This document shows, piece by piece, positions 1-64,000 of a stretch of DNA of 64,000 nucleotides. The position numbers and the translations under genes were made by a program. This DNA comes from Candidatus Poribacteria bacterium (GTDB taxonomy: Bacteria; Poribacteria; WGA-4E; WGA-3G). How positions within the stretch are numbered: the first letter of the stretch is position 1; each line of letters begins with the position of its first letter. The notes under the pieces were generated by a model. That model saw nothing but the letters and a program-made list of their open reading frames with translations. It ran no database searches and was not told the origin of the DNA. The stretch is from assembly GCA_965215265.1 (NCBI GenBank), contig OZ244048.1, forward strand, positions 2,976,001 through 3,040,000, in the 5' to 3' direction.

Positions 1-691
1 CCTAAGGAATCTCAGACGAGATGTACACAGGTATTAACAATACATAATCCTTGATGGGGCAGAGATATACGAAAACCCTATCAAGGCGGATGCAATGTTA
101 AAACCCTTAGAAATCTCGCCCGAGCCGCTCTAGGTATCGCCTTTAAAGTCAAAATCTAAGGAATCTCAGACGAGATGTACACAGGTATTAACAATACATA
201 ATCCTTTATGGGGCAGAGATATACGAAAACCCAATCAAGGCGGATGCAATGTTAAAACCCTTAGAAATCTCGCCCGAGCCGCTCTAGGTATCGCCTTTAA
301 AATCAAAACCTAAGGAATCTCAGACGAGATGTACACAGGCATTAACAATACATAATCCTTGATGGGGCAGAGATATACGAAAACCCAATCAAGGCGGATG
401 CAATGTTAAAACCCTTAGAAATCCCGCCTGAGCCGCTCTAGGTATCGCCTTTAAAGTCAAAATCTAAGGAATCTCAGACGAGATGCACACAAGCATTAAC
501 AATACATAATCCTTGATGGGGCAGAGATATACGAAAACCCTATCAAGGCGGATGCAATGTTAAAACCCTTAGAAATCTCGCCTGAGCCGCTCTAGGCATC
601 GCCTTTAAAGTCAAAACCTAAGGAATCTCAGACGAGATGCACACAAGCATTAACAATACATAATCCTTGATGGGGCAGAGATATACGAAAA
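1..691. repeat. 154-bp tandem repeat, ~4.5 copies (runs off the window's left edge)
   Basis: ACGAGATG recurs at 16, 170, 324, 478 and 632 (period 154) with a few substitutions. Each unit holds a diverged sense copy and a partial inverted copy of the dispersed 60-bp element. Confidence 0.95.
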
Positions 692-692
692 A

Positions 693-752
693 ACGAGATT
701 TACACACGAGTACTCACGACATAAACGTTGATGGTACGGAGATATACAAAAA
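693..752 (+). repeat. Dispersed 60-bp element copy directly upstream of the CBS gene
   Basis: ACGAGATTTACACACGAG...GATGGTACGGAGATATACAAAAA, the reverse complement of the copies at 26549, 29127 etc. Confidence 0.9.
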
Positions 753-753
753 T

Positions 754-1710
754 ATGAAAAATCCTAACACCACAGACACTTCTGACGAGAAAAATGAGCA
801 CGGGCTGCTTTCAGAAACACCGGGTGGGACGAAAATCGAACTATCTGACGCGCTGGTTGTTTATGACGAACACGAAGCGACACAGCAGAAGCGAGGCTTC
901 TTTAGACGTTTAAAACGGAAGAGCATGCCCTCTCGTGAACAATTGGGCCACCTGCTTATGGAGAATATTCAGGCGTTTCCGGAAAAGGAAGCCCGACTGC
1001 TTCGCGCCGTTTTCTCTTTGACAACCATGTCAACGCGCGAAGTGATGGTACCTCTGTCAGAGATTGTTGCGTTGACTTTAAACTCCTCCTCTGCCCAAGT
1101 TCAAGACCTTTATCATAACTTTAACTATCGTTACATACCTATCTACAATGAACGGATTGACTGGTTACTCGGCATTATTAACACTGTTGAAGTACTCTCA
1201 ACCGGGCAGCATTTTTCCGATTTATCGGCGTTCGTTCAGAAAGCGTATTATGTCCCTGAAGTCAAACCTGCTATTGAGTTGATGGACGAGCTGAGACAAG
1301 CGGATCAACCTGTTGCAATTGTGATTAACGAGCATGGGAGTTGTATCGGGTTTGTGGAATTGATTGATATTTTAGAGAAAATTGTGGGCGATATAGCCGA
1401 CAACAGAAAACGCGAGGCACCGAGGGTAGAAAAAATTGGAAAAGGTGTCTGGCAATTGGATGCCCGGGCATCAATTGACGATGTCAATACAGAACTCGGC
1501 ACCGATATTAACACAAGTCAGTGTGATACGATAGGGGGCTTTATACTCATGCTGCTGGGCAAATTGCCGAGCGCAGGTGAAACTGTAGGATATGATGGGT
1601 TTGAATTCAATATAGAGGAAGTCTTTGATTACGGGATTGCTACCATCAAAGCTGTTAAAGGCGGCATTTCAACGCCGTGGAAGAACGGGTTGAGCCGAAA
1701 AGCAAAATGA
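754..1710 (+). CDS. CBS-pair + CorC/HlyC domain protein (hemolysin/CNNM-like, no TM domain)
   Basis: Motifs 'TREVMVP', 'AIVINEHG..IGFVELIDILEKIVGDI', 'DTIGGFIL..LGKLP..GE'. ATG 754 preferred because the ORF extension from 667 lies inside repeats. Confidence 0.85.
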   Translation: MKNPNTTDTSDEKNEHGLLSETPGGTKIELSDALVVYDEHEATQQKRGFFRRLKRKSMPSREQLGHLLMENIQAFPEKEARLLRAVFSLTTMSTREVMVPLSEIVALTLNSSSAQVQDLYHNFNYRYIPIYNERIDWLLGIINTVEVLSTGQHFSDLSAFVQKAYYVPEVKPAIELMDELRQADQPVAIVINEHGSCIGFVELIDILEKIVGDIADNRKREAPRVEKIGKGVWQLDARASIDDVNTELGTDINTSQCDTIGGFILMLLGKLPSAGETVGYDGFEFNIEEVFDYGIATIKAVKGGISTPWKNGLSRKAK

Positions 1711-1841
1711 AATTGAAACGGCATCGCCGGCACATTTTCAAAAAGAAGAACATCCGCGCATTAATTATCTGGTACCTGATTTTGCTTATTGGTATCATCA
1801 CTCTCGTTTGGAAGATGCCGGCTATTGTTTCACGCCTCTAA
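1707..1841 (+). CDS. Small 44-aa membrane protein
   Basis: ATGA overlap with the upstream stop. MKLKRHRRHIFKKKNIRALIIWYLILLIGIITLVWKMPAIVSRL: basic N-terminus plus one hydrophobic helix. Confidence 0.6.
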   Translation: MKLKRHRRHIFKKKNIRALIIWYLILLIGIITLVWKMPAIVSRL

Positions 1842-1988
1842 TACCAAAAAAACGGGGTGTCCGGTAACGCTCTGGAGGTGAAAAACTAGGAATGGGCCGA
1901 AACCGTTTCGGCGGGTCCACGAGATATGACGAAACCGCCACAAACACCAAAGATAGAATGGGATGCACTAACATCAACCGCCCAATAG

Positions 1989-2052
1989 GTGGCAGGTAAA
2001 AGGTAATCTTATCTCTCCTGAAAGGAGCGATAAAGAATACCTATCCTGCCAC
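1989..2052. repeat. Imperfect palindrome (GTGGCAGG...TCCTGAAAGGAG...CCTGCCAC), REP/MITE-like
   Basis: Long inverted repeat; related copies at ~4588-4651 and ~6196-6259, and a collapsed one at ~3086-3105. Confidence 0.8.
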
Positions 2053-2091
2053 TTTATCTACACGTTACCTAAACACTAACACTCTCAAAAT

Positions 2092-3069
2092 ATGAATGTC
2101 GTTCCAAAAGAATTTATCCGCGTTATGCCAGATGCACTCCGCGGCTTCATCCGTGAAGTTTTCCGGAGTGCAGGGACCTCGGCGGATGACGCTGCGCACA
2201 TGGCTCATCTGCTAGTTCTCACGGATCTGCGCGGTGTGTTCAGCCATGGCACGTCCCAAACGCCGGGATATGTCGGTATGATGCTTGATGGCAAAGTCAA
2301 TCCACGTCCGAACGTCCGCTGCGTTGATGATTCCCCGGCGACGGCTGTCTACGATGGCGACGGCGGTATGGGACATTTTGCCTCGTATCAGGCTGCAAAG
2401 GCAGCCGTCAAAAAAGCGAAAGAGATGGGCCTAGGTGCCGCGACGAGCCGGAATCACTTCCACTTTGGGAGTGCTGGCAAGTACTCACGGCTCGCACTTG
2501 AAGCAGATTGCGCCGGGTTTGCGGTCTCTTGCCACCGTTTTCGACACAGCCCGAACGGAGTGATTGCCACCGCAACGGGTGCCTCGCCGATGAGTTTTGC
2601 GATGCCGGCAGGCAACCAGCCGCCGATAGTTATCGATATGGCAACCGGGATTGATGCGAAGCTGCCGTTCGACCAAGCGTTTGAACAGAGTCCTGCAGCC
2701 TTCTTCAAGATGTTGGGGTTGAGTCATGTGAGTCATGCACTCGGGGGAATCATGGCAGGCATCTGGCTATTCGATAAGCCACCGGATCCTCCTACAATCT
2801 GGGAGGGTGCCAATCAAGGGGCTTTCATCGCAGCGATTCACATTGCCCGGTTCCGACCGGTTGACGCGTATAAAGCGGAAATCGATCAACATATCCACGA
2901 TGCACGACAGATGCAACCGGCCCCGGGTTATGACCGAGCGCATCTACCCGGCGGCTTAGAATGGGAGCGCGAACGCGAATGGACTGAAATTGGCATACCG
3001 GTTGGTAAAGCACATCAGGAACAGTTGAAAAGCGTTGCTGAACGAGTTGGCATTCCTCCTCCATTCTAA
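2092..3069 (+). CDS. Ldh_2 family (malate/L-lactate/ureidoglycolate-type) dehydrogenase
   Basis: 'TDLRGVFSHG', 'DGDGGMGH', 'RNHFHFG', 'IDMAT' and C-terminal 'LPGGLE' motifs. Confidence 0.85.
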   Translation: MNVVPKEFIRVMPDALRGFIREVFRSAGTSADDAAHMAHLLVLTDLRGVFSHGTSQTPGYVGMMLDGKVNPRPNVRCVDDSPATAVYDGDGGMGHFASYQAAKAAVKKAKEMGLGAATSRNHFHFGSAGKYSRLALEADCAGFAVSCHRFRHSPNGVIATATGASPMSFAMPAGNQPPIVIDMATGIDAKLPFDQAFEQSPAAFFKMLGLSHVSHALGGIMAGIWLFDKPPDPPTIWEGANQGAFIAAIHIARFRPVDAYKAEIDQHIHDARQMQPAPGYDRAHLPGGLEWEREREWTEIGIPVGKAHQEQLKSVAERVGIPPPF

Positions 3070-3181
3070 ATGTTGCGAGATAGGTATGGCAGGATAGCCC
3101 CGCCACTCGCAACCCACTGGGCAGCATCCAATTATCTATCTTTACATAAACACTCTCAAATATTGAAAGGAAATTAAAACT

Positions 3182-4519
3182 ATGTACTATTTCAAAACTT
3201 TGTTGGCAGGAGTCGTGCTTTGTCTTTTAACGCTATCTACTGTCTTGTTTGCACAGGATGAACTCATCATTATTTCGCCGCATCCGGAGGGCATTGAAAC
3301 CGAGTTTGGTAAAAATTTTGAGGCCTGGTACCAGGAGCAGACAGGCAGAAGCGTCAAGACTGATTGGCGTGATGTGGGAGGGACTTCTTCCAACTACCGA
3401 TTCATTGAATCGGAATTTAAGCGGGTCCCCGATGGAATCGGGATTGACATTTTCTTTGGCGGTGGAACGGATAGTTACCTTCGGCTTGCAAACAATGAAC
3501 TATTAAGCCCCTACAAGCTGCCTGAAGCACAATTGGAACAAATTCCACAAACATTCTATGGGATTCCAGTCTATGACGCGGCATATCGGTGGTACGGTGC
3601 TGCTTTATCCAGTTTTGGCATCATGTACAATGAGGAGTTACGGACGCTACTTCAACTTCCGGAAGCAAAAAGGTGGGTGGATTTAGGGGATCCGGCGTTG
3701 CTTGGTAAAATTGGTACTGCAGATCCGAGGGAAAGTGGTTCTGCACACATGATGTACGAAATTATCCTTCAAACCCACGGATGGGAAGACGGATTTGCGC
3801 TTCTGACGAAAATTGGTGGAAATATAAAAACATTCTCCGCAGGGGCTAACGCTATTCCGAAAGATGTCGTCACAGGACAAGTCATTTATGGATTGGCCAT
3901 TGATTTTTACGCATACGGTCAGATTGTTGTCGTCGGTGAGGATAAAATTAAATATGTGATGCCCAGTGACGGCACGGTAGTCAATCCGGATGCCATTGCT
4001 ATTCTCAAAGGCGCGCCGAATATGACGGTCGCGCAAAAGTTTTTGGAATTCGTGCTGTCTGAACGTGCACAGAAACTCTGGATGCTTCGCGATACCGATG
4101 CGGAGGGACCCACCTGGAAGGGCGGTTTGAACCGCTCAAGCGTGCTACCAGGGCTCTACGATAAACTCGGAGAAAGAGCTGTCGTTACAAACCCATTTAC
4201 ACTTCCGTTCACCCCCTTTCAATATGACTCAGATAAGGGTGGCACGCGCTGGGATATCATTAACGAACTCTTCGGCGTGCTGATTATTGACTCACACAAA
4301 GACCTGGTTAACGCGTGGAAGGCAATTCGGCAGTGTTCAGATCAGCAAAAGCGTGATGCAGCAATTGCAGCATTTACCCGGATGCCTCTCTCTGAAGAAG
4401 AGGCGATGCAGCTGGCTAAGACTGAATGGAAGAATGCGGTATTCCGCAACCAAAAGATTAAAGAGTGGGGTCAATTCGCCAAGGCGAAGTTCAAGGAAGC
4501 ACGTAATCTGGCGAAATAG
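3182..4519 (+). CDS. ABC transporter substrate-binding protein (Fe3+/thiamine/2-AEP-like)
   Basis: Signal peptide; 'DIFFGGG', 'ADPRESGSA', 'NPDAIAILKGAPN..AQKFLEFVLS'. Confidence 0.85.
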   Translation: MYYFKTLLAGVVLCLLTLSTVLFAQDELIIISPHPEGIETEFGKNFEAWYQEQTGRSVKTDWRDVGGTSSNYRFIESEFKRVPDGIGIDIFFGGGTDSYLRLANNELLSPYKLPEAQLEQIPQTFYGIPVYDAAYRWYGAALSSFGIMYNEELRTLLQLPEAKRWVDLGDPALLGKIGTADPRESGSAHMMYEIILQTHGWEDGFALLTKIGGNIKTFSAGANAIPKDVVTGQVIYGLAIDFYAYGQIVVVGEDKIKYVMPSDGTVVNPDAIAILKGAPNMTVAQKFLEFVLSERAQKLWMLRDTDAEGPTWKGGLNRSSVLPGLYDKLGERAVVTNPFTLPFTPFQYDSDKGGTRWDIINELFGVLIIDSHKDLVNAWKAIRQCSDQQKRDAAIAAFTRMPLSEEEAMQLAKTEWKNAVFRNQKIKEWGQFAKAKFKEARNLAK

Positions 4520-4529
4520 TTTTTTCGCG

Positions 4530-4958
4530 TTTTTGTATATTTCAGCCCGATAACGCCTGATGTATTGTCAATGACTGTGTAAATCTCGTGGCAGGCTAGG
4601 TATTCTTTGTCTCTCCTGAAAGGAGAGACAAGATAACCTTATACCTGCCATCTATAGATCGGAGATATCTTAGGCATAGCGTAGCATAAAGCGGCTTTTT
4701 CGTCTACTAGAGTACCTTCAACGCTTATGCTTTTGATCGCTCGTGTGTAAATCTCGTCGGAGATATCTTAGGTATAGCATAAGGAACCTCCGACGAGATT
4801 TGTAAAGGCGTTAACATTGCAGCAGCCTTTATGGAACTACAGTAGACAAAAAACGAGATTTGTATAGGCCTTATCAAAGCAGCAACCTTTATAGTACTGC
4901 AGTAGACGAAAACACAGGTCATTGCGACATAAGTGATGACGGTACGGAGATATCCAAG
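4530..4958. repeat. Mosaic (BIME-like) cluster of 60-bp elements in both orientations plus an inserted palindrome
   Basis: Minus copies ~4530-4589 and ~4697-4757; plus copies 4793-4852 and 4853-4912; partial copy 4913-4958; palindrome 4588-4651. Confidence 0.9.
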
Positions 4959-6089
4959 TTAACGCCGGGATGCCATATCAAACCCTACCGCTGCCACCAA
5001 TACCAGCCCTTTAATAATATCCTGCCAAGATGCATCCATATTCGCCATGCTCATTCCGTTGTTGAGGCTTTCCATGACGAGCGCGCCTAACATGGCCCCG
5101 AAAATACTCCCGCGTCCGCCCATTAAGCTCGCACCGCCGATGACGCATGCAGCAATAGCATCTAATTCCAATAAGCGCCCGGCCTCTGGTCCCGCACTCC
5201 CGACGCGTGCTGTTAGCACAACGCCGGCAATTGCCATCAATGCCCCCATCGTTGCGAACACCCGCAGCGTAATACTGCGCACGTTGACACCGGATAAATA
5301 CGCTGCATCTGCATTGCCACCTACGGCATAGACGTAACGCCCGAAACGGGTGTAGTTTGCAATGAAATGGAAGGCGAACGCTAATATGAACAAAATGCAC
5401 ACCGGAATCGGAATGCCTTTGTGCGTATTCATCACCGTGGTGAATGCCACAATCAGCAACCAGGTCCCGCCCAATTTCACGAGAAATAGGGAACGGGGCG
5501 GGCGAAAACTGGCATCTGAAAATCCATCAAAGCCATTCTGACGCGTGGCGTGCTGCCGATAAAAACCGTAACCACTCACGCTTAACGCAATCAGCATCAG
5601 TACCCATCCCGGTGTTTGTGGGAGGTAGGCGTTCCCGATTGCTTTTAACCAATTGTCCGGTAGAAGAATCGTCTCCCCTTTTGTCAGTGCCAGCATCACT
5701 CCGCGATAGACAAGGAATCCGCCTAAGGTGACGATAAACGCCGGTATCCGCTGATAGGCGACAAGGTAGCCTTGGACGATGCCGAATAAAATGCCAACGC
5801 AGATGACAACCGATAGTGTCACCGCGACCGGTTGTCCCCACCAAACGTGCAGGATTGCTGCAAGTGCCCCGAGCAGCCCCGCACCATATCCGACGGACAG
5901 ATCTATGTTCGCAGATACAATTACGAACACCATGCCGATGGCGAGGATTGCTGTTACTGCGCCCTGACGTGAGAGATTAGATAAATTCCGGGTGCTGAGG
6001 AAGGTTCCGCCTGTGAGTAGTGTGAAGATTGCCCAGACACAGAGAAGCGCTATTAGCATCGCATAGGTGCGGAGATTTAGATGCTTCAT
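4959..6089 (-). CDS. Monosaccharide ABC transporter permease (XylH/GguB-like)
   Basis: 'IDLSVG', 'IPAFIVTLG', 'TRFGRYVYAVGGN', 'ELDAIAACVIGGASLMGGRG'. Confidence 0.9.
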   Translation of the reverse strand: MKHLNLRTYAMLIALLCVWAIFTLLTGGTFLSTRNLSNLSRQGAVTAILAIGMVFVIVSANIDLSVGYGAGLLGALAAILHVWWGQPVAVTLSVVICVGILFGIVQGYLVAYQRIPAFIVTLGGFLVYRGVMLALTKGETILLPDNWLKAIGNAYLPQTPGWVLMLIALSVSGYGFYRQHATRQNGFDGFSDASFRPPRSLFLVKLGGTWLLIVAFTTVMNTHKGIPIPVCILFILAFAFHFIANYTRFGRYVYAVGGNADAAYLSGVNVRSITLRVFATMGALMAIAGVVLTARVGSAGPEAGRLLELDAIAACVIGGASLMGGRGSIFGAMLGALVMESLNNGMSMANMDASWQDIIKGLVLVAAVGFDMASRR

Positions 6090-6137
6090 TTTTTCTAAAG
6101 TGGGACATTCAACCTATTGCATATCTTGACATTCAAA

Positions 6138-6338
6138 TTTTTGTATATTTCAGCCCGATAACGCCTGATGTATTGTCAATGACTGTGTAAATCTCGTGGC
6201 AGGCTAGGTATTCTTTGTCTCTCCTGAAAGGAGAGACAAGATAACCTTATACCTGCCATCTATAGATCGGAGATATCTTAGGCATAGCGTAGCGGAGAGC
6301 GGCTCCCAGCGGGTGATGACGGTACGGAGATATCCAAG
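6138..6338. repeat. Direct copy of 4530-4685 (156 bp) plus a partial element at 6313-6338
   Basis: 6138-6293 reads identical to 4530-4685; GTGATGACGGTACGGAGATATCCAAG is shared with 4933-4958. Confidence 0.92.
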
Positions 6339-7102
6339 AATAAGTTATGAAAATTTTGGCTCGTGCTTTTGCCGATTGCTTCTGCTGAGGTGCCGCGGAG
6401 CTCCGCTATTTTTTGTGCGACAGCGGCGACATACGCAGGTTCGTTGCGTTTGCCGCGTCGAAATTGCGGTGCCAGCCACGGACAATCGGTTTCAATGAGC
6501 AGACGTTCTTCGGGGACTTCGCGTGCCACTCCATGAACTGCAGCAGCATTCCGGTATGTAACGATTCCACCAATGCCGATGTACATTTCACAAACAGGAC
6601 TGAGTTCCAGGCTCCTACGCATCAGCTGTACGTCACCTGTAAAGCAGTGCAACACGCCGCGCACCTTTTCCTGCTGCGCCTCTAAAATCGGTAGGATATC
6701 CATATATGCATCACGGTTGTGGATGACTATTGGAAGGGCAGTCTCCACAGCGAGCGCTAACTGTTGTTCAAATACCTTTTTTTGGAGTAGCGGTGAACAG
6801 CGGTTGCGGTAGTAATCCAACCCCATTTCACCGAGGGCGAGGACTTTCGGATGAGCTGAGAGTTCACGAAACGTTTTTAAGACATCTGACGTGAAATATT
6901 CTGCATCATGCGGGTGCATCCCGACAGTGGCGTAGACGTTCTTGTGTTTTTCAGCGACATCTATAGCGCCGAGGCTAGTTTCAAGATCAAAGCCAATAAC
7001 GAGGATTGTGTCAATTCCGGCATCTCGTGCGCGACGTATCACCGCACCCCGGTCGGCATCAAACTGGGCGAGTTGGATGTGTGCATGCGAATCAATAAAC
7101 AT
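6278..7102 (-). CDS. tatD: TatD family DNase
   Basis: 'IDSHAH', 'GMHPH', 'GEMGLDY', 'IHNRDA', 'GVLHCFTG', 'ETDCPWLAP'. The last ~20 aa are repeat-derived. Confidence 0.92.
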   Translation of the reverse strand: MFIDSHAHIQLAQFDADRGAVIRRARDAGIDTILVIGFDLETSLGAIDVAEKHKNVYATVGMHPHDAEYFTSDVLKTFRELSAHPKVLALGEMGLDYYRNRCSPLLQKKVFEQQLALAVETALPIVIHNRDAYMDILPILEAQQEKVRGVLHCFTGDVQLMRRSLELSPVCEMYIGIGGIVTYRNAAAVHGVAREVPEERLLIETDCPWLAPQFRRGKRNEPAYVAAVAQKIAELRGTSAEAIGKSTSQNFHNLFLDISVPSSPAGSRSPLRYA

Positions 7103-7114
7103 GTTTTCCTTTTG

Positions 7115-7825
7115 CTACATCAACGGCGTTCTAATCACAGTTTCAAGGGTGTGCGCACGGCGGGGCTGCGTGACTAGAAATAGAATCAGATCTGCAACAT
7201 CTTCAGGGAGTGTGAGATGCTCAATTACATCGTCTGGATGGTTATCCTGCCGCATTTTGGTATCTACGGGTCCCGGACAGACAACGGATGCTTTCACACC
7301 GTGCGCTCTTCCCTCATTATTGGTCGTCTCTGTGAAACCGACGACAGCAAATTTAGAGGCACAATACGCACCGCCGTTCACATGTCCATATTTGCCGGAA
7401 ACCGATGAGACATTGACGATATGCCCATAACTCTGCTGGCACATGTGGCTGAACACGGCTTGCGTGCAGAGGAACACACCCTTGAGGTTGACTGCCATCG
7501 TCATATCCCACTCCTCTTCGCGAATTTTTGGAATCGGGTTGTGAATCGCTACACCAGCATTGTTGACGAGGATGTCCACTTTCCCGAAGGTATCAACTGT
7601 TTTTTTCATCATCATATCAACGTGCGTTTTATGCTGCACATCGGTTGGGATAGCGACAGCACGTCTACCTAACTGTTTTATTTCCTCTGCGACGCCTGTG
7701 ATTTCGGTGTTTGTCCGTGCGGCCAGGGCGATATCGGCACCTTCCTTCGCGAAGGTTAAAGCGGTCGCACGTCCGATGCCGCGTCCACCGCCGGTGATAA
7801 TCGCTACATGATTTTCAAGTTTCAC
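7115..7825 (-). CDS. SDR family oxidoreductase
   Basis: TGGGRGIG, NNAG and YCASK motifs. Probable GTG start at 7825 after AAAGGA. Confidence 0.9.
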   Translation of the reverse strand: MKLENHVAIITGGGRGIGRATALTFAKEGADIALAARTNTEITGVAEEIKQLGRRAVAIPTDVQHKTHVDMMMKKTVDTFGKVDILVNNAGVAIHNPIPKIREEEWDMTMAVNLKGVFLCTQAVFSHMCQQSYGHIVNVSSVSGKYGHVNGGAYCASKFAVVGFTETTNNEGRAHGVKASVVCPGPVDTKMRQDNHPDDVIEHLTLPEDVADLILFLVTQPRRAHTLETVIRTPLM

Positions 7826-8365
7826 AGATTGTTCCTTTCTTGTATTTCCGTAGTCGGAGGAGACTATTGTACGGGTTTTGTCTGGAGATGAACCTGGGAA
7901 AATAGTATTACAGATTAGTTTCATTGTCAAATTGCGTTTAAGGCGGAAACAGATGTCAAAAAGCACGGGTTAAAAATCCGGAGGTGGCGAGGGCCTCGGT
8001 GACGTGTAAAAAATGGGTTTACGAATCAGTGACAATTCACGAAATGTTTCACGAAGGATTTTCTTGAAAGTAGATGGCCACTGCTTTCTCATCATGCAAA
8101 AGCGATTTTCTTCGTGAAAATCATCACTCGTTTGGGAACTTCTCCCTGCTCGCAGGGAAGAATCCCCTTTCGTGCTATCTCATCGGCTATCATGTGATTA
8201 TATGCCTGCGGCGTGCTACGGCTGCCCGATATAGTGCAGCAGCAAGCGTGAGGGTAGTCTCAGCATCATCAAGTGCCTGCTTCGCGTCAATGGAGAAGTG
8301 ATCTTAAAACTCGGTCGGATGAAACCTAATCTCATGACTGAAAGCAAACGCTCAAAATAGAAGAG

Positions 8366-10933
8366 CTAAACCTTATTTAAGCGGGCCGCTATCTCCCCAA
8401 ACTCGTGCTCATTGAACACCAATTGAAAGATACCGACGCGTTTCGGTCCTTCCCGTACCATGAGTCTGCCTGCGGTGTTAAATGCGCCCTCAAGCGTTTC
8501 TAATACTTTTCGCTTGTATTCGGTATCAAGGTTACCGCTGAGATGTTGCCCCTTTGTGTCAAAGATTAGGACGCGCGTCACGCCTCCTATTTCGTTTGCG
8601 ATGGCGACGAAGTCCGGGTAGATACGCCCCGGCTTCCACCCCTGAAGGTAATATTCACCGTGTTGCCGCGCAGCGACACGATGCCACCAACGTATTGCCT
8701 TCTCCTCATCGAGATAATACGCAAATTTCTTTTCTAACTCGTTATCAAATTGTTGTTCAAAGACCGGCTCAAACAGGCTTAACTGTACAGGTTCGCCATA
8801 CTTTGCGAGAGGGTTGGCGGCAGCATCAACCGGTATCTCATAGCTATCTACGATGCGATAATTAGGTTCTCGTGCCTCTAAGTCGAACCGGATCTCACCT
8901 TGTTCCAGCTTTCTCTGAAACACTTGCTCTGCCTGTTTCTCTACCTGACTTTTGACATGTTCCCGTAGTGCGTGCGCGAGGTAAGCGCGGCGATCGTAAA
9001 TGTCCGCTTCGGTTTCCCCCTCGGCTTTCAAACATGCGTCCATTTGTGCTGCAAGTCGTGCAGCTTGCCAAAGATTCGGTACAATGTCTGACAACCGGCG
9101 TGCAAAATCGGAGATGTCTACTCGCTTTTCGATTGGGAGGTCTTGATCTGGGTGGAAGACAGGTTTTGTTTCATCGACATCAACCGTTGCAGATTGCCGT
9201 TTGACGTGCTGCGGCATAGATGCCTTTGGATCTGGGGGCTCCAGCGCGGGCCAGTCTATGTGCGGTAGAATATGTGCCCGATAATTGAGCTGGACCCACT
9301 GATCATTGTCCTCCTCTCTATGGAGTACCATGGGCAGGTAAATCTCCTGATTTTGGAACGGCTGACGCCGTTGCACCGTCCGCTGCTGTGCCATTCGTGC
9401 CTTGCCGCTGCCTGCCGGGGCACTGGATCCTCCGATGACTTCATCATCTAAGCCTGTCAACCCTTCTGCTTCTAGCCCGCGTTTGACCTGCTGAACGACG
9501 GCACCGACCTCGGTGTTATTGCAATAGACGTAACACTGATCAAGTAAGGTGTTGCCGGTGAGCTGCGCGTGTGGTTGCCGCATGACCCGCCCTACCAGTT
9601 GTGTGATCGCTTTTTGTGCCTGCGTATTGTCGAGCATCACTAAGATATAGGCAAACGGGCAATCCCAGCCCTCCATCAATGCGGCTTTAGTGATGATCCA
9701 ACGCACGTTTGAAAATTCGGAGAGGAGATTTTCGCGTCCGAGTTCGTCATTTTCTGCGGATTTAACGCGAATTGCAGCAGGCGGTACGTTTAGGTTTTGG
9801 GTGAGGTACTCCCGTACATCTTCGGCATGGATGCGTATGCCGTCGCGCTGCTTTTTGCCGGTGCGTTCTACACGGACCACGGCGATCGGGCGGATATACC
9901 GGCCGGTGGTGCTCTCCAACGCTCGTGCCGTATCGTCAAGTCGGGCCAGTTCGTCTGCGGCCTGGCTGAGGGTCAATTGCCACTCTGCATTCGGGAAGGA
10001 TGTTACCTGTACTGGCAGCTTTATCATCTCCTCTTTTTTCAAGTCAGGTCCTTCCACGTCGACGAGGAGGTTGCTAATGCCGCGGTTTGGGGTGGCAGAG
10101 AGCTCGATAACCAGTCGTGGGTCGAGACGATTGATGGATTTAGCAAACTCTTCATTGGACTGCCGGCTCTTCGCGCCGTAGGCTTTATGTGCTTCATCGA
10201 GTACGATGACGGGCTGCAGCATTTTGAACACATTAAACAGGCTCTCTTTGACGAGTCTGCCATCGGTTGTATCCAGGTCTGGATATTGATTGAGCAGACG
10301 GGCATCGCTGAAGACGACATCCTTGTCTGGAAAAAAACTGGGGTAACGTCCGGAATCTTTAAACATCCGCAGGAACTCTCTGCCCTTTTGTCGGTTCGCT
10401 GCTGGTAACATGAGCAGCATGACGCAGAGATAGTTGTCGATGTCGTCTGCGTTGAAGTTATCCTCTTTCTCGAGCATTTTGAGACGGCCGGCGGCTGCGC
10501 GGTTCAACATTTTACGATAGGGGTGCCGCTTATCCCACAAAGCGTTTTTCGTCTGCGTGTAGATGGCCTTACTCGTTACAACCCACAAGACTAATCCTCG
10601 CTGCCAAGGGATCCGTTCCAATGCAGCTGCGGCAAGCAGCGTTTTACCGCCGCCCGTCGGTACTTTGAAACAGATATGCGGAATAGGGCGATGGGCCTCA
10701 TCGGTGCGTTCAACGTACTCATTCGTCCGCGCTGCAATTATCCCGTCTTCTGATAGTTTTTTCCACGCAGCTTTCGGATAATTCCGTAACTCATCCGGAA
10801 TCGGCATAGTAGTTGGGTTCTGTTTAATCACCCTAATCAGGGTTTCTGAGTCACGTTGTGTCTCTTGAAGGGTTTCCAACCATTGGCTGAAAGTGTCAAG
10901 TGTGTTACGTTGATACTGCTTTAATTCCATCAT
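8366..10933 (-). CDS. res: Type III restriction enzyme Res subunit (SF2 helicase + PD-(D/E)XK nuclease)
   Basis: 'KVPTGGGKT', 'LDEAH', 'LSATP', 'EGWDCP', 'QLVGRVMRQP', 'YPDFV...DTKG'; lies downstream of mod genes. Confidence 0.92.
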   Translation of the reverse strand: MMELKQYQRNTLDTFSQWLETLQETQRDSETLIRVIKQNPTTMPIPDELRNYPKAAWKKLSEDGIIAARTNEYVERTDEAHRPIPHICFKVPTGGGKTLLAAAALERIPWQRGLVLWVVTSKAIYTQTKNALWDKRHPYRKMLNRAAAGRLKMLEKEDNFNADDIDNYLCVMLLMLPAANRQKGREFLRMFKDSGRYPSFFPDKDVVFSDARLLNQYPDLDTTDGRLVKESLFNVFKMLQPVIVLDEAHKAYGAKSRQSNEEFAKSINRLDPRLVIELSATPNRGISNLLVDVEGPDLKKEEMIKLPVQVTSFPNAEWQLTLSQAADELARLDDTARALESTTGRYIRPIAVVRVERTGKKQRDGIRIHAEDVREYLTQNLNVPPAAIRVKSAENDELGRENLLSEFSNVRWIITKAALMEGWDCPFAYILVMLDNTQAQKAITQLVGRVMRQPHAQLTGNTLLDQCYVYCNNTEVGAVVQQVKRGLEAEGLTGLDDEVIGGSSAPAGSGKARMAQQRTVQRRQPFQNQEIYLPMVLHREEDNDQWVQLNYRAHILPHIDWPALEPPDPKASMPQHVKRQSATVDVDETKPVFHPDQDLPIEKRVDISDFARRLSDIVPNLWQAARLAAQMDACLKAEGETEADIYDRRAYLAHALREHVKSQVEKQAEQVFQRKLEQGEIRFDLEAREPNYRIVDSYEIPVDAAANPLAKYGEPVQLSLFEPVFEQQFDNELEKKFAYYLDEEKAIRWWHRVAARQHGEYYLQGWKPGRIYPDFVAIANEIGGVTRVLIFDTKGQHLSGNLDTEYKRKVLETLEGAFNTAGRLMVREGPKRVGIFQLVFNEHEFGEIAARLNKV

Positions 10934-10945
10934 ATCGTTGCCTCT

Positions 10946-12472
10946 CTATCTTTCGTGCAGGGCATCGGGCAGTTGGCAAAATGTAATGCCCAAGTTTGTG
11001 AGTTCGCGTTGCCCGATGTAAGTGCCCGCTCCATACACAACCGCCCGCCTATTCTTATCACGGCTGGCATCGTGGATTTGGCGCGCCCGCTCTAAGGTGA
11101 GCATAGCCGCATCGCTCTGCAGGTAGTCGAGAGCCGGTTTGTAGAGGAGATAGTAGTCCGTTGTGTCGTCGCTATGAAAAAGTCCGTTCTCATTTTTCGC
11201 GGAGAGTGCATCAGTTGGGACGGCAACGCCGGAGGCGGTATAGAGGAGGTTTGCGGCGAGTGTTGCATACGGGGGTAAGGCTTCTCCTGTGAGCATTGTG
11301 TCGGCTGTGATGGGTTCGCCGAGGGTGCAGTAGGTAAAGGAGCCGCCTAATCCGTCCCGGAGTGGTGCGTTGCGTGCTGTGGGGATGCCGTTGATGACGC
11401 GTCTGACACGTTCAGCGGTGATGGTATCGGCATAATCTTCGCATTCAATGAGGATGAACTTTCGGTTGCCGTTATCTGCTTTGTTGAGGGCGAGGACAGC
11501 ATGGGCGGTGGTACCGCTGCCGGCGAAGGAGTCTAAGATGATGGCAGACTGATCATCCAGCATCCCTATCATTCTCTGAATGAGATTGACATTCTTTTCG
11601 CCATTAGGAAAATTGAAACGAGTATCGTATTCTTGAATATCTGTCCAATTAGAATCCAACATTTTGCTATTACTAGCATCAATCAAGTATTGAGGTTTCC
11701 CAGTACGCGGATTGGCACGTAGTCTCCCGTTGGCGATTAGCTTCGCCGCCCTTTCCTTAGAATACATCCAATGTCTTCCCTTTGGAGGTTGCATACCAAA
11801 AAGTTCATACGCTGTTGAAGTTTCACCAGGAGCATCAAAGGCATGCCAGCGTTTTCCTTTTTCCTGAAATGTTGTTGGTGGCTTAATTAACCCCGATGAG
11901 GATTTAGCATAAAATAAAACGAAATTGTATCCACGATTTAAGGCGCGGATGTGCTCGCCTGCTCTGATACTTTTCTTCACCCTGGCGACAGCGAAAATGT
12001 TGCGAAAGTTCTCCTCCCCAAAAATCTCGTCCATCAACATCCGCAGGTGGTGTTGCTCATTATCATCAATAGAAATAAAAATGATACCATCTTCGGCAAG
12101 CAGTTCTTTGAGCAGATGCAATCTCGGCCACATCATACACAACCATTTATCGTGCCGTTCTAAGTCTTCACCGTCAACAGGCTGGTTAGCCATAAGCCAG
12201 CCTTTCATCAGCGGACTGTTGACGTTGTCGTTGTAAACCCACCCTTCATTGCCGGTGTTGTAGGGCGGATCGATATAGATGCACTTAATACGGTTGGCAT
12301 ACCGGGGCAGCAATGCTTTGAGTGCATGCAGGTTATCGCCGTGGATGATGAGATTATCATCTGCTTGGGCAGGGTTACAGGAACGGTTAGTGTCCTGTTC
12401 CAGTGGGCGGTATGGGACGGTGAGGTGGTGTGCATAGATATGCTGTTTGCCTTTGAACTCAAGTGTGGGCAT
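10946..12472 (-). CDS. mod: Type III Mod adenine methyltransferase, copy A (TRD ~11543-12017)
   Basis: 'IYIDPPYNTG', 'ISIDDNE', 'LDSFAGSGTT'. Alternative start at 12508. Confidence 0.92.
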   Translation of the reverse strand: MPTLEFKGKQHIYAHHLTVPYRPLEQDTNRSCNPAQADDNLIIHGDNLHALKALLPRYANRIKCIYIDPPYNTGNEGWVYNDNVNSPLMKGWLMANQPVDGEDLERHDKWLCMMWPRLHLLKELLAEDGIIFISIDDNEQHHLRMLMDEIFGEENFRNIFAVARVKKSIRAGEHIRALNRGYNFVLFYAKSSSGLIKPPTTFQEKGKRWHAFDAPGETSTAYELFGMQPPKGRHWMYSKERAAKLIANGRLRANPRTGKPQYLIDASNSKMLDSNWTDIQEYDTRFNFPNGEKNVNLIQRMIGMLDDQSAIILDSFAGSGTTAHAVLALNKADNGNRKFILIECEDYADTITAERVRRVINGIPTARNAPLRDGLGGSFTYCTLGEPITADTMLTGEALPPYATLAANLLYTASGVAVPTDALSAKNENGLFHSDDTTDYYLLYKPALDYLQSDAAMLTLERARQIHDASRDKNRRAVVYGAGTYIGQRELTNLGITFCQLPDALHER

Positions 12473-12519
12473 TGGACAACTCCAGTCAGTATGATTTGAA
12501 AAAGTCATTTACCTCAATT

Positions 12520-12548
12520 AGCATATCACATATCACGTGGAAAGTCAA
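12520..12548 (-). promoter_or_regulatory. sigma70-like promoter between the two mod copies
   Basis: TTGACT-17 nt-TATGCT on the minus strand. Confidence 0.6.
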
Positions 12549-12588
12549 GAGAATATTCAATCTTTTAGGAGGATATTTGGTTTGAGTT

Positions 12589-14250
12589 TTACCTTTCGTG
12601 CAGGGCATCCGGCAGTTGGCAAAATGTAATGCCCAAGTTTGTGAGTTCGCGTTGCCCGATGTAAGTGCCCGCTCCATACACAACCGCCCGCCTATTCTTA
12701 TCACGGCTGGCATCGTGGATTTGGCGCGCCCGCTCTAAGTTAAGCATAGCCGCATCGCTCTGCAGGTAGTCGAGGACCGGTTTGTAGAGGAGATAGTAAT
12801 CCGTTGTGTCGTCGCTATGAAAAAGCCCGTTCTCATTTTTCGCGGCGAGTGCATCAGTTGGGACGGCAACACCGGATGCAGTATAGAGGAGGTTTGCGGC
12901 GAGTGTTGCATACGGGGGTAAGGCTTCTCCTGTGAGCATTGTGTCGGCTGTGATGGGTTCGCCGAGGGTGCAGTAGGTAAAGGAGCCGCCTAATCCGTCC
13001 CGGAGCGGTGCGTCGCGTGCTGTGGGGATGCCGTTGATGACGCGTCTGACACGTTCAGCGGTGATGGTTTGGGCATAATCTTCGCATTCAATGAGGATGA
13101 ACTTTCGGTTGCCGCTGTCTGCTTTGTTGAGGGCGAGGACAGCATGGGCGGTGGTACCGCTGCCGGCGAAGGAGTCTAAGATGATATCATCTTCGCCGCA
13201 AACCATGTTAATCAGATATTTTATTAACGAAGTTGGCTTGGGATAGTCAAATTTATCAGTACCAATAATGGAAACCAATTCTTTATTTGCTTCTTCATTA
13301 GTACCTACTTGACATTCCTTATGCGTGATGAGGTTCGACGGGATCTTCACCCGTTGGTTCTGTTTACGCTCATAACGGATAGAAAACTGATGGCTCTTTA
13401 TGAGGAACTGCGTTTCGGCTGCAATCTCGCGCGTGACAGTCTCTTGCACCCATTTAAATCGGCCTTCCACCTTTAGATTATTCAGGAGCTTCCCATTTTT
13501 CACCCGAACTTCCTTAAGGAGCCTCACTCTTCCATAATTTCCGGGGTTATAGGCTCCATCTCTAAGATTGACTGTGCCAAATGCCTCCTTTGGGAATTCG
13601 AGGGAGCGAACGGTATTTGACTCATTGAGTAACGGCATGTCTCCCCCTGCCGTTTGCCCACCGAAGAGCTGGAGTTTTTTATCGGCCGATTTCCTGTAAC
13701 AAATCAACGGTTCCAGTTTTCGGCGGATAGTCTTTGACAAACTAGGTGGGGTTGCCGTTCGCATCCAAGCGAACTGTGCAGCGAAGTTGGTTTTGCCAAA
13801 AATCTCATCCATCAACATCCGCAGGTGGTGTTGCTCATTATCATCAATCGAAATAAAAATGATACCATCTTCGGCAAGCAGTTCTTTTAACAGATGCAAT
13901 CTCGGCCACATCATACACAACCATTTATCGTGCCGTTCTAAGTCTTCACCGTCAACAGGCTGGTTAGCCAGAAGCCAGCCTTTCATCAGCGGACTGTTGA
14001 CGTTGTCGTTGTAAACCCACCCTTCATTGCCGGTGTTGTAGGGCGGATCGATATAGATGCACTTAATACGGTTGGCATACCGGGGCAGCAATGCTTTGAG
14101 TGCATGCAGGTTATCGCCGTGGATGATGAGATTATCATCTGCTTGGGCAGGGTTACAGGAACGGTTAGTGTCCTGTTCCAGTGGGCGGTATGGGACGGTG
14201 AGGTGGTGTGCATAGATATGCTGTTTGCCTTTGAACTCAAGTGTGGGCAT
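12589..14250 (-). CDS. mod: Type III Mod adenine methyltransferase, copy B (TRD ~13186-13795)
   Basis: N- and C-terminal regions near-identical to copy A at DNA level; unrelated central domain ending 'FDYPKPTSLI'. Confidence 0.92.
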   Translation of the reverse strand: MPTLEFKGKQHIYAHHLTVPYRPLEQDTNRSCNPAQADDNLIIHGDNLHALKALLPRYANRIKCIYIDPPYNTGNEGWVYNDNVNSPLMKGWLLANQPVDGEDLERHDKWLCMMWPRLHLLKELLAEDGIIFISIDDNEQHHLRMLMDEIFGKTNFAAQFAWMRTATPPSLSKTIRRKLEPLICYRKSADKKLQLFGGQTAGGDMPLLNESNTVRSLEFPKEAFGTVNLRDGAYNPGNYGRVRLLKEVRVKNGKLLNNLKVEGRFKWVQETVTREIAAETQFLIKSHQFSIRYERKQNQRVKIPSNLITHKECQVGTNEEANKELVSIIGTDKFDYPKPTSLIKYLINMVCGEDDIILDSFAGSGTTAHAVLALNKADSGNRKFILIECEDYAQTITAERVRRVINGIPTARDAPLRDGLGGSFTYCTLGEPITADTMLTGEALPPYATLAANLLYTASGVAVPTDALAAKNENGLFHSDDTTDYYLLYKPVLDYLQSDAAMLNLERARQIHDASRDKNRRAVVYGAGTYIGQRELTNLGITFCQLPDALHER

Positions 14251-14350
14251 TGGACAACTCCAATTCAGAAGTGCGGTTGATCCAAAATTTGCTGTGAAAA
14301 TATCCAAATATGTTGAATTTCAGCGGAGCAGCGTGAGCAACCTTTTTAAG

Positions 14351-14380
14351 AGTTTAGCATAAATTAGTAGCGGATGTCAA
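14351..14380 (-). promoter_or_regulatory. sigma70-like promoter for mod B
   Basis: TTGACA-18 nt-TAAACT with a TG extension. Confidence 0.55.
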
Positions 14381-14546
14381 GCAATTTCTCTACTTGTCTC
14401 TTGACATTCATGCTACATTACCCGGTAGGAGTTGGCTTTTGCCTATAAGTTTCGGTTTGTCGCCTTGAGATTCGGCGTGCCCCCACAGGTCTTCCGGGCG
14501 ATGTGATGCAGGGGAAAGAGAAGTTTTGAAGAGTGGTTAAGTTGTG

Positions 14547-15329
14547 TTATTTCCCCTGTATGGTACTAATCTCATCTTCAGAGATTTTGTGGACGCTTTT
14601 GGGGTTGAAGGTCTGGGTTGTGTCTATGCGGAGTGCTACCTCTATTCTGCCCCCGGTGAGTACAAAGAATTGGATTAAGAACCCGCCGCCTTGCATGGCT
14701 TCGACCTGATATTCATCCGGGTCAAGTCCGTCCATCCAGGTTGGGAGTGCTGCGTCAAAGCGGGTGTCAGTGATGACTTCGTAGGGCAGTGCAATGATGA
14801 GGGTGCCGGGTGCATCGCCGATGGCATTTCCGATAATGTGCCGTTTATCTACCATGAAGGGTACAACGCGGCTGGCGTATTCAAAATCGTCGGCTGTGGT
14901 TCTTTCTGGTGGGACAATTCCCCAGGTCAAGTGGTGGATAAAAGGGTTTCCGTATCCCTGCGCGAGCATATGTTGGCGTGCTATTTTGTCAACCGGATGT
15001 ACGACAGCGACATAGTCAAACCAACCATCGTATCGAGCCGGATTGTCTGATGGCAGCTGCGCGGAGACGTTGATGTAGTCACATCCATCAACTGGGGAGG
15101 GATAACAACGTGCATCCCATCCGTTAATATAACCGAGTTGTTTCAGTCCGTCTGCGACGAGGTGTGGTGGATCACAGAAAATTGCAGCGTGATCCATGTT
15201 AGGGCGGAGTTGGATGCCGGCCTGGGTAACGTGCGTTGCCACCTCGGTCGCCTCTGCGAAACGTTGTTCTGCGTTTTCAATTGTTAGGTAGTTATTGAAA
15301 TTGGTGGGCAATATAATTGTGCGTTGCAT
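14547..15329 (-). CDS. Hypothetical protein, probably VOC/HPPD-like metalloprotein
   Basis: GGAGG SD before ATG 15329. 'DHAA', 'IHHLTW' and 'LIQFF..GRIEVALR' resemble HPPD-type metal-ligand motifs. Confidence 0.6.
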   Translation of the reverse strand: MQRTIILPTNFNNYLTIENAEQRFAEATEVATHVTQAGIQLRPNMDHAAIFCDPPHLVADGLKQLGYINGWDARCYPSPVDGCDYINVSAQLPSDNPARYDGWFDYVAVVHPVDKIARQHMLAQGYGNPFIHHLTWGIVPPERTTADDFEYASRVVPFMVDKRHIIGNAIGDAPGTLIIALPYEVITDTRFDAALPTWMDGLDPDEYQVEAMQGGGFLIQFFVLTGGRIEVALRIDTTQTFNPKSVHKISEDEISTIQGK

Positions 15330-15489
15330 GAAGGACCTCCTACAACAGAATTTTAGCAAAAATTATCTTTGGGTGCAACTGTTTTTTTTGTCCGCGATTC
15401 GTGGCATTAAGTGTTATAGATGTTTTACAGTTTTCTGAGTTAGGATTTATGGATTTATGAGTTTTCAGGTGCGTAGGAGATGAGGTTCG

Positions 15490-15625
15490 TAGTAGCGCGA
15501 TGAATTGCGCGTTACGGGGTTATAGAAAATGGGGTGCCGTGTTATTTTCGTTCAGCGGAGCGATAGGTGTATAGAAACGCGTGTCTCTCCACTTAACTGC
15601 TCCGTTAGAAGCACAATGTTTATAC
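15490..15625. repeat. REP-like intergenic palindromes
   Basis: GTAGTAGCGCGATGAATTGCGCGTTAC (GTAG plus hairpin) and GCGGAGC...GCTCCGT; TTCAGCGGAGC also occurs at ~14319. Confidence 0.5.
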
Positions 15626-15727
15626 AAAAACGATTCATCGCACATTTTTGTAGGGGAATCTGCTGTGCCCGGTGTGCGGCGGTATACTTTCTGTTCGTTG
15701 TGGGGTGATTCATCGTAAGGCTCTATT

Positions 15728-17650
15728 TCAAGCGTTAGATGCGTGTTCGGTGCGAATCCAAACAGCCATCTGCCCTTGTTCACGATTGCACCATGCATAG
15801 TAAGGAATCGCGGTGACTTCTATGGATTTGCGTTTGTGTGGGGTTCTCCGATAGAGCTGGTCTTTCCAATCCGTGGGTTCGGTTATCATACCTCTGCCTC
15901 GGATCTGGGTGATGCCGCCCAAGCGATCAGCGGTAAACTCTGCTTCCAATTCGGCGTTTTCAGGAATGGACAACGTCTGGAGAATCCCATCAGGATTGTC
16001 ACATTCCTCAAAACAGTAAACAAGTGGTCCTCGCCGTAAAGCAAATCTTCCGAGGTTTTCTGTAACAAGCGGATGTGCATAAATTCGAACCGTCGGCATT
16101 GACAAAATTAATTCTACAGTATCGTTTGGCTGCCATTCGCGAGAAATTGAGAGATATCCGTTGGTATCCATCCGCTGTGAGTTGTCTAATTTGCCGTTGA
16201 TACGGACGGTGAACTCGTCGCACCAACTTGGAATTCGCAGGTTGAATGCAAAGGGAACGGGGGCTTTTGGTGTAAGGGTTAGCTTGATATCACCACTCCA
16301 CGGATAGTCAGTTTCTTGTCTGATTTCGACACCGGTATTTCCTGCGACGGTGGCTAAAGCCGTCCCGCCGATATATAAGTTAACCCAGATGCCTTCGTCA
16401 TCTTGGGCGTAGATGTACTGCCCCAAAGAGGCGAGAAGTCGGGCGATATTGGGTGGACAACATGCGCATCCAAACCAACTGTGGCGGTGCCGGTCGCCGT
16501 GGCTACCGAGCGGATTTTGGTAAAAGAAGCTTGTACCATCTAACGCGAGCCCGGACAGGATGCCGTTATAAAGGGCAGTCTCTAGGACATCAATGTAGCG
16601 TGATTCTCCGTGCAGTAGGAACATGCGCTGTGCCCAGAATACTAGCCCGATAGAGGCACAAGTTTCCGCGTAAGCCGAGAAGTTTGGCAATTCATAGTCA
16701 GTGGTGAATCCTTCATTGTGGGCAGAGGGGCCGATGCCGCCGGTGATATAAAACCGTTTCTCTGTTACATTGCGCCACAGTTGTTCCAATGCGTCAATGA
16801 GTGCTGGATTTCTAGTCTTCGCAGCGATGTCAGCTGCAGCAGCATAGAGGTACATGGCGCGTACTGCATGCCCGACACACTCTGTCTGCTGCTCTATCGG
16901 GAGATGTGCTTGTGCATAGCACCCATCAAACTTCCCGTTGCGTGTAAAGTGATGCCGGTAAGCCGCAATTCCACCGCAAATATCCGAATTCTGCAATTCT
17001 TTTTCAAAAATTGAAGGCGATTGCCCGCGTCGTGTGAGAAAGAATTGGGCGAGTTCGAAATAGCGCGATTCGTCTGTTGCCTCTGCCAACTTGACAAGTG
17101 CGAGTTCAATTTCCTCGTGTCCCGGAGTACCGTCCCGCTTTCCGTCGCCAAAAATGCTGTCAATATGCTCGGCGAACTGAGTAGCAACATCCAGGAGGGT
17201 TGTCTTTGCTGTTGCTTGGTAGTGGGCAACGCCTGCCTCAAACAGATGCCCGGCGCAGTATAATTCGTGCATCATACCGAGATTCTGCCATCTTTTGGTC
17301 GGTTCAACTAATGTGAAGTAGGTATTGACGTACCCGTCGGATTGTTGACTTTTGGCAATTTTGGTGATAAGCTCCTCAAGCTCACTCTCCCATGGTGGGT
17401 GTGGATGGGTGTACAACGTGTAGGAGGCGGCCTCTACCAATTTGTAAACATCTGAGTCGTTAAAAAAAATGCCCTCAAATTCGCCGTCCATTAAACCGCC
17501 TGCTTTCGCGAAGTTATCAATTCGCCCAGTTATACGGCACTGCTTGAGTTGGTGTGGAATGGTCTTCTGTGAGTTTGTTAGTTGACGGGGTGCCCAAAAC
17601 CCGTCGGCGATAGTGACAGCAGTAAAGGGCAACGGCTTCAAAACGGACAT
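15728..17650 (-). CDS. GH127 beta-L-arabinofuranosidase-like glycoside hydrolase
   Basis: 'FNDSDVYK', 'HELYCAGH', 'GHEEIELAL', 'GHAVRA', 'YAETCAS', 'CACCPPN'. Confidence 0.92.
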   Translation of the reverse strand: MSVLKPLPFTAVTIADGFWAPRQLTNSQKTIPHQLKQCRITGRIDNFAKAGGLMDGEFEGIFFNDSDVYKLVEAASYTLYTHPHPPWESELEELITKIAKSQQSDGYVNTYFTLVEPTKRWQNLGMMHELYCAGHLFEAGVAHYQATAKTTLLDVATQFAEHIDSIFGDGKRDGTPGHEEIELALVKLAEATDESRYFELAQFFLTRRGQSPSIFEKELQNSDICGGIAAYRHHFTRNGKFDGCYAQAHLPIEQQTECVGHAVRAMYLYAAAADIAAKTRNPALIDALEQLWRNVTEKRFYITGGIGPSAHNEGFTTDYELPNFSAYAETCASIGLVFWAQRMFLLHGESRYIDVLETALYNGILSGLALDGTSFFYQNPLGSHGDRHRHSWFGCACCPPNIARLLASLGQYIYAQDDEGIWVNLYIGGTALATVAGNTGVEIRQETDYPWSGDIKLTLTPKAPVPFAFNLRIPSWCDEFTVRINGKLDNSQRMDTNGYLSISREWQPNDTVELILSMPTVRIYAHPLVTENLGRFALRRGPLVYCFEECDNPDGILQTLSIPENAELEAEFTADRLGGITQIRGRGMITEPTDWKDQLYRRTPHKRKSIEVTAIPYYAWCNREQGQMAVWIRTEHASNA

Positions 17651-17781
17651 CTATTTATCTCCTTTCTCTGGGTTCCGGCAAGACTTACCGGCTTCTTATT
17701 GCAATCCGATGCAACGTCTGATTCGGGGCGTAACGTTCTAAACCTTGCCGTTAATTGTGGCATATTTATAGCGATTCATAT

Positions 17782-18867
17782 CTACAAGATTTGATGCTGT
17801 GCGAGTTTCTGCTTATTGAACATGATACCGTGTCCTGGGCGATTGGGCGGTGAAAAGTGCCCGTCTCTGAGCGTCAACGTGTCATCAAGGATTGGATCTA
17901 ATGATGGGATGTATTCCACAAAGAGGGAGTGTGGTACAGCGGCAGACAGATGTACGTGCAAATCCATCAAAAAATGCGGTGAGACCGACAGGCCAAAGGA
18001 TTCAGCTGTATGTGCGACTTTCATCCATTCGGAGATCCCGCCGACGCGAACAGCATCTGGCTGCAGGATATCCGCTGCGCCTTGTGCAATATACTCTTGA
18101 AATACATACTTATTGTAGAGTGTCTCACCGACCGCGATAGGGATAGTGGTTTTCTCACGGAGGAGGGCGTGGCTATCTACATCGTCAGCCTCAATCGGTT
18201 CTTCGAACCAGAAAAGGTCAGCATCTTCTACGCGACAAGCGAGTTGTATGGCTTCGCGGGCGTTCCACTTCATATTGGCATCTATCATCAAAAAGGGCTG
18301 CTGCCCGATCGCTTTTCGGACTGCGTAGATTCTGGCGACATCTTCGTGGAGGCTGTCTCTGCCGACTTTAATCTTAATGCCTTTGAAGCCTTGCTGCACA
18401 AATTCCACAGATTGGCGGACCAGTTCATCCTCAGAGAGGTGGAGCCATCCGCCGTCAGTGTTGTAAACAGGAACGGCGGGTCTAGCGCCGCCGAGGAGTT
18501 GATAGAGCGGCAAATCGGCGCGCTTTGCCATCAAATCCCACAACGCAATATCGACAGCGGCGATGCCCAAACCGACAATGCCTCCCCTACCGACCCAATG
18601 TGTCTCCATCCACATCCTGTTCCAAATTCGGTCAATGTTCGCTGCATCCTCTTCAAGCAAGATAGGCGTGAGATAGGCATCCATAATAGATTTTATGGCT
18701 TCTCCACCCTTGCCGATGGTGTAGGAAAAGCCTGTGCCTATTACGCCATCGGCATCTTCGAGCTCGATGAAGGGGAATTCCATAGACACAAAAGTCTGGA
18801 TAGCATCAACCCGCTTGACTTGTGGTGGGATATCGTAAAGTGCAGTGCGAACTGCTTTGATTTTCAT
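17782..18867 (-). CDS. Mandelate racemase/muconate lactonizing enzyme family
   Basis: 'AAVDIALWDL', 'KIKVG', 'IDAN', 'WFEEP', 'GE', 'QPD'. Confidence 0.9.
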   Translation of the reverse strand: MKIKAVRTALYDIPPQVKRVDAIQTFVSMEFPFIELEDADGVIGTGFSYTIGKGGEAIKSIMDAYLTPILLEEDAANIDRIWNRMWMETHWVGRGGIVGLGIAAVDIALWDLMAKRADLPLYQLLGGARPAVPVYNTDGGWLHLSEDELVRQSVEFVQQGFKGIKIKVGRDSLHEDVARIYAVRKAIGQQPFLMIDANMKWNAREAIQLACRVEDADLFWFEEPIEADDVDSHALLREKTTIPIAVGETLYNKYVFQEYIAQGAADILQPDAVRVGGISEWMKVAHTAESFGLSVSPHFLMDLHVHLSAAVPHSLFVEYIPSLDPILDDTLTLRDGHFSPPNRPGHGIMFNKQKLAQHQIL

Positions 18868-19033
18868 CTTTTTATCTCCGGATTTGGTTAGGTATCGGCA
18901 TTAAGGTAGAATGCCGGTGAATAAAAAATGCCTTTATGAATTCGTGAATGGGTTTCCGCGGGTATCAGTGCCTTAATAGTCGTGTCTGGGCATTCTGCAG
19001 CGTGTCTCCTAAGAGACTTTGGTCTGATGCATT

Positions 19034-19915
19034 TTATGTGTCTAAGTTGTCAATCATCAGTAATAATTTCTGGATACAGATACGAGATGCTTCTTCGCCG
19101 GCTTCCGAGAATGCGTGCCCTGCGGGCCGGTTGAGAATTGCCTCGTCAATTTTGAGAGAGGGGCGCCAGTGTGTTTCCAAACAGAGATGTCCGTCGTAGC
19201 CATCATCAACGAAGGCTTGGAGCTGCCCTTGCCAATCAATAATTCCGTCGCCGACTGGAACTGACTCTATCTCGCCGGTCTGCGGATTTGTGCCAGCATC
19301 CTTAAGATGTGCATGAATCATTGTCGGTTTGAGATGATTGTAAGCGTCAGGATAAGGAGTTTCGCCGCCTTTCGCGTGTGCTTCATTGGCGGGATCCCAG
19401 ATGCCACGGACGTTTGGAGAGTCAATCTCCTCAATAAATTTTGCGGTGAGTTTTGCGGTCCGCAGCGAGGTTGTCGATTCGTTTTCCATGCCGAGAATCA
19501 TGCCTTCTCCATCCGCTATCCGTCGAGGTTCATCGTAAGCTGCGATAATTTCATTCCACCGCTCCTCTGTTTTCCCTGTATCCCAAAAGACAAACGTCCG
19601 GATGAGGTTCGTGTTGAACGTTTTCGCTGTTTTGATACATCCGTTCAGAATGTCCAGATGTTCTTTCCGCTCTGCAGCGTTGTCCATATCGCATTTGAAA
19701 AATGGAGATGCGATGCCGATAATCTCAATGCCGGTATCATCTAACAACCGCTTCATCTGGTCAATGTCGGTATCGTCGAGTTCGTGCGGTAGTTTATCCC
19801 ACACCGAACGGATTTCGATGGAGTGTAGATTGAATTCTTTGACAAAGTTGACGACAGTCGCGAAATCTTGGGAGACTTCATCGCCAATAACACCGAGTTT
19901 AAACATAGTTATCAT
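19034..19915 (-). CDS. Sugar phosphate isomerase/epimerase (AP endonuclease 2 TIM barrel)
   Basis: 'GMENE', 'WDPAN', 'HAHLKD', 'VGDGIIDW', 'CLETH'. Confidence 0.88.
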   Translation of the reverse strand: MITMFKLGVIGDEVSQDFATVVNFVKEFNLHSIEIRSVWDKLPHELDDTDIDQMKRLLDDTGIEIIGIASPFFKCDMDNAAERKEHLDILNGCIKTAKTFNTNLIRTFVFWDTGKTEERWNEIIAAYDEPRRIADGEGMILGMENESTTSLRTAKLTAKFIEEIDSPNVRGIWDPANEAHAKGGETPYPDAYNHLKPTMIHAHLKDAGTNPQTGEIESVPVGDGIIDWQGQLQAFVDDGYDGHLCLETHWRPSLKIDEAILNRPAGHAFSEAGEEASRICIQKLLLMIDNLDT

Positions 19916-20068
19916 GACTCCTTTGCAATGTGAATGTGTACGTGAATGATAGCAGAGAACAGCGTTAATATCAAGGAAGATTCTATTTTTTTTTCGGAAT
20001 AAGTCGTTTTGAACTTACAAAAAGTTGTTCAAAAGTGCTATAGGAAATATAACGGTTTTTAGCGGGTT

Positions 20069-20356
20069 TCAGAACAGCGGTTTGAGGCGTAGCGTCTGCT
20101 TTTCTCCGTCTGTTAAAGGCGCGACCTGCTTGGGTTTTATCTCAACCACTTCAGTCGATTCGTCAAGTGTTTCCCCGGCGGGCACGATATAGGTTCTCGC
20201 GTCTGCGGTCGTTTGGAGAATGGCAGTCGGGGGTGTGCTGTCATCTGTCGGGTGAATTGTACCTAGTGAGCGGTACGGTTCACGAGGGACGGGCGGTGTC
20301 CAACCTAACGGACGAAAAAGGTTATTGTCTAGGATGGTTCTATTCTGTTGGCACAC
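20069..20356 (-). pseudogene. Hypothetical protein fragment (accessory)
   Basis: Protein-like 'NNLFRPLGWTPP..EPYR.LGTI' segment without a convincing start. Confidence 0.4.
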
Positions 20357-20417
20357 ACTTTCATCCTCATCGTCGCTGTGTTCTATAAAGAATCCTCCTT
20401 TGCGGGGTTTGTAACCG

Positions 20418-20798
20418 CTATGGGTCCATGAGGATGTAACTTTGACCCTGAGATTCTATCATCTGCTTGACGTGTTCTCGCAGGGATTGTTGATTTTCCA
20501 CTTCGTGCTCCACCCAGTGTCGTGTCCCAGGATGTTCTGTCCCGGTATATTCAGAGTATTTGCGTCGCCACTGAGCTTGCTCTTTTAGGAGATTTTCTGA
20601 TCCGATGCGGAGACACTCTAACTCGCGGTGCACTTGAGAGATAGGAAGTCCACTGCCTTGTATGACTGTGCCGGGGTGCATTTGAGTGGGAGTGATTCTA
20701 CTGCCCTGTACTGCGGAGATGTGGTCTACTAACATGTCATTTAATTCCGCTTGGCGTTGCAGGAGTTGGAGTCTTTCTGCATTCAACTTGGCGAGCAT
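20418..20798 (-). CDS. Hypothetical helical protein (possibly 5'-truncated)
   Basis: 126-aa ORF with coiled-coil-like composition; no recognised motif. Confidence 0.45.
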   Translation of the reverse strand: MLAKLNAERLQLLQRQAELNDMLVDHISAVQGSRITPTQMHPGTVIQGSGLPISQVHRELECLRIGSENLLKEQAQWRRKYSEYTGTEHPGTRHWVEHEVENQQSLREHVKQMIESQGQSYILMDP

Positions 20799-20856
20799 AG
20801 GGTCTTCAAGCAGAGGAGCGCCGCCTGCAGCGTTATCTCCTGCTTTGATTGGGTTT

Positions 20857-21350
20857 CTTCACCAAAAGTTTCACGAGGGGTTTTCGTGAACTTCACACAT
20901 TGTGCACAAGCGAATTTTCTTTCCTGATTACGCGCAGAAAAAAAACACTTGAATAAGGAAGGGAGATTTATAAGTGAAAACCTTACTTCCGGATGAGCAT
21001 CTTCCGCTTGATTGTGAAACTCCTTTTATTGGATGTTGTCATCCCGCCTTTATCCTCTTGTAAGCAGTGGAGGTAAAGGAGGCGACAACATTTTTCAAAT
21101 CTTCAAAATTAAACAGAGACAGCATTTTGCCCTTTGTAAGTAATAAGATAATTATACAGGTAGCCGAGCAGAAGTTAAGTTTTTTTGGCTTCAAACGGTT
21201 TGGTTAGTGGTATGCAATTCACGAAAAGTTTCACGAGAGGTTTTCGTGAACTTCACACATCGTGCACAGACATCACCAGCTGCCCAAAACTTAATTACGC
21301 GTAGACAAAAAATCCTCCTTGAATAAGGAAGGGGGATTTATATCCGTGAA
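20857..21350. repeat. ~125-bp degenerate direct repeat pair (20857-20980 and 21217-21350)
   Basis: TTCAC.AAAAGTTTCACGAG.GGTTTTCGTGAACTTCACACAT.GTGCACA...TTACGCG.AGA...CTTGAATAAGGAAGGG.GATTTATA in both copies. Confidence 0.85.
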
Positions 21351-21359
21351 TTATCTTTC

Positions 21360-22448
21360 TTATAGTTCCAACGCCTGTAGGAATGCTTGAAAACTGTCTG
21401 TTTTGACGGCTATCAGCAGCAATTGCTCGAGGTGTTCTAGGTTAGAAAGCGTTTCGAGTTTCTGCGTGGCAGGCTCTATATCACGGTCAGGGAATCGCGC
21501 GTTGAGGACGGCGGTTATATTTTTGATAGCCGTCTGGCACGCCCCTTGTTCTCTCCCTCGTTCAATGCCTCGTTCAATGCCTTGTGCTATGCCTCGTTCG
21601 AAGAGGAATTCGGCCATTGTCTCTGCCATCGGTGCTACCTCCATATCACTCGTATGCCGGTCTACCAGTTCTATCAACTCTTCTTGCTCTTCCTTTGGAC
21701 GCCGATGCTGAATCAGCAACACCAGATACATTATCGCTTCCCTACGCTGCCCGGAATCGACTGCATCAAGCGTCTCCAGCTGCGTCAAAGTCTCTCGTAA
21801 CGCGCGGCTTATAGACGCTTTGTCCGAATCTCCTTGTTGCAGCACTCTCATCAGCCACCCGAATGGATGCGCCGCCGCCGTCAGCGTCGCCTTGTCTGTG
21901 CCTGTCAGATTCAGAAACAGGATGTCAAATCTCGGAACGAATCGAGAGAGCGCCGCAGGCAGATTCATCATCGCCTCAAGTGTCAGAGGCTTTTCCCACC
22001 GCCGCTCCCCTATGTAAAACACCACAGGCAGAATCGGCGGCAATACATGCTCTCTTCTCGGCATCTTCTCGGCCGCCCACCGCCGCCGCTCCGCGTCCCA
22101 AATCAGCATCATGTAGAAAAGCACCCGAAACCCCATTGTCGCATCTACCGTCGATTGATGTTCAATCAGCAGATAGAGGAGCAGCTCTGCCGCATCCTCA
22201 TCACCATCACTTTTGAAGGGCACCCGATATACAATGTCTGCCTCTTGTTCTCGGAGTGTCGCGGGCAGTAGACTCCTATTCATTGGAACCAGATGCGCAA
22301 AATCAATCAGTTCGGCGAGTTCTGCCGCAACGATTTCTAACAAGCCCCGGACGTTTTCCCTGTTTTCTAATAAGCGGCGTATACTCCGATCGGAAAAGTT
22401 CGCAACAGACATCTCGGACAAAAAGTCGTGGATGTCCTTCTTCTGCAT
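21360..22448 (-). CDS. Rpn family recombination-promoting nuclease / YhgA-like (Transposase_31, PD-(D/E)XK)
   Basis: 'EADIVYRV', 'LLIEHQS', 'FRVLFYM', 'LPPILPVVFY.G', C-terminal 'GIERGIERG'. Confidence 0.88.
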   Translation of the reverse strand: MQKKDIHDFLSEMSVANFSDRSIRRLLENRENVRGLLEIVAAELAELIDFAHLVPMNRSLLPATLREQEADIVYRVPFKSDGDEDAAELLLYLLIEHQSTVDATMGFRVLFYMMLIWDAERRRWAAEKMPRREHVLPPILPVVFYIGERRWEKPLTLEAMMNLPAALSRFVPRFDILFLNLTGTDKATLTAAAHPFGWLMRVLQQGDSDKASISRALRETLTQLETLDAVDSGQRREAIMYLVLLIQHRRPKEEQEELIELVDRHTSDMEVAPMAETMAEFLFERGIAQGIERGIERGREQGACQTAIKNITAVLNARFPDRDIEPATQKLETLSNLEHLEQLLLIAVKTDSFQAFLQALEL

Positions 22449-22511
22449 ATTAGACTCCTAAAACGTATCAGTTGTCAAGTGCTTTTTTCTCAAAACTTAT
22501 ACTTTTTATTT

Positions 22512-22540
22512 ATGATAACACATCAGGGAATCATTGTCAA
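22512..22540 (-). promoter_or_regulatory. sigma70-like promoter of the rpn gene
   Basis: TTGACA-17-TATCAT with TG. Confidence 0.6.
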
Positions 22541-22955
22541 GCAGAGATAAATCAGGCTGAGAAAAAAGAGAAAGAGGTGTGATAGCATTCGGCACACGGC
22601 CGACTCACCATCACACCTCTGCTTTTATCTTTCGCTGCTCATAAAACGAGCCGCACAAGATACGGGGTGGCCCAGCACAAAACCGAACCGGGTTCAGCAC
22701 GCACCAAGCAAAAAATAAGCAGATTATTAACATATAGTTAATATTTTTACCCTATTTCTAACTGATTTTTAACACATAGTTTAAAAATTGTATAGACCCG
22801 ATCTGCGTGCAGCTCGGAAGAGGTAAAGGGGTAAAGATTTAAGGCGTGACAGCCCTCGCACACCGGAACCCGAAGACATCGAACGCGAACTATTTACCAC
22901 AATGTCCGCTATAAATATTCTTAATCCTGATAATTTAGACGCTCATAAACACTTT

Positions 22956-23630
22956 TTATTTGATATCGGGCGCATAAAGCACTTCTGGCGGAACAATCTG
23001 TTCTGGACTATCGGGAGGCCACCAATACCATTGCACTCCCATACCAATAGCCCATTGAAAATACCGAACTTCCACATCGTGCAATCCTGCCGTGAGCGTC
23101 GTGCGCCCTTGTGCAGTTGTCCATGCTTGAAGGCCGTCATTATCTACGATAAGGTCTCCATTGACATATACCTGAGCACCATCATCGGATTGGATTTTAA
23201 AGATGTGGATGCCAGGGTTTTCAACCATCAGCTTCCCGCGGAACCGAATTGCGAAATGTTCACGTGGGTCTATTCCTAGTTCAATAAAGCCTATGTCCGA
23301 ATTTCTCAATGGGAAATCTATATTCGCTGTGGTTAAAGTTTGAACTGGCGTTATCGTGTCGAAATCTGGTAAGGACTCAAGCCAGCCACCGGGAATATAT
23401 ACCTCGGCAAGTAAACCATTAACTGGCTCTGGAACTGGTTCTGGTATTGTCTCGGCTGGTGGTTCCGGTATTTCTTCGGTTGGTGACACTACGGTCGCCA
23501 AAGTCTTTTGGTTTCTATCGCAGCTTGTGATAGAAACGCAGAGTGCCACAGCAAACAATAGGGTCAAAATCGATACAAACTTTCTATTCATTACCACGAT
23601 GCCTTTTTTCGCGTTCTTCCAATCTTTCAT
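22956..23630 (-). CDS. PA14-domain lipoprotein
   Basis: Lipobox-like 'ITSC', Pro/Glu linker, 'FAIRFRG', 'SDDGAQVYVNG..IVDNDG', 'LTAGLHDVEVRYFQ'. Confidence 0.85.
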   Translation of the reverse strand: MKDWKNAKKGIVVMNRKFVSILTLLFAVALCVSITSCDRNQKTLATVVSPTEEIPEPPAETIPEPVPEPVNGLLAEVYIPGGWLESLPDFDTITPVQTLTTANIDFPLRNSDIGFIELGIDPREHFAIRFRGKLMVENPGIHIFKIQSDDGAQVYVNGDLIVDNDGLQAWTTAQGRTTLTAGLHDVEVRYFQWAIGMGVQWYWWPPDSPEQIVPPEVLYAPDIK

Positions 23631-23950
23631 TTCAAAATATCCTTTCGGACAATGTGTCCGTTGTCGATGCGGTTATCGCACCGGTTAGGTTCATAAAGAG
23701 TTATCGGTTTGATTGCGGGCGGGTCGGCGCACAGAGGCAGCCGGAACCCCGCCCACAACACGGAGAAGCTAACACAAGCGCACTTATGGCTGTTTTTCGT
23801 AAACGTGCGAAAGACAGAAGAAGGAGTGAGTGCACTTGTGTTATCAGGTAAGGTGTCGAGGCAACTGGCATACCGGCACCGTTGGCATAAGCCAACTGGG
23901 TCCGCACGCAGGTGCCCGGGGGCCCTGCAACTGAACGCCGCATGCATCAG

Positions 23951-24000
23951 AAAAAAAGCCTGCAACGGCCTCCACCGTCCGAGACGGGAGGCGTGCAGGC
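23951..24000 (-). terminator. Intrinsic terminator/attenuator within a long leader
   Basis: GCCTGCA-CGCCTCC...GGAGGCCG-TTGCAGGC followed by T7 on the minus strand. Confidence 0.7.
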
Positions 24001-24240
24001 GTGAGAAAGCAGCGACTAAGGTAGATGCTGCTTGAGTTAATAAGAGGGTTAACGGACGTGAAGTTAGGGGGGGGTCAATCGTCTTAACAGGGACTTAAAA
24101 CACACGACAGCACGGCATACGCACGCGTTCGCGCCAAAACTACAACCCCGCAACACGGGGCCAGGCACTCTGCTCTTCTGGGACACGGACTCTTGGTGTT
24201 TCATCTTTTTGATTTTTCCCTGTCTGATTCAAGTGAATGC

Positions 24241-24459
24241 ATTTTATTAGAAAACAACGTTTTTTGGCAAACTTTTTTTTGCATCACTCAAAAGTTGTTT
24301 TGCATTATCGCATAACGAACGTTTGTTTGTCAACTTTTTTTTCCGAAATAAAAAATCAACGAAAACATTCTATCAGAAAATAACACTTTTTGGCAAACTT
24401 TTTTTTTGCATCACTCAAAGCGTATTTTATATTATAACACAATCTCTTTTTTTTGTCAA
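24241..24459 (-). promoter_or_regulatory. Four tandem sigma70-like promoters
   Basis: TTGACA-17-TATAAT (24431-24459), TTGCCA-18-TAGAAT (24367-24396), TTGACA-18-GATAAT (24304-24333), TTGCCA-18-TAAAAT (24241-24270). Confidence 0.75.
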
Positions 24460-24532
24460 GTCTTTTTTCAGATTTTTCGTATTTTTGTATACTGCGGCAC
24501 ATCTCAGTTTGATGAGGTATGCTCCATTTTGG

Positions 24533-25540
24533 CTACTGTGCTTTCGCAAGGTACTCTGTTTCGAGAAACGTTTCTAATTCCTCAAAAGTATCGAAGATGC
24601 GTTCGCATAAGTTTTCGAAGAAGATACTCCGTTCGCCTTTATAGACGGCATAAACAGGTTTGTTATAGCGTGAGGCGTAGTTCATCTCGCTCAGGACCCC
24701 TGGCGATAGTTTATCTGTCGGGTAAATAACAACGACAAAATCGCTCTGGTGCAAAAATTGATAATCCCGCGAGATGGTTCGCGTCTTAATTTGCTCTATA
24801 GTAGATGCATCAATTTGACTAAGGGTTGAAGGTTCGCTCTGTCTCACCCAAGCCATATCTTTAATTGAAAGTGGATCAAACACAATAAAAGCAGTTCTCA
24901 GTTTTTCACCGAGGGTTCGAATCGCTTCAATTTCTTGTGGAGTCTCTTGCAGTATCGTAATAGGATAGCTGAGATACAGTGTCGGTTTTGATGAGAAGAT
25001 GAGTTCATAAAAATTATTAAGTCCGTGTTGTCGTGCGACGGTATAGTAAGGTTTTTCACGCATATTTGCGAGTTGCTTAGTCAGGTACTCCTCTTCGTCA
25101 ATCCAGACGTTGAGCATATCGTGGCCCATTCCACTCCATTGGGGATTGCTTTCCATCCGCTGCGAGATGTCGGCGATATTGTCAACGACGTTAATAAAAA
25201 GGTCTGGTGGAAAACCCTCAATTTCTTTAAAGGAAATTCCCTCAACGAGTTCGCCTCTCCATCGGAAACAAGCGTGTAGTCCAATCACTGCATGTTCGTA
25301 GTTGTCTGCGAGGCTTGCAATTTCATAAAAAGCGGTGCGGCGGGCAAGGGATAAGACCGCTGGATCGGAATCGAGAACCTTTTCAGTGAATCGGACTCCG
25401 GATGCAGCGGCGGTGCGGTGCATATAATCACCTACATTAAAGAAACCGATATTCAGTTCCTTCTCATGGCAGAGTGCTTCAAAATCTGCCACTAATTGTT
25501 TGCGGCCGGAGCAGCTGATACCAGTACAGATAATGTTCAT
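24533..25540 (-). CDS. P-loop nucleotide-kinase-like domain fused to a nucleoside 2-deoxyribosyltransferase-like domain
   Basis: N-terminal 'ICTGISCSGRK'; C-terminal 'YLSYPI...FDP...RD...SD...SPGVLSEMNYA...KPVY'. Confidence 0.7.
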   Translation of the reverse strand: MNIICTGISCSGRKQLVADFEALCHEKELNIGFFNVGDYMHRTAAASGVRFTEKVLDSDPAVLSLARRTAFYEIASLADNYEHAVIGLHACFRWRGELVEGISFKEIEGFPPDLFINVVDNIADISQRMESNPQWSGMGHDMLNVWIDEEEYLTKQLANMREKPYYTVARQHGLNNFYELIFSSKPTLYLSYPITILQETPQEIEAIRTLGEKLRTAFIVFDPLSIKDMAWVRQSEPSTLSQIDASTIEQIKTRTISRDYQFLHQSDFVVVIYPTDKLSPGVLSEMNYASRYNKPVYAVYKGERSIFFENLCERIFDTFEELETFLETEYLAKAQ

Positions 25541-25549
25541 TTTTTTTGA

Positions 25550-25633
25550 TTTTTGTCTATCTCCGTACCATAAAGGGTTATGTTGTGTTAAATCCGATGT
25601 AAATCTCGTCAGAGCCGTTTATGTTTAGATTCA
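25550..25633 (-). repeat. Dispersed 60-bp element copy
   Basis: TTTTGTCTATCTCCGTACC...TGTAAATCTCGTCAGAGCC. Confidence 0.85.
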
Positions 25634-25656
25634 TATTATAACAGAGATGGATAGGA

Positions 25657-26469
25657 TTAGGTGACATCGCTAGATTCCTTCTTTTCTTTTAGTTTAGCGA
25701 GTGCTTCCTGCTCTTCAGTCTGCCATGGACGATACGCCGGCTTCTCTAGTTTTTGCGGAGGTCCTCCAAAGACCAGGATATAGGCTCTACGTACCTGTGC
25801 CGTGCTATTCGGTGCCGAATAGTGCAAGGTCCGACAGTGGTGGAAAGTTGCGCCGCCTGCAGGAATTGGACAAGCGACTGCTTCCTCCGTATCAACATCA
25901 TCCGTGACCAAGCCGTGGACGAGCGGGTCGTTGTTAATATGTCGGTGCCACCGCACTTCGGCTTTATGAGACTTAGGTATGAATTGTAAACAGCCGCTTT
26001 CGACTGTTGCGGTATCAAGTGGCAGCCACACGCTGAGGCTATTCGGCAAAATTTCAGGATTCCAGTATGCTTCGTCTTGGTGCCATGGGGTTTCGTTGCC
26101 GTAGTGTGCCGGTTTCAAAATCATGTGCCCGCCGCCGTTTACGGAAGCGAATTCCACACCGAGCAGTTTTGCGGCAAGTCTGCGTGCATTTCGGAAGTAG
26201 ACTGTCTCTCGAAGCGCCGGAAATTGTGCCTCAGGTCCGAGTACTTGTGGCAGCGTTTCGCGTCCGTCGTGTGCACGCGGACCGGCTAAATCAAAATAGC
26301 GTCCCTCTGCCTCTCCGGTGCGTTCTATGAATAGCTCGTCGTAAATACCTTTTAGCCATTCTATCTCTTCATCTGTTGTGATGCGAGGAATGCTGAGGTA
26401 CCCATTCTCCTGAAAAAAGGCGATTTGTTGCTCTGTCACGTCAACGTGAAAGTTATTATTGGATTGCAT
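25657..26469 (-). CDS. Phytanoyl-CoA dioxygenase (PhyH) family
   Basis: 'FFQENGY', 'TPWHQD', 'GCLQFIPKSH', 'HHCRTLH', 'RRAY'. Confidence 0.9.
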   Translation of the reverse strand: MQSNNNFHVDVTEQQIAFFQENGYLSIPRITTDEEIEWLKGIYDELFIERTGEAEGRYFDLAGPRAHDGRETLPQVLGPEAQFPALRETVYFRNARRLAAKLLGVEFASVNGGGHMILKPAHYGNETPWHQDEAYWNPEILPNSLSVWLPLDTATVESGCLQFIPKSHKAEVRWHRHINNDPLVHGLVTDDVDTEEAVACPIPAGGATFHHCRTLHYSAPNSTAQVRRAYILVFGGPPQKLEKPAYRPWQTEEQEALAKLKEKKESSDVT

Positions 26470-26548
26470 CTGTCTCTTCTCTTGCCAGCAGTGATGCGAC
26501 GTTGGCTTCCTCTGCGAGGAAGAAATAGGTCATGGCAGCGTTGTGCTC

Positions 26549-26803
26549 TTTTTCGTATCTCTCCGTACCATCGCCGTTTCTGTTATGCTAACTCGTGTGT
26601 AAATCTCGTCGGAGCCGCACTAGGTTATGATTCCTCTTTTTCGTATCTCTCCGTACCATCGCCGTTTCTGTTATGCTAACTCGTGTGTAAATCTCGTCGG
26701 AGCCGCACTAGGTTATGATTCCTCTTTTTTGTATCTCTCCGTACCATCGCCGTTTCTGTTATGAGTGCTCGTGTGTAAATCTCGTCGGAGCCGCACTAGG
26801 TAT
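26549..26803 (-). repeat. Three tandem 88-bp units (60-bp element + linker)
   Basis: GTATCTCTCCGTACCATCGCCG at 26555, 26643 and 26731. Confidence 0.95.
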
Positions 26804-26853
26804 TGTCAATAAGTCACCTTTCAGTTCTGTCCATTTCTAATCTCCAATACGTT

Positions 26854-28671
26854 TTACCGAATTAAAACGTCAAAAGGTAACATTGTCACAACCTGTTCGT
26901 TTTTAAAGAGATTGAGCATAAGGGCTATCTGATGCCACTGCACTCCTAAGGCAGGTAATGGAAGAAGCTGGTGAGGTGTTACCTGTAACGGAACCGTGAT
27001 TTGGATTTCCGTGTTTTCTACCATGCTCTCAAAAAGTTGTTCGAAAAAGGTTTTCTGCTTGGGCAGTACAATGATATTGAGTTTATCTTCCTCAGAAAAA
27101 CCGGCCTGTTTCTTAGCAATCGCGAGGGCTGTTTCCAGCCCTCCGAGTTCATCAACAAGCCCTAACTCTTTCGCTTGTTTCCCTGTCCAGACTCTCCCTT
27201 GTGCGATTGCGTCAAGTTCAGCATACGGTTTTTTTCGTCCGTTAGCGGCTTTTCGGACGAAGTCTTGATAAACCGTCTGCATCAGTTTTTCAACACGCTC
27301 CCGTTCCGTAGGTGTAAACCCTCCATAATCGGAGTAAAGTGTGGCGCTTTTGCCCAACGTGATAATCTCCTTTGTTAAACCCACCTTATTATAGAGTCCT
27401 TTGAGATTGAGTTTTCCGCCGAAAACACCAATAGAACCGGTGAGGGTTCCGGGCTGTGCAACGATTGTGCCTGCTGCCATAGCAATATAGTACCCTCCGG
27501 ATGCGGCGACATCGGACATTGAAACAACAACGGGTTTTTCGTTTTGTGTTTGAAACACCTCGCGCCAGATAAGATCAGAAGCACGAGCTGAGCCGCCGGG
27601 GCTATCCACGCGGAGGACAACTGCGTGCACGGTTTCGTCTGTACGTGCTTTTTCAAACGCCTTTTTCAGAGTTCGTGGGGTAATAACGGCCGCTGTTGAA
27701 AAAAAATCGTCGGCCCCTGTCATAATTGGACCGCTGGCATAGATGAGCGCGAGCTGCTGCTCTGGCTTTTGCGCCTGTGCCCGTTGAGGCGGACTCAACA
27801 TGGCGAAGAGTTGCATCAGTCCAGCGAAGCTATTCATATTCGGCATCTTTCGCTTATTGCTGCCCGGCTTAACGATCTCAATCTCTTCATCCGAGTCTGT
27901 TTTGATGGACTCAAGCAGTTCATCGTAGTATTGCAATCCATCAACGAGTTTCGCGTCGTATGCCTCTTTTGCGGTGAAGGGACCCTGATCGATTAGAGAG
28001 GCGACTGCCTCCATACTGATTTCGTTGCGCCCATCAGCAATCATAGAGCGGAACTCTTCATAAAATTCATCGAGAATTCCTGTCATCGATTCACGGAATT
28101 CTTCTGACATGCTGTCACGTGTATAAGGTTCGATCCCGGATTTGTATTTGCCCATGGCGAGCATCTCGGCTTGGATGTCTACTTTCTCCAATAATCCTTT
28201 GAAAAAAAGGACTTCAGCACGTAGTCCGATGAGATTGAGGCTTCCGGTCGGCATGAGAATAATGCTATCCATTGCACAAGCCAGGGCATATTCTGCATTC
28301 CCGCCGCCCTCGAGGTAACTAATTGTCTTTTTACCGGTAGCGCGAAATTCGCTCACTTTGTCTTGGATTTCTTGGAGTTTCGCCCACCCTACGCCAAGGG
28401 ACTTAATTTTGAAGATAACGCCTATCACTTCATCATCGTTTTTGAGAGCCTCTAATTTTTTGAAAAGGCTACGGAGCGTGTTGGAGCTTGAGGTTCCAAA
28501 AGCACTACTCGTTTTGACTTCAGGGAAAGCTCCGTCAATTGTGAATTCCACATATTTTTTTGGGGGTGATGCTGTCGCTGCTTGGTGTTCCTCTGCGAAT
28601 GCAGGCAATTCCACAGTGAATAATACAAGCAGCACTATCGCTGCGTACCAGAATATTCGTAACGGTTTCAT
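26854..28671 (-). CDS. sppA: Signal peptide peptidase SppA (67-kDa type)
   Basis: 'GKYKS', 'LRVDSPGGS', 'VAASGGYY', 'TGSIGV', 'GRVWTG.QA'. Confidence 0.92.
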   Translation of the reverse strand: MKPLRIFWYAAIVLLVLFTVELPAFAEEHQAATASPPKKYVEFTIDGAFPEVKTSSAFGTSSSNTLRSLFKKLEALKNDDEVIGVIFKIKSLGVGWAKLQEIQDKVSEFRATGKKTISYLEGGGNAEYALACAMDSIILMPTGSLNLIGLRAEVLFFKGLLEKVDIQAEMLAMGKYKSGIEPYTRDSMSEEFRESMTGILDEFYEEFRSMIADGRNEISMEAVASLIDQGPFTAKEAYDAKLVDGLQYYDELLESIKTDSDEEIEIVKPGSNKRKMPNMNSFAGLMQLFAMLSPPQRAQAQKPEQQLALIYASGPIMTGADDFFSTAAVITPRTLKKAFEKARTDETVHAVVLRVDSPGGSARASDLIWREVFQTQNEKPVVVSMSDVAASGGYYIAMAAGTIVAQPGTLTGSIGVFGGKLNLKGLYNKVGLTKEIITLGKSATLYSDYGGFTPTERERVEKLMQTVYQDFVRKAANGRKKPYAELDAIAQGRVWTGKQAKELGLVDELGGLETALAIAKKQAGFSEEDKLNIIVLPKQKTFFEQLFESMVENTEIQITVPLQVTPHQLLPLPALGVQWHQIALMLNLFKNEQVVTMLPFDVLIR

Positions 28672-28710
28672 CTATTTCTCCCTCTATTTTATGTCCATTT
28701 TGATACGGCT

Positions 28711-28739
28711 ATTTTACAATAAAATCTATCTCAAGTCAA
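28711..28739 (-). promoter_or_regulatory. sigma70-like promoter of sppA
   Basis: TTGACT-17-TAAAAT. Confidence 0.55.
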
Positions 28740-28826
28740 ATCATTTTTTTTCGTTAACTCACGGTTATCTTAATGCTAAGTCGTGTTGTGCTGAATTTGC
28801 GCGAGCCGAAATTTCCAGATTTTCGC

Positions 28827-28855
28827 TTGACAGATTTTTCAAATTGCCTTAAAAT
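28827..28855 (+). promoter_or_regulatory. Orphan sigma70-like promoter
   Basis: TTGACA-17-TAAAAT, then a hairpin (~28895-28934) and GAAGAGG, then a repeat instead of a gene. Confidence 0.55.
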
Positions 28856-28943
28856 CGGATATTATAAACTTTCAAAATGGCGAAAATGTCACTGGCGAGA
28901 TAGGCAGCAGATACGCTAAGTCTGCCTTATCGCTTGAAGAGGT

Positions 28944-29025
28944 ATTTGTATATCTCCGTACCATCAACGTCTATGTTTTGATGATTCGTGTGTAAATCTC
29001 GTCGGAGGTGCCTGATGTTTAGATT
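28944..29025 (-). repeat. Dispersed 60-bp element copy
   Basis: TTTGTATATCTCCGTACCATCAACGTCTATGTTTTGATGATTCGTGTGTAAATCTCGTCGGAG. Confidence 0.9.
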
Positions 29026-29030
29026 CAATA

Positions 29031-29129
29031 AAATGGAGAGACGGGAAGTTCGGCAAGGCCCTTGAATTTAACGGGAATGATGTCTATGTTCAAGTCGAGG
29101 CAAACGACAGCATTATCCTTGAAGAATTT
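29031..29129 (+). pseudogene. LamG-domain gene fragment
   Basis: Reads KWRDGKFGKALEFNGNDVYVQVEANDSIILEEF, containing the typical LamG 'GKFGKALEFNG' motif; lies between two element copies. Confidence 0.7.
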
Positions 29130-29267
29130 TTGTATATCTCCGTACCATCAACGTCTATGTTTTGATGATTCGTGTGTAAATCTCGTCAGAGCCTCACTAT
29201 GCTATGATTCCTCAATCACTTTTCTCGCAAGTTCCTCAATCTCGATAGGATGCCCGCCTTGCTCCCG
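29127..29267 (-). repeat. Element + linker + peptide tail (downstream flank of murB)
   Basis: Direct repeat of ~30494-30635. Confidence 0.88.
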
Positions 29268-29308
29268 AAAAGCATATCGTTCCACTTGCTTTGCCTCCGC
29301 CAACCTCA

Positions 29309-30214
29309 TCAAAACCCGAGACGTTTGACCTCAGTTTGAAGGGATACGCCGGTTTTTTCGTGCACGTGCTTTTGAATGTGCGTCACCAAATTCAACACAT
29401 CTTCCGCCGTTGCATTGTCCAGGTTAAGGATAAAATTCCCGTGGACTGTTGACACCTCTGCTCCGCCGATGCGGTGCCCCTTCAATCCACATGCCTCAAT
29501 GAGTCTACCTGCTGAGTCACCGGGGGGATTTTTGAACATGCACCCGGCGTTCTCTTCGGCGAACGGTTGCGTTGCTACCTTCTGCTTGTAGAACTGCTGC
29601 ATCCGTTCTGTTATCATTTCGCCATCTCCCGGTATCAGCGAGAGCGTTGCGCCTACGACACAGAAATAGTCACCCAACGCACTGTGTCGGTATTGGAACC
29701 CGGCTTCGGCGGGAGTGAGTTCGACGAGACGACCGGTGGAGTCCATCACGGTGACATTCGTCACGACATCGCCGAAGCTGCTTCCCCAGGCACCGGCGTT
29801 CATAATCAGCGCGCCACCCACAGAACCGGGGATGCCGAGTGCGAATTCCACGCCGCTCAAGCCGCAACGGGACATCGCTTTTGAGAGCCGCGGCAGCGAA
29901 AGCCCAGCACCGACAGAGACTTTGCTAACGTCAACCTCTAACGCTGCTAATTCACCGATTAACCTGATACAAATGCCCCGGAATCCGGCATCGCTCACAA
30001 GTAGATTTGAACCGCGCCCGATAACTGCAACGGGAACGTCCCACTGCCGGTGCAACTCCGCTAACGCTGCTAATTCTGCTATCGTACTCACTTCAAAGTA
30101 TGCGTCCGCTTCACCACCGATGCCGAAGTAAGTGTGCTTTGACAATGGCTCTCCAAAACGGAGCCTTGAGTTTGGGTGACGGGAGATACCGGAGAGTGCC
30201 GCTTTCCACGCCAT
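29309..30214 (-). CDS. murB: UDP-N-acetylenolpyruvoylglucosamine reductase
   Basis: 'HTYFGIGG.A', 'GRGSNLLV.D', 'GIPGSVGGA.IMNAGA', 'AGCMFKNP', 'HGNFI', 'L.TEV'; GGAGG SD. Confidence 0.95.
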   Translation of the reverse strand: MAWKAALSGISRHPNSRLRFGEPLSKHTYFGIGGEADAYFEVSTIAELAALAELHRQWDVPVAVIGRGSNLLVSDAGFRGICIRLIGELAALEVDVSKVSVGAGLSLPRLSKAMSRCGLSGVEFALGIPGSVGGALIMNAGAWGSSFGDVVTNVTVMDSTGRLVELTPAEAGFQYRHSALGDYFCVVGATLSLIPGDGEMITERMQQFYKQKVATQPFAEENAGCMFKNPPGDSAGRLIEACGLKGHRIGGAEVSTVHGNFILNLDNATAEDVLNLVTHIQKHVHEKTGVSLQTEVKRLGF

Positions 30215-30241
30215 GTTTGTATATCCCTCCTTTTTTGAGGT

Positions 30242-30270
30242 ATTATAGCACATACACCGCAGCCTGTCAA
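30242..30270 (-). promoter_or_regulatory. Consensus promoter of murB
   Basis: TTGACA-17-TATAAT with TG. Confidence 0.7.
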
Positions 30271-30405
30271 CTTTGGACAACTGAAAAATAGGGCTGTTTA
30301 GTTATCCGTTAAGAACGAGTTCTGAATCGCAATATGGTGCTGGCCCGAACGCCAAAAAAATAGCAAAAATCGAAGAGCTGCTTTTCCGAGCTGCTGCTGT
30401 CGAAG

Positions 30406-30635
30406 TTTTTTGTATCTCTCCGTACCATCAACGTCTATGTTTTGATGGCTCGTGTGTAAATCTCGTCGGAGCCTCACTATGCTATGATTCCTCTTTTTCG
30501 TATCTCTCCGTACCATCAACGTCTATGTTTTGATGGCTCGTGTGTAAATCTCGTCAGAGCCTCACTATGCTATGATTCCTCAATCACTTTTCGTGCGAGC
30601 TCCTCAATCTCCGCTGGATCCCCGCCTTGCTCCCG
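30406..30635 (-). repeat. Two tandem element units + peptide tail (upstream flank of murB)
   Basis: GTATCTCTCCGTACCATCAACG at 30412 and 30500. Confidence 0.92.
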
Positions 30636-30883
30636 GACTGTTTTCTCCCAATCCACACTGATTTTATGTGCCGCTGGCGGGGCCCAGAATAGAGAAAAAA
30701 CGAACCTTTTCTTAAAAGAATTGACTAATGAAACAAAACTGATTTTTAGTTTGGTTATATCCTCCTTCTTGATTGTTAATTAAGAACGGAAATTGTATAA
30801 ATCCCTTTAGCGATATGGGCATAGGCGCTCGCATAATGAGCAGGCTCTATCGCTTCGGGAAAGAAAAAAAAAGGAGAAAAGAA

Positions 30884-31387
30884 ATGAAGCAGAAATGGTT
30901 CGTACTCAGCGCAATCGGTGCAATTGCACTAATCAGTGTTTTTGTTTTTGATCATGTAACGTCAGCACAGCGGCCGGAACGTTCTGGCGGCGGGGAACGT
31001 GCTAATCGCGGCGAAGGGAGACGTGGCGGCATGGGCATGATGGGAACGATGAACCCTGTCTCCATTGTTGAGAACTCTTGGATTGACTTAACGTTTGGCG
31101 TGAAGGTGAACGACGAAACGCTCGTGAAAGCCCGGCCTATCTATCAGGAAATCCGCGACGAAGTAGAAATGGAGATGCAAACGCTACGGGCATCCAGAGA
31201 TCGACAACAGATGATGAACGAGATGAAAGCACTTGTCGGGAAAGTGGGTAAAGAATTCCAAGCATCTCTTAAGGAGATCTTGAGCGAAGCAGAAATGAAG
31301 CAGCTCAATGAATTGACAAAGAAACGCATAGCTGCGAATGAAGAACGTGGGAATAGGTTCCGCGGCGGCGGCAATCGAGGGCGGTAA
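30884..31387 (+). CDS. Secreted hypothetical helical protein (Gly/Arg-rich termini, Spy/CpxP-like flavour)
   Basis: AAGGAG SD, signal peptide MKQKWFVLSAIG..., downstream terminator. Confidence 0.75.
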   Translation: MKQKWFVLSAIGAIALISVFVFDHVTSAQRPERSGGGERANRGEGRRGGMGMMGTMNPVSIVENSWIDLTFGVKVNDETLVKARPIYQEIRDEVEMEMQTLRASRDRQQMMNEMKALVGKVGKEFQASLKEILSEAEMKQLNELTKKRIAANEERGNRFRGGGNRGR

Positions 31388-31419
31388 CAGTCGCTAGGAT
31401 TGCACCAATGCTTAATCCG

Positions 31420-31450
31420 GGTCGGGCGTATTTCGCCCGACCTTTTTTTT
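31420..31450 (+). terminator. Rho-independent terminator
   Basis: GGTCGGGCG-TATTT-CGCCCGACC followed by T8. Confidence 0.8.
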
Positions 31451-31465
31451 GTTGCTCGCAAAAAA

Positions 31466-33763
31466 TTAGCGATCGTGATTGAGTTCTTCGACCCAACGAA
31501 GCATCAATTGCTGGTTTTCTAGGTCATTCCGTTGCAAAAACAGGTCTGCGAGACGTTCGCCGGTTTCTGCGAGCAGTGCAGATAAGTGAGCGGCTTGAGT
31601 TTTCAGTGCTTCTTGGTACTTTGCGATGGCAGCGTTATGTTGTTTTCGGTACATCAGGCAGATAGCCAGCGTGCATCGGACACGGACCAGTTCGGCTGAC
31701 TTGCGTTTATTAGAGCGCCTGCGCGCGAGCTGCGATTCAAGTGCCAGCAGGTTTCTGTAGGCAGGCATATTAAGCCGGTCTTGCTGAAGCACGACTTCAA
31801 AACCTGCGAGTGCTTTCACATGTTCGCCCTGCAAGAGATAGAGATACGCTAGCGTGTTGTTAATCTGTATGTCCCTTTTTCCGGGAGGAATCGCCTCAAA
31901 CTCAGCCAGTGCCTCCCCATAGTTTCGCTGCTGCATCAACTCATTCCCACGCCGGATTTGCAGGTTAATCTGTTCTTGCTTAGCTTGTTCATTGTCGGGC
32001 ATCTGCGCTAGAACTCGTGACAGTTCAACAGATGCTTGTTGATAATCCCTCATATTCTGATACGCATTGGCAAGACTCAAGCGTAGATTCGGGTCATTGG
32101 GGGCAATACGAAGTGCTTCGCCAAGCAGCTGAATCGCGGCATTGTAGTGTTCCTGATGGATAAGACTTTGCGCATAGTGATGATAAGCAACGATAAGGTT
32201 ATGTTGTGCGTGCTCTGCGTTCGGTGTCACAGTATAGACATATTGAAATGCCTCGAGCGCGGCCCGGTAGTCCTCCTTATTTAGATACAATTCGCCAAGC
32301 AGACTATAGATGTGGGTATCATTGGGGTGGAGTGTCTGCAATTCTTGATAAACGGTGATGGCTTCATCCAGTTTTCCTGCCTCACGATACGCATTCCCTT
32401 TCCGCCAAAAAGCATCGCTGAGGTTTGTGCGTGCGATGTCAAGTGTGGACATTAACCGTAAAGCGTTCCGATACGCATTAATCGCCTCATCCCATTCGCC
32501 TCTATTCCTGAGTGCGACACCGTAGTTATTATAACAGTGTGCAAGGTGCTGTTGTGTTAGAGCGTCGACAGGATTAATGTCGAGTGCCTTCTGATAGTAT
32601 CCGATCGCCTTTTGAAACTGCTGGATCCGGTCGTATCCATTTCCGATCAGTCGATATGTTGGAGCATCAAGAGGCTTAATATGAAGTGCCTTTTCAAAAG
32701 CAGCAGTGGCGGTGGAAAAATCCTTAGTATTCAAGGCCTTAAAACCCTTTTCCCGCAGCAGTTGGTGCAGATTGCGCCGTGCAGCTTTGTGATACGGTGC
32801 GATTTCCAGCGCTTTTTCAAAAGCATAAATTGCTTTCTCATTCTCATTTCGTTGATAATAAAGGATGCCGAGGGTGTTGTAATCTGAAGGCGACAGTTTT
32901 TGCGCGAGTCGTTCTTCAAGCAGGTTGATTGCTTCAGATGTCTGCCCTGTTTCTTTGTAGGCTTGGAGGAGCCTCTCGATGGCAGGTTGAAAATTCGGTT
33001 TGAGGCGGCGGCATTCCTGAAAGCACCCAATGGAAGCTGCAAACTCGCCTTTATCAAAGTAGACCGTACCCAGTAGGTAGTGGGCACGCAGGTGCCACGG
33101 TTTACGTGCTGCTTCGGCTTTAAGGGCATCAATAGCGATGTCGTGCTGCGATGTATTCAGCGGTGTATTGTAGAGCCTAATCACCGTGTTTATATCGCGT
33201 GCGGTGGGACGTTGGGCAATCGCAGTAGGATAACTGACATCTGCCGGGTGCGGGCTATGGCCCCACAAACCGATGGCATGCCCGAATTCATGGAGACATA
33301 CTGTCCGCATTTCGTCCTCTGATAGTTCATCGATTGTTCCATCACCTTCTAGTATCAGGATAATTTCTACTTTAAAAGACGGTGTGTGTGTTCCAGCGGC
33401 TTTATGCTCAAGACGTGTAAGCTCTGCACTACCGAGTCGTGTATCTTGAATTTCTAACAGGTTACTGTAAGCCCAACTGACGCGGATGTCTGCCTCTGTC
33501 GGTACATCTGTCTCTTCAAAGTCAATTTTTCCTTCAAGTGCAGTTTCCCACTCGTTCATCGCGTAACGTATCTCTGGTAGGTACGGGCTCTCTTTTAAGA
33601 TAGGCGAGATGTAGACGCGAATCGGCATCCGCGTAAAACGGGTAATTCTGCCGTCTGAGAACAAGGTAATTTTATCGAAATAATCCTCCGCTGCAGTGAC
33701 AGGCATGCAGGCTACACCTATAAAAACAACAATGATAAGAAAAGGTAGGGTTTTTGTCAGCAT
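31466..33763 (-). CDS. Secreted matrixin/M10-like zinc metallopeptidase with TPR array
   Basis: HEFGHAIGLWGH metzincin-like motif followed by many TPR repeats. Confidence 0.85.
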   Translation of the reverse strand: MLTKTLPFLIIVVFIGVACMPVTAAEDYFDKITLFSDGRITRFTRMPIRVYISPILKESPYLPEIRYAMNEWETALEGKIDFEETDVPTEADIRVSWAYSNLLEIQDTRLGSAELTRLEHKAAGTHTPSFKVEIILILEGDGTIDELSEDEMRTVCLHEFGHAIGLWGHSPHPADVSYPTAIAQRPTARDINTVIRLYNTPLNTSQHDIAIDALKAEAARKPWHLRAHYLLGTVYFDKGEFAASIGCFQECRRLKPNFQPAIERLLQAYKETGQTSEAINLLEERLAQKLSPSDYNTLGILYYQRNENEKAIYAFEKALEIAPYHKAARRNLHQLLREKGFKALNTKDFSTATAAFEKALHIKPLDAPTYRLIGNGYDRIQQFQKAIGYYQKALDINPVDALTQQHLAHCYNNYGVALRNRGEWDEAINAYRNALRLMSTLDIARTNLSDAFWRKGNAYREAGKLDEAITVYQELQTLHPNDTHIYSLLGELYLNKEDYRAALEAFQYVYTVTPNAEHAQHNLIVAYHHYAQSLIHQEHYNAAIQLLGEALRIAPNDPNLRLSLANAYQNMRDYQQASVELSRVLAQMPDNEQAKQEQINLQIRRGNELMQQRNYGEALAEFEAIPPGKRDIQINNTLAYLYLLQGEHVKALAGFEVVLQQDRLNMPAYRNLLALESQLARRRSNKRKSAELVRVRCTLAICLMYRKQHNAAIAKYQEALKTQAAHLSALLAETGERLADLFLQRNDLENQQLMLRWVEELNHDR

Positions 33764-33783
33764 AAATTAACCCTGCAGTAAGT

Positions 33784-33875
33784 TTTTTGTATATCTCCGT
33801 GCTATCACCGCTTATGCTTTGATGGCTCGTGTGTAAATCTCGTCGGAGCCACTCTAGGTATAGTCTTTAAAATCA
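33784..33875 (-). repeat. Dispersed 60-bp element copy + linker
   Basis: TTTTGTATATCTCCGTGC...CTCGTGTGTAAATCTCGTCGGAGCCACTCTAGGTATAGTCTTTAAAATC. Confidence 0.88.
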
Positions 33876-33898
33876 TAACATCAAACGAAGATATCCTA

Positions 33899-35047
33899 TT
33901 ATTCTGGAATCTGTGTCCATCCCGTGCTGCTGCGAATTGCATCAATCGCGAGCTGGTAACGCCAGCCATCATGAAAAGTTAGGTAAGGTTCGTGAGGGCG
34001 TTTCTCAAGATCTGCGAGGAAATCACGGACTAGGGCAACCCATTTGTTTTGAATGTCATCGCCGATGCGTGGGAGCGCGTCGTTGAACGGTTGGGGTACC
34101 GGCAATTCCTCAACTTCGTCTCTAATATGTTGGGTTATGGGCGATAAGATATGCCTACCGTGCCCGACGAGGGTGCCCTCGCTGCCGTAGAAGTACCATC
34201 CGCCGGTCGGCGTTTTTGTTGGCACGCCAGGCACCGGCCGCATTGTGACAAGGATCGGCTGTTGTGTTCCGTCTAATTTGAAGAGCGCGGAATAGCCGAC
34301 CTCGGCATCGCACTCACGCCATTCAAGTGTTGATGCCTCTTCTGGGGTAATCTCTTTGCTGCGCCAGACGCGAAAGTCGCGAATTTCTGGGACGACCGGT
34401 GCCCTTCTTGGGGCGAACCGCGCTTCGCCAATTGCGGACACCACTCTTGCCTTTGTCATCTTTTCAAGCATTCCGAGTTGATGCGTCAACCCATTGTTGA
34501 GGGCGCCGCCGCCATGCGCTAAGGAGGTCATCCAATTCCACGGCTTCACCATGGTCGTGGTGTTGCCGGGGGGCCTACGTGAGTAGGCGATATCGACCTC
34601 TTTTAGTTCGCCGATGCGTTGTTGCTTTGTGATAAGGTCGCGGACATAAGCGACACTCGGGTCATATAAGTGGGTTGCGGCAAAGGCGTGCTTTACCCCT
34701 GCGTCCCTGACGAGTGTGTAAAGTCTACCGGCTTCTCCGGCAGTGAGTGCCAAGGGTTTTTCACAGATAATATGGGAGCCGAGCTGCACAGCGAGTTCAA
34801 TGACTGGGCCGCGCAAAATAGCGGGCGTTGTCAGCGCCACGATATCCGGTCTGTGTGTTAACAAGCACTTTCGCCAATCAATGGAGGCTTCAGGGACCTC
34901 TAACCGAGAGGCGACTTTTTTTACCACATCTGGTTTGCGTGCACAGATGGCAGTGACTGCAACCCCGTAATGTTGAAATGCCTTGGTGTGCCCTTCTGCA
35001 GACCAGCCTGCGCCGACAACGACTGCGGTTAATCTCTTTGAACTCAT
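33899..35047 (-). CDS. Gfo/Idh/MocA oxidoreductase
   Basis: 'VVGAGW', 'ICEKPLA'. Confidence 0.88.
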   Translation of the reverse strand: MSSKRLTAVVVGAGWSAEGHTKAFQHYGVAVTAICARKPDVVKKVASRLEVPEASIDWRKCLLTHRPDIVALTTPAILRGPVIELAVQLGSHIICEKPLALTAGEAGRLYTLVRDAGVKHAFAATHLYDPSVAYVRDLITKQQRIGELKEVDIAYSRRPPGNTTTMVKPWNWMTSLAHGGGALNNGLTHQLGMLEKMTKARVVSAIGEARFAPRRAPVVPEIRDFRVWRSKEITPEEASTLEWRECDAEVGYSALFKLDGTQQPILVTMRPVPGVPTKTPTGGWYFYGSEGTLVGHGRHILSPITQHIRDEVEELPVPQPFNDALPRIGDDIQNKWVALVRDFLADLEKRPHEPYLTFHDGWRYQLAIDAIRSSTGWTQIPE

Positions 35048-35048
35048 G

Positions 35049-36542
35049 CTATGCTAAAATTTCGTTAACGAGGCGTGCTTTATCCTCAACGCCTGTCAAC
35101 CGGTGGTCGAGCCCTTGAAATTTAAAGGTTAACCGTTCATGGTCAATGCCGAGTTGATTGAGAATAGTGGCGTTCAGGTCTCGAATATGGACGGGGTCTT
35201 TGACGATATTGTAGCTGAAGTCGTCGGTTTCACCGTGGACAATGCCTCCTTTGATGCCACCGCCTGCCATCCAGATAGTATAGCATTTGGGATGGTGGTC
35301 GCGTCCGTAGTTATCATGTGTGAGGTTGCCTTGGCAGTAGACGGTTCTGCCGAATTCGCCACCCCAGACAACCAATGTTTCGTCAAGCATCCCGCGTTGC
35401 TTGAGATCTTTGACGAGCGCGGCTGCAGGTTGATCGATGTCACGTGCCTGATTCCGGATGTTTTTCGGCAGGTCGCCGTGCTGATCCCAGCCGCGGTGGA
35501 AAATTTGGACGAGCCGGACATCCCGCTCCATCATCCTGCGGGCGAGGATGCAGCAGTGCGCGAACGTGCCGGGTTTCTGCACATCCGGTCCATACATCTC
35601 TATCACTTTCTCCGGTTCCTGGTTGAGGTCGGTTAGCTCAGGGACAGAAGACTGCATGCGGAACGCCATCTCATATTGAGAGATACGCGCATGCGTTTCC
35701 GGATCTCCGACTTCCTCATAGAGTTTCTGGTTGAGTGCGACGAGTGTATCAAGCATCTGTTTTCGGGCATTTTCACTCATACCTTTGGGGTTTGTTAGGA
35801 ATAACACGGGGTCGCCGCTGCTCCGGAGGAGAACCCCTTGGTGTTCAGAGGGCAAGAAGCCGGAGCCCCAGAGTCGGTTGTAGAGTGCTTGTGCGCCCTT
35901 CGGCCCGGACCAGGTGGCGTTCATAACGATAAAAGCCGGGAGATTGCGGTTCTCACTGCCGAGCCCGTAACTGAGCCACGCGCCAAGACTGGGTTTGCCG
36001 GGGCGTTCGTCGCCTGTACAGATGTAAGTAATGGCCGGGTCGTGATTAATGGCCTCCGTGTGAACCGTTTTTATAACTGCGAGCTCTTTAGCAACCGAGC
36101 CGGTGTGTGGTAGCAACTCACTCAACCAAACCCCGTCCCCGCCATTGTCATGCTTTTTGAATTCAAAGATAGATGGCGCGATGGGGAACTTATCCTGGCC
36201 GGAAGTCATCGTAGTCAGACGTTGCCCCATTCGGACAGACTCAGGGAGGTCTGTATCGAACCATTCGCCCATGTTCGGTTTATAGTCAAACAGATCGAGT
36301 TGTGAAGGTGCGCCAGACATGAAGAGGTAAATAGCACGCTTTGCCTTTGGGGCAAAGTGTGGTAGATCGGGCAATCCACCGGCGCGGGTCGGGGATGCGG
36401 CTACATTGTGAGTCCCCTCCAGGGCATTTACGATTCCGTTCGGTAGCAGTGAGGCGAGTGCTGCACCGCCGAGTCCTGTCGCGCATTTGCCGAAGAATTG
36501 TCGACGTGTTTCAAGTTTCAGATATTCTTTAACTGGATCCAT
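35049..36542 (-). CDS. DUF1501 protein (Tat-like RR)
   Basis: 'TRRQFF', '[25 protein letters not shown]', 'GWDQH', 'WGGEFGRT', 'GRDHHP'. Confidence 0.9.
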
Positions 36543-36553
36543 TGTGGAACTCC

Positions 36554-36812
36554 TTTTTTCATATATCTCCGTACCATCACCGCTTATGCTTTTGATGGCT
36601 CGTGTGTAAATCTCGTCAGAGGTTAACTAGGTATAGTCTTTTAAAATCTAAACATAGTGTATTCCCACAAAAGTTGTTCTCTGATCGGTGCTCGTGTCCA
36701 CGAGATGCTCATTCAAGCTTGATGTTTTTGCATATCTCCGTACCATCAACGTCTATGTTTTGATGACTCGTGTGTAAATCTCGTCAGAGCTTCACTAGGC
36801 TATGATTCCTCA
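36554..36812 (-). repeat. Two element copies separated by ~80 bp of unique sequence
   Basis: Copies at ~36554-36650 and ~36725-36812. Confidence 0.88.
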
Positions 36813-36819
36813 ATAGTGA

Positions 36820-39800
36820 TTATCCTTTGTTTATCACTTCATCCAGGTTGAGAATCAGGTTTGCAATCATCGTCCATGCGGCGATTTCAACTGCATCTAA
36901 CGTTTCATCAGGTGCCACTTCGCCGACGGTAACGAGTTGCTTAGCGGCATCCGGATCTGCCTCCAATTCCTGATAGTGTGCCTGGAACGTTTCCAATAGC
37001 AATGCCTCTTCTTCAGGTTTTGGGAGTCGTGCGGTAGCCATTTCAAAGAGATAGGCGATGCGCGCTTTCTCTGTCTCGCCGCCTTCTTTCACAGTTCGTT
37101 CAGCAAATGCCCGGGCAGCCTCAAAGAACTGCGGGTCATTCATCAGCATTAGGGCCTGCATCGGTGTGTTCGTGCGTTCGCGGCGAACTGTGCAAGCTTC
37201 ACGGGAGGGTGCGTCCAACATGTTCATCTGTGGCGGTGGTGAGGTACGTTTCCAGAAGGTATAGAGGCTCCGGCGATGCACCTTATCCGGCCCTTCATCT
37301 GCGACAAACTTATCGGTATTGGAGCCGGTGAAGCCGACTGCGGCCCAAAGTCCGCCAGGCTGTGGGGGTTTGACGCTGGGTCCGCCGGTCTTTTTGTACA
37401 ACAAGCCGCTGAGGGCAAGCGCATTATCCCGGAGGGTTTCTGCATCCAGTCGGAATCTCGGTGCGCGCGAGAGAAGGCGGTTGTCCGGATCCAATTCCCG
37501 TTTTTCCGGAGTCAACCGTGCACTTTGCCGATATGTAGTTGATGTGAGCATTAACTTCAGCATCGCTTGGATATCCCATCCTGATGCAACAAATTCAGCA
37601 GCAAGCCAATCAAGGAGCTCCGGATGTACAGGCGGTGTCCCTTGTGTGCCGAAGTCCTCTGCGGTTTTCACAATCCCAGTACCGAAGACGTTTTGCCAGA
37701 ATCTGTTGATAGTAACCCGTGCGGTGAGCGGATGTTCAGGCGAGAGCAGCCATTGCACGAGCCCGAGTCGATTGGGGGCTGCATCTGCCTGCACGGCTGG
37801 GAGTACAGCAGGCGTTTGCGGGTAAACCTGTTCCCCCCGGCGCTGATATTCACCGCGCTCCAAAAGATAGGCACCGCGAGGTTCCGTTCTCTCTTGCATC
37901 ACGAGTGTAGTGATAAAGGATGCCTCAAGCGTGTTGCGTTTCTGGCGTACATCTGCTAATTCGGTAAACAAGGCTTTCAACCCTGCATCTGGTGTGACGT
38001 TTTTCCGGTAGTAGTCGCGAATCTGTGCTTTCTGTTGTTCTTCACGTTTCCCACGTTCGGCTGCTGCGATGTCAACAATGTTTGCCGGTACCATTGGCGT
38101 GTCGGTTTCAATGCGGAAATAGAAGCCGGAGGTGCCAGAATAGTTGACAACCTTAAGGAGCAAATCGTTATTCCCCGGTTTGAGTTGGACCTGGAGTTCT
38201 TCCTGCTCTTTTTCAGCATCGCGCTGGACGTTTTTAGCAAAAATCTCGGTGCCGTTCATCCAGACTTTCAGCGCGTCATTACTCCCGATGTATAGACGGG
38301 CTGTTTGCTGCGTTCCTGATGAGATTCTCCTATAGAGATAGGTAGCACTATTTTCACCAATGATGTCGTTATGCACCTGCTCGTCAGTCCAATGGCTCTG
38401 TTGCTGCCAGGCCAAGGTTTTTTCGCCGAAGGTGAATTTCTGTCCTGTGTTAACCGCTTTCGTTTCTGGTTCATAAACTTGGTAGAAAGCGATGTTCCCG
38501 TGTTCTGCGGTGAAGGGGCCGACGGAGTGCCAATTGGCAACAGAGACCTTTGAGCCGATAGGGTAAATCGTGGGTACGTCAGTGATAGCGAGACGGAACC
38601 GCCCAAACTGCTTATGCCGCAGATCTAATTCGTGCTTGAGGCGTATCTTCAATCTGCCGCCCTCCGTTCCGAACGGTGTTTCAACAAGGAAAATTGCCTG
38701 TCTATTTTCGCTGCGTCTGTCAAGTGCCCAGCCTGTGTCTGGCTTATCGTCAATGGCGTTGGCGACGACATTTTGGAAGGGTTCTTTTGGCGTGCCTGCT
38801 TGCTCGTGGTCTGCCCAAGCATGAATTATGCGGAGAGGTGTCCATGTATTGTCTTCATCGGTAGAAAGGTTCTGGGCGGTAGCAGATTCACCTTGAGTTG
38901 CAAGTTCATCCTGCGTCTCTGAGTCTTGCGGATCCCCGGCATCGGCATTTTCCGGATAAGTGCTCTCCGCTTCAGTCTCTACCCCTGGGTTCTCATCTGA
39001 TTCTTCTGACTGCGAGGTGGGAGCAATTTCCAGCGAAAAATCGGTTAAAACAACATTGCCGTTATCGCTTCTGCCGATGCCGCCTTTCGGCAAAGATTCG
39101 TGCGTGATACCGTCCAAACGGACAGCACTCCATTTGCCGGGCGGTAATTCTGCGATGATTTCGTATGTCTCTTGTTCCGGATTCGTGCCACTGGCTAAAA
39201 TGGAGTTATCCTCGAGCACCTCTAATGTTGCGCCGCCCTTTGAGTGCATCTCATCCGGTTTGAGAACCGTCCAGCGCGGCATTCTGTTCTCCCAAGCAAT
39301 TTGTGTTGCATCAACCTTCGGATTGGGTGCTTTAGTCTGAGCATCCAGCTCCGAGATCTGTGCGTCAAACGCGTCCAGTTCTTCTTCCTGCTCGGGGGTT
39401 GGCAATTTTACAACAGGCGGAGAATCCTTACGGTTGCCGTCCATTGCATTTTCAGTGATATTGTTGAAATAGGCGTAGAGTTGATAAAACTCTTTCTGCG
39501 TTATCGGGTCGTATTTATGGTCGTGGCACTGTGCGCATCCAACCGTTAAGCCCATCCAGACGGTAGCGGTGGTATTAGTCCGATCGACTGCATATCGGAC
39601 GTAGTATTCTTCATCAATAGAGCCTCCTTCGCTGGTTGTCACGTGGCAGCGGTTAAAACCGGTCGCAATCCGTTGTTCAAGTGTAGGCTCTGGGAGAAGG
39701 TCTCCGGCGAGCTGTTCGAGTGTAAACTGATCGAAAGGCATATTGGCGTTGAACGCGTTAATAACCCAATCGCGGTAGGGCCACATTTCACGGTAGTTAT

Positions 39801-40554
39801 CTAAGTGGAGTCCGTGTGTATCTCCGTATCGAGCGACATCTAACCAGAATCGTGCCATGTGTTCGCCGTATTCAGGCTTCTTCATGAAGTCATCAATGAG
39901 GTTCTCATAAGCATTCGGTGAATCATCTTCGAGGAATTGATATATCTCCTCACGAGTGGGCGGTAAGCCGGTGAGATCGAAGCTTAGTCGGCGAATAAAG
40001 GTACGCTTATCTGCTTCTTGTGCGGGCTCTAAGCCTTCGGCTTCAAGCCGTGAGAGAATGAAGGCATCAATCGGGTTTCGCACCCAGTCTTGTTTTTTGA
40101 CATCTGGTGGTGTTGGACGAGTAGGTGCCGTAAAAGCCCAATGTTCCTCCCACTTCGCGCCTTCCTGGATCCATTGTCTGATGGCATCAATCTGTTCCGG
40201 TGTGAGCGTCTTATTGAAGTCTGCCGGCGGCATGCGGTAGTGGTCATCTTCAGAGGCGATGCGGCGGTAGAGTTCACTCTCTTCAGGTTCCGTTGGGACG
40301 ATGACTGGGTAGCCGCTGGGCTCAGAAAATGCGCCTGCTTTTGTATCCAGCCGGAGGTCTGCTTGCCGGCTCTTTTCATCCGGCCCGTGGCAGGCAAAGC
40401 AGTTATCGGCAAGAACGGGACGAATATCAAGACTATAATTCAGTTCCGCTGGTGTCGGTTGTTTGGTTTGTGCCACGGCTACCGTCGTTAAAACAGCAAG
40501 GCAGCAGCACATCAACGCCAATGGTAGCGGAATGGTGCTATTATCAGTTCTCAT
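36820..40554 (-). CDS. Planctomycete cytochrome c / DUF1549 / DUF1553 protein
   Basis: 'CFACHGPD', 'HWAF', 'WLDVARYGD', 'CAQCHDHKYDP', 'HPLTARV', 'RRSLY'. Confidence 0.92.
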   Translation of the reverse strand: MRTDNSTIPLPLALMCCCLAVLTTVAVAQTKQPTPAELNYSLDIRPVLADNCFACHGPDEKSRQADLRLDTKAGAFSEPSGYPVIVPTEPEESELYRRIASEDDHYRMPPADFNKTLTPEQIDAIRQWIQEGAKWEEHWAFTAPTRPTPPDVKKQDWVRNPIDAFILSRLEAEGLEPAQEADKRTFIRRLSFDLTGLPPTREEIYQFLEDDSPNAYENLIDDFMKKPEYGEHMARFWLDVARYGDTHGLHLDNYREMWPYRDWVINAFNANMPFDQFTLEQLAGDLLPEPTLEQRIATGFNRCHVTTSEGGSIDEEYYVRYAVDRTNTTATVWMGLTVGCAQCHDHKYDPITQKEFYQLYAYFNNITENAMDGNRKDSPPVVKLPTPEQEEELDAFDAQISELDAQTKAPNPKVDATQIAWENRMPRWTVLKPDEMHSKGGATLEVLEDNSILASGTNPEQETYEIIAELPPGKWSAVRLDGITHESLPKGGIGRSDNGNVVLTDFSLEIAPTSQSEESDENPGVETEAESTYPENADAGDPQDSETQDELATQGESATAQNLSTDEDNTWTPLRIIHAWADHEQAGTPKEPFQNVVANAIDDKPDTGWALDRRSENRQAIFLVETPFGTEGGRLKIRLKHELDLRHKQFGRFRLAITDVPTIYPIGSKVSVANWHSVGPFTAEHGNIAFYQVYEPETKAVNTGQKFTFGEKTLAWQQQSHWTDEQVHNDIIGENSATYLYRRISSGTQQTARLYIGSNDALKVWMNGTEIFAKNVQRDAEKEQEELQVQLKPGNNDLLLKVVNYSGTSGFYFRIETDTPMVPANIVDIAAAERGKREEQQKAQIRDYYRKNVTPDAGLKALFTELADVRQKRNTLEASFITTLVMQERTEPRGAYLLERGEYQRRGEQVYPQTPAVLPAVQADAAPNRLGLVQWLLSPEHPLTARVTINRFWQNVFGTGIVKTAEDFGTQGTPPVHPELLDWLAAEFVASGWDIQAMLKLMLTSTTYRQSARLTPEKRELDPDNRLLSRAPRFRLDAETLRDNALALSGLLYKKTGGPSVKPPQPGGLWAAVGFTGSNTDKFVADEGPDKVHRRSLYTFWKRTSPPPQMNMLDAPSREACTVRRERTNTPMQALMLMNDPQFFEAARAFAERTVKEGGETEKARIAYLFEMATARLPKPEEEALLLETFQAHYQELEADPDAAKQLVTVGEVAPDETLDAVEIAAWTMIANLILNLDEVINKG

Positions 40555-40614
40555 AGTAACTCTCTCCTGTTTTTCTTTTCTGTGACTCGCGTGCGGTCGA
40601 AACGTTTAATCATA

Positions 40615-40643
40615 ATTTTACGACAACGTTGCATTTTTGTCAA
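40615..40643 (-). promoter_or_regulatory. sigma70-like promoter
   Basis: TTGACA-17-TAAAAT. Confidence 0.55.
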
Positions 40644-40718
40644 AATGTTTTGTTGAATCTGCAATTTTGAGGACAGACTGTGTTATCAATAGATTGCAGG
40701 GTTTGACGGAAGATAGGT

Positions 40719-41483
40719 TCAACGTTCGGCCTGTACCTCAATTTTCTCGAAAATGATAACGTGCTGCCACGGCAGTTTATCAACCGTTTCTACCCATGCG
40801 AGGGGATGTGGTGTCGCCTCTTTCAGGACTTGAAGTTCGCTCATCTTGTGCAGCGGTTTGATCGGCACGTTCGGGTCTTCTGCACGGTATTCAACAAAAA
40901 CTACGCGTCCTCCCGTTTTGACAGCACGACAGATGTTATGTATCATTTCGTACGGATGCGAGAATTCATGGTAGACATCCACCATAATCACCAAATCCAC
41001 GGAATTCGGTGGGAGTTTCGGATCTGTGATGGTGCCTAAGATGCCCTTGACGTTTGTGATACCTGCTTCCGCCATCGCCTTCTCAAGCAAATCGAGCATT
41101 TCTTGCTGAATGTCAACGCCGTAGACGGTACCTGTCTGTCCGATTTTTGGTGCGATGCGCCGGGCAATGTAACCTGTGCCGACGCCGATATCGGCGACGA
41201 CCTGACCCTGTTTAAGGTCCAGAGTTTCAACGAGCAAATTCGGCATCTCTTCGTGCTCGCGTTCGGGACGTTCTAACCATTCAGCCCCGCGGTGCCCCAT
41301 CACCTGCGAGATTTCGCGCCCCATGTAGAATTTCCCAATTCCATCCCGGCTGGGCGGATGTTGTTCATATCGCGGCTGATATTGCTGACTGAAAAGATTT
41401 GTCCAACAGACAATCAGAAAGGTTATAGCCAAAAGGGCTATGTGTCTGCTATTGTGAATCATTTGTGTTTGTCCTCCTACCAT
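40719..41483 (-). CDS. Class I SAM-dependent methyltransferase (secreted type)
   Basis: 'VADIGVGTGY', 'GVDIQ', 'MVDVYHEF'. Confidence 0.88.
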   Translation of the reverse strand: MVGGQTQMIHNSRHIALLAITFLIVCWTNLFSQQYQPRYEQHPPSRDGIGKFYMGREISQVMGHRGAEWLERPEREHEEMPNLLVETLDLKQGQVVADIGVGTGYIARRIAPKIGQTGTVYGVDIQQEMLDLLEKAMAEAGITNVKGILGTITDPKLPPNSVDLVIMVDVYHEFSHPYEMIHNICRAVKTGGRVVFVEYRAEDPNVPIKPLHKMSELQVLKEATPHPLAWVETVDKLPWQHVIIFEKIEVQAER

Positions 41484-42517
41484 CTGCCCAAGTAGAGCCT
41501 GCGGTTTTCCATCGGCATCTGGACGCGCGTGCCCTTCTGGCGTTGCGAATCAACAATAGCAAAGACTATTTCGGTACTTCTAAGGGCGAGATGAATGTTG
41601 CCTTGCGTTTCAGTATTCGTATCAATTGCGTCAACGATGTCCTCGATGCATCCGACGGTGCCGCTTTTCCGTTCAAACGGTGGAAATTGCGTCTCCAAAA
41701 TTTCGTTAAACTTGCCTTGCCGGGTCCGGAGTTGGAAACCGAGGCCGTTATTCAGGGAACGCACTGTGCCTTCACTACAATTAACCTCAAACTCATAAGC
41801 GGTGCCGGGAATACTGATTCCGTTAATCCCGTTCTGAAAGCGAATGAACCCCATCACAATCCCCGGGTCGCCTTCCGTTCGGTTATCTTCAAAATCTGCG
41901 TCCTCAACGGTGACGTTGCCCTGTACATAGTCTATCGGAGCATCGCTTGCGAGAAAAAGAAGCATATCGGCAGCGTGCGTATAACCCCAAAGTGCTGCCC
42001 CGCCAGAGTAAGCGATGATAGAGCGGCGTTCACCGAGTTGTCCGCTTTCAAGTATCTCACGCATTTTGATATAGCCGGGTGTGAAGCGGCGTTGTGTCCC
42101 GAGGTTAAACTTCACATTGTGCTTCTCACAGACTTCCAGCATGGCATCAGCTTCTTCCATAGAGGCACAGAGCGGTTTGTCACAATAGATACCCTTGACT
42201 CCATTTTCGGCGGCAAAACGGGTGATATCCGCGTGGTTCCCCGGGCGGGTAGCGATACTAACGATATCAGGTTTCTCTTGGGTGATCATTTCCTCATAGT
42301 CAAGATAATACTTGGGGATATTCCATTTGTCGCAAACGTATCGTGCCTTTTCTTCTACAACGTCCGCTGCTGCCACAATAGTTGTACGTTCATACGCGCT
42401 ATAGCCTGCAGCATGTGAATAGGGCAATGCACCGTGCGGTGTTTCTCGGACTTCTTCATCAATCGTGCCGCCCATCCTGCCACATCCGACGATACAGGCG
42501 CGGTATTGATTCGCCAT
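41477..42517 (-). CDS. Gfo/Idh/MocA oxidoreductase
   Basis: 'IVGCGRMG', 'YCDKPL'. Confidence 0.88.
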   Translation of the reverse strand: MANQYRACIVGCGRMGGTIDEEVRETPHGALPYSHAAGYSAYERTTIVAAADVVEEKARYVCDKWNIPKYYLDYEEMITQEKPDIVSIATRPGNHADITRFAAENGVKGIYCDKPLCASMEEADAMLEVCEKHNVKFNLGTQRRFTPGYIKMREILESGQLGERRSIIAYSGGAALWGYTHAADMLLFLASDAPIDYVQGNVTVEDADFEDNRTEGDPGIVMGFIRFQNGINGISIPGTAYEFEVNCSEGTVRSLNNGLGFQLRTRQGKFNEILETQFPPFERKSGTVGCIEDIVDAIDTNTETQGNIHLALRSTEIVFAIVDSQRQKGTRVQMPMENRRLYLGRW

Positions 42518-42577
42518 TGGATGTCCTCCTTTCGGTTCTAAAAATAAAGCGTCAAAAAGTCAATTCCAGCCAAAACA

Positions 42578-43417
42578 TTAGCCTGTTAATCTCACAACAT
42601 CCTGTTTCACAATTTCCTTTGTGTGTCCATACGATGCTGTTTCCACCAACTCCTGAATCTCGGGTGACAACCGATTGATGATTGCCTCAGGGAGGCTTGG
42701 GCGGCCATCATATTGCGGTGCATACCGCAGAATAAGAAAGCGTCGATCTTTGTCTTTCGGGTGCCACTGCAAGACTCCGTGTGTCAAAAGTTCGGAGATG
42801 ACAACAAAATCGCCTGCTTTGGGCGTGATATTGGTGAAAACATCATCATCTAAAGGGTCTATTCCGTCGGGGCCAGGCGTGAGGAGGTCCTCCGGTCTTT
42901 CAAACTGACTCTTATGCGAACCGGGGATGACAATCAGTCCACCGTCGCCGGGTTGGACATCCGTTAGGTAAAAGAAGGCGACAAAATTGTTACAGTAGAT
43001 ACGGTTATCCTTAATCTCGTACCGTGTCATCCAGTGCCGTCCTTCACGGGCACAATGCAAGCCTGCTGGATTCGTTCCCATCGCTTGTCTATCAGGGTTG
43101 TACTGCTCAAGAGTGAGCGTCCCCGTTACAAATCTGGGCTTGTCAAAGGTGAATTCCTTAATGAGCGGCCAGATTGCCGGATGCACCGTCATGGCCTCAA
43201 GCGACGGGTCGAAGGCGAATCCGTGTTCGTATCTGCCGCCTTTACCGGGTTCCAAGTCGCGCGGGCGCGTCGTAAACCCCGCCGGCCTTTCGTCTAGCGG
43301 CATGTGGATATATCTATCTACGGCTGCTTGGGCTTCTTTTAACGCGTCGCCGGTCACAGCGCCCTCTATGTGCAGGTATCCGGTAACATCAAATAGATAA
43401 CGTTGTTCAGGTGTCAT
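42578..43417 (-). CDS. PhyH family dioxygenase
   Basis: 'MTPEQRYLFDVTGY', 'GGLIVIPGSHK', 'ELLTHG', 'RRFLILRY'. Confidence 0.85.
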   Translation of the reverse strand: MTPEQRYLFDVTGYLHIEGAVTGDALKEAQAAVDRYIHMPLDERPAGFTTRPRDLEPGKGGRYEHGFAFDPSLEAMTVHPAIWPLIKEFTFDKPRFVTGTLTLEQYNPDRQAMGTNPAGLHCAREGRHWMTRYEIKDNRIYCNNFVAFFYLTDVQPGDGGLIVIPGSHKSQFERPEDLLTPGPDGIDPLDDDVFTNITPKAGDFVVISELLTHGVLQWHPKDKDRRFLILRYAPQYDGRPSLPEAIINRLSPEIQELVETASYGHTKEIVKQDVVRLTG

Positions 43418-43635
43418 TTTTTTTCCACCTATTTGGGTGTGCTTTTTTATCACAGAATTATAACCTATTTTTGCTTATTTTGAAACATAAATCTTCAGGT
43501 ATCTTCATCGCTAATGTTTTAGATGAAGTACCTTGATATCACCGGAATTGCATCAATGCGACCTTATTTTCTACAAAAAATTGGTAGACTCTGATATAAT
43601 AGGAGATATTGAACGCAAAATGGAGGAAGTTCCCG

Positions 43636-44550
43636 GTGAAACTCGGATTCGTGAGTGCTATTTTACCAGAACAGACTTTAGAGGAAGTCGTGCAGTTTTC
43701 ATCAAGCGAAGGGTTTGATTGTGTTGAGCTGATGTGCTGGCCGAAAGGGGCGGCTGAGCGCAGGTATGCCGGCGTAACGCACATTGATGTTGTTGAACTT
43801 GGAGAGGCTCAAGTAGAGCGAATTCAGGGAGTGGTAGCGGACGCTGGAATAACGATTAGCGGTTTAGGCTACTATCCGAACCCACTCACACCCGATCCGG
43901 CGGAGGCTGCGATTCATATTGCGCACCTCAAACGACTGATTGTGGCAGGCGAACGTTTATCGGTGGACGTGGTAAACACATTTATTGGTAGAGATTGGAC
44001 GTGCTCTATTGAGGGGAATTGGTCTCAATTTAAGAATGTCTGGAAACCGCTCATCCAATTCGCAGGAGACCACGGAATCCGCATCGGAATTGAGAATTGT
44101 CCGATGTTTTTTACAGAGGACGAGTGGCCTGGTGGAAAAAATCTCGCCTATTGTCCATCAATTTGGCATCGAATGTTTGAGGAGATTCCGGCGGCTAATT
44201 TTGGACTCAACTTTGATCCGTCCCATTTTATCTGGCTTCAGATGGACTACGTGAAACCGCTGACGACTTTTTCAGAGCGCATTTTCCACGTCCACGCGAA
44301 AGACGCAAGAATCGATCGTGCGCGGCTTGATGAAGTCGGCATTCTTGCAACGCCGTTATCGTATCATACGCCTAAGTTACCAGGGCTCGGCGATGTTGAT
44401 TGGGGACGCTTTTTCTCTGTTTTGAGCGATACCGGCTATGACGGGGCCGTCTGTGTTGAAGTGGAGGATAGAGCGTACGAAAAGAGTTTAGAGACGCGGA
44501 AACGCGCACTACGGCAAAGTAACTTGTTTCTGCGCCAGTTTATCGGGTAA
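43636..44550 (+). CDS. Sugar phosphate isomerase/epimerase
   Basis: GGAGG + GTG; 'IENCPM', 'FDPSH', 'HVHAKD', 'EVED'. Confidence 0.88.
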
Positions 44551-44604
44551 CGTCGCCCGGGCTGCAGAGTGTGCCTACAGGAGCCGATAAAGGACCCAAC
44601 ACTT

Positions 44605-45774
44605 ATGGACAGCCAAGTCTGGTTAACGGCAGAACGTTCCGCCCTAAAACGAGAAGGCATATTGCGGCAGCTGCGGACAGTCCAGAATGCACCTAGGGGC
44701 AGAATTAATCTTGATGGCCGCGAGGTTGTTTTGCTCGCTTCAAACAACTATCTCGGCTTGAGCACCCATCCAAAAGTTGTGGCCGCAGCGGTAGAGGCGA
44801 CACAAGCATTCGGCACCGGTGCGAGCGGCTCACGGTTGATTTCAGGAAACAGCAGTCTCTACGCTGACTTGGAAGCAACGCTCGCAATCTTAAAGCGGAC
44901 AGAAGCGGCGCTCGTCTTCAGTTCCGGTTACACAGCAAACACCGGCACTATCCCTATCCTGGCTGGGGAAGGTGACCTCATCCTGAGCGACGCGTTGAAC
45001 CATGCCAGCATTATAGACGGGTGCCGACTCAGCCCTGCCATCAAAAAGATCTATCGGCACTGCGATATGGAACATCTCCAGACGTTACTCGCTGAGTCTG
45101 CCTGCTTTAAGCGTCGACTCATCGTAACCGATGGCGTTTTCAGTATGGACGGCGACATAGCCCCGCTCCCTGACATCTGCGACCTTGCGCAACAATACGG
45201 CGCGATTGTGCTGGTTGATGATGCGCACGGTTTTGGCGTTTTAGGAAAAGATGGCGGCGGTACTGTTGAACATTTTGGCCTGCAACACCACGGTATTATC
45301 CAGATGGGGACACTCAGCAAAGCAATCGGCGGATTGGGCGGTTATATCGCCGGAAGCCAGGCTCTAATTGAGTTGCTTATCAACCGCGCGCGAAGCTTTA
45401 TCTTTACTACTGGGCTCCCGCCGGCGACATTAGCCGGTGCAACCGCGGCACTACAGATCATCCGTTCTTCACCAGAATTGCGGCAGCGTCTATTCTCTCA
45501 TGCGAAACGTCTCAAAACCGCGTTGACAGGCTTAGGGCTGAAGCTGCTCCCCAGCCAAACCCAGATTCTGCCGGTTATACTCGGAACCCCGCAACGTGCA
45601 TCTCATTTTGCGCAAGCCTTGCTTTCAGAGGGCATCTTCGCCCCGGCTATTCGACCGCCATCTGTCCCGGCAGGTACAAGCCGCTTACGCGTTACGGTGA
45701 TGGCAACGCACACCTCAGCCGATATACAGCGGGCGATTGATGGGTTTGCGCATGTGTTAAAATCACCTGATTAG
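44605..45774 (+). CDS. bioF: 8-amino-7-oxononanoate synthase
   Basis: 'SNNYLGL', 'GASGSRL', 'NHASIIDG', 'DDAHG', 'GTLSKA', 'AIRPPSVP'. Confidence 0.9.
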   Translation: MDSQVWLTAERSALKREGILRQLRTVQNAPRGRINLDGREVVLLASNNYLGLSTHPKVVAAAVEATQAFGTGASGSRLISGNSSLYADLEATLAILKRTEAALVFSSGYTANTGTIPILAGEGDLILSDALNHASIIDGCRLSPAIKKIYRHCDMEHLQTLLAESACFKRRLIVTDGVFSMDGDIAPLPDICDLAQQYGAIVLVDDAHGFGVLGKDGGGTVEHFGLQHHGIIQMGTLSKAIGGLGGYIAGSQALIELLINRARSFIFTTGLPPATLAGATAALQIIRSSPELRQRLFSHAKRLKTALTGLGLKLLPSQTQILPVILGTPQRASHFAQALLSEGIFAPAIRPPSVPAGTSRLRVTVMATHTSADIQRAIDGFAHVLKSPD

Positions 45775-45898
45775 AGCTCGTTGAAAAAGAGATGAAATAG
45801 AATTTTGTGACATGACGATCGGCTCTCTAGCCTCATTAGGTAAAAAACACCGAAAATTACCGGCGTTAAATTCTTAATCTTCAGTCTAATTTTTTTTC

Positions 45899-45927
45899 TT
45901 GACACTGTTTCCTAAATTTGTTATCCT
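45899..45927 (+). promoter_or_regulatory. sigma70-like promoter followed by a leader hairpin (~45957-45998)
   Basis: TTGACA-17-TATCCT with TG; ACAGTGCAGCAGCG...CGCTATTGCATCACTGT. Confidence 0.6.
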
Positions 45928-46046
45928 TTTAAGTAAGGACTGAACCGTTGATTAAATACAGTGCAGCAGCGTTAGGAGGAGCCGCTATTGCATCACTGTT
46001 TAACGAAAACCTCCAAAAAACTTTGTCCTAGGAAAGATTGAGAGAG

Positions 46047-46883
46047 ATGAAAAATCAGAAGAGTGACGCGAACTACACGATGGGACGCAGTCAAGAAGAG
46101 ACAGAACGATTAATAGAGCAAGCGCAACTGTATGGAAAGTTGACACAGCGGTTTCTCGTGGAAGCCGGTATTACTAACGGCATGAAGGTACTGGATATCG
46201 GCAGCGGTGCCGGTGATGTTGCCCTGATCTTAGCCGAACTTGTCGGCACAGAGGGCGAGGTGCTCGGCGTGGATGTAAATGCCGAGATTCTTGAGACGGC
46301 ACGCACACGCACCGAGGAAGCCGGCTACACCAACGTCACATTTATTGCAGGCGACGCACGAACGCTTGAATTGGATACCGATTTTGATGCAGTCGTCGGT
46401 AGATTGGTGCTGATGTACATGGTGGACCCCACAGACGCGCTAAAACGTTTGGCAACCCGCCTGCGCCCCGAGGGGATCGTCGCCTTTCAAGAGACAGATT
46501 TTACACCTTATCAAGCATTCATACATCCGGACACGCCCCTCATAAATCAATTGATTGAGTGGGGTGCCAACGTATTTCAACGTTCCGGGGCACACACCAG
46601 TATGGGGATGGACCTCTACAAGGCTTTCGTTGATGCCGGTTTGCCCGAACCAACACTCCATTTTGCAGCACCAGGCGGTAACCCTGAAACGGGTGCAGCT
46701 TATCATTATATCGCACGCAGCTTTCAAAGTTTTTTGCCGCTTCTAGAAAAATTCGAAATCGCCACGGCAGCGGAGGTCGATGTGGAAACCCTCGCCGAGC
46801 GGCTCCAGCAGGAAGTCGTTAACGCAAAACGCCCGTTCTTCTTGCCGCCATGGATATCCGCTTATGCAAAAAAAATCCAGTAA
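46047..46883 (+). CDS. Class I SAM-dependent methyltransferase
   Basis: 'VLDIGSGAGDV', 'GVDVN', 'FDAVVGRLVL', 'LRPEG'. Confidence 0.88.
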   Translation: MKNQKSDANYTMGRSQEETERLIEQAQLYGKLTQRFLVEAGITNGMKVLDIGSGAGDVALILAELVGTEGEVLGVDVNAEILETARTRTEEAGYTNVTFIAGDARTLELDTDFDAVVGRLVLMYMVDPTDALKRLATRLRPEGIVAFQETDFTPYQAFIHPDTPLINQLIEWGANVFQRSGAHTSMGMDLYKAFVDAGLPEPTLHFAAPGGNPETGAAYHYIARSFQSFLPLLEKFEIATAAEVDVETLAERLQQEVVNAKRPFFLPPWISAYAKKIQ

Positions 46884-46933
46884 CGCGGCTACAGATTAAC
46901 GGTAATCCACAACTACTTGGAAAGAACATACCT

Positions 46934-48651
46934 ATGCCTACACTCGACTTCAAAGGTAAGCAGTTCATCTATTCGCATCACCTCACCGTGCCTTTTCGCA
47001 CGTTGGAGGTGGATGCGGATAAATCATTAATGTCTATTACCCCCCCCCTTCTTCTAATTTGTTAAGTAGTAATCTTATCATTCACGGCGACAACCTGTAC
47101 GCCCTCAAGGCACTCCTGCCGCGTTATGCGGGCAAGATTAAGTGCATCTATATAGATCCGCCATACAACACCGGCAAAGAAAACTGGGTCTATAATGACA
47201 ACGTTAACAACCCACTCATGCAGGCGTGGCTTGAGAAAAATAGCCCCGTTGATGGTGAAGATTTAGAGCGACACGATAAATGGTTGTGTATGATGTGGCC
47301 CCGGCTGCATTTACTGCGTGAATTGCTCTCCGAAGATGGCGCGATTTTTATCTCTATTGATGATAACGAACAACACCGTTTGCGAATGCTGCTGGATGGA
47401 ATTTTTGGCGGAGACAATTTCATTACTAACATTGCGGTAGTTTCAAACTTAGCAGGCAGTAGCGATCAATTTGGATTTGCGGGTGCTCATGAACACTGCT
47501 TGGTATATGCCCAAAATCGTAGTGAGGTGAGTTTAGGGCGTTTTTCCGTTGATGAAAATGCTCTTGAAAAATGGGAACAAGATGAAAAAGGGTATTACAA
47601 ACCGGAACTTTTACAAAGAGGTAGTTTAACCTATTCAGAGTCGATGCATTATCCTATTTTCGTAGGTCCGCAGGATAATATTGAAGTTACAGAAGACGAT
47701 AGCGAGCCTGTAGAGAACGGTCCTTTTATAACTGTATACCCAATTGTGCGTAATGGAAACGCGAATGCAACATGGAGATGGAGCAAGAAAAGAATATTGG
47801 ATAATCCTACTGATGTATTTGCTAAACGTCGTGACGACGGGAGCATCGCAATATATTCAAAGCAACGGCCCCAACTCGGAGACTTGCCTACTCAGAAACC
47901 TAAATCTGTATTCTACAAACCTGAGTACGGTAGTCGTGCTGGCGGACAAACGTTATCAGATATATTTTCTGAATCTACCCAGAAGTTTCCCTACCCAAAA
48001 GCGATTTCTTTGATAACAGACTTGTTACGAATTGGTGCACCGAACTCTGGGGACATTATTCTCGACTCCTTCGCCGGTAGTGGTACCACCGCGCACGCTG
48101 TGCTCGCCCTCAACAAAGAAGATGGTGGCAACCGGAAGTTTATCCTCGTTGAATGCGAAGATTATGCCGACACCATCACGGCTGAACGGGTGAGACGGGT
48201 GATGAACGGCGTTGAGGCAGCTAAAGACGAGACGTTGCGTCAAGGCCTCGGCGGTTCCTTTACTTACTGCACCCTCGGTGAGGCGATTGATACAGAGCGG
48301 ATGCTCACGGGAGATAATTTGCCCTCTTATGAGGCCTTGGCGAATTATGTCGCTTACGTCGCCACCGGCAACTCGCTTCCAACTGTTGTGCATCGGAAGG
48401 ATTTCTTTTTCGGAGAAACTGAGAATCTCCTCTTCTATCTGATTTACGAACCGAGTCTTAAATTTTTAGAGAGCAACCGGTCTGCACTAAACGAGAAACG
48501 TGCAGTGCAGATAGCCAAGCGCTGCGAGACAACGGGTAAAAGGGCGTACGTCTATGCGGCACAGAAGTTTATGAGTCAGAAAGAGTTGACACCGCTGGAT
48601 ATTACGTTTTGTCAGCTGCCGTATAGCATTCATCAACTTCCTGAAGGGTAA
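46934..48651 (+). CDS. mod: Type III Mod, copy C, frameshifted at a C9 tract (47040-47048); TRD ~47371-48051
   Basis: The N-terminus MPTLDFKGKQ... homologous to mods A/B is in a different frame from the DPPY/FAGSGTT body; one extra C restores ...SITPPPSSNLLSSNLIIHGDN. Confidence 0.9.
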
Positions 48652-48654
48652 AAA

Positions 48655-48784
48655 CAGTGAAAGATGCGGCGGATTATCCGTGCGTTGCATGGGAAAAATT
48701 ACGAGAAGAAGCCGTGTTACCGGGCGTTCCGGACAAAAAAGGAGCAGATAAGATTCCAGAGTACATTTTGCACGAAGCCGCCTC
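48655..48784 (+). pseudogene. Remnant of the res 5' region between the mod copies
   Basis: Near-identical to res 50730-50859 (GCGGCGGATTATCCG...GAAGCCGCCTC). Confidence 0.88.
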
Positions 48785-48822
48785 TTAACGGTAATCCACA
48801 ACTACTTGGAAAGAACATACCT

Positions 48823-50579
48823 ATGCCTACACTCGATTTCAAGGGCAAGCAGTTCATCTATTCGCATCACCTCACCGTGCCTTTTCGCACGTTGGAGGTG
48901 GATGCGGATAAATCATTAATGTCTATTACCCCCCCCCTTCTTCTAATTTGTTAAGTAGTAATCTCATCATTCACGGCGACAACCTGCACGCCCTCAAGGC
49001 ACTCCTGCCGCGTTATGCGGGCAGGATTAAGTGCATCTATATAGATCCGCCATACAACACCGGCAAAGAAAACTGGGTCTACAATGACAACGTTAACAAC
49101 CCACTCATGCAGGCGTGGCTTGAGAAAAATAGTCCCGTTGATGGTGAAGACTTAGAACGACACGATAAATGGTTGTGTATGATGTGGCCCCGGCTGCATT
49201 TACTGCGTGAATTGCTCTCCGAAGATGGCGCGATTTTTATCTCTATTGATGATAATGAAGTGCATCGGCTCCGCGCTATCATGGATGAAATTTTTAATGC
49301 AAAAGAGAGCTTCCCTGATGGCAACTTTGTTGGACAATTTGTCTGGGCGGCCGGTAGAAAAAATAACTCCCGGCTTTTTTCCAACTCGCATGGTTACATT
49401 CTATGTTATCTTAAAAACCATGAGTCCCTAAATGAGCAGCGAATTACTTGGCGTGTGCGAAAGCAGGGGCTTGAGGATATTTATAAAAAACATCGACAAC
49501 TCGAACGGGAATATGGCGAAGACTTTCCACGGATTGAAGCAGAATTGGCAGCATGGTTTAAGGGGCTCCCCGATGTACATCCTGCCAAGCGGCATAAAGG
49601 CTACTGCTATGTGGATAGCCACGGCCCTTATAGCTCCTCTGATACTTCTGCACCAGGTGGTAACGGAGAGAGGTATTCGGTGCACCATCCGTTAACAGGT
49701 AAACCGTGTGCGATTCCGTCAGGCGGTTGGCGTTATACTCAACGAGAAATGAATGAATTGCTCGCAGATAACCGAATTCTGTTTGGTTCTGACGAAAGAT
49801 ATGTCCCGAGATGCAAACTTTACCTAAAGGAGACTGAATACGAAGTCCCTTATAGCGTTTTTTACAAAGATGGCCAGGGTGCGACGAAACGATTGCACTC
49901 ACTCCTTGGTCAACCGTTCCCTTTTCCTAAAGATGAAGACATTCTCCAGTTGCTGTTTGAAGCTGCCACGGGTCCTAATGACATCATTCTCGACTCCTTC
50001 GCCGGTAGTGGTACCACCGCGCACGCTGTGCTCGCCCTCAACAAAGAAGATGGTGGCAACCGGAAGTTTATCCTCGTTGAATGCGAAGATTATGCCGACA
50101 CCATCACGGCTGAACGGGTGAGACGGGTGATGAACGGCGTTGAGGCAGCTAAGAACGAGACGTTGCGTCAAGGCCTCGGCGGTTCCTTTAGCTACTGCAC
50201 CCTCGGTGAGGCGATTGATACGGAGCGGATGCTCACGGGGAATAATTTACCTTCTTATGAGGCCTTGGCGAATTATGTCGCTTACGTCGCCACCGGCAAC
50301 TCGCTTCCAACTGTTGTGCATCGGAAGGATTTCTTTTTCGGGGAGACTGAGAATCTCCTCTTCTATCTGATTTACAAACCGAGTCTTAAATTTTTAGAGA
50401 GCAACCAGTCTGCACTAAACGAGAAACGTGCAGCACAGATAGCCAAGCACTGCGAGACAACGGGTAAAAGGGCGTACGTCTACGCAGCACAGAAGTTTAT
50501 GAGTCAGAAAGAGCTGACACCGCTGGATATTACGTTTTGTCAGCTGCCGTATAGCATTCATCAACTTCCTGAAAGGTAA
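48823..50579 (+). CDS. mod: Type III Mod, copy D, frameshifted at a C9 tract (48929-48937); TRD ~49260-49979
   Basis: Flanks near-identical to copy C, unrelated central domain, same frameshift. Confidence 0.9.
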
Positions 50580-50581
50580 AA

Positions 50582-53227
50582 ATGGAACTGAAAGATTACC
50601 AACAAGAGGCGTTGGATACGTTAGAGACATATTTAGCGGCATTGAAGGATGCGCGGAAAGCGGCCGATGAACTCGCTGCTGTTAACATCGCAGAATTTCC
50701 AGAAGTTGTGAGAGAGTCGATGGCAGTGGCAGTGAAAGAGGCGGCGGATTATCCGCGCGTTGCATGGGAAAAATTACGAGAAGAAGCCGTGTTACCGGGC
50801 GTTCCGGACAAAAAAGGAGCAGATAAGATTCCGGAGTACATTGCGCGCGAAGCCGCCTCCGGTGAACCGATTCCGCACGTCTGTCTGAAAGTGCCGACCG
50901 GTGGGGGGAAGACGTTGTTGGGTGTAGAGGCGGTGCGTCGCTTGAAACTCGGCACCGGGTTTGTGCTATGGCTCGTACCGACGAAAGCCATCTACACACA
51001 AACGTGGGCGGCTTTTCGGAATCGTGAGCATCCGTATCGGCAAATTCTGGAGCTTGCGTCAGGAGGCAGGGTCAAACTTCTCCAAAAGGATGATAGATTC
51101 ACTAAGCAAGACGTTGAGGATTATCTGTGTGTGATGCTCCTGATGCTGCCTGCGGCGAACCGGCAGCGGAATAAGGAATTCCTCAAAATGTTCCGCGATA
51201 GCAGCGGCTATGCGTCGTTTTTTCCGATTGAAGACGCTGTTTGGGAACATCAAGGGTTATTGGAGACGCATCCGGACCTTGAGAGAACGGTGGAGGGTGA
51301 GCCGGGGCAGATCGGTGGGGTGCTCGCCGCGAATCCGGTGGACAGGCAGATTAAGCAGAGCCTATTCAATGTGCTGAAGCTGCTGCGTCCGACGGTGGTT
51401 TTAGATGAGGCACATAAAGCTTACGGGAGCAAGCAGGCAAAGAATAACCAGGAATTCGTGGCGGTGGTGAATCGTCTCAATCCGCGCTTTGTGCTGGAGC
51501 TTTCTGCCACTCCGCAGCTCGGCATCAGCAACATTCTCGTCAATATCTCTGGTGTTGCGCTAAAAGACGAAGAGATGATTAAGCTGCCGATTCACCTGCG
51601 TAATTTCGAGAATTCGGATTGGAAGTATACACTCGCCCAGGCGAAGGCAGAGCGGGATAGGCTTGAGGAGAAGGCGGAGCAGCTGCAAGCAGTGGAAAAC
51701 CGCTATATCCGTCCTATCGCCGTGATCCGCGTAGATCGCACCGGCAAAAATCAACGGGACGGCATAAGGGTGCATGCCGAGGATGTGCGTGACGAGCTGA
51801 TCCACGGATTGGGCGTAGATGCCAACTATATTAAGGTGAAATCCTCAGAGCAGGATGAGCTGGCCGGAATTGACTTGCTGAGTCCTTTCTGTCCGGTGCG
51901 TTATATTATTACCAAGGATGCCTTAAAGGAGGGATGGGATTGCCCGTTCGCTGCTCTACTGGTTCTGCTTGATAACACAACCGCGTCGACAGCGATGACG
52001 CAGCTCGTTGGCCGGGTGATGCGGCAACCGCATGCACGGGCGACGCTATTTCCTGAATTGGATAGTTGCTACATCTACTGCTTCAATCAGAAGGTCGGGG
52101 CGGCAGTGAAAAATGTCAAAAAGGGGTTAGAGGCAGAGGGGTTAACAGGACTTGCCGAATTTGTTGATGATCCAGAGGCGGAAGGTGTGCGGCGCAAGGT
52201 GCAACGCAGACCTGAATATCGCAGCTTGGATATTTTTCTGCCGCAGGTACTACATAAACAGGGGAACGGTTGGCGAGCACTTGATTATGAACGCGATATC
52301 CGCAGTGCGATTAACTGGGCGCTTCTCGATGCTGTCAAACCGGTCCGACTCGGGGCTCAAGCGGACAGCCGAGAGATTCGTGCGACTATCCATCTTCAAG
52401 ACGAAGCCGTCATCGAGAAGCCGGCTTCAGAAAATCTTGATATGGAATTAGAGCTCGATTTTTTCGTTCGTCGCCTGGGCGATATGATTCCGAATCCGTG
52501 GCAAGCCGCCCGTATTGTCAAGGCCACTCTGCAGCAATACCAGCAACAGGGCATCGACGAGAAAACGTTGTTCATGAATCGGCTCTATCTCTCTGAAGTC
52601 CTGAAGAATAAACTCCGGGAACGGATTGAAAGTTTAGCCGAGGCTGTTTTCCGAGAGAAGCTCCGCAGTGACAAGGTTCGGTTTAATCTGCAAACGGATG
52701 CCGCGCTAAACTACGAATTAGAAAAGACGATTGAGGTGATTGTCTCTAAAGAAGAAAAACCGCTAACCCGTTCACACGGGACTGCGTTGCAATTAAACCT
52801 GTTCAGCCCAGTCTTTGAGGGTGAGTTCAATAATTTAGAGCAAGATTTTGCGCTCTATTTAGACGAAAAAGGGGCGATTCAGTGGTGGCATCGCATCGCT
52901 GCTAAGCAGGGCTATTTTTTGCAAGGGTGGCGTCGGGAACGTGTGTATCCGGATTTCGTAGCGTGTGTGCAAGGTGAGAAAGATGGAACGCAGCGGCTGC
53001 TGCTGTTAGAGACGAAAGGTTTGCAACTCAAAGGCAACGCGGATACGACGTATAAACAGGAGCTGCTCAAGACGTTGGAGAGTGCCTATCGGACTGCCAC
53101 GGTGCATGGCACTATGGATGTCGTCCATCCTACTCACAAAACGATATCGTTCCGGATGCTGTTTGAGGATTCGTGGTGTGAGAAGTTGAATGAGACGATC
53201 GATGAGAGTTATGCGGCTGCGGAGTAG
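50582..53227 (+). CDS. res: Type III Res subunit
   Basis: 'KVPTGGGKT', 'LDEAH', 'LSATP', 'EGWDCP', 'YPDFV...ETKG'; paralog of 8366-10933. Confidence 0.92.
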   Translation: MELKDYQQEALDTLETYLAALKDARKAADELAAVNIAEFPEVVRESMAVAVKEAADYPRVAWEKLREEAVLPGVPDKKGADKIPEYIAREAASGEPIPHVCLKVPTGGGKTLLGVEAVRRLKLGTGFVLWLVPTKAIYTQTWAAFRNREHPYRQILELASGGRVKLLQKDDRFTKQDVEDYLCVMLLMLPAANRQRNKEFLKMFRDSSGYASFFPIEDAVWEHQGLLETHPDLERTVEGEPGQIGGVLAANPVDRQIKQSLFNVLKLLRPTVVLDEAHKAYGSKQAKNNQEFVAVVNRLNPRFVLELSATPQLGISNILVNISGVALKDEEMIKLPIHLRNFENSDWKYTLAQAKAERDRLEEKAEQLQAVENRYIRPIAVIRVDRTGKNQRDGIRVHAEDVRDELIHGLGVDANYIKVKSSEQDELAGIDLLSPFCPVRYIITKDALKEGWDCPFAALLVLLDNTTASTAMTQLVGRVMRQPHARATLFPELDSCYIYCFNQKVGAAVKNVKKGLEAEGLTGLAEFVDDPEAEGVRRKVQRRPEYRSLDIFLPQVLHKQGNGWRALDYERDIRSAINWALLDAVKPVRLGAQADSREIRATIHLQDEAVIEKPASENLDMELELDFFVRRLGDMIPNPWQAARIVKATLQQYQQQGIDEKTLFMNRLYLSEVLKNKLRERIESLAEAVFREKLRSDKVRFNLQTDAALNYELEKTIEVIVSKEEKPLTRSHGTALQLNLFSPVFEGEFNNLEQDFALYLDEKGAIQWWHRIAAKQGYFLQGWRRERVYPDFVACVQGEKDGTQRLLLLETKGLQLKGNADTTYKQELLKTLESAYRTATVHGTMDVVHPTHKTISFRMLFEDSWCEKLNETIDESYAAAE

Positions 53228-53407
53228 CGGTGCTGCTTGGCAGTCGAAAACAGGATGATGATTAATTTTAATTCCTTAGTCGCCCACATGCCGGGCGGAG
53301 GGGCTACCAAACTCCACTAACCCCGTTTTATCACTAGGCAAACTGCTTTCAGGGCAGAATTTCTATCTTACATTTAGATGTATTGAAATAATCAGGTGTA
53401 ATAGGCT

Positions 53408-54157
53408 TTAACAGATAACTGTGGGCATCTCGTCATAAGTTCGACCGTCTAATTCACGGCCTGTTTTGGATTTACGTGTGCCGCCCCACTGTTTGAAGAA
53501 AAATGGTACTTTTGCGTTCACACACCCATCGCGGATATCGAGTACCCACTCTTTTTTCATCTGCCGTGCCCCCGGTCCCGACTCACCTCCGACGATTACC
53601 CAATCGATACAGTCCAAATTTAAATTCGGCAAGGGACCAATAAGCGGTTCCAATGATAAGAATTTAATCTGTGCTTGACTCTTTCGGAGACAGTCGATTC
53701 GGTGGACGACGTGTTCATCCTCGACGCTCACTCCCATCCAGACGTTGTGCGGCCAGGGCAGTACTGAATTACATTCCAGCAATCGTTCGGCGCGTTTTGT
53801 CAAAACTTGAAATTGATGCCAATTCGCTTTTCTCATCACATCAAAAACGGCTTGAATAAATGAGAGTTCAACCTTCTGGTGAAACAGGTCACTCATGGAA
53901 TTGACGAAAATGCGGCGTGGCTTTTTCCATCTTAGGGGTACATCAAGCAATTCTGGTAAAACGCGGACCTGATTGTTCCACCGGGGTCCAGTTTTCGTGT
54001 TATGTGCCAAACCTTCATAAGCCATTCCTTCTCCGGAAAACCTCGCTGCGATGCGTTCAGCGTAACAGAACCGGCATCCTTCTGACACTCGTGTACAACC
54101 GCGCACTGGGTTCCAAGTTGATTCGGTCCACTCAATTTTTGAGGCTTGAGATGCCAT
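53408..54157 (-). CDS. DUF5131 (phage Gp37/Gp68-like) three-Cys-motif protein
   Basis: 'IEWT..TWNPVRGCTRVSEGCRFCYA', 'FVNSMSDLFH', 'WVIVGGESG', 'FFFKQWGG'. Confidence 0.9.
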   Translation of the reverse strand: MASQASKIEWTESTWNPVRGCTRVSEGCRFCYAERIAARFSGEGMAYEGLAHNTKTGPRWNNQVRVLPELLDVPLRWKKPRRIFVNSMSDLFHQKVELSFIQAVFDVMRKANWHQFQVLTKRAERLLECNSVLPWPHNVWMGVSVEDEHVVHRIDCLRKSQAQIKFLSLEPLIGPLPNLNLDCIDWVIVGGESGPGARQMKKEWVLDIRDGCVNAKVPFFFKQWGGTRKSKTGRELDGRTYDEMPTVIC

Positions 54158-54169
54158 CTGTTTTACCTC

Positions 54170-55093
54170 TTACTTTGAAAATGTTGGTTGTGGCGGGTTT
54201 TGCATTCCGCTTAGAATGTGCTGGGCAATTTTAACCGCTGTTGGTGCCCCTCTCGGGTTTCCGGCGGCAAAGCAGAGCAAATACAGAGGGACATTTTTTG
54301 AATTACGTAAAGAAAGAGGATTATCAGCTACGCCTGCAAAAATTCCTTGTAATTGCTTCATGAAATATTGCTCAACTTCCGCAAAAATATCGTCCGTTTT
54401 TTGCCATCTATCTTTTTCGTCAAACATTGAAATTTGTTTAGCAAGTTGATAAAACGTCTGAAACCAATAGTCATCGCCAAAAACACTATTCAACTTATAC
54501 CGCCGGGCATCTCGAATCTCGCCATCATTTTTCAACAACCGATTTACAGTACCCAGAGGAAAAAGCATCCATAAGTCAATCGCTTGAGTCTTAGCGATTG
54601 ATTTAATTGTTTCCCATTCAACCTGCATGCCGTAAGGATCAAGGAAAACTAAGGCTCGGTGTTTCCTCCAGTTTTTCGTGCATAATTTTCTTAAGAATGT
54701 GTTCGCGTCCTCCTGCTCACACGTAATAGAATCTTCTTGCCATTCTTTATTGCGTAAAGATTCTTCTCTAAGTTCGACTAATTCTGCAAACCGCTTTGGA
54801 TCTTTTTCAATAAAAACGTATTTTTGAAAAGGAGGTTCTACTTCTAACGCGATTTGTGCTGAACCCTCCAACCAACCACGCGTATCCTGGGAAGTCAGTT
54901 CAGGGAACATGAGTTTATTTGGATTATCGTCATGTGGTAACTCACGGTACCCTGTACCCGCAAAAGCATCTATGTATGCGAAACGAAACTTCTGTTTTTT
55001 CATTATGGTTGTATAGGCTTGCAAGTATTTTTTTATACATTCCAATTTCTGATCTGTCCAAGGCCCGCCAAATTGCTGTCTGCTATTATTCAT
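54170..55093 (-). CDS. tcmP: Three-Cys-motif partner protein (methyltransferase-like)
   Basis: 'FGGPWT..KL', 'YIDAFAGTG', 'FLDPYG', 'LYLLCFA'; directly upstream of DUF5131. Confidence 0.85.
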   Translation of the reverse strand: MNNSRQQFGGPWTDQKLECIKKYLQAYTTIMKKQKFRFAYIDAFAGTGYRELPHDDNPNKLMFPELTSQDTRGWLEGSAQIALEVEPPFQKYVFIEKDPKRFAELVELREESLRNKEWQEDSITCEQEDANTFLRKLCTKNWRKHRALVFLDPYGMQVEWETIKSIAKTQAIDLWMLFPLGTVNRLLKNDGEIRDARRYKLNSVFGDDYWFQTFYQLAKQISMFDEKDRWQKTDDIFAEVEQYFMKQLQGIFAGVADNPLSLRNSKNVPLYLLCFAAGNPRGAPTAVKIAQHILSGMQNPPQPTFSK

Positions 55094-55139
55094 GCTTACT
55101 TATCCTTTCTTTAAACAAATTAAGTTATCAATATATTAA

Positions 55140-55168
55140 ATTATACCAATTTTCGTTAAGTATGTCAA
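55140..55168 (-). promoter_or_regulatory. Consensus promoter of tcmP-DUF5131
   Basis: TTGACA-17-TATAAT with TG. Confidence 0.7.
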
Positions 55169-55245
55169 GCAGATTTTTGCCCACCCTTATTTTTTTTGGT
55201 ACAGCGGATTGAAACCTTACCTGTCTATTTATAATATTAAGGAGT

Positions 55246-56268
55246 TTAGCAAGAATTAACGTTTGCGCCCCCGCCAAACGTATGCCAGAATAGTACCGGT
55301 TGCTTTTCACAACTGTGGACTTGCAAGTAGTGTATCAAGCCTGCCAATGTCTTGCCGGTATAAGTATTTTCCAACGTGATGTCTTCCTGCTCTCTCATCA
55401 TCTTTACAGCCCGCGTGCCTTCCTCTGTCGGTATGCCGTATCCTTTTCCAAAGTCGTGATGCCAGATTCCAATGGGAAGGGCATTTGTAGGTTCTACATT
55501 CGCTGTGCCGATGAGACGCAGGATACGACGCACCATCCAAGACACGAGCCACGTATTCGCTATAACCCGATCGGACACGCGTACACCGATTACCTGACTT
55601 CGCAAACCGGCGAGCCGGACACCGGCTACTAAGCCAGCCATTGTCCCACAAGTCCCAACCGGCACGAAGATAAATCGTGGTTCCGGTAGATATCCAGACT
55701 CAATTTGCGATTTGAGTTCTTCGACTGCCGTCACGTAGCCGAGGGAGCCAAGTGCGGAAGAACCGCCTGCAGGGATAAAATAACGTTTTCGTCCAATTCC
55801 AAAAGCGTTTTTGAGTTTTTCGGACGCGTAACGTGCGAACATGGTGCCCATGTACCTAACCTCGTAAATCTGTTCTGCATGTTCTCGAATGGTTGTGTAA
55901 TTCAATTCAGAATATTCAGTAGTTGGCTGTTGAAAAAGCAGACATTCCACGCGGAACCCTGCGGATTTTCCATAAACCACCGTTGCTCGAACGTGGTTTG
56001 AGCCGGTGGGGCCTATTGTAAAGAGGGTAATATGGTTTGGCCCGTTGCCTTGTGCTTGCTGTTGCGCGGCTGCGAATATATACTCCAATTTGCGGACCTT
56101 GTTTCCGCCGCCCAATGGACCGCTTAGGTCATCGCGTTTTATCCAGAGCGATGGCATGCCGAGTACACGGCCAAGGTTAGGTAGATGTTGCACTGGCGTA
56201 GGAAATTTTCCGAGTGAAAGATGTGGAATAGATTGAATCATTTTTTTCTCAATAGCACTGAATTCCAA
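55246..56268 (-). CDS. D-cysteine desulfhydrase / ACC deaminase family PLP enzyme
   Basis: 'PTPV', 'IKRDD..GGNKVRKLEY', 'SNH', 'IPAGGS..G.LGY', 'YTGK', 'FWHT'. Confidence 0.88.
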   Translation of the reverse strand: MEFSAIEKKMIQSIPHLSLGKFPTPVQHLPNLGRVLGMPSLWIKRDDLSGPLGGGNKVRKLEYIFAAAQQQAQGNGPNHITLFTIGPTGSNHVRATVVYGKSAGFRVECLLFQQPTTEYSELNYTTIREHAEQIYEVRYMGTMFARYASEKLKNAFGIGRKRYFIPAGGSSALGSLGYVTAVEELKSQIESGYLPEPRFIFVPVGTCGTMAGLVAGVRLAGLRSQVIGVRVSDRVIANTWLVSWMVRRILRLIGTANVEPTNALPIGIWHHDFGKGYGIPTEEGTRAVKMMREQEDITLENTYTGKTLAGLIHYLQVHSCEKQPVLFWHTFGGGANVNSC

Positions 56269-56285
56269 AACTCGTATAATTTTAT

Positions 56286-57776
56286 TTATGGTGATTTAGA
56301 GAGGATTTGATAAGCAACATGGTTTGCCAGGGCTGCGATGGTCAGTGTAGGAGGTACCCCAATAGAAGTCGGAAAAAGACTGGCATCCGCTACAAAAAGG
56401 TTTTTGACACTGTGTGCTTCCCCCGAAAGGTTGACAACAGAAGTGGCAGGATTCTCACCTATTCGGAGAGTGCCTTGCGGGTGGCTTGATGCTAACATGA
56501 TGTCATTTTGCACAATGCCCCGTTGGCGGATGAGTCGGAGGTCTGTCTCTGTTCTGATAATAACAGGTTGGGTATACGGCATAAGAATCTCTGTTGCTCC
56601 TGCAGTCAAGAGCAAACGCGCTGCATTGATTGCGCCATCAACGAGTACGTTTTTATCCTCCCGGTCCAATCGGTACGTAATACGCGGTGAGCCTTTCCGA
56701 TTGATAGTTACGCGTCCGGTTGTCTTGTCATGCAAGAGAACAAGAAGGGCTGCGATATGGCGGTAACGTTCCATAAATTGGCGATGGATTTGACCAAACC
56801 CCGGTAAACTCGCTGCAACTATCATCGGTGAACCAAAGGCCGGCATCAGAAGATAGCCGCTGTCCGGATGGTGTTCCAAGTCGAGGAACTGATTGATGTA
56901 ATAACTTTGCGGGATGCCGAGGTGTCCATCAATGATTTCATCAAAGATGCCGCCGACAAAAATTGCAGGGTGCAGATGTAAGTTAGCCCCGACCTGTCTG
57001 TTTGCATTAGGGAGTCGACTTTTTAGCCAGAGTTGTGGTGAATTGATTGCGCCAGCAGCTAACACCACGGCTTTGCTTCGGACTGTCAACTGTCCGGTTG
57101 CCAATTGTGCTAAGACGCCAACGGCCTTTGCTTTTTCAACCATAATGGCTTCTGCAATGCAATTGCTATAGAGACGTGCGCCTGCTGCAAGTGCCAATGG
57201 GATATACGTGACTGCCATGCTCTGCTTTCCTGATAGTGAATCGGAGTGAGGACAGCCAAAAAGACATCTCGCGGAACATGCTGGACACGGTAGGCGGTTG
57301 TGCTGCTGTAGGATGCCGCGCCATCCCATGGCTTTACAACCGCGGCGAATTACACTGTTTAATCGGTTCACTTCCGATTCCTGAATCTGTGTAACACTGA
57401 GATTCTGCTTAACACGTGCTACATCCGACGAGAGTTCCGGCATCCCCCATCTCTGTAACAAAGATTCCGGTGGGCTAACTGCATAACAGAGATTATGTAC
57501 CGTTGAGCCTCCAACGCCTCTACCTTGTGAGATAATGATAGCTCCGTCTTGCGTTCGCCGCAGCCCACTATCCCAAAAGAGCCTATGCAGCATGTCGGGT
57601 TCATATCGACTGAAGGAGCTCGGTTCATGAGGTTCACCAGCTTCTAAGAGGATGACAGAGGCCCCGGCTTCGGCGAGCTCTTTTGCGACAACTGCACCGC
57701 CCGCACCTGAGCCAATAATACACACATCAGCGGCTGCGGTGTAGGAAGTCCTATTTTTGTTTACCTTGTATCTCAT
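56286..57776 (-). CDS. GMC family oxidoreductase
   Basis: 'IIGSGAGG', 'GVGGST.HN', 'LAAGAI.SP', 'SHPQGT', 'DASLFP..GVPP.LTI'. Confidence 0.9.
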   Translation of the reverse strand: MRYKVNKNRTSYTAAADVCIIGSGAGGAVVAKELAEAGASVILLEAGEPHEPSSFSRYEPDMLHRLFWDSGLRRTQDGAIIISQGRGVGGSTVHNLCYAVSPPESLLQRWGMPELSSDVARVKQNLSVTQIQESEVNRLNSVIRRGCKAMGWRGILQQHNRLPCPACSARCLFGCPHSDSLSGKQSMAVTYIPLALAAGARLYSNCIAEAIMVEKAKAVGVLAQLATGQLTVRSKAVVLAAGAINSPQLWLKSRLPNANRQVGANLHLHPAIFVGGIFDEIIDGHLGIPQSYYINQFLDLEHHPDSGYLLMPAFGSPMIVAASLPGFGQIHRQFMERYRHIAALLVLLHDKTTGRVTINRKGSPRITYRLDREDKNVLVDGAINAARLLLTAGATEILMPYTQPVIIRTETDLRLIRQRGIVQNDIMLASSHPQGTLRIGENPATSVVNLSGEAHSVKNLFVADASLFPTSIGVPPTLTIAALANHVAYQILSKSP

Positions 57777-57777
57777 C

Positions 57778-58956
57778 TTACCTACCCGAAGCTTTCAACG
57801 CACGATAGTACTGGTAAGCCTGCGCAGCCTTTGATTTCTCGCCAATTTGTCGGTAAGCGTTCGCCAGGTTTCGGTAAAGTGACAGTCTTTGGTGTAAATT
57901 ATCCATGCCAAGGCGGATTGCGGTTTCAAACTGAACAATCGCGTGCCGTGGTTCTTCCAGCATCACGTAGGCAACACCGAGGCTATTCCGGTACACGGCA
58001 CGCTGTGGATAGATACTAACAAGGGAACCGTATGTCTCACGCGCTTCGGAGTAAGCCTCTATTTTAAGATAGATATAGCCGAGTCGTTCATACGCTTTTT
58101 CATCGCGTGGTGCGATAGCGATACAGGTTTTGAGTTCAGAGATAGCGGCATCCCACTCTTCTCTCTTAATGAGAAGTTCGGCGAACTGATGCCGGATATC
58201 AAGTCGTTGTGTATCATCCTGAATGAATCGACGCAAAGTCTCCAACTGTTCCTCCTCGCGGCTGAGTTTCTCGTAAGTAAGGAGAGCGGTTCTGCCTTCC
58301 TGAATGCGTCCTGTCCGCAGATAACAATTGCCGAGGTTAAAGTGTGCTTTGGCGTGCAGTTTTTTGCGTTTAAGGACGGCTTCAAAGTGTGGTATCGCTT
58401 GGATAAAGTCGCCGGATTGGAAGTAAGCAAGGCCAAGGAGATAGCGTGCCTCTATATCCGGTGAATTGGCGTGTGAAACTGCTTGTTTAAGATGGTGTAT
58501 TGCGTCATCGATTCTGTGCTGTCGGAGATAGGCAGTGCCAAGGAGCCGTTGTGCCCGTTGGAAGTTAGGCTGTGTCTGTAATGCACGTTTGAGTGAGGAA
58601 ATTGCCTCTTTCGTACGCGCCAACCCTATCAGATATGCCTCACCAAGCCGGCAGTGTGCGTCAGCGAAGTCTGGTGAAATGTTAATAGCAGTTTGAAACG
58701 TGCGCACAGCAAGCTTCCATTGTGATTGCTGCCCATACAGCATGCCTAGTTGATAGTGTGCTTCTGGGAATGAAGTATCTAATTTCACTGCGTGCTGAAA
58801 CGCATTAAAGGCATCGCGGTGCTCTCTCTGGGCAAGTGCTTGTAAGCCTGCTTGATAGACACGCTGTGCCTCGTTCCTCTTATCGGGACACGCAGGGACG
58901 ATATTTGTGAAAAATAAAAGTGCTAGCAAAAAAAAGTAGAAACGTCCTGTTTTCAT
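57778..58956 (-). CDS. Secreted TPR protein
   Basis: Signal peptide and repeated 'A.Y.LG..Y' TPR motifs. Confidence 0.88.
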   Translation of the reverse strand: MKTGRFYFFLLALLFFTNIVPACPDKRNEAQRVYQAGLQALAQREHRDAFNAFQHAVKLDTSFPEAHYQLGMLYGQQSQWKLAVRTFQTAINISPDFADAHCRLGEAYLIGLARTKEAISSLKRALQTQPNFQRAQRLLGTAYLRQHRIDDAIHHLKQAVSHANSPDIEARYLLGLAYFQSGDFIQAIPHFEAVLKRKKLHAKAHFNLGNCYLRTGRIQEGRTALLTYEKLSREEEQLETLRRFIQDDTQRLDIRHQFAELLIKREEWDAAISELKTCIAIAPRDEKAYERLGYIYLKIEAYSEARETYGSLVSIYPQRAVYRNSLGVAYVMLEEPRHAIVQFETAIRLGMDNLHQRLSLYRNLANAYRQIGEKSKAAQAYQYYRALKASGR

Positions 58957-59083
58957 TTTTTTAGACTGTATCCGAGGTGCGCTTTAGTTATTTTTTTATC
59001 AGTGCTGGACATTGATTTGCATTTATGATAACATATTTCGTGCTTGGTTATCAACTTATCTGAATCCGAAAGGAGAGATGCCC

Positions 59084-59932
59084 ATGGAATTTGTTCTATT
59101 GACAGAAATCCAACGGCAAGAATTTGAGGATAACGGGTACCTCATCGTGCGCGAAGCGATTGATACGATGATGATTGAACGGCTCATTGAAGCCGGTGAC
59201 CGTCTCATGGAATCGTTTGAGTACCACGGTTACTACGCGCATAGAAGAGACGGTTTGGTCCAAGAGCCTGCGTTTGCAGCCCTTGCCACAGAGTCAAAAG
59301 CAGTGCCGCTGATTCTGCAGCTGCTGGGGACGAATCTCCATATCACGAACACTGCTCTCATTTACAAACATCCGCAGCCGCCTGAAAAGCCGGACAATAG
59401 AAACTGGCACCGGGATGTAGGTGTGCATTTAGATGTCGGCCACCAGGCCTGTCCGAGAGTCGGTTTAAAGGTGGGTTACTGTGTAACAGATTTTAGCGTT
59501 CCGAATTCTGGTGCGACCTGGTTTGTCAGGAAGAGCCATACACTAAAGGAGCCGCTCGGCATTCCGGAAGGTGAAGTGGATCCGCCGGCATACGACGAAC
59601 CGCTGCTTCGTGCGGGGGATGCGTTTCTATTCGAAAGTCGTATCTATCATGCAGCGGGTCTCAACTTCGGGTCCAATATTTCCAAAGTTGTTATCTACGG
59701 TTACCATTATCGTTGGGTCAAGCCCGATTACTATTTGCGCTATTACAATGATATGCTCCAACCTGACGCTTGCCTAGTCAGCAATTTGGATGACTTAGGT
59801 AGACAGTTTCTCGGTGCGGAGGAAGATACACAAGGCAGACGCGACGCGAACGGTGTACATTGGGCAGGTTTAGAATGGGCATCGGTGCATAATCTGAAAT
59901 TGGAACAAGCGTCACAAATCGTCACAATTTAA
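59084..59932 (+). CDS. PhyH family dioxygenase
   Basis: 'FEDNGYLIV', 'WHRD', 'GAT.FV..SH', 'IYHAA'; AGGAG SD. Confidence 0.88.
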   Translation: MEFVLLTEIQRQEFEDNGYLIVREAIDTMMIERLIEAGDRLMESFEYHGYYAHRRDGLVQEPAFAALATESKAVPLILQLLGTNLHITNTALIYKHPQPPEKPDNRNWHRDVGVHLDVGHQACPRVGLKVGYCVTDFSVPNSGATWFVRKSHTLKEPLGIPEGEVDPPAYDEPLLRAGDAFLFESRIYHAAGLNFGSNISKVVIYGYHYRWVKPDYYLRYYNDMLQPDACLVSNLDDLGRQFLGAEEDTQGRRDANGVHWAGLEWASVHNLKLEQASQIVTI

Positions 59933-60047
59933 GTGGTTTTCCGCTATTCATATCGTGCTTCGGCTATGACCGGCAGGCGCAGAGTTCATCGAAAAATTCT
60001 TGTTTTATCGGTTTAGAGATGGGGATCCATCTGAAAAAGGAGAAAAA

Positions 60048-61079
60048 ATGAAAGAGATTAAGGTAGGTATTATTGGTTGCGGTGGCATTGCCGGTGGGAA
60101 ACACCTCCCTGGCCATCAAAGTGTCAAAGGTGTTTCTATCATTGCTGCGTGCGACATTGACGGTGCAAGGGCCAAAGCCTTCGCTGAAAAACATCAGATT
60201 CGGCACGTCTTCACCGATTACGAGAAGTTAGTTGAAATGGATGAAATTGACGCGGTGAGTGTTTGCACGCCAAACAACTTTCATGCAGGTCCGACTATTG
60301 CCGCCTTGAATGCGGGGAAGCACGTGCTATGCGAAAAGCCGATTGCTGGGAACGCAATCGATGGACAAGCCATGGTAGATGCGCAGAAAGCAAGTGACGA
60401 GCTCGTGCTACAAATTGGACTACAATCCCGATTCCGTGCGGAGTCTCGTACACTTCGTAAACTGTATGATGAAGGGTTCTTCGGTGATATCTACTATGCG
60501 CGCGCGATGGCAGTGCGCAGGCGTGGTGTGCCGGCATCGCCATCGTTTCTGAGTAAAGCAATCGCCGGGGGCGGTCCGCTCATTGATATTGGTGTCCATA
60601 TCTTAGATGTATTACTTTGGATGATAGGCTGTCCCAAACCGGTTGAGGCGTTTGGGATGACAGCAAAGAAATTCGGAAATAGAGAGAATGTCATCAACCC
60701 TTGGGGCAAATGGGACCCTGAGGCATTTGAGGTTGAGGATTTCGCGATGGGGACTATCCTGTTTGAAGGGGGATTGACGGTGACGCTTGAAACCGCGTGG
60801 GCAACCCATATTTCGAACATCGGTGGTACCTTCTTTATGGGCGATTTGGCAGGCGCGACATACGAACCTCTGCAGATTTACCGTGATAAACAGGACGAAA
60901 TGGTTAATTACACACCAGAACTTCTTAAGAGGTTACCGGGGGAATTTGAATCATTTCACACTGCAATTCGGGACGGTCTACCATCCCCGGTCCCGGCGGA
61001 AGAGGTGTTGAACGTGGCAAAAATCTTTGACGCGCTCTATGAATCTGCTAAGCTCGGCCGCTCGGTACCCATTGTTTAG
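60048..61079 (+). CDS. Gfo/Idh/MocA oxidoreductase
   Basis: 'GIIGCGGI', 'HVLCEKP', 'GGGPLIDIGVH'. Confidence 0.92.
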   Translation: MKEIKVGIIGCGGIAGGKHLPGHQSVKGVSIIAACDIDGARAKAFAEKHQIRHVFTDYEKLVEMDEIDAVSVCTPNNFHAGPTIAALNAGKHVLCEKPIAGNAIDGQAMVDAQKASDELVLQIGLQSRFRAESRTLRKLYDEGFFGDIYYARAMAVRRRGVPASPSFLSKAIAGGGPLIDIGVHILDVLLWMIGCPKPVEAFGMTAKKFGNRENVINPWGKWDPEAFEVEDFAMGTILFEGGLTVTLETAWATHISNIGGTFFMGDLAGATYEPLQIYRDKQDEMVNYTPELLKRLPGEFESFHTAIRDGLPSPVPAEEVLNVAKIFDALYESAKLGRSVPIV

Positions 61080-61117
61080 TTTTTCTCTTCGCTGTCTGGC
61101 AAGGCGGGTAGCGGATA

Positions 61118-61513
61118 TCAATTCTGCTGATAATTGGCATGAACGACTGTCTTAATTCCGCCACGGATGTTAAACTGGCCGATAACCTCTGCAGATCTGG
61201 GTTGACATGCGGCAATGAAATCTTCAAGTACTTTGTTTACGACGTGCTCATGAAAGATCCCGACATCCCGATAAAAAAGGAAATACTCCTTCAACGATTT
61301 GAGTTCAACGCAGTGCCGGTCTGGTATATAATTAATTCGGATTGTTGCAAAATCGGGCAATCCTGTTTTGGGGCAAACAGTAGTAAACTCTAAGCTTGTA
61401 ATTTCAATGCTGTAATTTCGGTGACTATACAGATTTTCCCACGTCTCAATCTGGGGTGTTTGCAATTGCCGGATATGAGTCTGCAAATCGTTGTAACTAG
61501 TGTTCTGGCTCAT
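61118..61513 (-). CDS. queF: 7-cyano-7-deazaguanine (preQ0) reductase
   Basis: 'EFTTVCPKTGLPDFA', 'VELKSLKEY', 'GIFHE', 'RGGI'. Confidence 0.93.
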   Translation of the reverse strand: MSQNTSYNDLQTHIRQLQTPQIETWENLYSHRNYSIEITSLEFTTVCPKTGLPDFATIRINYIPDRHCVELKSLKEYFLFYRDVGIFHEHVVNKVLEDFIAACQPRSAEVIGQFNIRGGIKTVVHANYQQN

Positions 61514-62089
61514 TTAATTATCTCCTTCTAGCTATTATGTTTATTTTCCCCCGGTGGTGCCGCTTACAAAACGAGTTCACGGAATCTATAAGTAAAGAAA
61601 AGGCTTTACCAAAAAGCCTTTTCCAGAGGTGGCGGTGCAATTCACGAACAAGGAGATACACACGTAAATAAATGATGGGACGCTGGCAATTCCTGTTCCG
61701 TATGTTGTAGGCACCTGCACTTGTCGGATTTTTGGGTTTTACCTCATAGATTTTCCACTTTAATAGTGGTAATTTCTTTACCGATATGATACCTTAAACC
61801 TCACCTAAGATGCAAATTTTTCAGATTAACGCGCGGGCGTTTCATCGCCTGCTTAGAAAGGCATCAGAATGCGCGAGGAATACGAAGAAAGTTAGGAGAT
61901 TTAAAGAAAGGACATCATGAAATTGACAACACATCAGATTAATTTTTTCGAGATGTTCAGCTCCCTGATGCGCGTGTCATCAACCTGCGGTGCGAGAGTG
62001 CTTATCGCGATAAACTGGACTTGGAACGGCGTTCGCCAGTGCAAGCCATCACCGCAGTGAGCTCTAAGTTAAACTAAACTAACCTAACC

Positions 62090-62122
62090 AGGGGCAGCCA
62101 CCCTCACAAGTGGTTGCCCCTA
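62090..62122. repeat. REP-like palindrome / hairpin
   Basis: AGGGGCAGCCAC-CCTCACAA-GTGGTTGCCCCT. Confidence 0.55.
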
Positions 62123-62266
62123 ATTTTTTGCTTTGGATAGATGGCTCTGCTTTTGTGCCGGAAAATCCGATGCCACGGTGCGAGTCAAAACGTGAAGGTT
62201 GCCTTGACAAAATAATAGGGAGGCTGCTATACTTTATTATGAGAAGTGAAGCGCCTAAGCAGATAG

Positions 62267-63388
62267 ATGAGGCAAACTACCGCACCAGAGACATCCAAAG
62301 AAACACAAAGCAAACGCAAACTCTGGGACCCTTTCTTCAAAGAGTTCCTCGCGCTGCCCTTCTCTGGGCTGGGTGCCTCTATCCAGACAGAGATAGAAGT
62401 GAACCAGTTGCCGCAGCGTATAGATGCACTCGCTCTCCTCGAAAGCGCCGCAGCCCGGGCGAGAGTGCATGCGAATCCGCTGCTCTCTTACTTACGCACG
62501 TATAATCTGTTCGAGTTCAAAGGGCAGAACGATCCGTTGAATGAATCGGCGTATCACCGGATTTGTATGCGTGCGCGTGGTTATCTCGCAGATAAGCAGG
62601 TGCCTGCAACCGAGTTAACCCTGACGATAGTGTCGTCTCGGACGCCGCGGGTGCTGCTCCCCCGTCCGCCTTTTGGGGAGCCGTGGGAGCCATTGGCGGC
62701 GGGGCATTATCGGGTGATGGATGGCGTGCCGGTGCATCTGTTGGTTTGCAATGAAGTGGAGTTGGTTGCACCGAATTATTGGTTGCTGCTGTTTGCGTCG
62801 TCGCAGAAACAGTTTCGTGCGTTCCTGCGGCGTGTGATAACAGAAGAGAATAAGTTATATTTTGACTCCGCGTTGTATTTGCAGCCGGAAGTCACGGAGG
62901 AGGTTTGTGAAATGGAAGGCCGTCAAGATTTCTTTCAGAGTCGTCTTCGCGAAGTCGCGACGACTTTAGGTCCGAAGCTGCTGTCGGCGCTGAGCTCGTC
63001 GGATAGGCTGGCTCTGTTGAATGCGATGCCCGCGGCAGAACGTGCGGATATATTGGCGAGTCTACCCGCGGCAGAACGTGCGGATATGTTGGCGAGTCTA
63101 CCCGCGGCAGAACGTGCGGATATGTTGGCGAGTCTACCCGCCGCAGAACGTGCGGGTATGTTGGCGAGTTTACCCGCGGCAGAACGTGCGGATATGTTGG
63201 CGAGTCTACCCGCCGCAGAACGGGCCGATATGTTAGCACGCCTGAGTCCCGATGAGCGCGTCGAAGGGCTCAGCCCCGATGAGCGGTTAGCCGGACTTCG
63301 CCCGGAGGAGATTCGGAATTTATCTCCGGAGGTGCGTGCAGAACTCGTCCGGCAGCTGGTGGCAGCTGACAACCACACTGACACGTAA
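62267..63388 (+). CDS. Rpn-like / PD-(D/E)XK-fold protein with C-terminal tandem repeats
   Basis: 'WDPFFKE', 'TEIEV..LPQRIDAL', 'NLFEFKG'; promoter TTGACA-18-TATACT at 62204-62233. Confidence 0.7.
   Translation: MRQTTAPETSKETQSKRKLWDPFFKEFLALPFSGLGASIQTEIEVNQLPQRIDALALLESAAARARVHANPLLSYLRTYNLFEFKGQNDPLNESAYHRICMRARGYLADKQVPATELTLTIVSSRTPRVLLPRPPFGEPWEPLAAGHYRVMDGVPVHLLVCNEVELVAPNYWLLLFASSQKQFRAFLRRVITEENKLYFDSALYLQPEVTEEVCEMEGRQDFFQSRLREVATTLGPKLLSALSSSDRLALLNAMPAAERADILASLPAAERADMLASLPAAERADMLASLPAAERAGMLASLPAAERADMLASLPAAERADMLARLSPDERVEGLSPDERLAGLRPEEIRNLSPEVRAELVRQLVAADNHTDT
63029..63244 (+). repeat. 36-bp coding tandem repeat x6 (PAAERADMLASL)
   Basis: CCCGCGGCAGAACGTGCGGATATGTTGGCGAGTCTA units, followed by 8-9-aa SPDER-type repeats. 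Confidence 0.95.
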
Positions 63389-63472
63389 CGGAGAGGCACC
63401 GAACCTTGATATTCGCTCGCAGGTCTACCTGCGGACATCAGTGGAGATTTTACAAATGGCAAAGAAACAGAG

Positions 63473-63610
63473 CTCTGGCCCTAGTGCCTCTACCCAGACA
63501 GAGGAAGTGAACCGGTTGCTGGAGACTATAGATGGACTGTTATCCTCGAAAGTGCGGAGGCACGCGCGAGAATGCGTGCCAACCCGCTGCTCTCTTACTT
63601 ACGGACACGA
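63473..63610 (+). pseudogene. Degenerate copy of the 5' part of 62267-63388
   Basis: GTGCCTCTA.CCAGACAGAG...GAAGTGAACC.GTTGC...CCGCTGCTCTCTTACTTACG matches ~62372-62500 with indels. Confidence 0.75.
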
Positions 63611-64000
63611 TACGTATCATGCTTCCTATGGTGGTGGAAAGCGCCGGCGGATGTTCACGATGAATTGCACGACAGAACCTGATTTAGAAACATTGCATCA
63701 ATATGTGAGCATCCACTCGCTTGGTGGGTACCAAATTAAGACGGGCACCGGCATGTATTTCCCAGCTATGGTTGATACGGCTGACGACACTCGCAAGCGG
63801 CATCTCCAGCAATGCAGTGAGATTCATGATGCACTGTTTCCTCAGTATGCACGACATTCCTAATTGTTGCCTACAAAAGCGATAAGGCTTATTTGGCAGA
63901 AAGGTTCTGGTGTACATCTCGCTAGCGTTGTTCTGTCCGGGGTAAGAGCCTTTCGTGCTTACAGAAGCCTGAAGGCAAAGCTAATAGGACATTTTTGTTG

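Follow-up and report, generated by a model that had tools for sequence, protein, structure and literature searches.

Paired mod genes with a single res at two Type III restriction-modification loci of a Poribacteria genome, one of them probably phase-variable

The 64-kb stretch of Candidatus Poribacteria DNA analysed here (the window) carries two Type III restriction-modification loci, A and B, in each of which two complete mod paralogues with different TRDs precede one res. With fair confidence, we favour an explanation in which both loci have two Mods that share a Res, arose independently by tandem duplication and acquired their differing specificities by cassette exchange, and in which locus B is subject to phase variation. 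Several phase-variable mods with one res have already been described in M. bovis, and the architecture itself is not new; with the present loci, the range of phase-variable, multi-specificity Type III systems, so far mollicute and other host-adapted pathogens, comes to include marine symbionts that are apparently uncultured.

Results

Layout and gene content of the two loci

The original prediction had placed two separate mod-mod-res loci ~33 kb apart and in opposite orientation, and ORF placement, Pfam and PADLOC bear this out: locus A occupies positions 8366-14307 on the reverse strand and locus B positions 46934-53227 on the forward strand, with ~32.6 kb between them (Table 1). All four mods match Pfam N6_N4_Mtase (E values of 2e-34 to 2.6e-28) and PADLOC MTase_III (1e-146 to 1e-163), while resA and resB both match Pfam ResIII and, over their full length, PADLOC REase_III (PDLC03653; 1.9e-185 and 1.8e-233). 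Alignment of the mods revealed that DPPY (motif IV) and FAGSG (motif I, FxGxG) are invariant in all four and that the variable cassette lies between them. The relatives of the mods in the PDB are Type III Mods, namely 6k0w, 4zcf (EcoP15I Mod) and 7dsu (Mbo45V), with EcoP15I Mod detectable by PDB sequence search at an E value of 4.8e-40. A PDB sequence search with ResA gave no matches to any chain; GGGKT, DEAH, SAT, QxxGRxxR and PD...(D/E)TK motifs are legible in the alignment of ResA and ResB. In each locus mod and res share a strand, and the gap from the final mod stop codon to the start of res is 12 nt in locus A and 2 nt in locus B. By sequence, both loci are Type III systems, with a beta-class Mod, a helicase-nuclease Res and mod directly 5' of res, and every Mod proves to be a complete adenine methyltransferase of the beta class that has a recognition cassette to itself. 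The predicted products, complete Mod paralogues with conserved ends and differing TRDs, place both loci in the multi-mod, single-res class of M. bovis.

Table 1. Positions of genes, cassettes, repeats and spacers of loci A and B in the window
Feature	Position	Strand	Remarks
modA1, Type III Mod, 572 aa from TTG start	12589..14307	-	Family-typical ATG (MPTLEF...) at 14250; in frame, without simple repeat
modA1 variable cassette, 610 bp, GC 0.454	13186..13795	-	Conserved flanks 13796-14262 and 12593-13185; closest cassette L001, 69%
modA1-modA2 spacer, 80 bp, unique	12509..12588	-	Promoter-like site 12548-12520; without res fragment
modA2, Type III Mod, 520 aa	10946..12508	-	Family-typical ATG at 12472; in frame
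modA2 variable cassette, 475 bp, GC 0.432	11543..12017	-	Conserved flanks 12018-12484 and 10950-11542
resA, Type III Res, 855 aa	8366..10933	-	Helicase motifs and C-terminal PD...DTK nuclease motif
modB1 conserved N-terminal frame (MPTLDFKGKQF...)	46934..47065	+	C9 leaves frame off the gene body, leading to a stop
modB1 C9 homopolymer	47040..47048	+	C10 or C7 would join N-terminus to body
modB1 body, 530 aa from internal TTG	47059..48651	+	First ~36-40 family-profile positions missing
modB1 variable cassette, 681 bp, GC 0.421	47371..48051	+	Conserved flanks 46896-47370 and 48052-48654
resB 5'-end fragment in modB1-modB2 spacer	48655..48784	+	Matches resB nt 149-278 (50730-50859), 95.4% identity
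modB2 conserved N-terminal frame	48823..48954	+	Out of frame with gene body
modB2 C9 homopolymer	48929..48937	+	One extra C would join N-terminus to body
modB2 body, 543 aa from internal TTG	48948..50579	+	ORF call, Pfam, PADLOC
modB2 variable cassette, 720 bp, GC 0.465	49260..49979	+	Conserved flanks 48785-49259 and 49980-50582
resB, Type III Res, 881 aa	50582..53227	+	Helicase motifs and PD...ETK nuclease motif; starts 2 nt past modB2 stop

Four different cassettes in locus-specific backbones

As had been claimed, the mods of each locus are nearly identical outside the TRD, with 96.5-98.9% DNA identity by blastn: modA1 and modA2 share a 5' block of 467 bp at 98.9% and a 3' block of 593 bp at 97.1%, and modB1 and modB2 a 5' block of 475 bp at 97.7% and a 3' block of 603 bp at 96.5%. 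Between the loci, blastn matches are limited to pieces of 147-350 bp at 78-87% identity and the Res proteins are 46% identical, in keeping with the proposal that the loci are homologous yet diverged; the longest exact matches between them are 29 and 22 nt. Cassette edges are sharp, with identity falling from 97-100% to below 50% within one 60-nt bin on each side, and this pattern together with the within-locus identity is far beyond chance. All four TRDs differ, as predicted, and no cassette matched another by blastp at E<=1e-3. As to the accompanying claim that they swap at almost the same boundaries, the 3' boundary falls directly before DIILDSFAGSG in both loci, and the 5' boundary of locus B lies ~13 codons upstream of the locus A position.

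A poly-C tract interrupts both mods of locus B

Early in the coding sequence, modB1 and modB2 both contain a run of nine C residues (C9), and at this length the conserved N-terminus and the gene body are read in different frames; the ORFs downstream of the run stay open for 530 and 543 codons, respectively. The two C9 sites are the only G/C runs of at least 9 in the window, and the related loci surveyed, 1.29 Mb in total from the best 80 of at least 599, contain 11 such runs, seven of them at this same mod site. One relative, L045, has five mod copies with C11, C8, C11, C10 and C11, of which two are in frame and three out of frame, and four of the five have near-identical flanks; elsewhere the site holds C12 in frame (L040), G9 in frame (L049) and C28 out of frame (L080). 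Frame state was scored in 59 of 88 mod copies, the N-terminal motif regex having failed on 29, and all four out-of-frame copies among those scored carry a poly-C run, while no tract-free copy is out of frame. The locus A mods contain neither a G/C run of at least 7 nor a tandem repeat. The C9 run probably switches each locus B mod on and off independently, and both genes fit the description of a contingency gene, in which run length sets the frame and in which lengths and frame states vary among relatives. The predicted four-TRD repertoire is real as a set of four cassettes, only two of which lie in in-frame, full-length genes as sequenced. The original prediction overlooked both the C9 frameshift and the resB fragment in the modB1-modB2 spacer.

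Probable duplication in place and the growth of arrays

Three of the five arrays, namely locus B, L010 and L033, have kept a piece of the res 5' end after the upstream mod. As there is no such relic in locus A or L045, we infer their mode of origin by analogy. In locus B the relic has lost the first ~148 nt of resB between TGAAAGA repeats, and the junction structures of loci A and B differ. The L045 array contains a 1186-bp repeat spanning C-domain, spacer and next N-domain. We read the res fragments as marks of an in-place duplication of mod together with the start of res, that is, as sequence relics of how arrays grow.

Our survey covered the best 80 of at least 599 related loci, and in three of these 80, 2, 2 and 5 mods stand ahead of one res, in line with the prediction that stacking of mods recurs. 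We built a quick IQ-TREE phylogeny of the conserved mod core with SH-aLRT support, leaving the mods of L024, L027 and L035 out of the tree and cassette sets for frame problems. This revealed that each of the five arrays, two from the window and three from relatives, forms one clade (SH-aLRT 97-100). The A1+A2 (100) and B1+B2 (99) clades are both nested among single-mod relatives, locus A within a Poribacteria clade whose other loci have single mods, and locus B adjoining L055/L066. These clades and the differing junctions uphold the proposal that the duplications were locus-specific; gene conversion could give the same core tree. At each locus, a separate tandem duplication in place would have given rise to the array, the duplicated segment starting shortly before mod and reaching into the res 5' end. 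Recombination through the conserved flanks would afterwards have exchanged the central cassette; alternatively, the duplication would itself have resulted from unequal or illegitimate recombination, the partner being an incoming allele that bore another cassette. Concerted evolution within each locus may have contributed to the near-identity.

Were the mod-mod-res locus instead ancient and copied whole, with gene conversion homogenising the mods of each locus, the duplications would only look locus-specific. The within-array homogeneity of locus A does end exactly at the coding blocks, and the 1186-bp repeat of L045 points to ongoing unequal exchange within arrays, yet the cassettes lack orthology between the loci, with no mutual match among the four, the junctions differ in that a res relic is present in B and absent from A, and numerous single-mod loci separate A from B in the tree. 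The Poribacteria genome OZ246958.1 also has a single-mod A-type locus (L009) alongside a single-mod B-type locus (L035), and we regard an ancient array as very unlikely. Even less probable, to a degree that makes it hardly credible, is an assembly artefact in which cassette alleles of co-existing strains were strung in tandem. The spacers are unique, the res fragment in the locus B spacer has its own internal deletion, the same architecture is found in three independent assemblies that include chromosome records, and a multi-mod architecture has been established experimentally in M. bovis (bioRxiv 10.64898/2026.05.01.722158), all of which outweighs the apparently metagenomic source of the assemblies and the potential of 470-600 bp repeats at 97-99% identity to confuse short-read assemblers.

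Probable exchange of cassettes between related systems

Relatives of these systems span at least ten phyla. The 73 mods analysed from the best 80 of at least 599 loci have 48 cassette types, and in 12 between-locus pairs from this set, across phyla, cassette similarity exceeds that of the C-domain by at least 10 points. The modA2 cassette is 77% identical to that of L020 (SAR202) and 75% to that of L033 copy 1 (Nitrospirales), with C-domains at 57-64%. The modB1 cassette shares no more than 35% identity with its nearest relative among the best 80 of at least 599 loci, and the modB2 cassette type is present at 68-78% in all 23 database proteins fetched, one of which, P0023, bears a B2-type cassette on an A-like backbone. 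Horizontal circulation of cassettes among related systems in several phyla is, to judge by these comparisons, partly shown. Comparison of flanks with related loci gave distant paralogue matches only, and the loci therefore lie in different contexts. In a plasmid collection, 100 records matched at 104 places, all below 60% identity; two records among the 25 listed had multiple places, and neither was a tandem mod array. Searches of the window found no tRNA genes, no Rfam families and 0 matches to a Neisseria-type uptake sequence.

Discussion

Within each locus, one Res would serve two Mod paralogues. By homology to EcoP15I, the near-identical shared parts are predicted to form the Mod dimer and contact Res. 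By reference to EcoP15I and Mbo45V, the Mods of one locus would form homodimers and heterodimers, all able to recruit the Res of that locus, and Mod2Res1 or Mod2Res2 complexes would carry out ATP-dependent cleavage at two inversely oriented unmethylated sites. Each locus would thereby restrict and methylate two unrelated sites. Locus A, in which both mods are in frame and without a repeat, would be constitutive; own promoters for modA1 and modA2 are only a suggestion, and counts of promoter-like sites and terminators did not exceed those in shuffled sequence. In locus B, the C9 run separates the conserved N-terminal segment from the methyltransferase core, and slipped-strand changes would toggle each mod. 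As sequenced, both locus B mods would be off, and C10 would turn them on. The locus would be silent at C9 because Res needs Mod to find DNA, although translation from the internal TTG may yield an N-truncated Mod.

Homopolymers are the chief error class of long-read sequencing, and the two copies share the same C9 and are both out of frame, as they might be if C9 were a base-calling error or the locus B mods decaying pseudogenes, with no phase-variation switch. We consider this quite unlikely, given that 530 and 543 codons contain no other lesion, resB is intact, and G/C runs of 8 to 28 recur at the exact site in other genomes with mixed frame states. In addition, the annotated ORF of the database relative P0002 starts just before an ITPPP stretch, which suggests the same kind of break. 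The C9 call could also be a misread C10 homopolymer; in that case both mods would be on, and the site would count as a contingency tract all the same. A role mainly in epigenetic regulation, with the mods switching methylation patterns as a phasevarion and Res secondary, is unlikely for different reasons. The tract-bearing L040, L049 and L080 have no res within 8 kb, so that their tract may serve epigenetic switching rather than defence, and phase-variable Type III mods are described as regulators in host-adapted bacteria. Both window loci, however, keep a full-length res with all motifs 2-12 nt past the last mod, and locus B adjoins PDC-M41, a candidate defence pair by PADLOC. Moreover, 16 of the 68 res-bearing relatives (among the best 80 of at least 599 loci) have further genes separating mod from res, and several of those scanned have defence-type domains. 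In marine symbionts, selection on such systems probably comes from phages and not from evasion of immunity.

The closest known counterpart is Mbo45ORF167P of M. bovis PG45, which is described as having one res and three mods, the latter with 11, 14 and 24 AG units (PMC5909438; bioRxiv 10.64898/2026.05.01.722158). Its enzyme is given as Mod2Res1, and duplication followed by TRD acquisition has already been proposed as its origin. As in the present loci, one res is accompanied by complete mod paralogues that are conserved at both ends and vary in a central TRD. Every M. bovis mod also has a simple repeat, located alike in the 5' coding part and differing in length per copy; here such a repeat is confined to locus B and is C9 in both copies. 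The M. bovis repeat is an AG dinucleotide as opposed to a poly-C (or G) homopolymer, and its host is a mollicute pathogen, whereas the window appears to belong to a sponge-symbiont chromosome with relatives of its loci in at least ten phyla. In the present genome there are two such loci, one repeat-free, a relative carries five mods, and res-fragment relics document duplication. The phasevarions modA, modH, modS and others, as presented in PMC5909438, similarly have a repeat in the mod ORF with frame-dependent on/off states, and many TRD alleles exchanged by recombination on a conserved backbone. They differ in usually having one mod per res, or an inactive res, and in belonging to host-adapted pathogens; regulation of gene sets, a possibility here, has been shown for them.

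EcoP15I, in which a Mod dimer divides its labour, the NTD and MTase domain form the dimer interface and the CTD contacts Res (PMC4490356), has the same motif order and the same mod-res order as the present loci. It differs in its single mod and lack of a repeat, and Res here is without a PDB sequence match; the cassette here corresponds to EcoP15I residues ~221-435, wider than the structural TRD at 263-384 (PMC4490356). Type I multi-hsdS invertons such as SpnD39III likewise provide several specificity modules per nuclease and thus several methylation states in a population, and are described as relying on silent half-cassettes, inverted repeats and a recombinase, in contrast to whole genes in direct orientation that would switch by repeat slippage. 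The analogy to multi-hsdS loci in the original prediction is therefore weak, every mod being complete and in direct orientation rather than a silent cassette. Its statement that no invertase is in view was right: the 37 large ORFs scanned contain no integrase or resolvase domain, and the sole related match is a YhgA-like Transposase_31. An inverton or shufflon switch was rejected, the mods being direct repeats within each locus and no recombinase occurring among these ORFs. Overall, locus-specific duplication and its recurrence stand, while the shufflon analogy falls and the poly-C switch of locus B had been missed.

A broader reading, which we put forward as a tentative possibility, is that these are combinatorial contingency loci of uncultured symbionts of many phyla, in which independent homopolymer slippage toggles mods that share a Res, giving 2^n restriction and methylation states per locus (4 in locus B and 32 in L045), and cassettes are exchanged horizontally from a common pool. 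Mod heterodimers would then be the usual active form of the enzyme, and occasional 33-kb inversions between loci A and B through the 22-29 nt matches could create hybrid mods. If so, a switched-on Mod would meet pre-existing Res, and some mechanism must prevent self-restriction. The loci raise the questions of how a shared Res and a newly switched-on Mod coexist and whether Mod heterodimers function. Annotators of locus B should avoid starting the mods at the internal TTG or at an ATG further downstream, and neither gene should be written off as a pseudogene.

Two diverged Type III loci carry tandem mods with different cassettes

All four mods of loci A and B matched the Pfam family N6_N4_Mtase and both res genes matched ResIII, and PADLOC assigned the mods to MTase_III (E 1e-146 to 1e-163) and resA and resB, along their whole length, to REase_III (1.9e-185 and 1.8e-233). 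The closest solved structures to the mods were Type III Mods, namely 6k0w, EcoP15I Mod (4zcf) and Mbo45V (7dsu). A PDB sequence search with ResA gave no match; in the ResA/ResB alignment the helicase motifs can be recognised, as can a PD...(D/E)TK nuclease motif at the C-terminus.

Table. Positions of features in the window
Feature	Position	Strand	Description
modA1	12589-14307	minus	locus A, Type III mod
modA2	10946-12508	minus	locus A, Type III mod
resA	8366-10933	minus	locus A, Type III res
modB1	47059-48651	plus	locus B, Type III mod
modB2	48948-50579	plus	locus B, Type III mod
resB	50582-53227	plus	locus B, Type III res
C9 tract of modB1	47040-47048	plus	reached by N-terminal frame
C9 tract of modB2	48929-48937	plus	reached by N-terminal frame
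DUF5131 protein	53408-54157	minus	PDC-M41B
Neighbour of DUF5131 protein	54170-55093	minus	PDC-M41A
51-nt direct repeats	20858; 21218		precede Transposase_31 ORF
Transposase_31 ORF	21360-22448	minus	YhgA-like
G8 run	24067-24074		intergenic
126-nt tandem repeat	24235-24470		intergenic, AT-rich, 1.8 copies
ORF	24533-25540		downstream of the G8 run and 126-nt repeat
~88-nt repeat	25549; 26549-26812 (three in tandem); 28942; 29126; 30406-30581 (two)		intergenic

The original prediction held that the mods of each locus are near-identical outside the TRD, and the conserved blocks flanking the central, TRD-containing cassette bear this out with identities of 96.5-98.9% (modA1 versus modA2, 98.9% over 467 bp and 97.1% over 593 bp; modB1 versus modB2, 97.7% over 475 bp and 96.5% over 603 bp). 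Its description of the two loci as homologous yet diverged likewise stands, as locus A and locus B mods match in just 147-350 bp pieces of 78-87% identity and ResA and ResB are 46% identical, and so does its claim that all four TRDs differ, no blastp match being found among the four cassettes (610, 475, 681 and 720 bp in modA1, modA2, modB1 and modB2). Cassette edges are sharp, with identity falling from 97-100% to <50% inside a single 60-nt bin at each edge, and GC is lower in the cassettes (0.42-0.47) than in the 3' conserved blocks (0.50-0.56). Aligned to EcoP15I, the exchanged piece spans approximately residues 221-435 and is thus wider than the structural TRD, described as residues 263-384 (PMC4490356).

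Arrays appear to have formed locally and to have exchanged cassettes

The original prediction proposed a survey of relatives for tandem copy number and TRD alleles. Among the best 80 of at least 599 related loci found by a pattern scan, Poribacteria were the nearest relatives of both systems, a family-type res was seen at 68, and two or more complete mods occurred at three (L010, two; L033, two; L045, five). Sponge-associated lineages (among them Candidatus Poribacteria, Dehalococcoidia/SAR202, Latescibacterota and Poriferihabitaceae) were common among the relatives' records, and at three of the 80 loci (L011, L013 and L018) the mod was interrupted by DDE-type IS elements. In a quick IQ-TREE analysis of the conserved core of 73 mods, three others having been dropped for frame problems, each of the five arrays (loci A and B, L010, L033 and L045) formed one clade (SH-aLRT 97-100), with locus A nested among single-mod Poribacteria loci and locus B adjoining L055/L066. 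This supports the predicted locus-specific duplication and independent origins of the arrays, although gene conversion inside arrays would yield the same tree picture.

Relics of res, a second point overlooked by the original prediction, appear to bear on how the arrays formed. The 297-bp modB1-modB2 spacer holds a 130-bp copy of resB nt 149-278 (95.4% identity), which has lost the first ~148 nt by a deletion between short TGAAAGA repeats and directly abuts the sequence preceding the mod. As the resB fragment is fused to pre-mod sequence, the duplicated unit at locus B probably began ~37 nt before the mod start and extended into res. Similarly, L010 retains res nt 1-125 (99.2%) immediately 3' of mod1, and L033 retains nt 1-38 behind mod1 and nt 35-229 ahead of mod2. 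No relic was found in locus A or L045; the modA1-modA2 spacer is 80 bp, unique, and contains a promoter-like site of a class not enriched versus shuffled sequence.

Simple duplication followed by divergence was ruled out as the origin of the arrays, since cassettes within one array are at most 34% identical or without detectable similarity. At a typing threshold of ≥60% identity, the 73 mods carry 48 cassette types, and in 12 between-locus pairs cassette similarity exceeds C-domain similarity by at least 10 points. The cassette of modA2, for instance, shares 77% identity with that of a SAR202 locus and 75% with that of a Nitrospirales locus (C-domains 57-64%), and one database protein combines a B2-type cassette with an A-like backbone.

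At 16 of the 68 res-bearing relatives, 0.5-5.1 kb separates mod and res (L001, L007, L009, L014, L021, L022, L023, L025, L035, L046, L047, L058, L059, L060, L066 and L074). Products of the insert ORFs that were scanned include HicB, HEPN/AbiV, STAND NTPase + PIN, IrrE-like peptidase + DUF4411, lipase and IS605 OrfB, and defence-type cargo seems to have a hotspot of insertion between mod and res. Directly 3' of res in L033, a 1169-aa ORF (12347-15856) weakly matches a pPIWI-associated nuclease domain (E 1.4e-07).

A predicted poly-C switch in locus B

The original prediction also overlooked a poly-C tract in each locus B mod that probably acts as a switch. An N-terminus typical of the family (MPTLDFKGKQ...) begins at 46934 in modB1 and 48823 in modB2; in both, its frame stops after the C9 tract, out of frame with the gene body, and one additional C would join the two frames. 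These tracts are the only G/C runs ≥9 in the 64-kb window, and 7 of 11 such runs in the related loci (1.29 Mb) lie at the same site. In L045, copies 1 to 5 carry C11 (out of frame), C8 (out), C11 (in), C10 (in) and C11 (out), with near-identical tract flanks in four of the five. Across 88 mod copies at the 80 loci, the N-terminal motif is in frame in 55 and out of frame in four, all four with poly-C; the remaining 29 were unmatched by the motif pattern and their frame was unscored. Neither modA1 nor modA2 has such a G/C tract, and both are in frame.

Three Dehalococcoidia single mods carry runs at the tract site: C12 in L040 (8098; in frame), G9 in L049 (8124; in frame) and C28 in L080 (8104; out of frame). 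With no res within 8 kb and housekeeping genes only, they are candidate orphan phase-variable methyltransferases.

The linker at the tract position is generally unstable. Database relatives of modB2 have 22-23 residue tandem repeats there, and one has its annotated ORF start just ahead of an ITPPP stretch. Copies of the repeat unit are a second type of length variation at the site. In the relatives P0003, P0009, P0010, P0013 and P0014, 1-3 copies lie in the linker that connects the N-terminal segment to the NLIIHGDNL motif, and some of these proteins also have a C-terminal domain insertion.

Predicted assembly and comparison with known systems

In EcoP15I, the TRD of one Mod protomer is described as reading DNA while the other protomer methylates, the dimer being built by the N-terminal and methyltransferase domains; the reading protomer contacts Res through its C-terminal domain (PMC4490356). 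As the near-identical parts within each window locus match these dimer and Res-contact regions, we infer by analogy that Mods of one locus would mix freely and use the same Res, giving two specificities per locus. Loci A and B are probably insulated from each other by their strong divergence (C-domains ~56%, Res 46%).

Like the window loci, M. bovis PG45 has several mods with conserved ends and different TRDs beside one res; its three co-located mods contain GA/AG repeats, and duplication followed by TRD acquisition has been proposed as their origin (PMC5909438). A 2026 preprint (bioRxiv 10.64898/2026.05.01.722158) shows that the three AG repeats are 11, 14 and 24 units long and that the enzyme is Mod2Res1, and it mentions a similar mod cluster in M. 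pulmonis. We found no literature cases of tandem or two-mod loci beyond these two species, and at the level of titles no multi-mod Type III locus in sponge symbionts. The window loci therefore add to a known architecture. New are the host group and a relative with five mods (L045), together with the putative homopolymer switch, its apparent presence at one of two loci in one genome and absence from the other, and the presumed duplication relics.

Other features of the window

Locus B appears to be part of a small defence cluster, because the PADLOC candidate defence pair PDC-M41B + PDC-M41A (E 5.9e-111 and 1.5e-112) lies directly downstream of resB. The ~88-nt repeat occurs in eight copies at five sites (25549-30635) and had no Rfam match; the ORF downstream of the G8 run had no family match. 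Between loci A and B, the Transposase_31 ORF (recombination-promoting nuclease family) showed no link to the mod arrays and is preceded by the 51-nt direct repeat pair. PSCyt/PSD1/DUF1501 genes are also present in the window.

Follow-up and report, generated by a model that had tools for sequence, protein, structure and literature searches.

Two tandem methyltransferase genes, each probably gated by a poly-C tract, share one restriction gene in a Type III locus of a Poribacteria-type bacterium

We analysed a 64,000-nt stretch of a Candidatus Poribacteria genome (contig OZ244048.1, positions 2,976,001 to 3,040,000; hereafter the window) and found a locus in which two tandem Type III methylase genes, modC and modD, precede a single restriction gene, res, whose ATG lies 3 nt past the modD stop and which serves as the one res for both. 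Each mod carries a run of nine cytosines (C9) that separates its conserved 5′ end from its catalytic body by a frameshift. We consider it likely that the locus encodes two alternative Mod subunits and one Res, with each mod gated by a poly-C tract that slips in length. In modC the frame opened by the ATG at 46934 is closed by a TAA at 47063–47065 after 43 codons, and the body frame runs from 47023 to a stop at 48649–48651; in modD the corresponding ATG lies at 48823, its frame stops at 48952–48954, and the body frame is open to 50579. Coordinates and frames thus bear out the preliminary description of this DNA, which had reported two tandem mods, each with a C9 tract, out of frame and truncated at 43 aa. 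A scan that may not suit this phylum detected no sigma-70-like promoter directly upstream of modC or modD and no terminator between the two genes. The sole good promoter-like site, in a scan subject to the same reservation, lay at 45899–45927, 5′ of the methyltransferase gene that precedes the mods.

Table 1. Features of the modC–modD–res locus (window coordinates)
Feature	Position	Strand	Description
38-nt leader, common to modC and modD	46896–46933	+	start of the duplicated unit; from direct repeat D1 and alignment
modC, Type III mod gene	46934–48651	+	first of the tandem pair ahead of res
modC 5′ segment	46934–47065	+	conserved N-terminus, ATG frame, 43 codons plus TAA; aligns with full-length homologues
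modC body	47023–48651	+	−1 frame, beta-class Type III methyltransferase, 0 internal stops, 527 aa
poly-C tract 1 (C9)	47040–47048	+	putative slippage switch of modC
modC variable target-recognition part	about 47371–48051	+	central stretch divergent from modD
res remnant between modC and modD	48655–48785	+	Res residues 51–93; tblastn 91% over 43 aa
modD, Type III mod gene	48823–50579	+	second of the tandem pair ahead of res
modD 5′ segment	48823–48954	+	same N-terminus as modC, 43 codons plus TAA
modD body	48912–50579	+	−1 frame Type III methyltransferase, 0 internal stops, 539 aa
poly-C tract 2 (C9)	48929–48937	+	putative slippage switch of modD
modD central region	about 49260–49979	+	differs from the modC counterpart
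res	50582–53227	+	intact restriction subunit of Type III, with helicase and nuclease parts; 881 aa, no lesion

When the tracts were set in silico to every length from 5 to 15 C, modC was full length at C7, C10 and C13 (571, 572 and 573 aa) and modD at the same three lengths (584, 585 and 586 aa), and all other lengths gave ORFs of 39–45 aa. These ORF lengths agree with the −1 shift that had been proposed from the sequence, in which C10 or C7 joins the N-terminus to the body. Both wrong frames close almost at once, 4 and 2 codons past the tract. The 43-aa piece aligns with the starts of the two mods of another locus in the window (locus 1) and with full-length homologues, and in 68 aligned full-length relatives 7 columns of residues 1–31 are invariant and 8 nearly so; because the piece corresponds to the conserved N-terminus of the family, the split between N-terminus and body is real. 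At the tract position the locus-1 mods have a repeat-free linker of 24 nt, as the preliminary description had also observed. Atack et al. 2018 took mononucleotide tracts of at least 9 as phase-variable, a length that the C9 tracts of modC and modD reach, and rates of 1.8–13.5e-3 are quoted there for 9-nt tracts (PMC5909438). Within the window by itself the tract signal was weak against chance, with 5 overlapping matches to a C8 pattern compared with a shuffle mean of 1.13 and with 5 of 100 shuffles reaching 5; moreover, since modC and modD are duplicates, their tracts are not independent.

The same anatomy could be read as split expression, in which translation restarts at a TTG at 47059 (48948 in modD) and yields a Mod that lacks its first 35 residues and may work. 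This TTG overlaps the stop codon (TTGTTAA) and the database ORF for modC (P0001, 530 aa) begins at it, but TTG is a weak start codon, few parts of the family are as well conserved as the N-terminus that would be lost, and inspection by eye showed no conserved restart codon after the tracts of relatives. We regard this reading as extremely unlikely.

Homology assigns the locus to the Type III restriction-modification systems, through its mods, its Res and the relationship of the mods to characterised Mods. The identities claimed for the mod genes in the preliminary description were upheld by matches to Pfam N6_N4_Mtase (4e-30 for modC, 2.8e-29 for modD) and to PADLOC MTase_III, the best match for both (5e-150 and 2.8e-163). 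All four mods in the window have IDPPYNTG near the N-terminus and DSFAGSGTT beyond a variable centre, and therefore show the beta-class order of DPPY, variable target-recognition region and FxGxG; the names DPPY and FxGxG are also used in a preprint on Mbo45V (bioRxiv 10.64898/2026.05.01.722158). A relative that is 77% identical to the modC body (P0002) matches the solved Mods 6k0w, 4zcf and 7dsu at 1e-41 to 2e-46, in alignments that leave the N-terminus of the family (residues 1 to about 27) uncovered. Residues 1–869 of Res align with positions 1–878 of the 883 in the PADLOC REase_III profile PDLC03653 (E 1.8e-233), Res also matches Pfam ResIII and DEAD, and it is 46% identical to the locus-1 Res over its whole length. 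It carries PTGGGKT, LDEAHK and a C-terminal PDF...ETKG, which by eye we read as helicase and nuclease motifs. A sequence search of Res against solved structures returned no matches, and a comparison with NCBIfam gave nothing beyond weak partial matches.

The two mods are products of a tandem duplication. Direct repeat D1 (46896–47195 and 48785–49084) is 98% identical between its copies and D3 (48655–48784 and 50730–50859) 95%, and the remnant of the res 5′ end between the mods is the scar of that event; no such remnants lie between the tandem mods of two related loci (L043 and L030) or of locus 1 in the window. modC and modD are only 27% identical in their central part but 96–97% identical in the flanks, and they are identical over about 118 nt around the tract, so the shared C9 may reflect duplication or gene conversion and not two slippage events. 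Between their N-terminal frames there are 3 synonymous codon differences and no non-synonymous ones, and between the conserved parts as a whole (N-terminal frame included) 19 synonymous and 10 non-synonymous. We found no meaningful inverted repeats in 45500–53500, which rules out recombinational switching there.

An identical break inside an identical stretch is also what would be expected if the genes were dead, that is, if one copy had become fixed for a frameshift, which duplication or gene conversion then passed to the other, in a decaying locus where the tract is incidental. Yet the bodies and res show no further lesion, just past the tract the wrong frames are both shut and the body frame alone continues, and synonymous codon differences between the copies outnumber non-synonymous ones, an excess that could nevertheless have been imported with a foreign central region and need not postdate the break.

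We compared the window with 80 related loci, giving 81 sources and 89 family genes. The linker carries a repeat in 15 of the 89 genes, from 10 of the 81 sources, and these repeats are of several kinds: C8–C32, G10, G24, (GA)10 and (AC)13. Linkers free of repeats are 24–75 nt long, mostly 24–36 nt. Together the 89 linkers make up 3,328 nt, or 0.27% of 1,231,038 nt, and hold 14 of 32 repeat tracts (binomial P about 5e-28); counted by locus the figure is 10 of 28 (P about 3e-19), so that the comparison across relatives provides a strong signal for repeats at the mod linker. Carriers belong to Chloroflexota, Actinomycetota, Nitrospirota and Pseudomonadota, in addition to the window. A tree built from 88 genes requires the repeat trait to have changed 9 times, and well-supported branches force 5 or more of these changes. 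In 14 of the 15 repeat-bearing genes both wrong frames are closed within 27 codons of the tract, with the body frame open for 515–553 codons, and all 15 bodies (497–539 aa) are free of stops. A downstream ORF of 837–890 aa with a G.GKT motif is kept in 6 of 9 repeat-bearing related loci. The assembled sequences put 13 of the 15 genes with repeats out of frame, where chance predicts 10 (P = 0.079), a count to be read with the difficulty of sizing long tracts in mind. This high proportion is in keeping with dead genes, and the family does include a true pseudogene, the single out-of-frame gene without a repeat (L061), which has 2 stops in its body. Against gene death, repeats recur at exactly the same linker in at least 5 lineages and full-length forms occur among close relatives. 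The repeat-bearing mod genes, to judge from these sequences, are not decaying, and we hold the dead-gene reading to be very improbable.

Further evidence for switching at the tracts came from differences in length and frame among close relatives. The closest full-length relative of modD (P0370, 585 aa, 77% identical to the modD body) has counterparts broken into a 46-aa piece (P0371) and a 490-aa piece (P0369), the latter two from equally long contigs, and the frames of intact and broken forms diverge by one base directly after the Pro run. The spacing in P0370 is that of the window: KSL, four codons, the Pro run and then an xSxNLL-like stretch. It agrees with the junction between N-terminus and body that had been predicted for the window. 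In clusters of at least 90% identity, full-length and broken forms stand side by side; among 15 listed members of one such cluster (P0248), 5 are full length and 10 are cut at the N-terminus, and the full-length members are 587 or 588 aa long, the difference being a single residue in a run of Gly. A locus from Dehalococcoidia (L043) has five tandem mods with tracts of C11, C8, C11, C10 and C11, two of them in frame, with complete ORFs that are 590 and 582 aa long, and the flanks around C8, C10 and C11 are identical. Judged by this comparison with relatives, slipped-strand phase variation at the mod tracts is well supported. The proposal of length switching at the DNA level, made beforehand from the window, gains from both lines of comparison: 10 of 81 sources have repeats, of several kinds, at this one linker, and intact and broken relatives coexist.

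These comparisons also bear on the accuracy of the tract lengths in the assembly. Long-read consensus sequences are well known to be weak in calling the length of homopolymers, and the two copies share both length and sequence context, so the true tracts could be C10 and both undercalled alike, in which case the mods would be intact and on, and still prone to slippage. Against such an artefact, intact and broken forms occur side by side over many assemblies, and a systematic miscall would not yield C8, C10 and C11 within the identical flanks of the Dehalococcoidia locus. In a record from this species or a very near neighbour of it (MurB 99% identity) the ModD-like gene is also N-terminally truncated, called from an internal ATG as 490 aa (92% identical) instead of as an ORF of 585 aa, although this record possibly does not represent independent data. 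We consider an assembly error quite unlikely.

We also considered whether C9 might be the native length and a single base might have been lost just 5′ of the tract, because two relatives (P0333 and P0355) read xxNY-PPP in frame and BLAST paired NVYY-PPP, the body frame of the window read back through the tract, with NIYT-PPP of P0370. Such a lesion is disfavoured, as in the ATG frame P0370 and the window share KSL, four codons and the Pro run; even with it, a change from C9 to C10 would be an easy way back.

If the DNA instead stayed at C9, a low and constant amount of full-length Mod could arise by recoding at the RNA level, through slippage of RNA polymerase along the C run or a −1 shift of ribosomes at C_CCC_CCC. 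The needed shift is indeed −1, the heptamer is formally slippery, and the long tracts of some relatives (C16–C32, G24) would blur a state encoded in the DNA. For bacteria, slippage has been documented where 9 A or T follow one another, but the account concerns A and T runs only (PMC5009743). No stable RNA structure that might stimulate frameshifting was found 3′ of the tract (MFE z-score −0.92, with a weak first hairpin 11 nt past the tract), and no Rfam family was detected within the window. In addition, the (GA)n and (AC)n repeats at the linker of relatives are not slippery heptamers, and relatives differ at the level of DNA or ORF. We judge recoding very unlikely as the main explanation.

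Under the favoured reading, slippage of the DNA tract, modC and modD, with their near-identical N- and C-terminal frames around different target-recognition centres, would have Res in common. The poly-C tract lies in the variable linker that joins the conserved 35-residue N-terminus to the catalytic body, and slipped-strand mispairing during replication would alter its length, with C7, C10 or C13 giving a full-length Mod (on) and other lengths leading to a stop 2–4 codons past the tract (off). As both tracts are C9 in the assembly, modC and modD would both be off; absence of a Mod would mean absence of its methylation, and because Res would be unable to find DNA without Mod, there would be no restriction with both mods off. 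Since the tracts can slip separately, a population could hold four states (none, C, D, both), which would differ in methylation pattern and in the foreign DNA restricted. We infer this independent switching for the window organism, and the five differently sized tracts of the Dehalococcoidia locus make it plausible. Because the shared frames are 96–97% identical, mixed ModC–ModD dimers with properties of their own would also be possible when both genes are on.

The paired design of repeat-switched mods is not new, and its novelty had been overrated in the preliminary description: Mycoplasma bovis and M. pulmonis were already known to have loci in which several mods bearing simple sequence repeats (SSRs) go with one res. 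Type III mods switched by SSRs are reported to be common (PMC5909438). M. bovis has three SSR-bearing mods with one res (bioRxiv 10.64898/2026.05.01.722158), and a multi-mod locus of M. pulmonis was described by Dybvig et al., as cited in the same preprint. Like M. bovis PG45 (Mbo45ORF167P; Mbo45V) and M. pulmonis, where several mods with an intra-ORF repeat of their own adjoin a single res, the window locus has one res preceded by two mods that differ in their centres and carry a repeat apiece, and as in the Mycoplasma loci the genomic repeat length terminates the mod ORF early. According to the preprint, the Mycoplasma repeat lies in a dispensable stretch, the enzyme being active with the repeat deleted, and the complex is Mod2Res1 (bioRxiv 10.64898/2026.05.01.722158). 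Mbo45V (PDB 7dsu) is itself a sequence relative of the window Mod family (E 1e-41). The systems differ in that the Mycoplasma repeat is (AG)11–24 coding Arg-Glu and the window repeat is poly-C coding Pro; the Mods of Mycoplasma have an overall identity of about 70%, whereas the window mods combine frames of 96–97% with a centre of 27%; the Mycoplasma host is a small-genome animal pathogen and the window belongs to a roughly 4.8-Mb Poribacteria-type genome; and, unlike the Mycoplasma loci, the window has a res remnant between its mods.

Other systems share parts of this arrangement. A mononucleotide tract in the mod gene likewise switches the frame of modH, modJ and modL of Helicobacter pylori and modU of Campylobacter upsaliensis, which also have an allele-variable central region and up to 4 independent switches per genome (PMC5909438), but these mods lie at separate loci with their own res or none, whereas the two window mods share one. 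Phasevarion effects on a regulon have been shown for several pathogens, and we do not file the window locus, known from its sequence, as a phasevarion; in pathogens, too, res is often inactive (PMC3874151), whereas the window res is intact. EcoP15I and EcoP1 resemble the locus in mod–res order, in a beta-class Mod with central target recognition and in a helicase-nuclease Res, and the window Mod family is homologous to 4zcf by way of P0002, but these systems have one mod and no repeat. Finally, Type I systems with multiple hsdS genes reach a like outcome, a single restriction machine whose specificity module is picked at random from several (PMC7394358); there recombination swaps the specificity genes, whereas in the window each subunit would have its own on/off frameshift switch.

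Repeat-switched Type III methylases have been studied mostly as virulence-linked regulators in small-genome pathogens, and here the same device is found in a Poribacteria-type bacterium whose genome is large and whose restriction subunit is intact. It may serve to hedge between defence, uptake of DNA and damage to the cell itself, and perhaps also to regulate genes. In relatives from several phyla, mostly known from records of sponge-associated MAGs, the mod linker is a hot spot for repeats. Gene callers split these mods (they are called as 530 and 490 aa), and metagenome methylase catalogues will therefore miscount them. Restriction-modification genes are reported to be enriched in sponge symbionts (PMC5649159), and we found no report in the literature of phase-variable restriction-modification in these symbionts; on/off and either/or switching, if true, would add heterogeneity within strains to the picture of restriction in sponge symbionts. 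More tentatively, and with somewhat more doubt than confidence, we suggest that in sponge-associated bacteria of at least 5 phyla a horizontally shared Mod scaffold has gained a linker tract at least 5 times and has formed arrays of 2–5 Mods before one Res, each array acting as a 2^n-state switch that confers immunity at the level of the population. If this is true, clonal symbiont populations would show mosaic specificities towards phages and incoming DNA, and such switches would there provide population-level immunity, unlike the pathogen-style control of antigens for which they are known.

The two tandem modification genes modC and modD each carry an out-of-frame C9, exact to the base as the preliminary description had it. 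The modC ATG frame crosses the tract and ends after 43 codons, and the body, the catalytic part, is open in the frame shifted by -1; modD repeats this layout 1,889 nt downstream, including the truncation at 43 aa. When each tract was set by script to 5-15 C, lengths C7, C10 and C13 gave ORFs of 571, 572 and 573 aa for modC and 584, 585 and 586 aa for modD, and all remaining lengths gave 39-45 aa, so the earlier statement that C10 or C7 restores the full-length ORF stands as computed. The length of the tract sets the reading frame of mod. The 43-aa piece is no chance ORF, since it aligns to the conserved N-termini of both mods at locus 1 (the other Type III locus of the window) and of full-length homologues; the conservation claimed ahead of the tract was found as 7 invariant and 8 nearly invariant columns within residues 1-31 of 68 aligned full-length relatives. 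Because this N-terminus is so conserved, it is extremely unlikely that translation begins again from the TTG that overlaps the premature stop to yield an N-truncated Mod. Both bodies match Pfam N6_N4_Mtase and have MTase_III as their best PADLOC model (5e-150 and 3e-163), and P0002, which is full length and closely related to modC, gives matches to Type III Mods of solved structure, 6k0w, 4zcf (EcoP15I) and 7dsu (Mbo45V). Res, encoded by the one res gene of this locus, aligns along the entire PADLOC REase_III profile (E 1.8e-233) and has 46% identity to the locus-1 Res throughout its length; a search of solved structures with the Res sequence gave no match.

Coordinates of the features discussed (window positions unless a related locus is named)
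Feature	Positions	Strand	Detail
Promoter-like site	45899-45927
Class-I SAM methyltransferase gene	46038-46883	+
Shared 5′ block, start	46896
modC ATG	46934
modC body frame	47023 to 48651		stop 48649-48651
modC tract	47040-47048		C9
modC premature stop	47063-47065		TAA
res 5′ remnant	48655-48785
modD ATG	48823
modD tract	48929-48937		C9
modD premature stop	48952-48954
modD body, end	50579
res, start	50582
Locus 1	8366-14307	-
Locus-1 mods	12589-14307; 10946-12508	-	tandem
Locus-1 res	8366-10933	-
PDC-M41 gene pair	53408-55093	-
PDC-M41 B	53408-54157	-	DUF5131
PDC-M41 A	54170-55093	-	three-Cys-motif partner TcmP
YhgA-like putative transposase	21360-22448	-	PF04754
G8	24067-24074	+	region without family match
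T9	19986-19994; 24399-24407
A9	30864-30872		within unassigned ORF 30773-31387
L043, ORFs from upstream ATG	4250-5983; 10515-12242		copies 2 and 5
L043, N-terminus fragment	6060-6104
L043, DUF6338 ORF	6157-6741
L026, G13	2774-2786		5′ end of N6_N4_Mtase ORF 1251-2795 (-)
L049, (AG)18	14340-14375		within another N6_N4_Mtase ORF, 12151-14661
L001, C10	15286-15295		within CobQ-like amidotransferase ORF
L037, C15	11148-11162		within open frame, later part matching epimerase
L002, G9	3347-3355		start of RCC1/GSDH ORF
L062, C/G tract	6537-6545		outside methylase genes

modC and modD share two near-identical blocks as direct repeats (98% and 97% identity). In the proteins, the first 105 and last 190 body residues are 97% and 96% identical and the central region only 27%, as is usual for Type III mod alleles whose target-recognition domains differ. 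On the 5′ side the shared block starts 38 nt before the ATG, and the remnant of the res 5′ end between the mods is a 91% match to Res residues 51-93; the pair is therefore the product of a tandem duplication whose unit ran from the mod leader into res, with an internal deletion and a swap of the central region coming afterwards. We saw no inverted repeats at the locus that would point to inversion switching, and a scan that may not suit this phylum detected neither an intrinsic terminator nor a sigma-70-like promoter between modC and modD. The closest promoter-like site, the only good one nearby, lies in front of the unrelated class-I methyltransferase gene that ends 50 nt upstream of modC; this gene, a partial match to the PADLOC model mad2, may share a transcript with the mods.

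Locus 1 has the same layout, and its mods (conserved terminal parts 97-99% identical, centres 26%) have a linker of 24 nt at this place, free of any repeat as first described. Counting modC, modD and res as well, the genome thus encodes four Mods, all from a single family, and two Res. The gene of the YhgA-like putative transposase lies between the two restriction loci, and the gene content of the window, which includes PSCyt/DUF1553, DUF1501 and many TPR, agrees with a Candidatus Poribacteria origin. Directly past res, a gene pair matches PDC-M41, a candidate defence system in PADLOC; its DUF5131 component presumably corresponds to COG4422. In the available part of Slaby et al. (PMC5649159), COG4422 (phage gp37) is among the genes enriched in sponge symbionts.

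A genome scan found 80 loci with modC relatives, most of them MAGs whose lineages bear sponge-derived names or are typical of sponges; Poribacteria, Dehalococcoidia, Spongiisociaceae, Nitrospirales, Latescibacterota and others are represented. N-terminus and body were placed at each locus by tblastn and the intervening DNA was inspected as the linker. It is free of repeats in 74 of 89 genes, at 24-75 nt (mostly 24-36 nt) and in multiples of three in all but the pseudogene L061. The 15 repeat-bearing genes, from 10 of 81 sources, carry (GA)10 (L001), (AC)13 (L026), C16 (L003 and L045), C28 (L033), C32 (L049), G10 (L020), G24 (L055), C11, C8, C11, C10 and C11 (the five genes of L043) and C9 twice (the window). 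Across the 1.23 Mb examined with fixed thresholds, linkers account for 0.27% of the DNA and for 14 of the 32 repeat tracts. In a tree built from the conserved parts of 88 genes (L061 was omitted because its body has stops), the repeat trait takes 9 changes, and well-supported branches force at least 5 of these; carriers occur in Chloroflexota, Actinomycetota, Nitrospirota and Pseudomonadota, and the window pair is the lone carrier within a Poribacteria clade of 20 genes. The linker is a recurrent repeat hot spot.

One Dehalococcoidia genome (OZ219748.1) holds L033 and L038 about 24 kb apart, with closely related mods that are sister rows with full support, the first with C28 and the second with no repeat. 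Six modD relatives of 618-685 aa (P0243, P0249, P0250, P0253, P0254 and P0401) have one to three in-frame units of about 22 residues, SLDE[NH]VRGTGPRAT..., in the same linker, which so also tolerates minisatellite-like expansion. Other DNA methyltransferase genes near family members, in L026 and L049, bear repeats as well, and C/G tracts of 9-15 nt also occur outside methylase genes (L001, L037, L002 and L062).

The idea that modC and modD are plain pseudogenes, both dead, is very improbable given the state of the coding sequence: their bodies and res are intact, and past the tract the wrong frames are rich in stops, closing 4 and 2 codons on in the window and within 27 codons in 14 of the 15 repeat-bearing genes, where the body frame stays open for 515-553 codons. 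None of these 15 genes has a stop in its body, and L061, the sole out-of-frame gene without a repeat, has two; a large downstream res-like ORF is kept in 6 of 9 related repeat-bearing loci. Codon differences between modC and modD are 19 synonymous to 10 non-synonymous (P ~5e-6 against a 3:1 expectation), although they may have come in with the foreign centre.

Relatives exist in on and off states. L043 (positions 1-14876 of the Dehalococcoidia MAG record OZ243977.1) has five tandem mods followed by one res, with conserved terminal parts 85-98% and centres 25-40% identical; its five tracts sit in the same flanks, and two of the five mods are complete ORFs (590 and 582 aa) and three out of frame. 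In copies 2 and 5 of this array, the body frame is open through the N-terminal region from an ATG that lies 29 nt upstream, and a DUF6338 ORF and an N-terminus fragment lie between copies 2 and 3. Among protein clusters with members at ≥90% identity, that of P0261, 77% identical to modD, includes the full-length P0370, whose 585 aa are exactly the modD prediction at C10 and which reads KSL-NIYT-PPP-VSENLLDD-NLIIH, together with P0369 (490 aa) and P0371 (46 aa), which shares the P0370 N-terminus, departs from the frame directly past the Pro run and meets a stop 7 codons on. Full-length and N-terminally cut forms likewise coexist in the P0248 cluster (5 and 10 among 15 listed of 20 members, the full-length forms being 587 or 588 aa, one Gly apart in a Gly run), in the P0243 cluster (6 full length, 5 cut and 1 fragment among 12) and in the P0030 and P0048 clusters, where full-length members have Pro runs and P0390 is among the cut ones. 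The break of modC lies somewhere in 47023-47049, and only comparison with relatives would place it in the tract: the spacing common to P0370 and the window favors this, although the body-frame reading of the window likewise resembles P0370.

A homopolymer miscall of true C10 tracts is unlikely, as L043 carries different tract lengths in identical flanks and P0360, the second member of the window's ModD cluster (92% identical), is likewise called from an internal ATG at 490 aa. P0360 is near-conspecific with the window ModD (P0241), and their differences cluster centrally, around residues 155-250 in the 490-aa call, which is where allelic differences in specificity inside one species would be expected. 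Recoding at the RNA level, by slippage or by a -1 ribosomal shift on an unchanged C9, would fit the direction of the shift, and C_CCC_CCC is formally slippery; yet we found no structure downstream of the tract, relatives carry dinucleotide repeats at the same place, and transcriptional slippage is documented for A and T runs in the accessible text of PMC5009743, leaving recoding with little probability.

Length switching of mods by simple sequence repeats (SSRs) is common: the available part of PMC5909438 counts 662 of 3,805 Type III mods in REBASE, with homopolymer tracts and environmental species among them and as many as four switches in one genome. An excerpt of bioRxiv 10.64898/2026.05.01.722158 describes three mods, each with (AG)n, and one res in Mycoplasma bovis PG45, where activity does not require the repeat stretch, and a similar cluster in M. 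pulmonis. Like these, the window locus combines several repeat-bearing mods with one res, and it therefore belongs to a known kind. Our literature search returned no report of such a switch in sponge-associated lineages, Poribacteria included, of its arising repeatedly in different phyla at the same linker of a single Mod family, or of mod arrays of up to five.

We propose that frequent replication slippage would lengthen C9 to C10 or shorten it to C8; for 9-nt mononucleotide tracts, the portion of PMC5909438 available gives rates of 1.8-13.5e-3, with 9 as the threshold. modC and modD would each switch separately. With both off, neither methylation nor restriction would be expected, because Type III Res works only within a Mod2Res1 complex according to the accessible parts of PMC4490356, PMC4005696 and PMC3874151; with one or both on, one or both motifs would be methylated and restricted. 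The near-identical terminal parts would keep ModC and ModD both compatible with the single Res, and may permit mixed ModC-ModD dimers. Restriction-modification is enriched in sponge symbionts in the available text of PMC5649159. The likely use of the switch would be bet-hedging in a habitat rich in phages and DNA, and a putative role in regulating other genes is possible.
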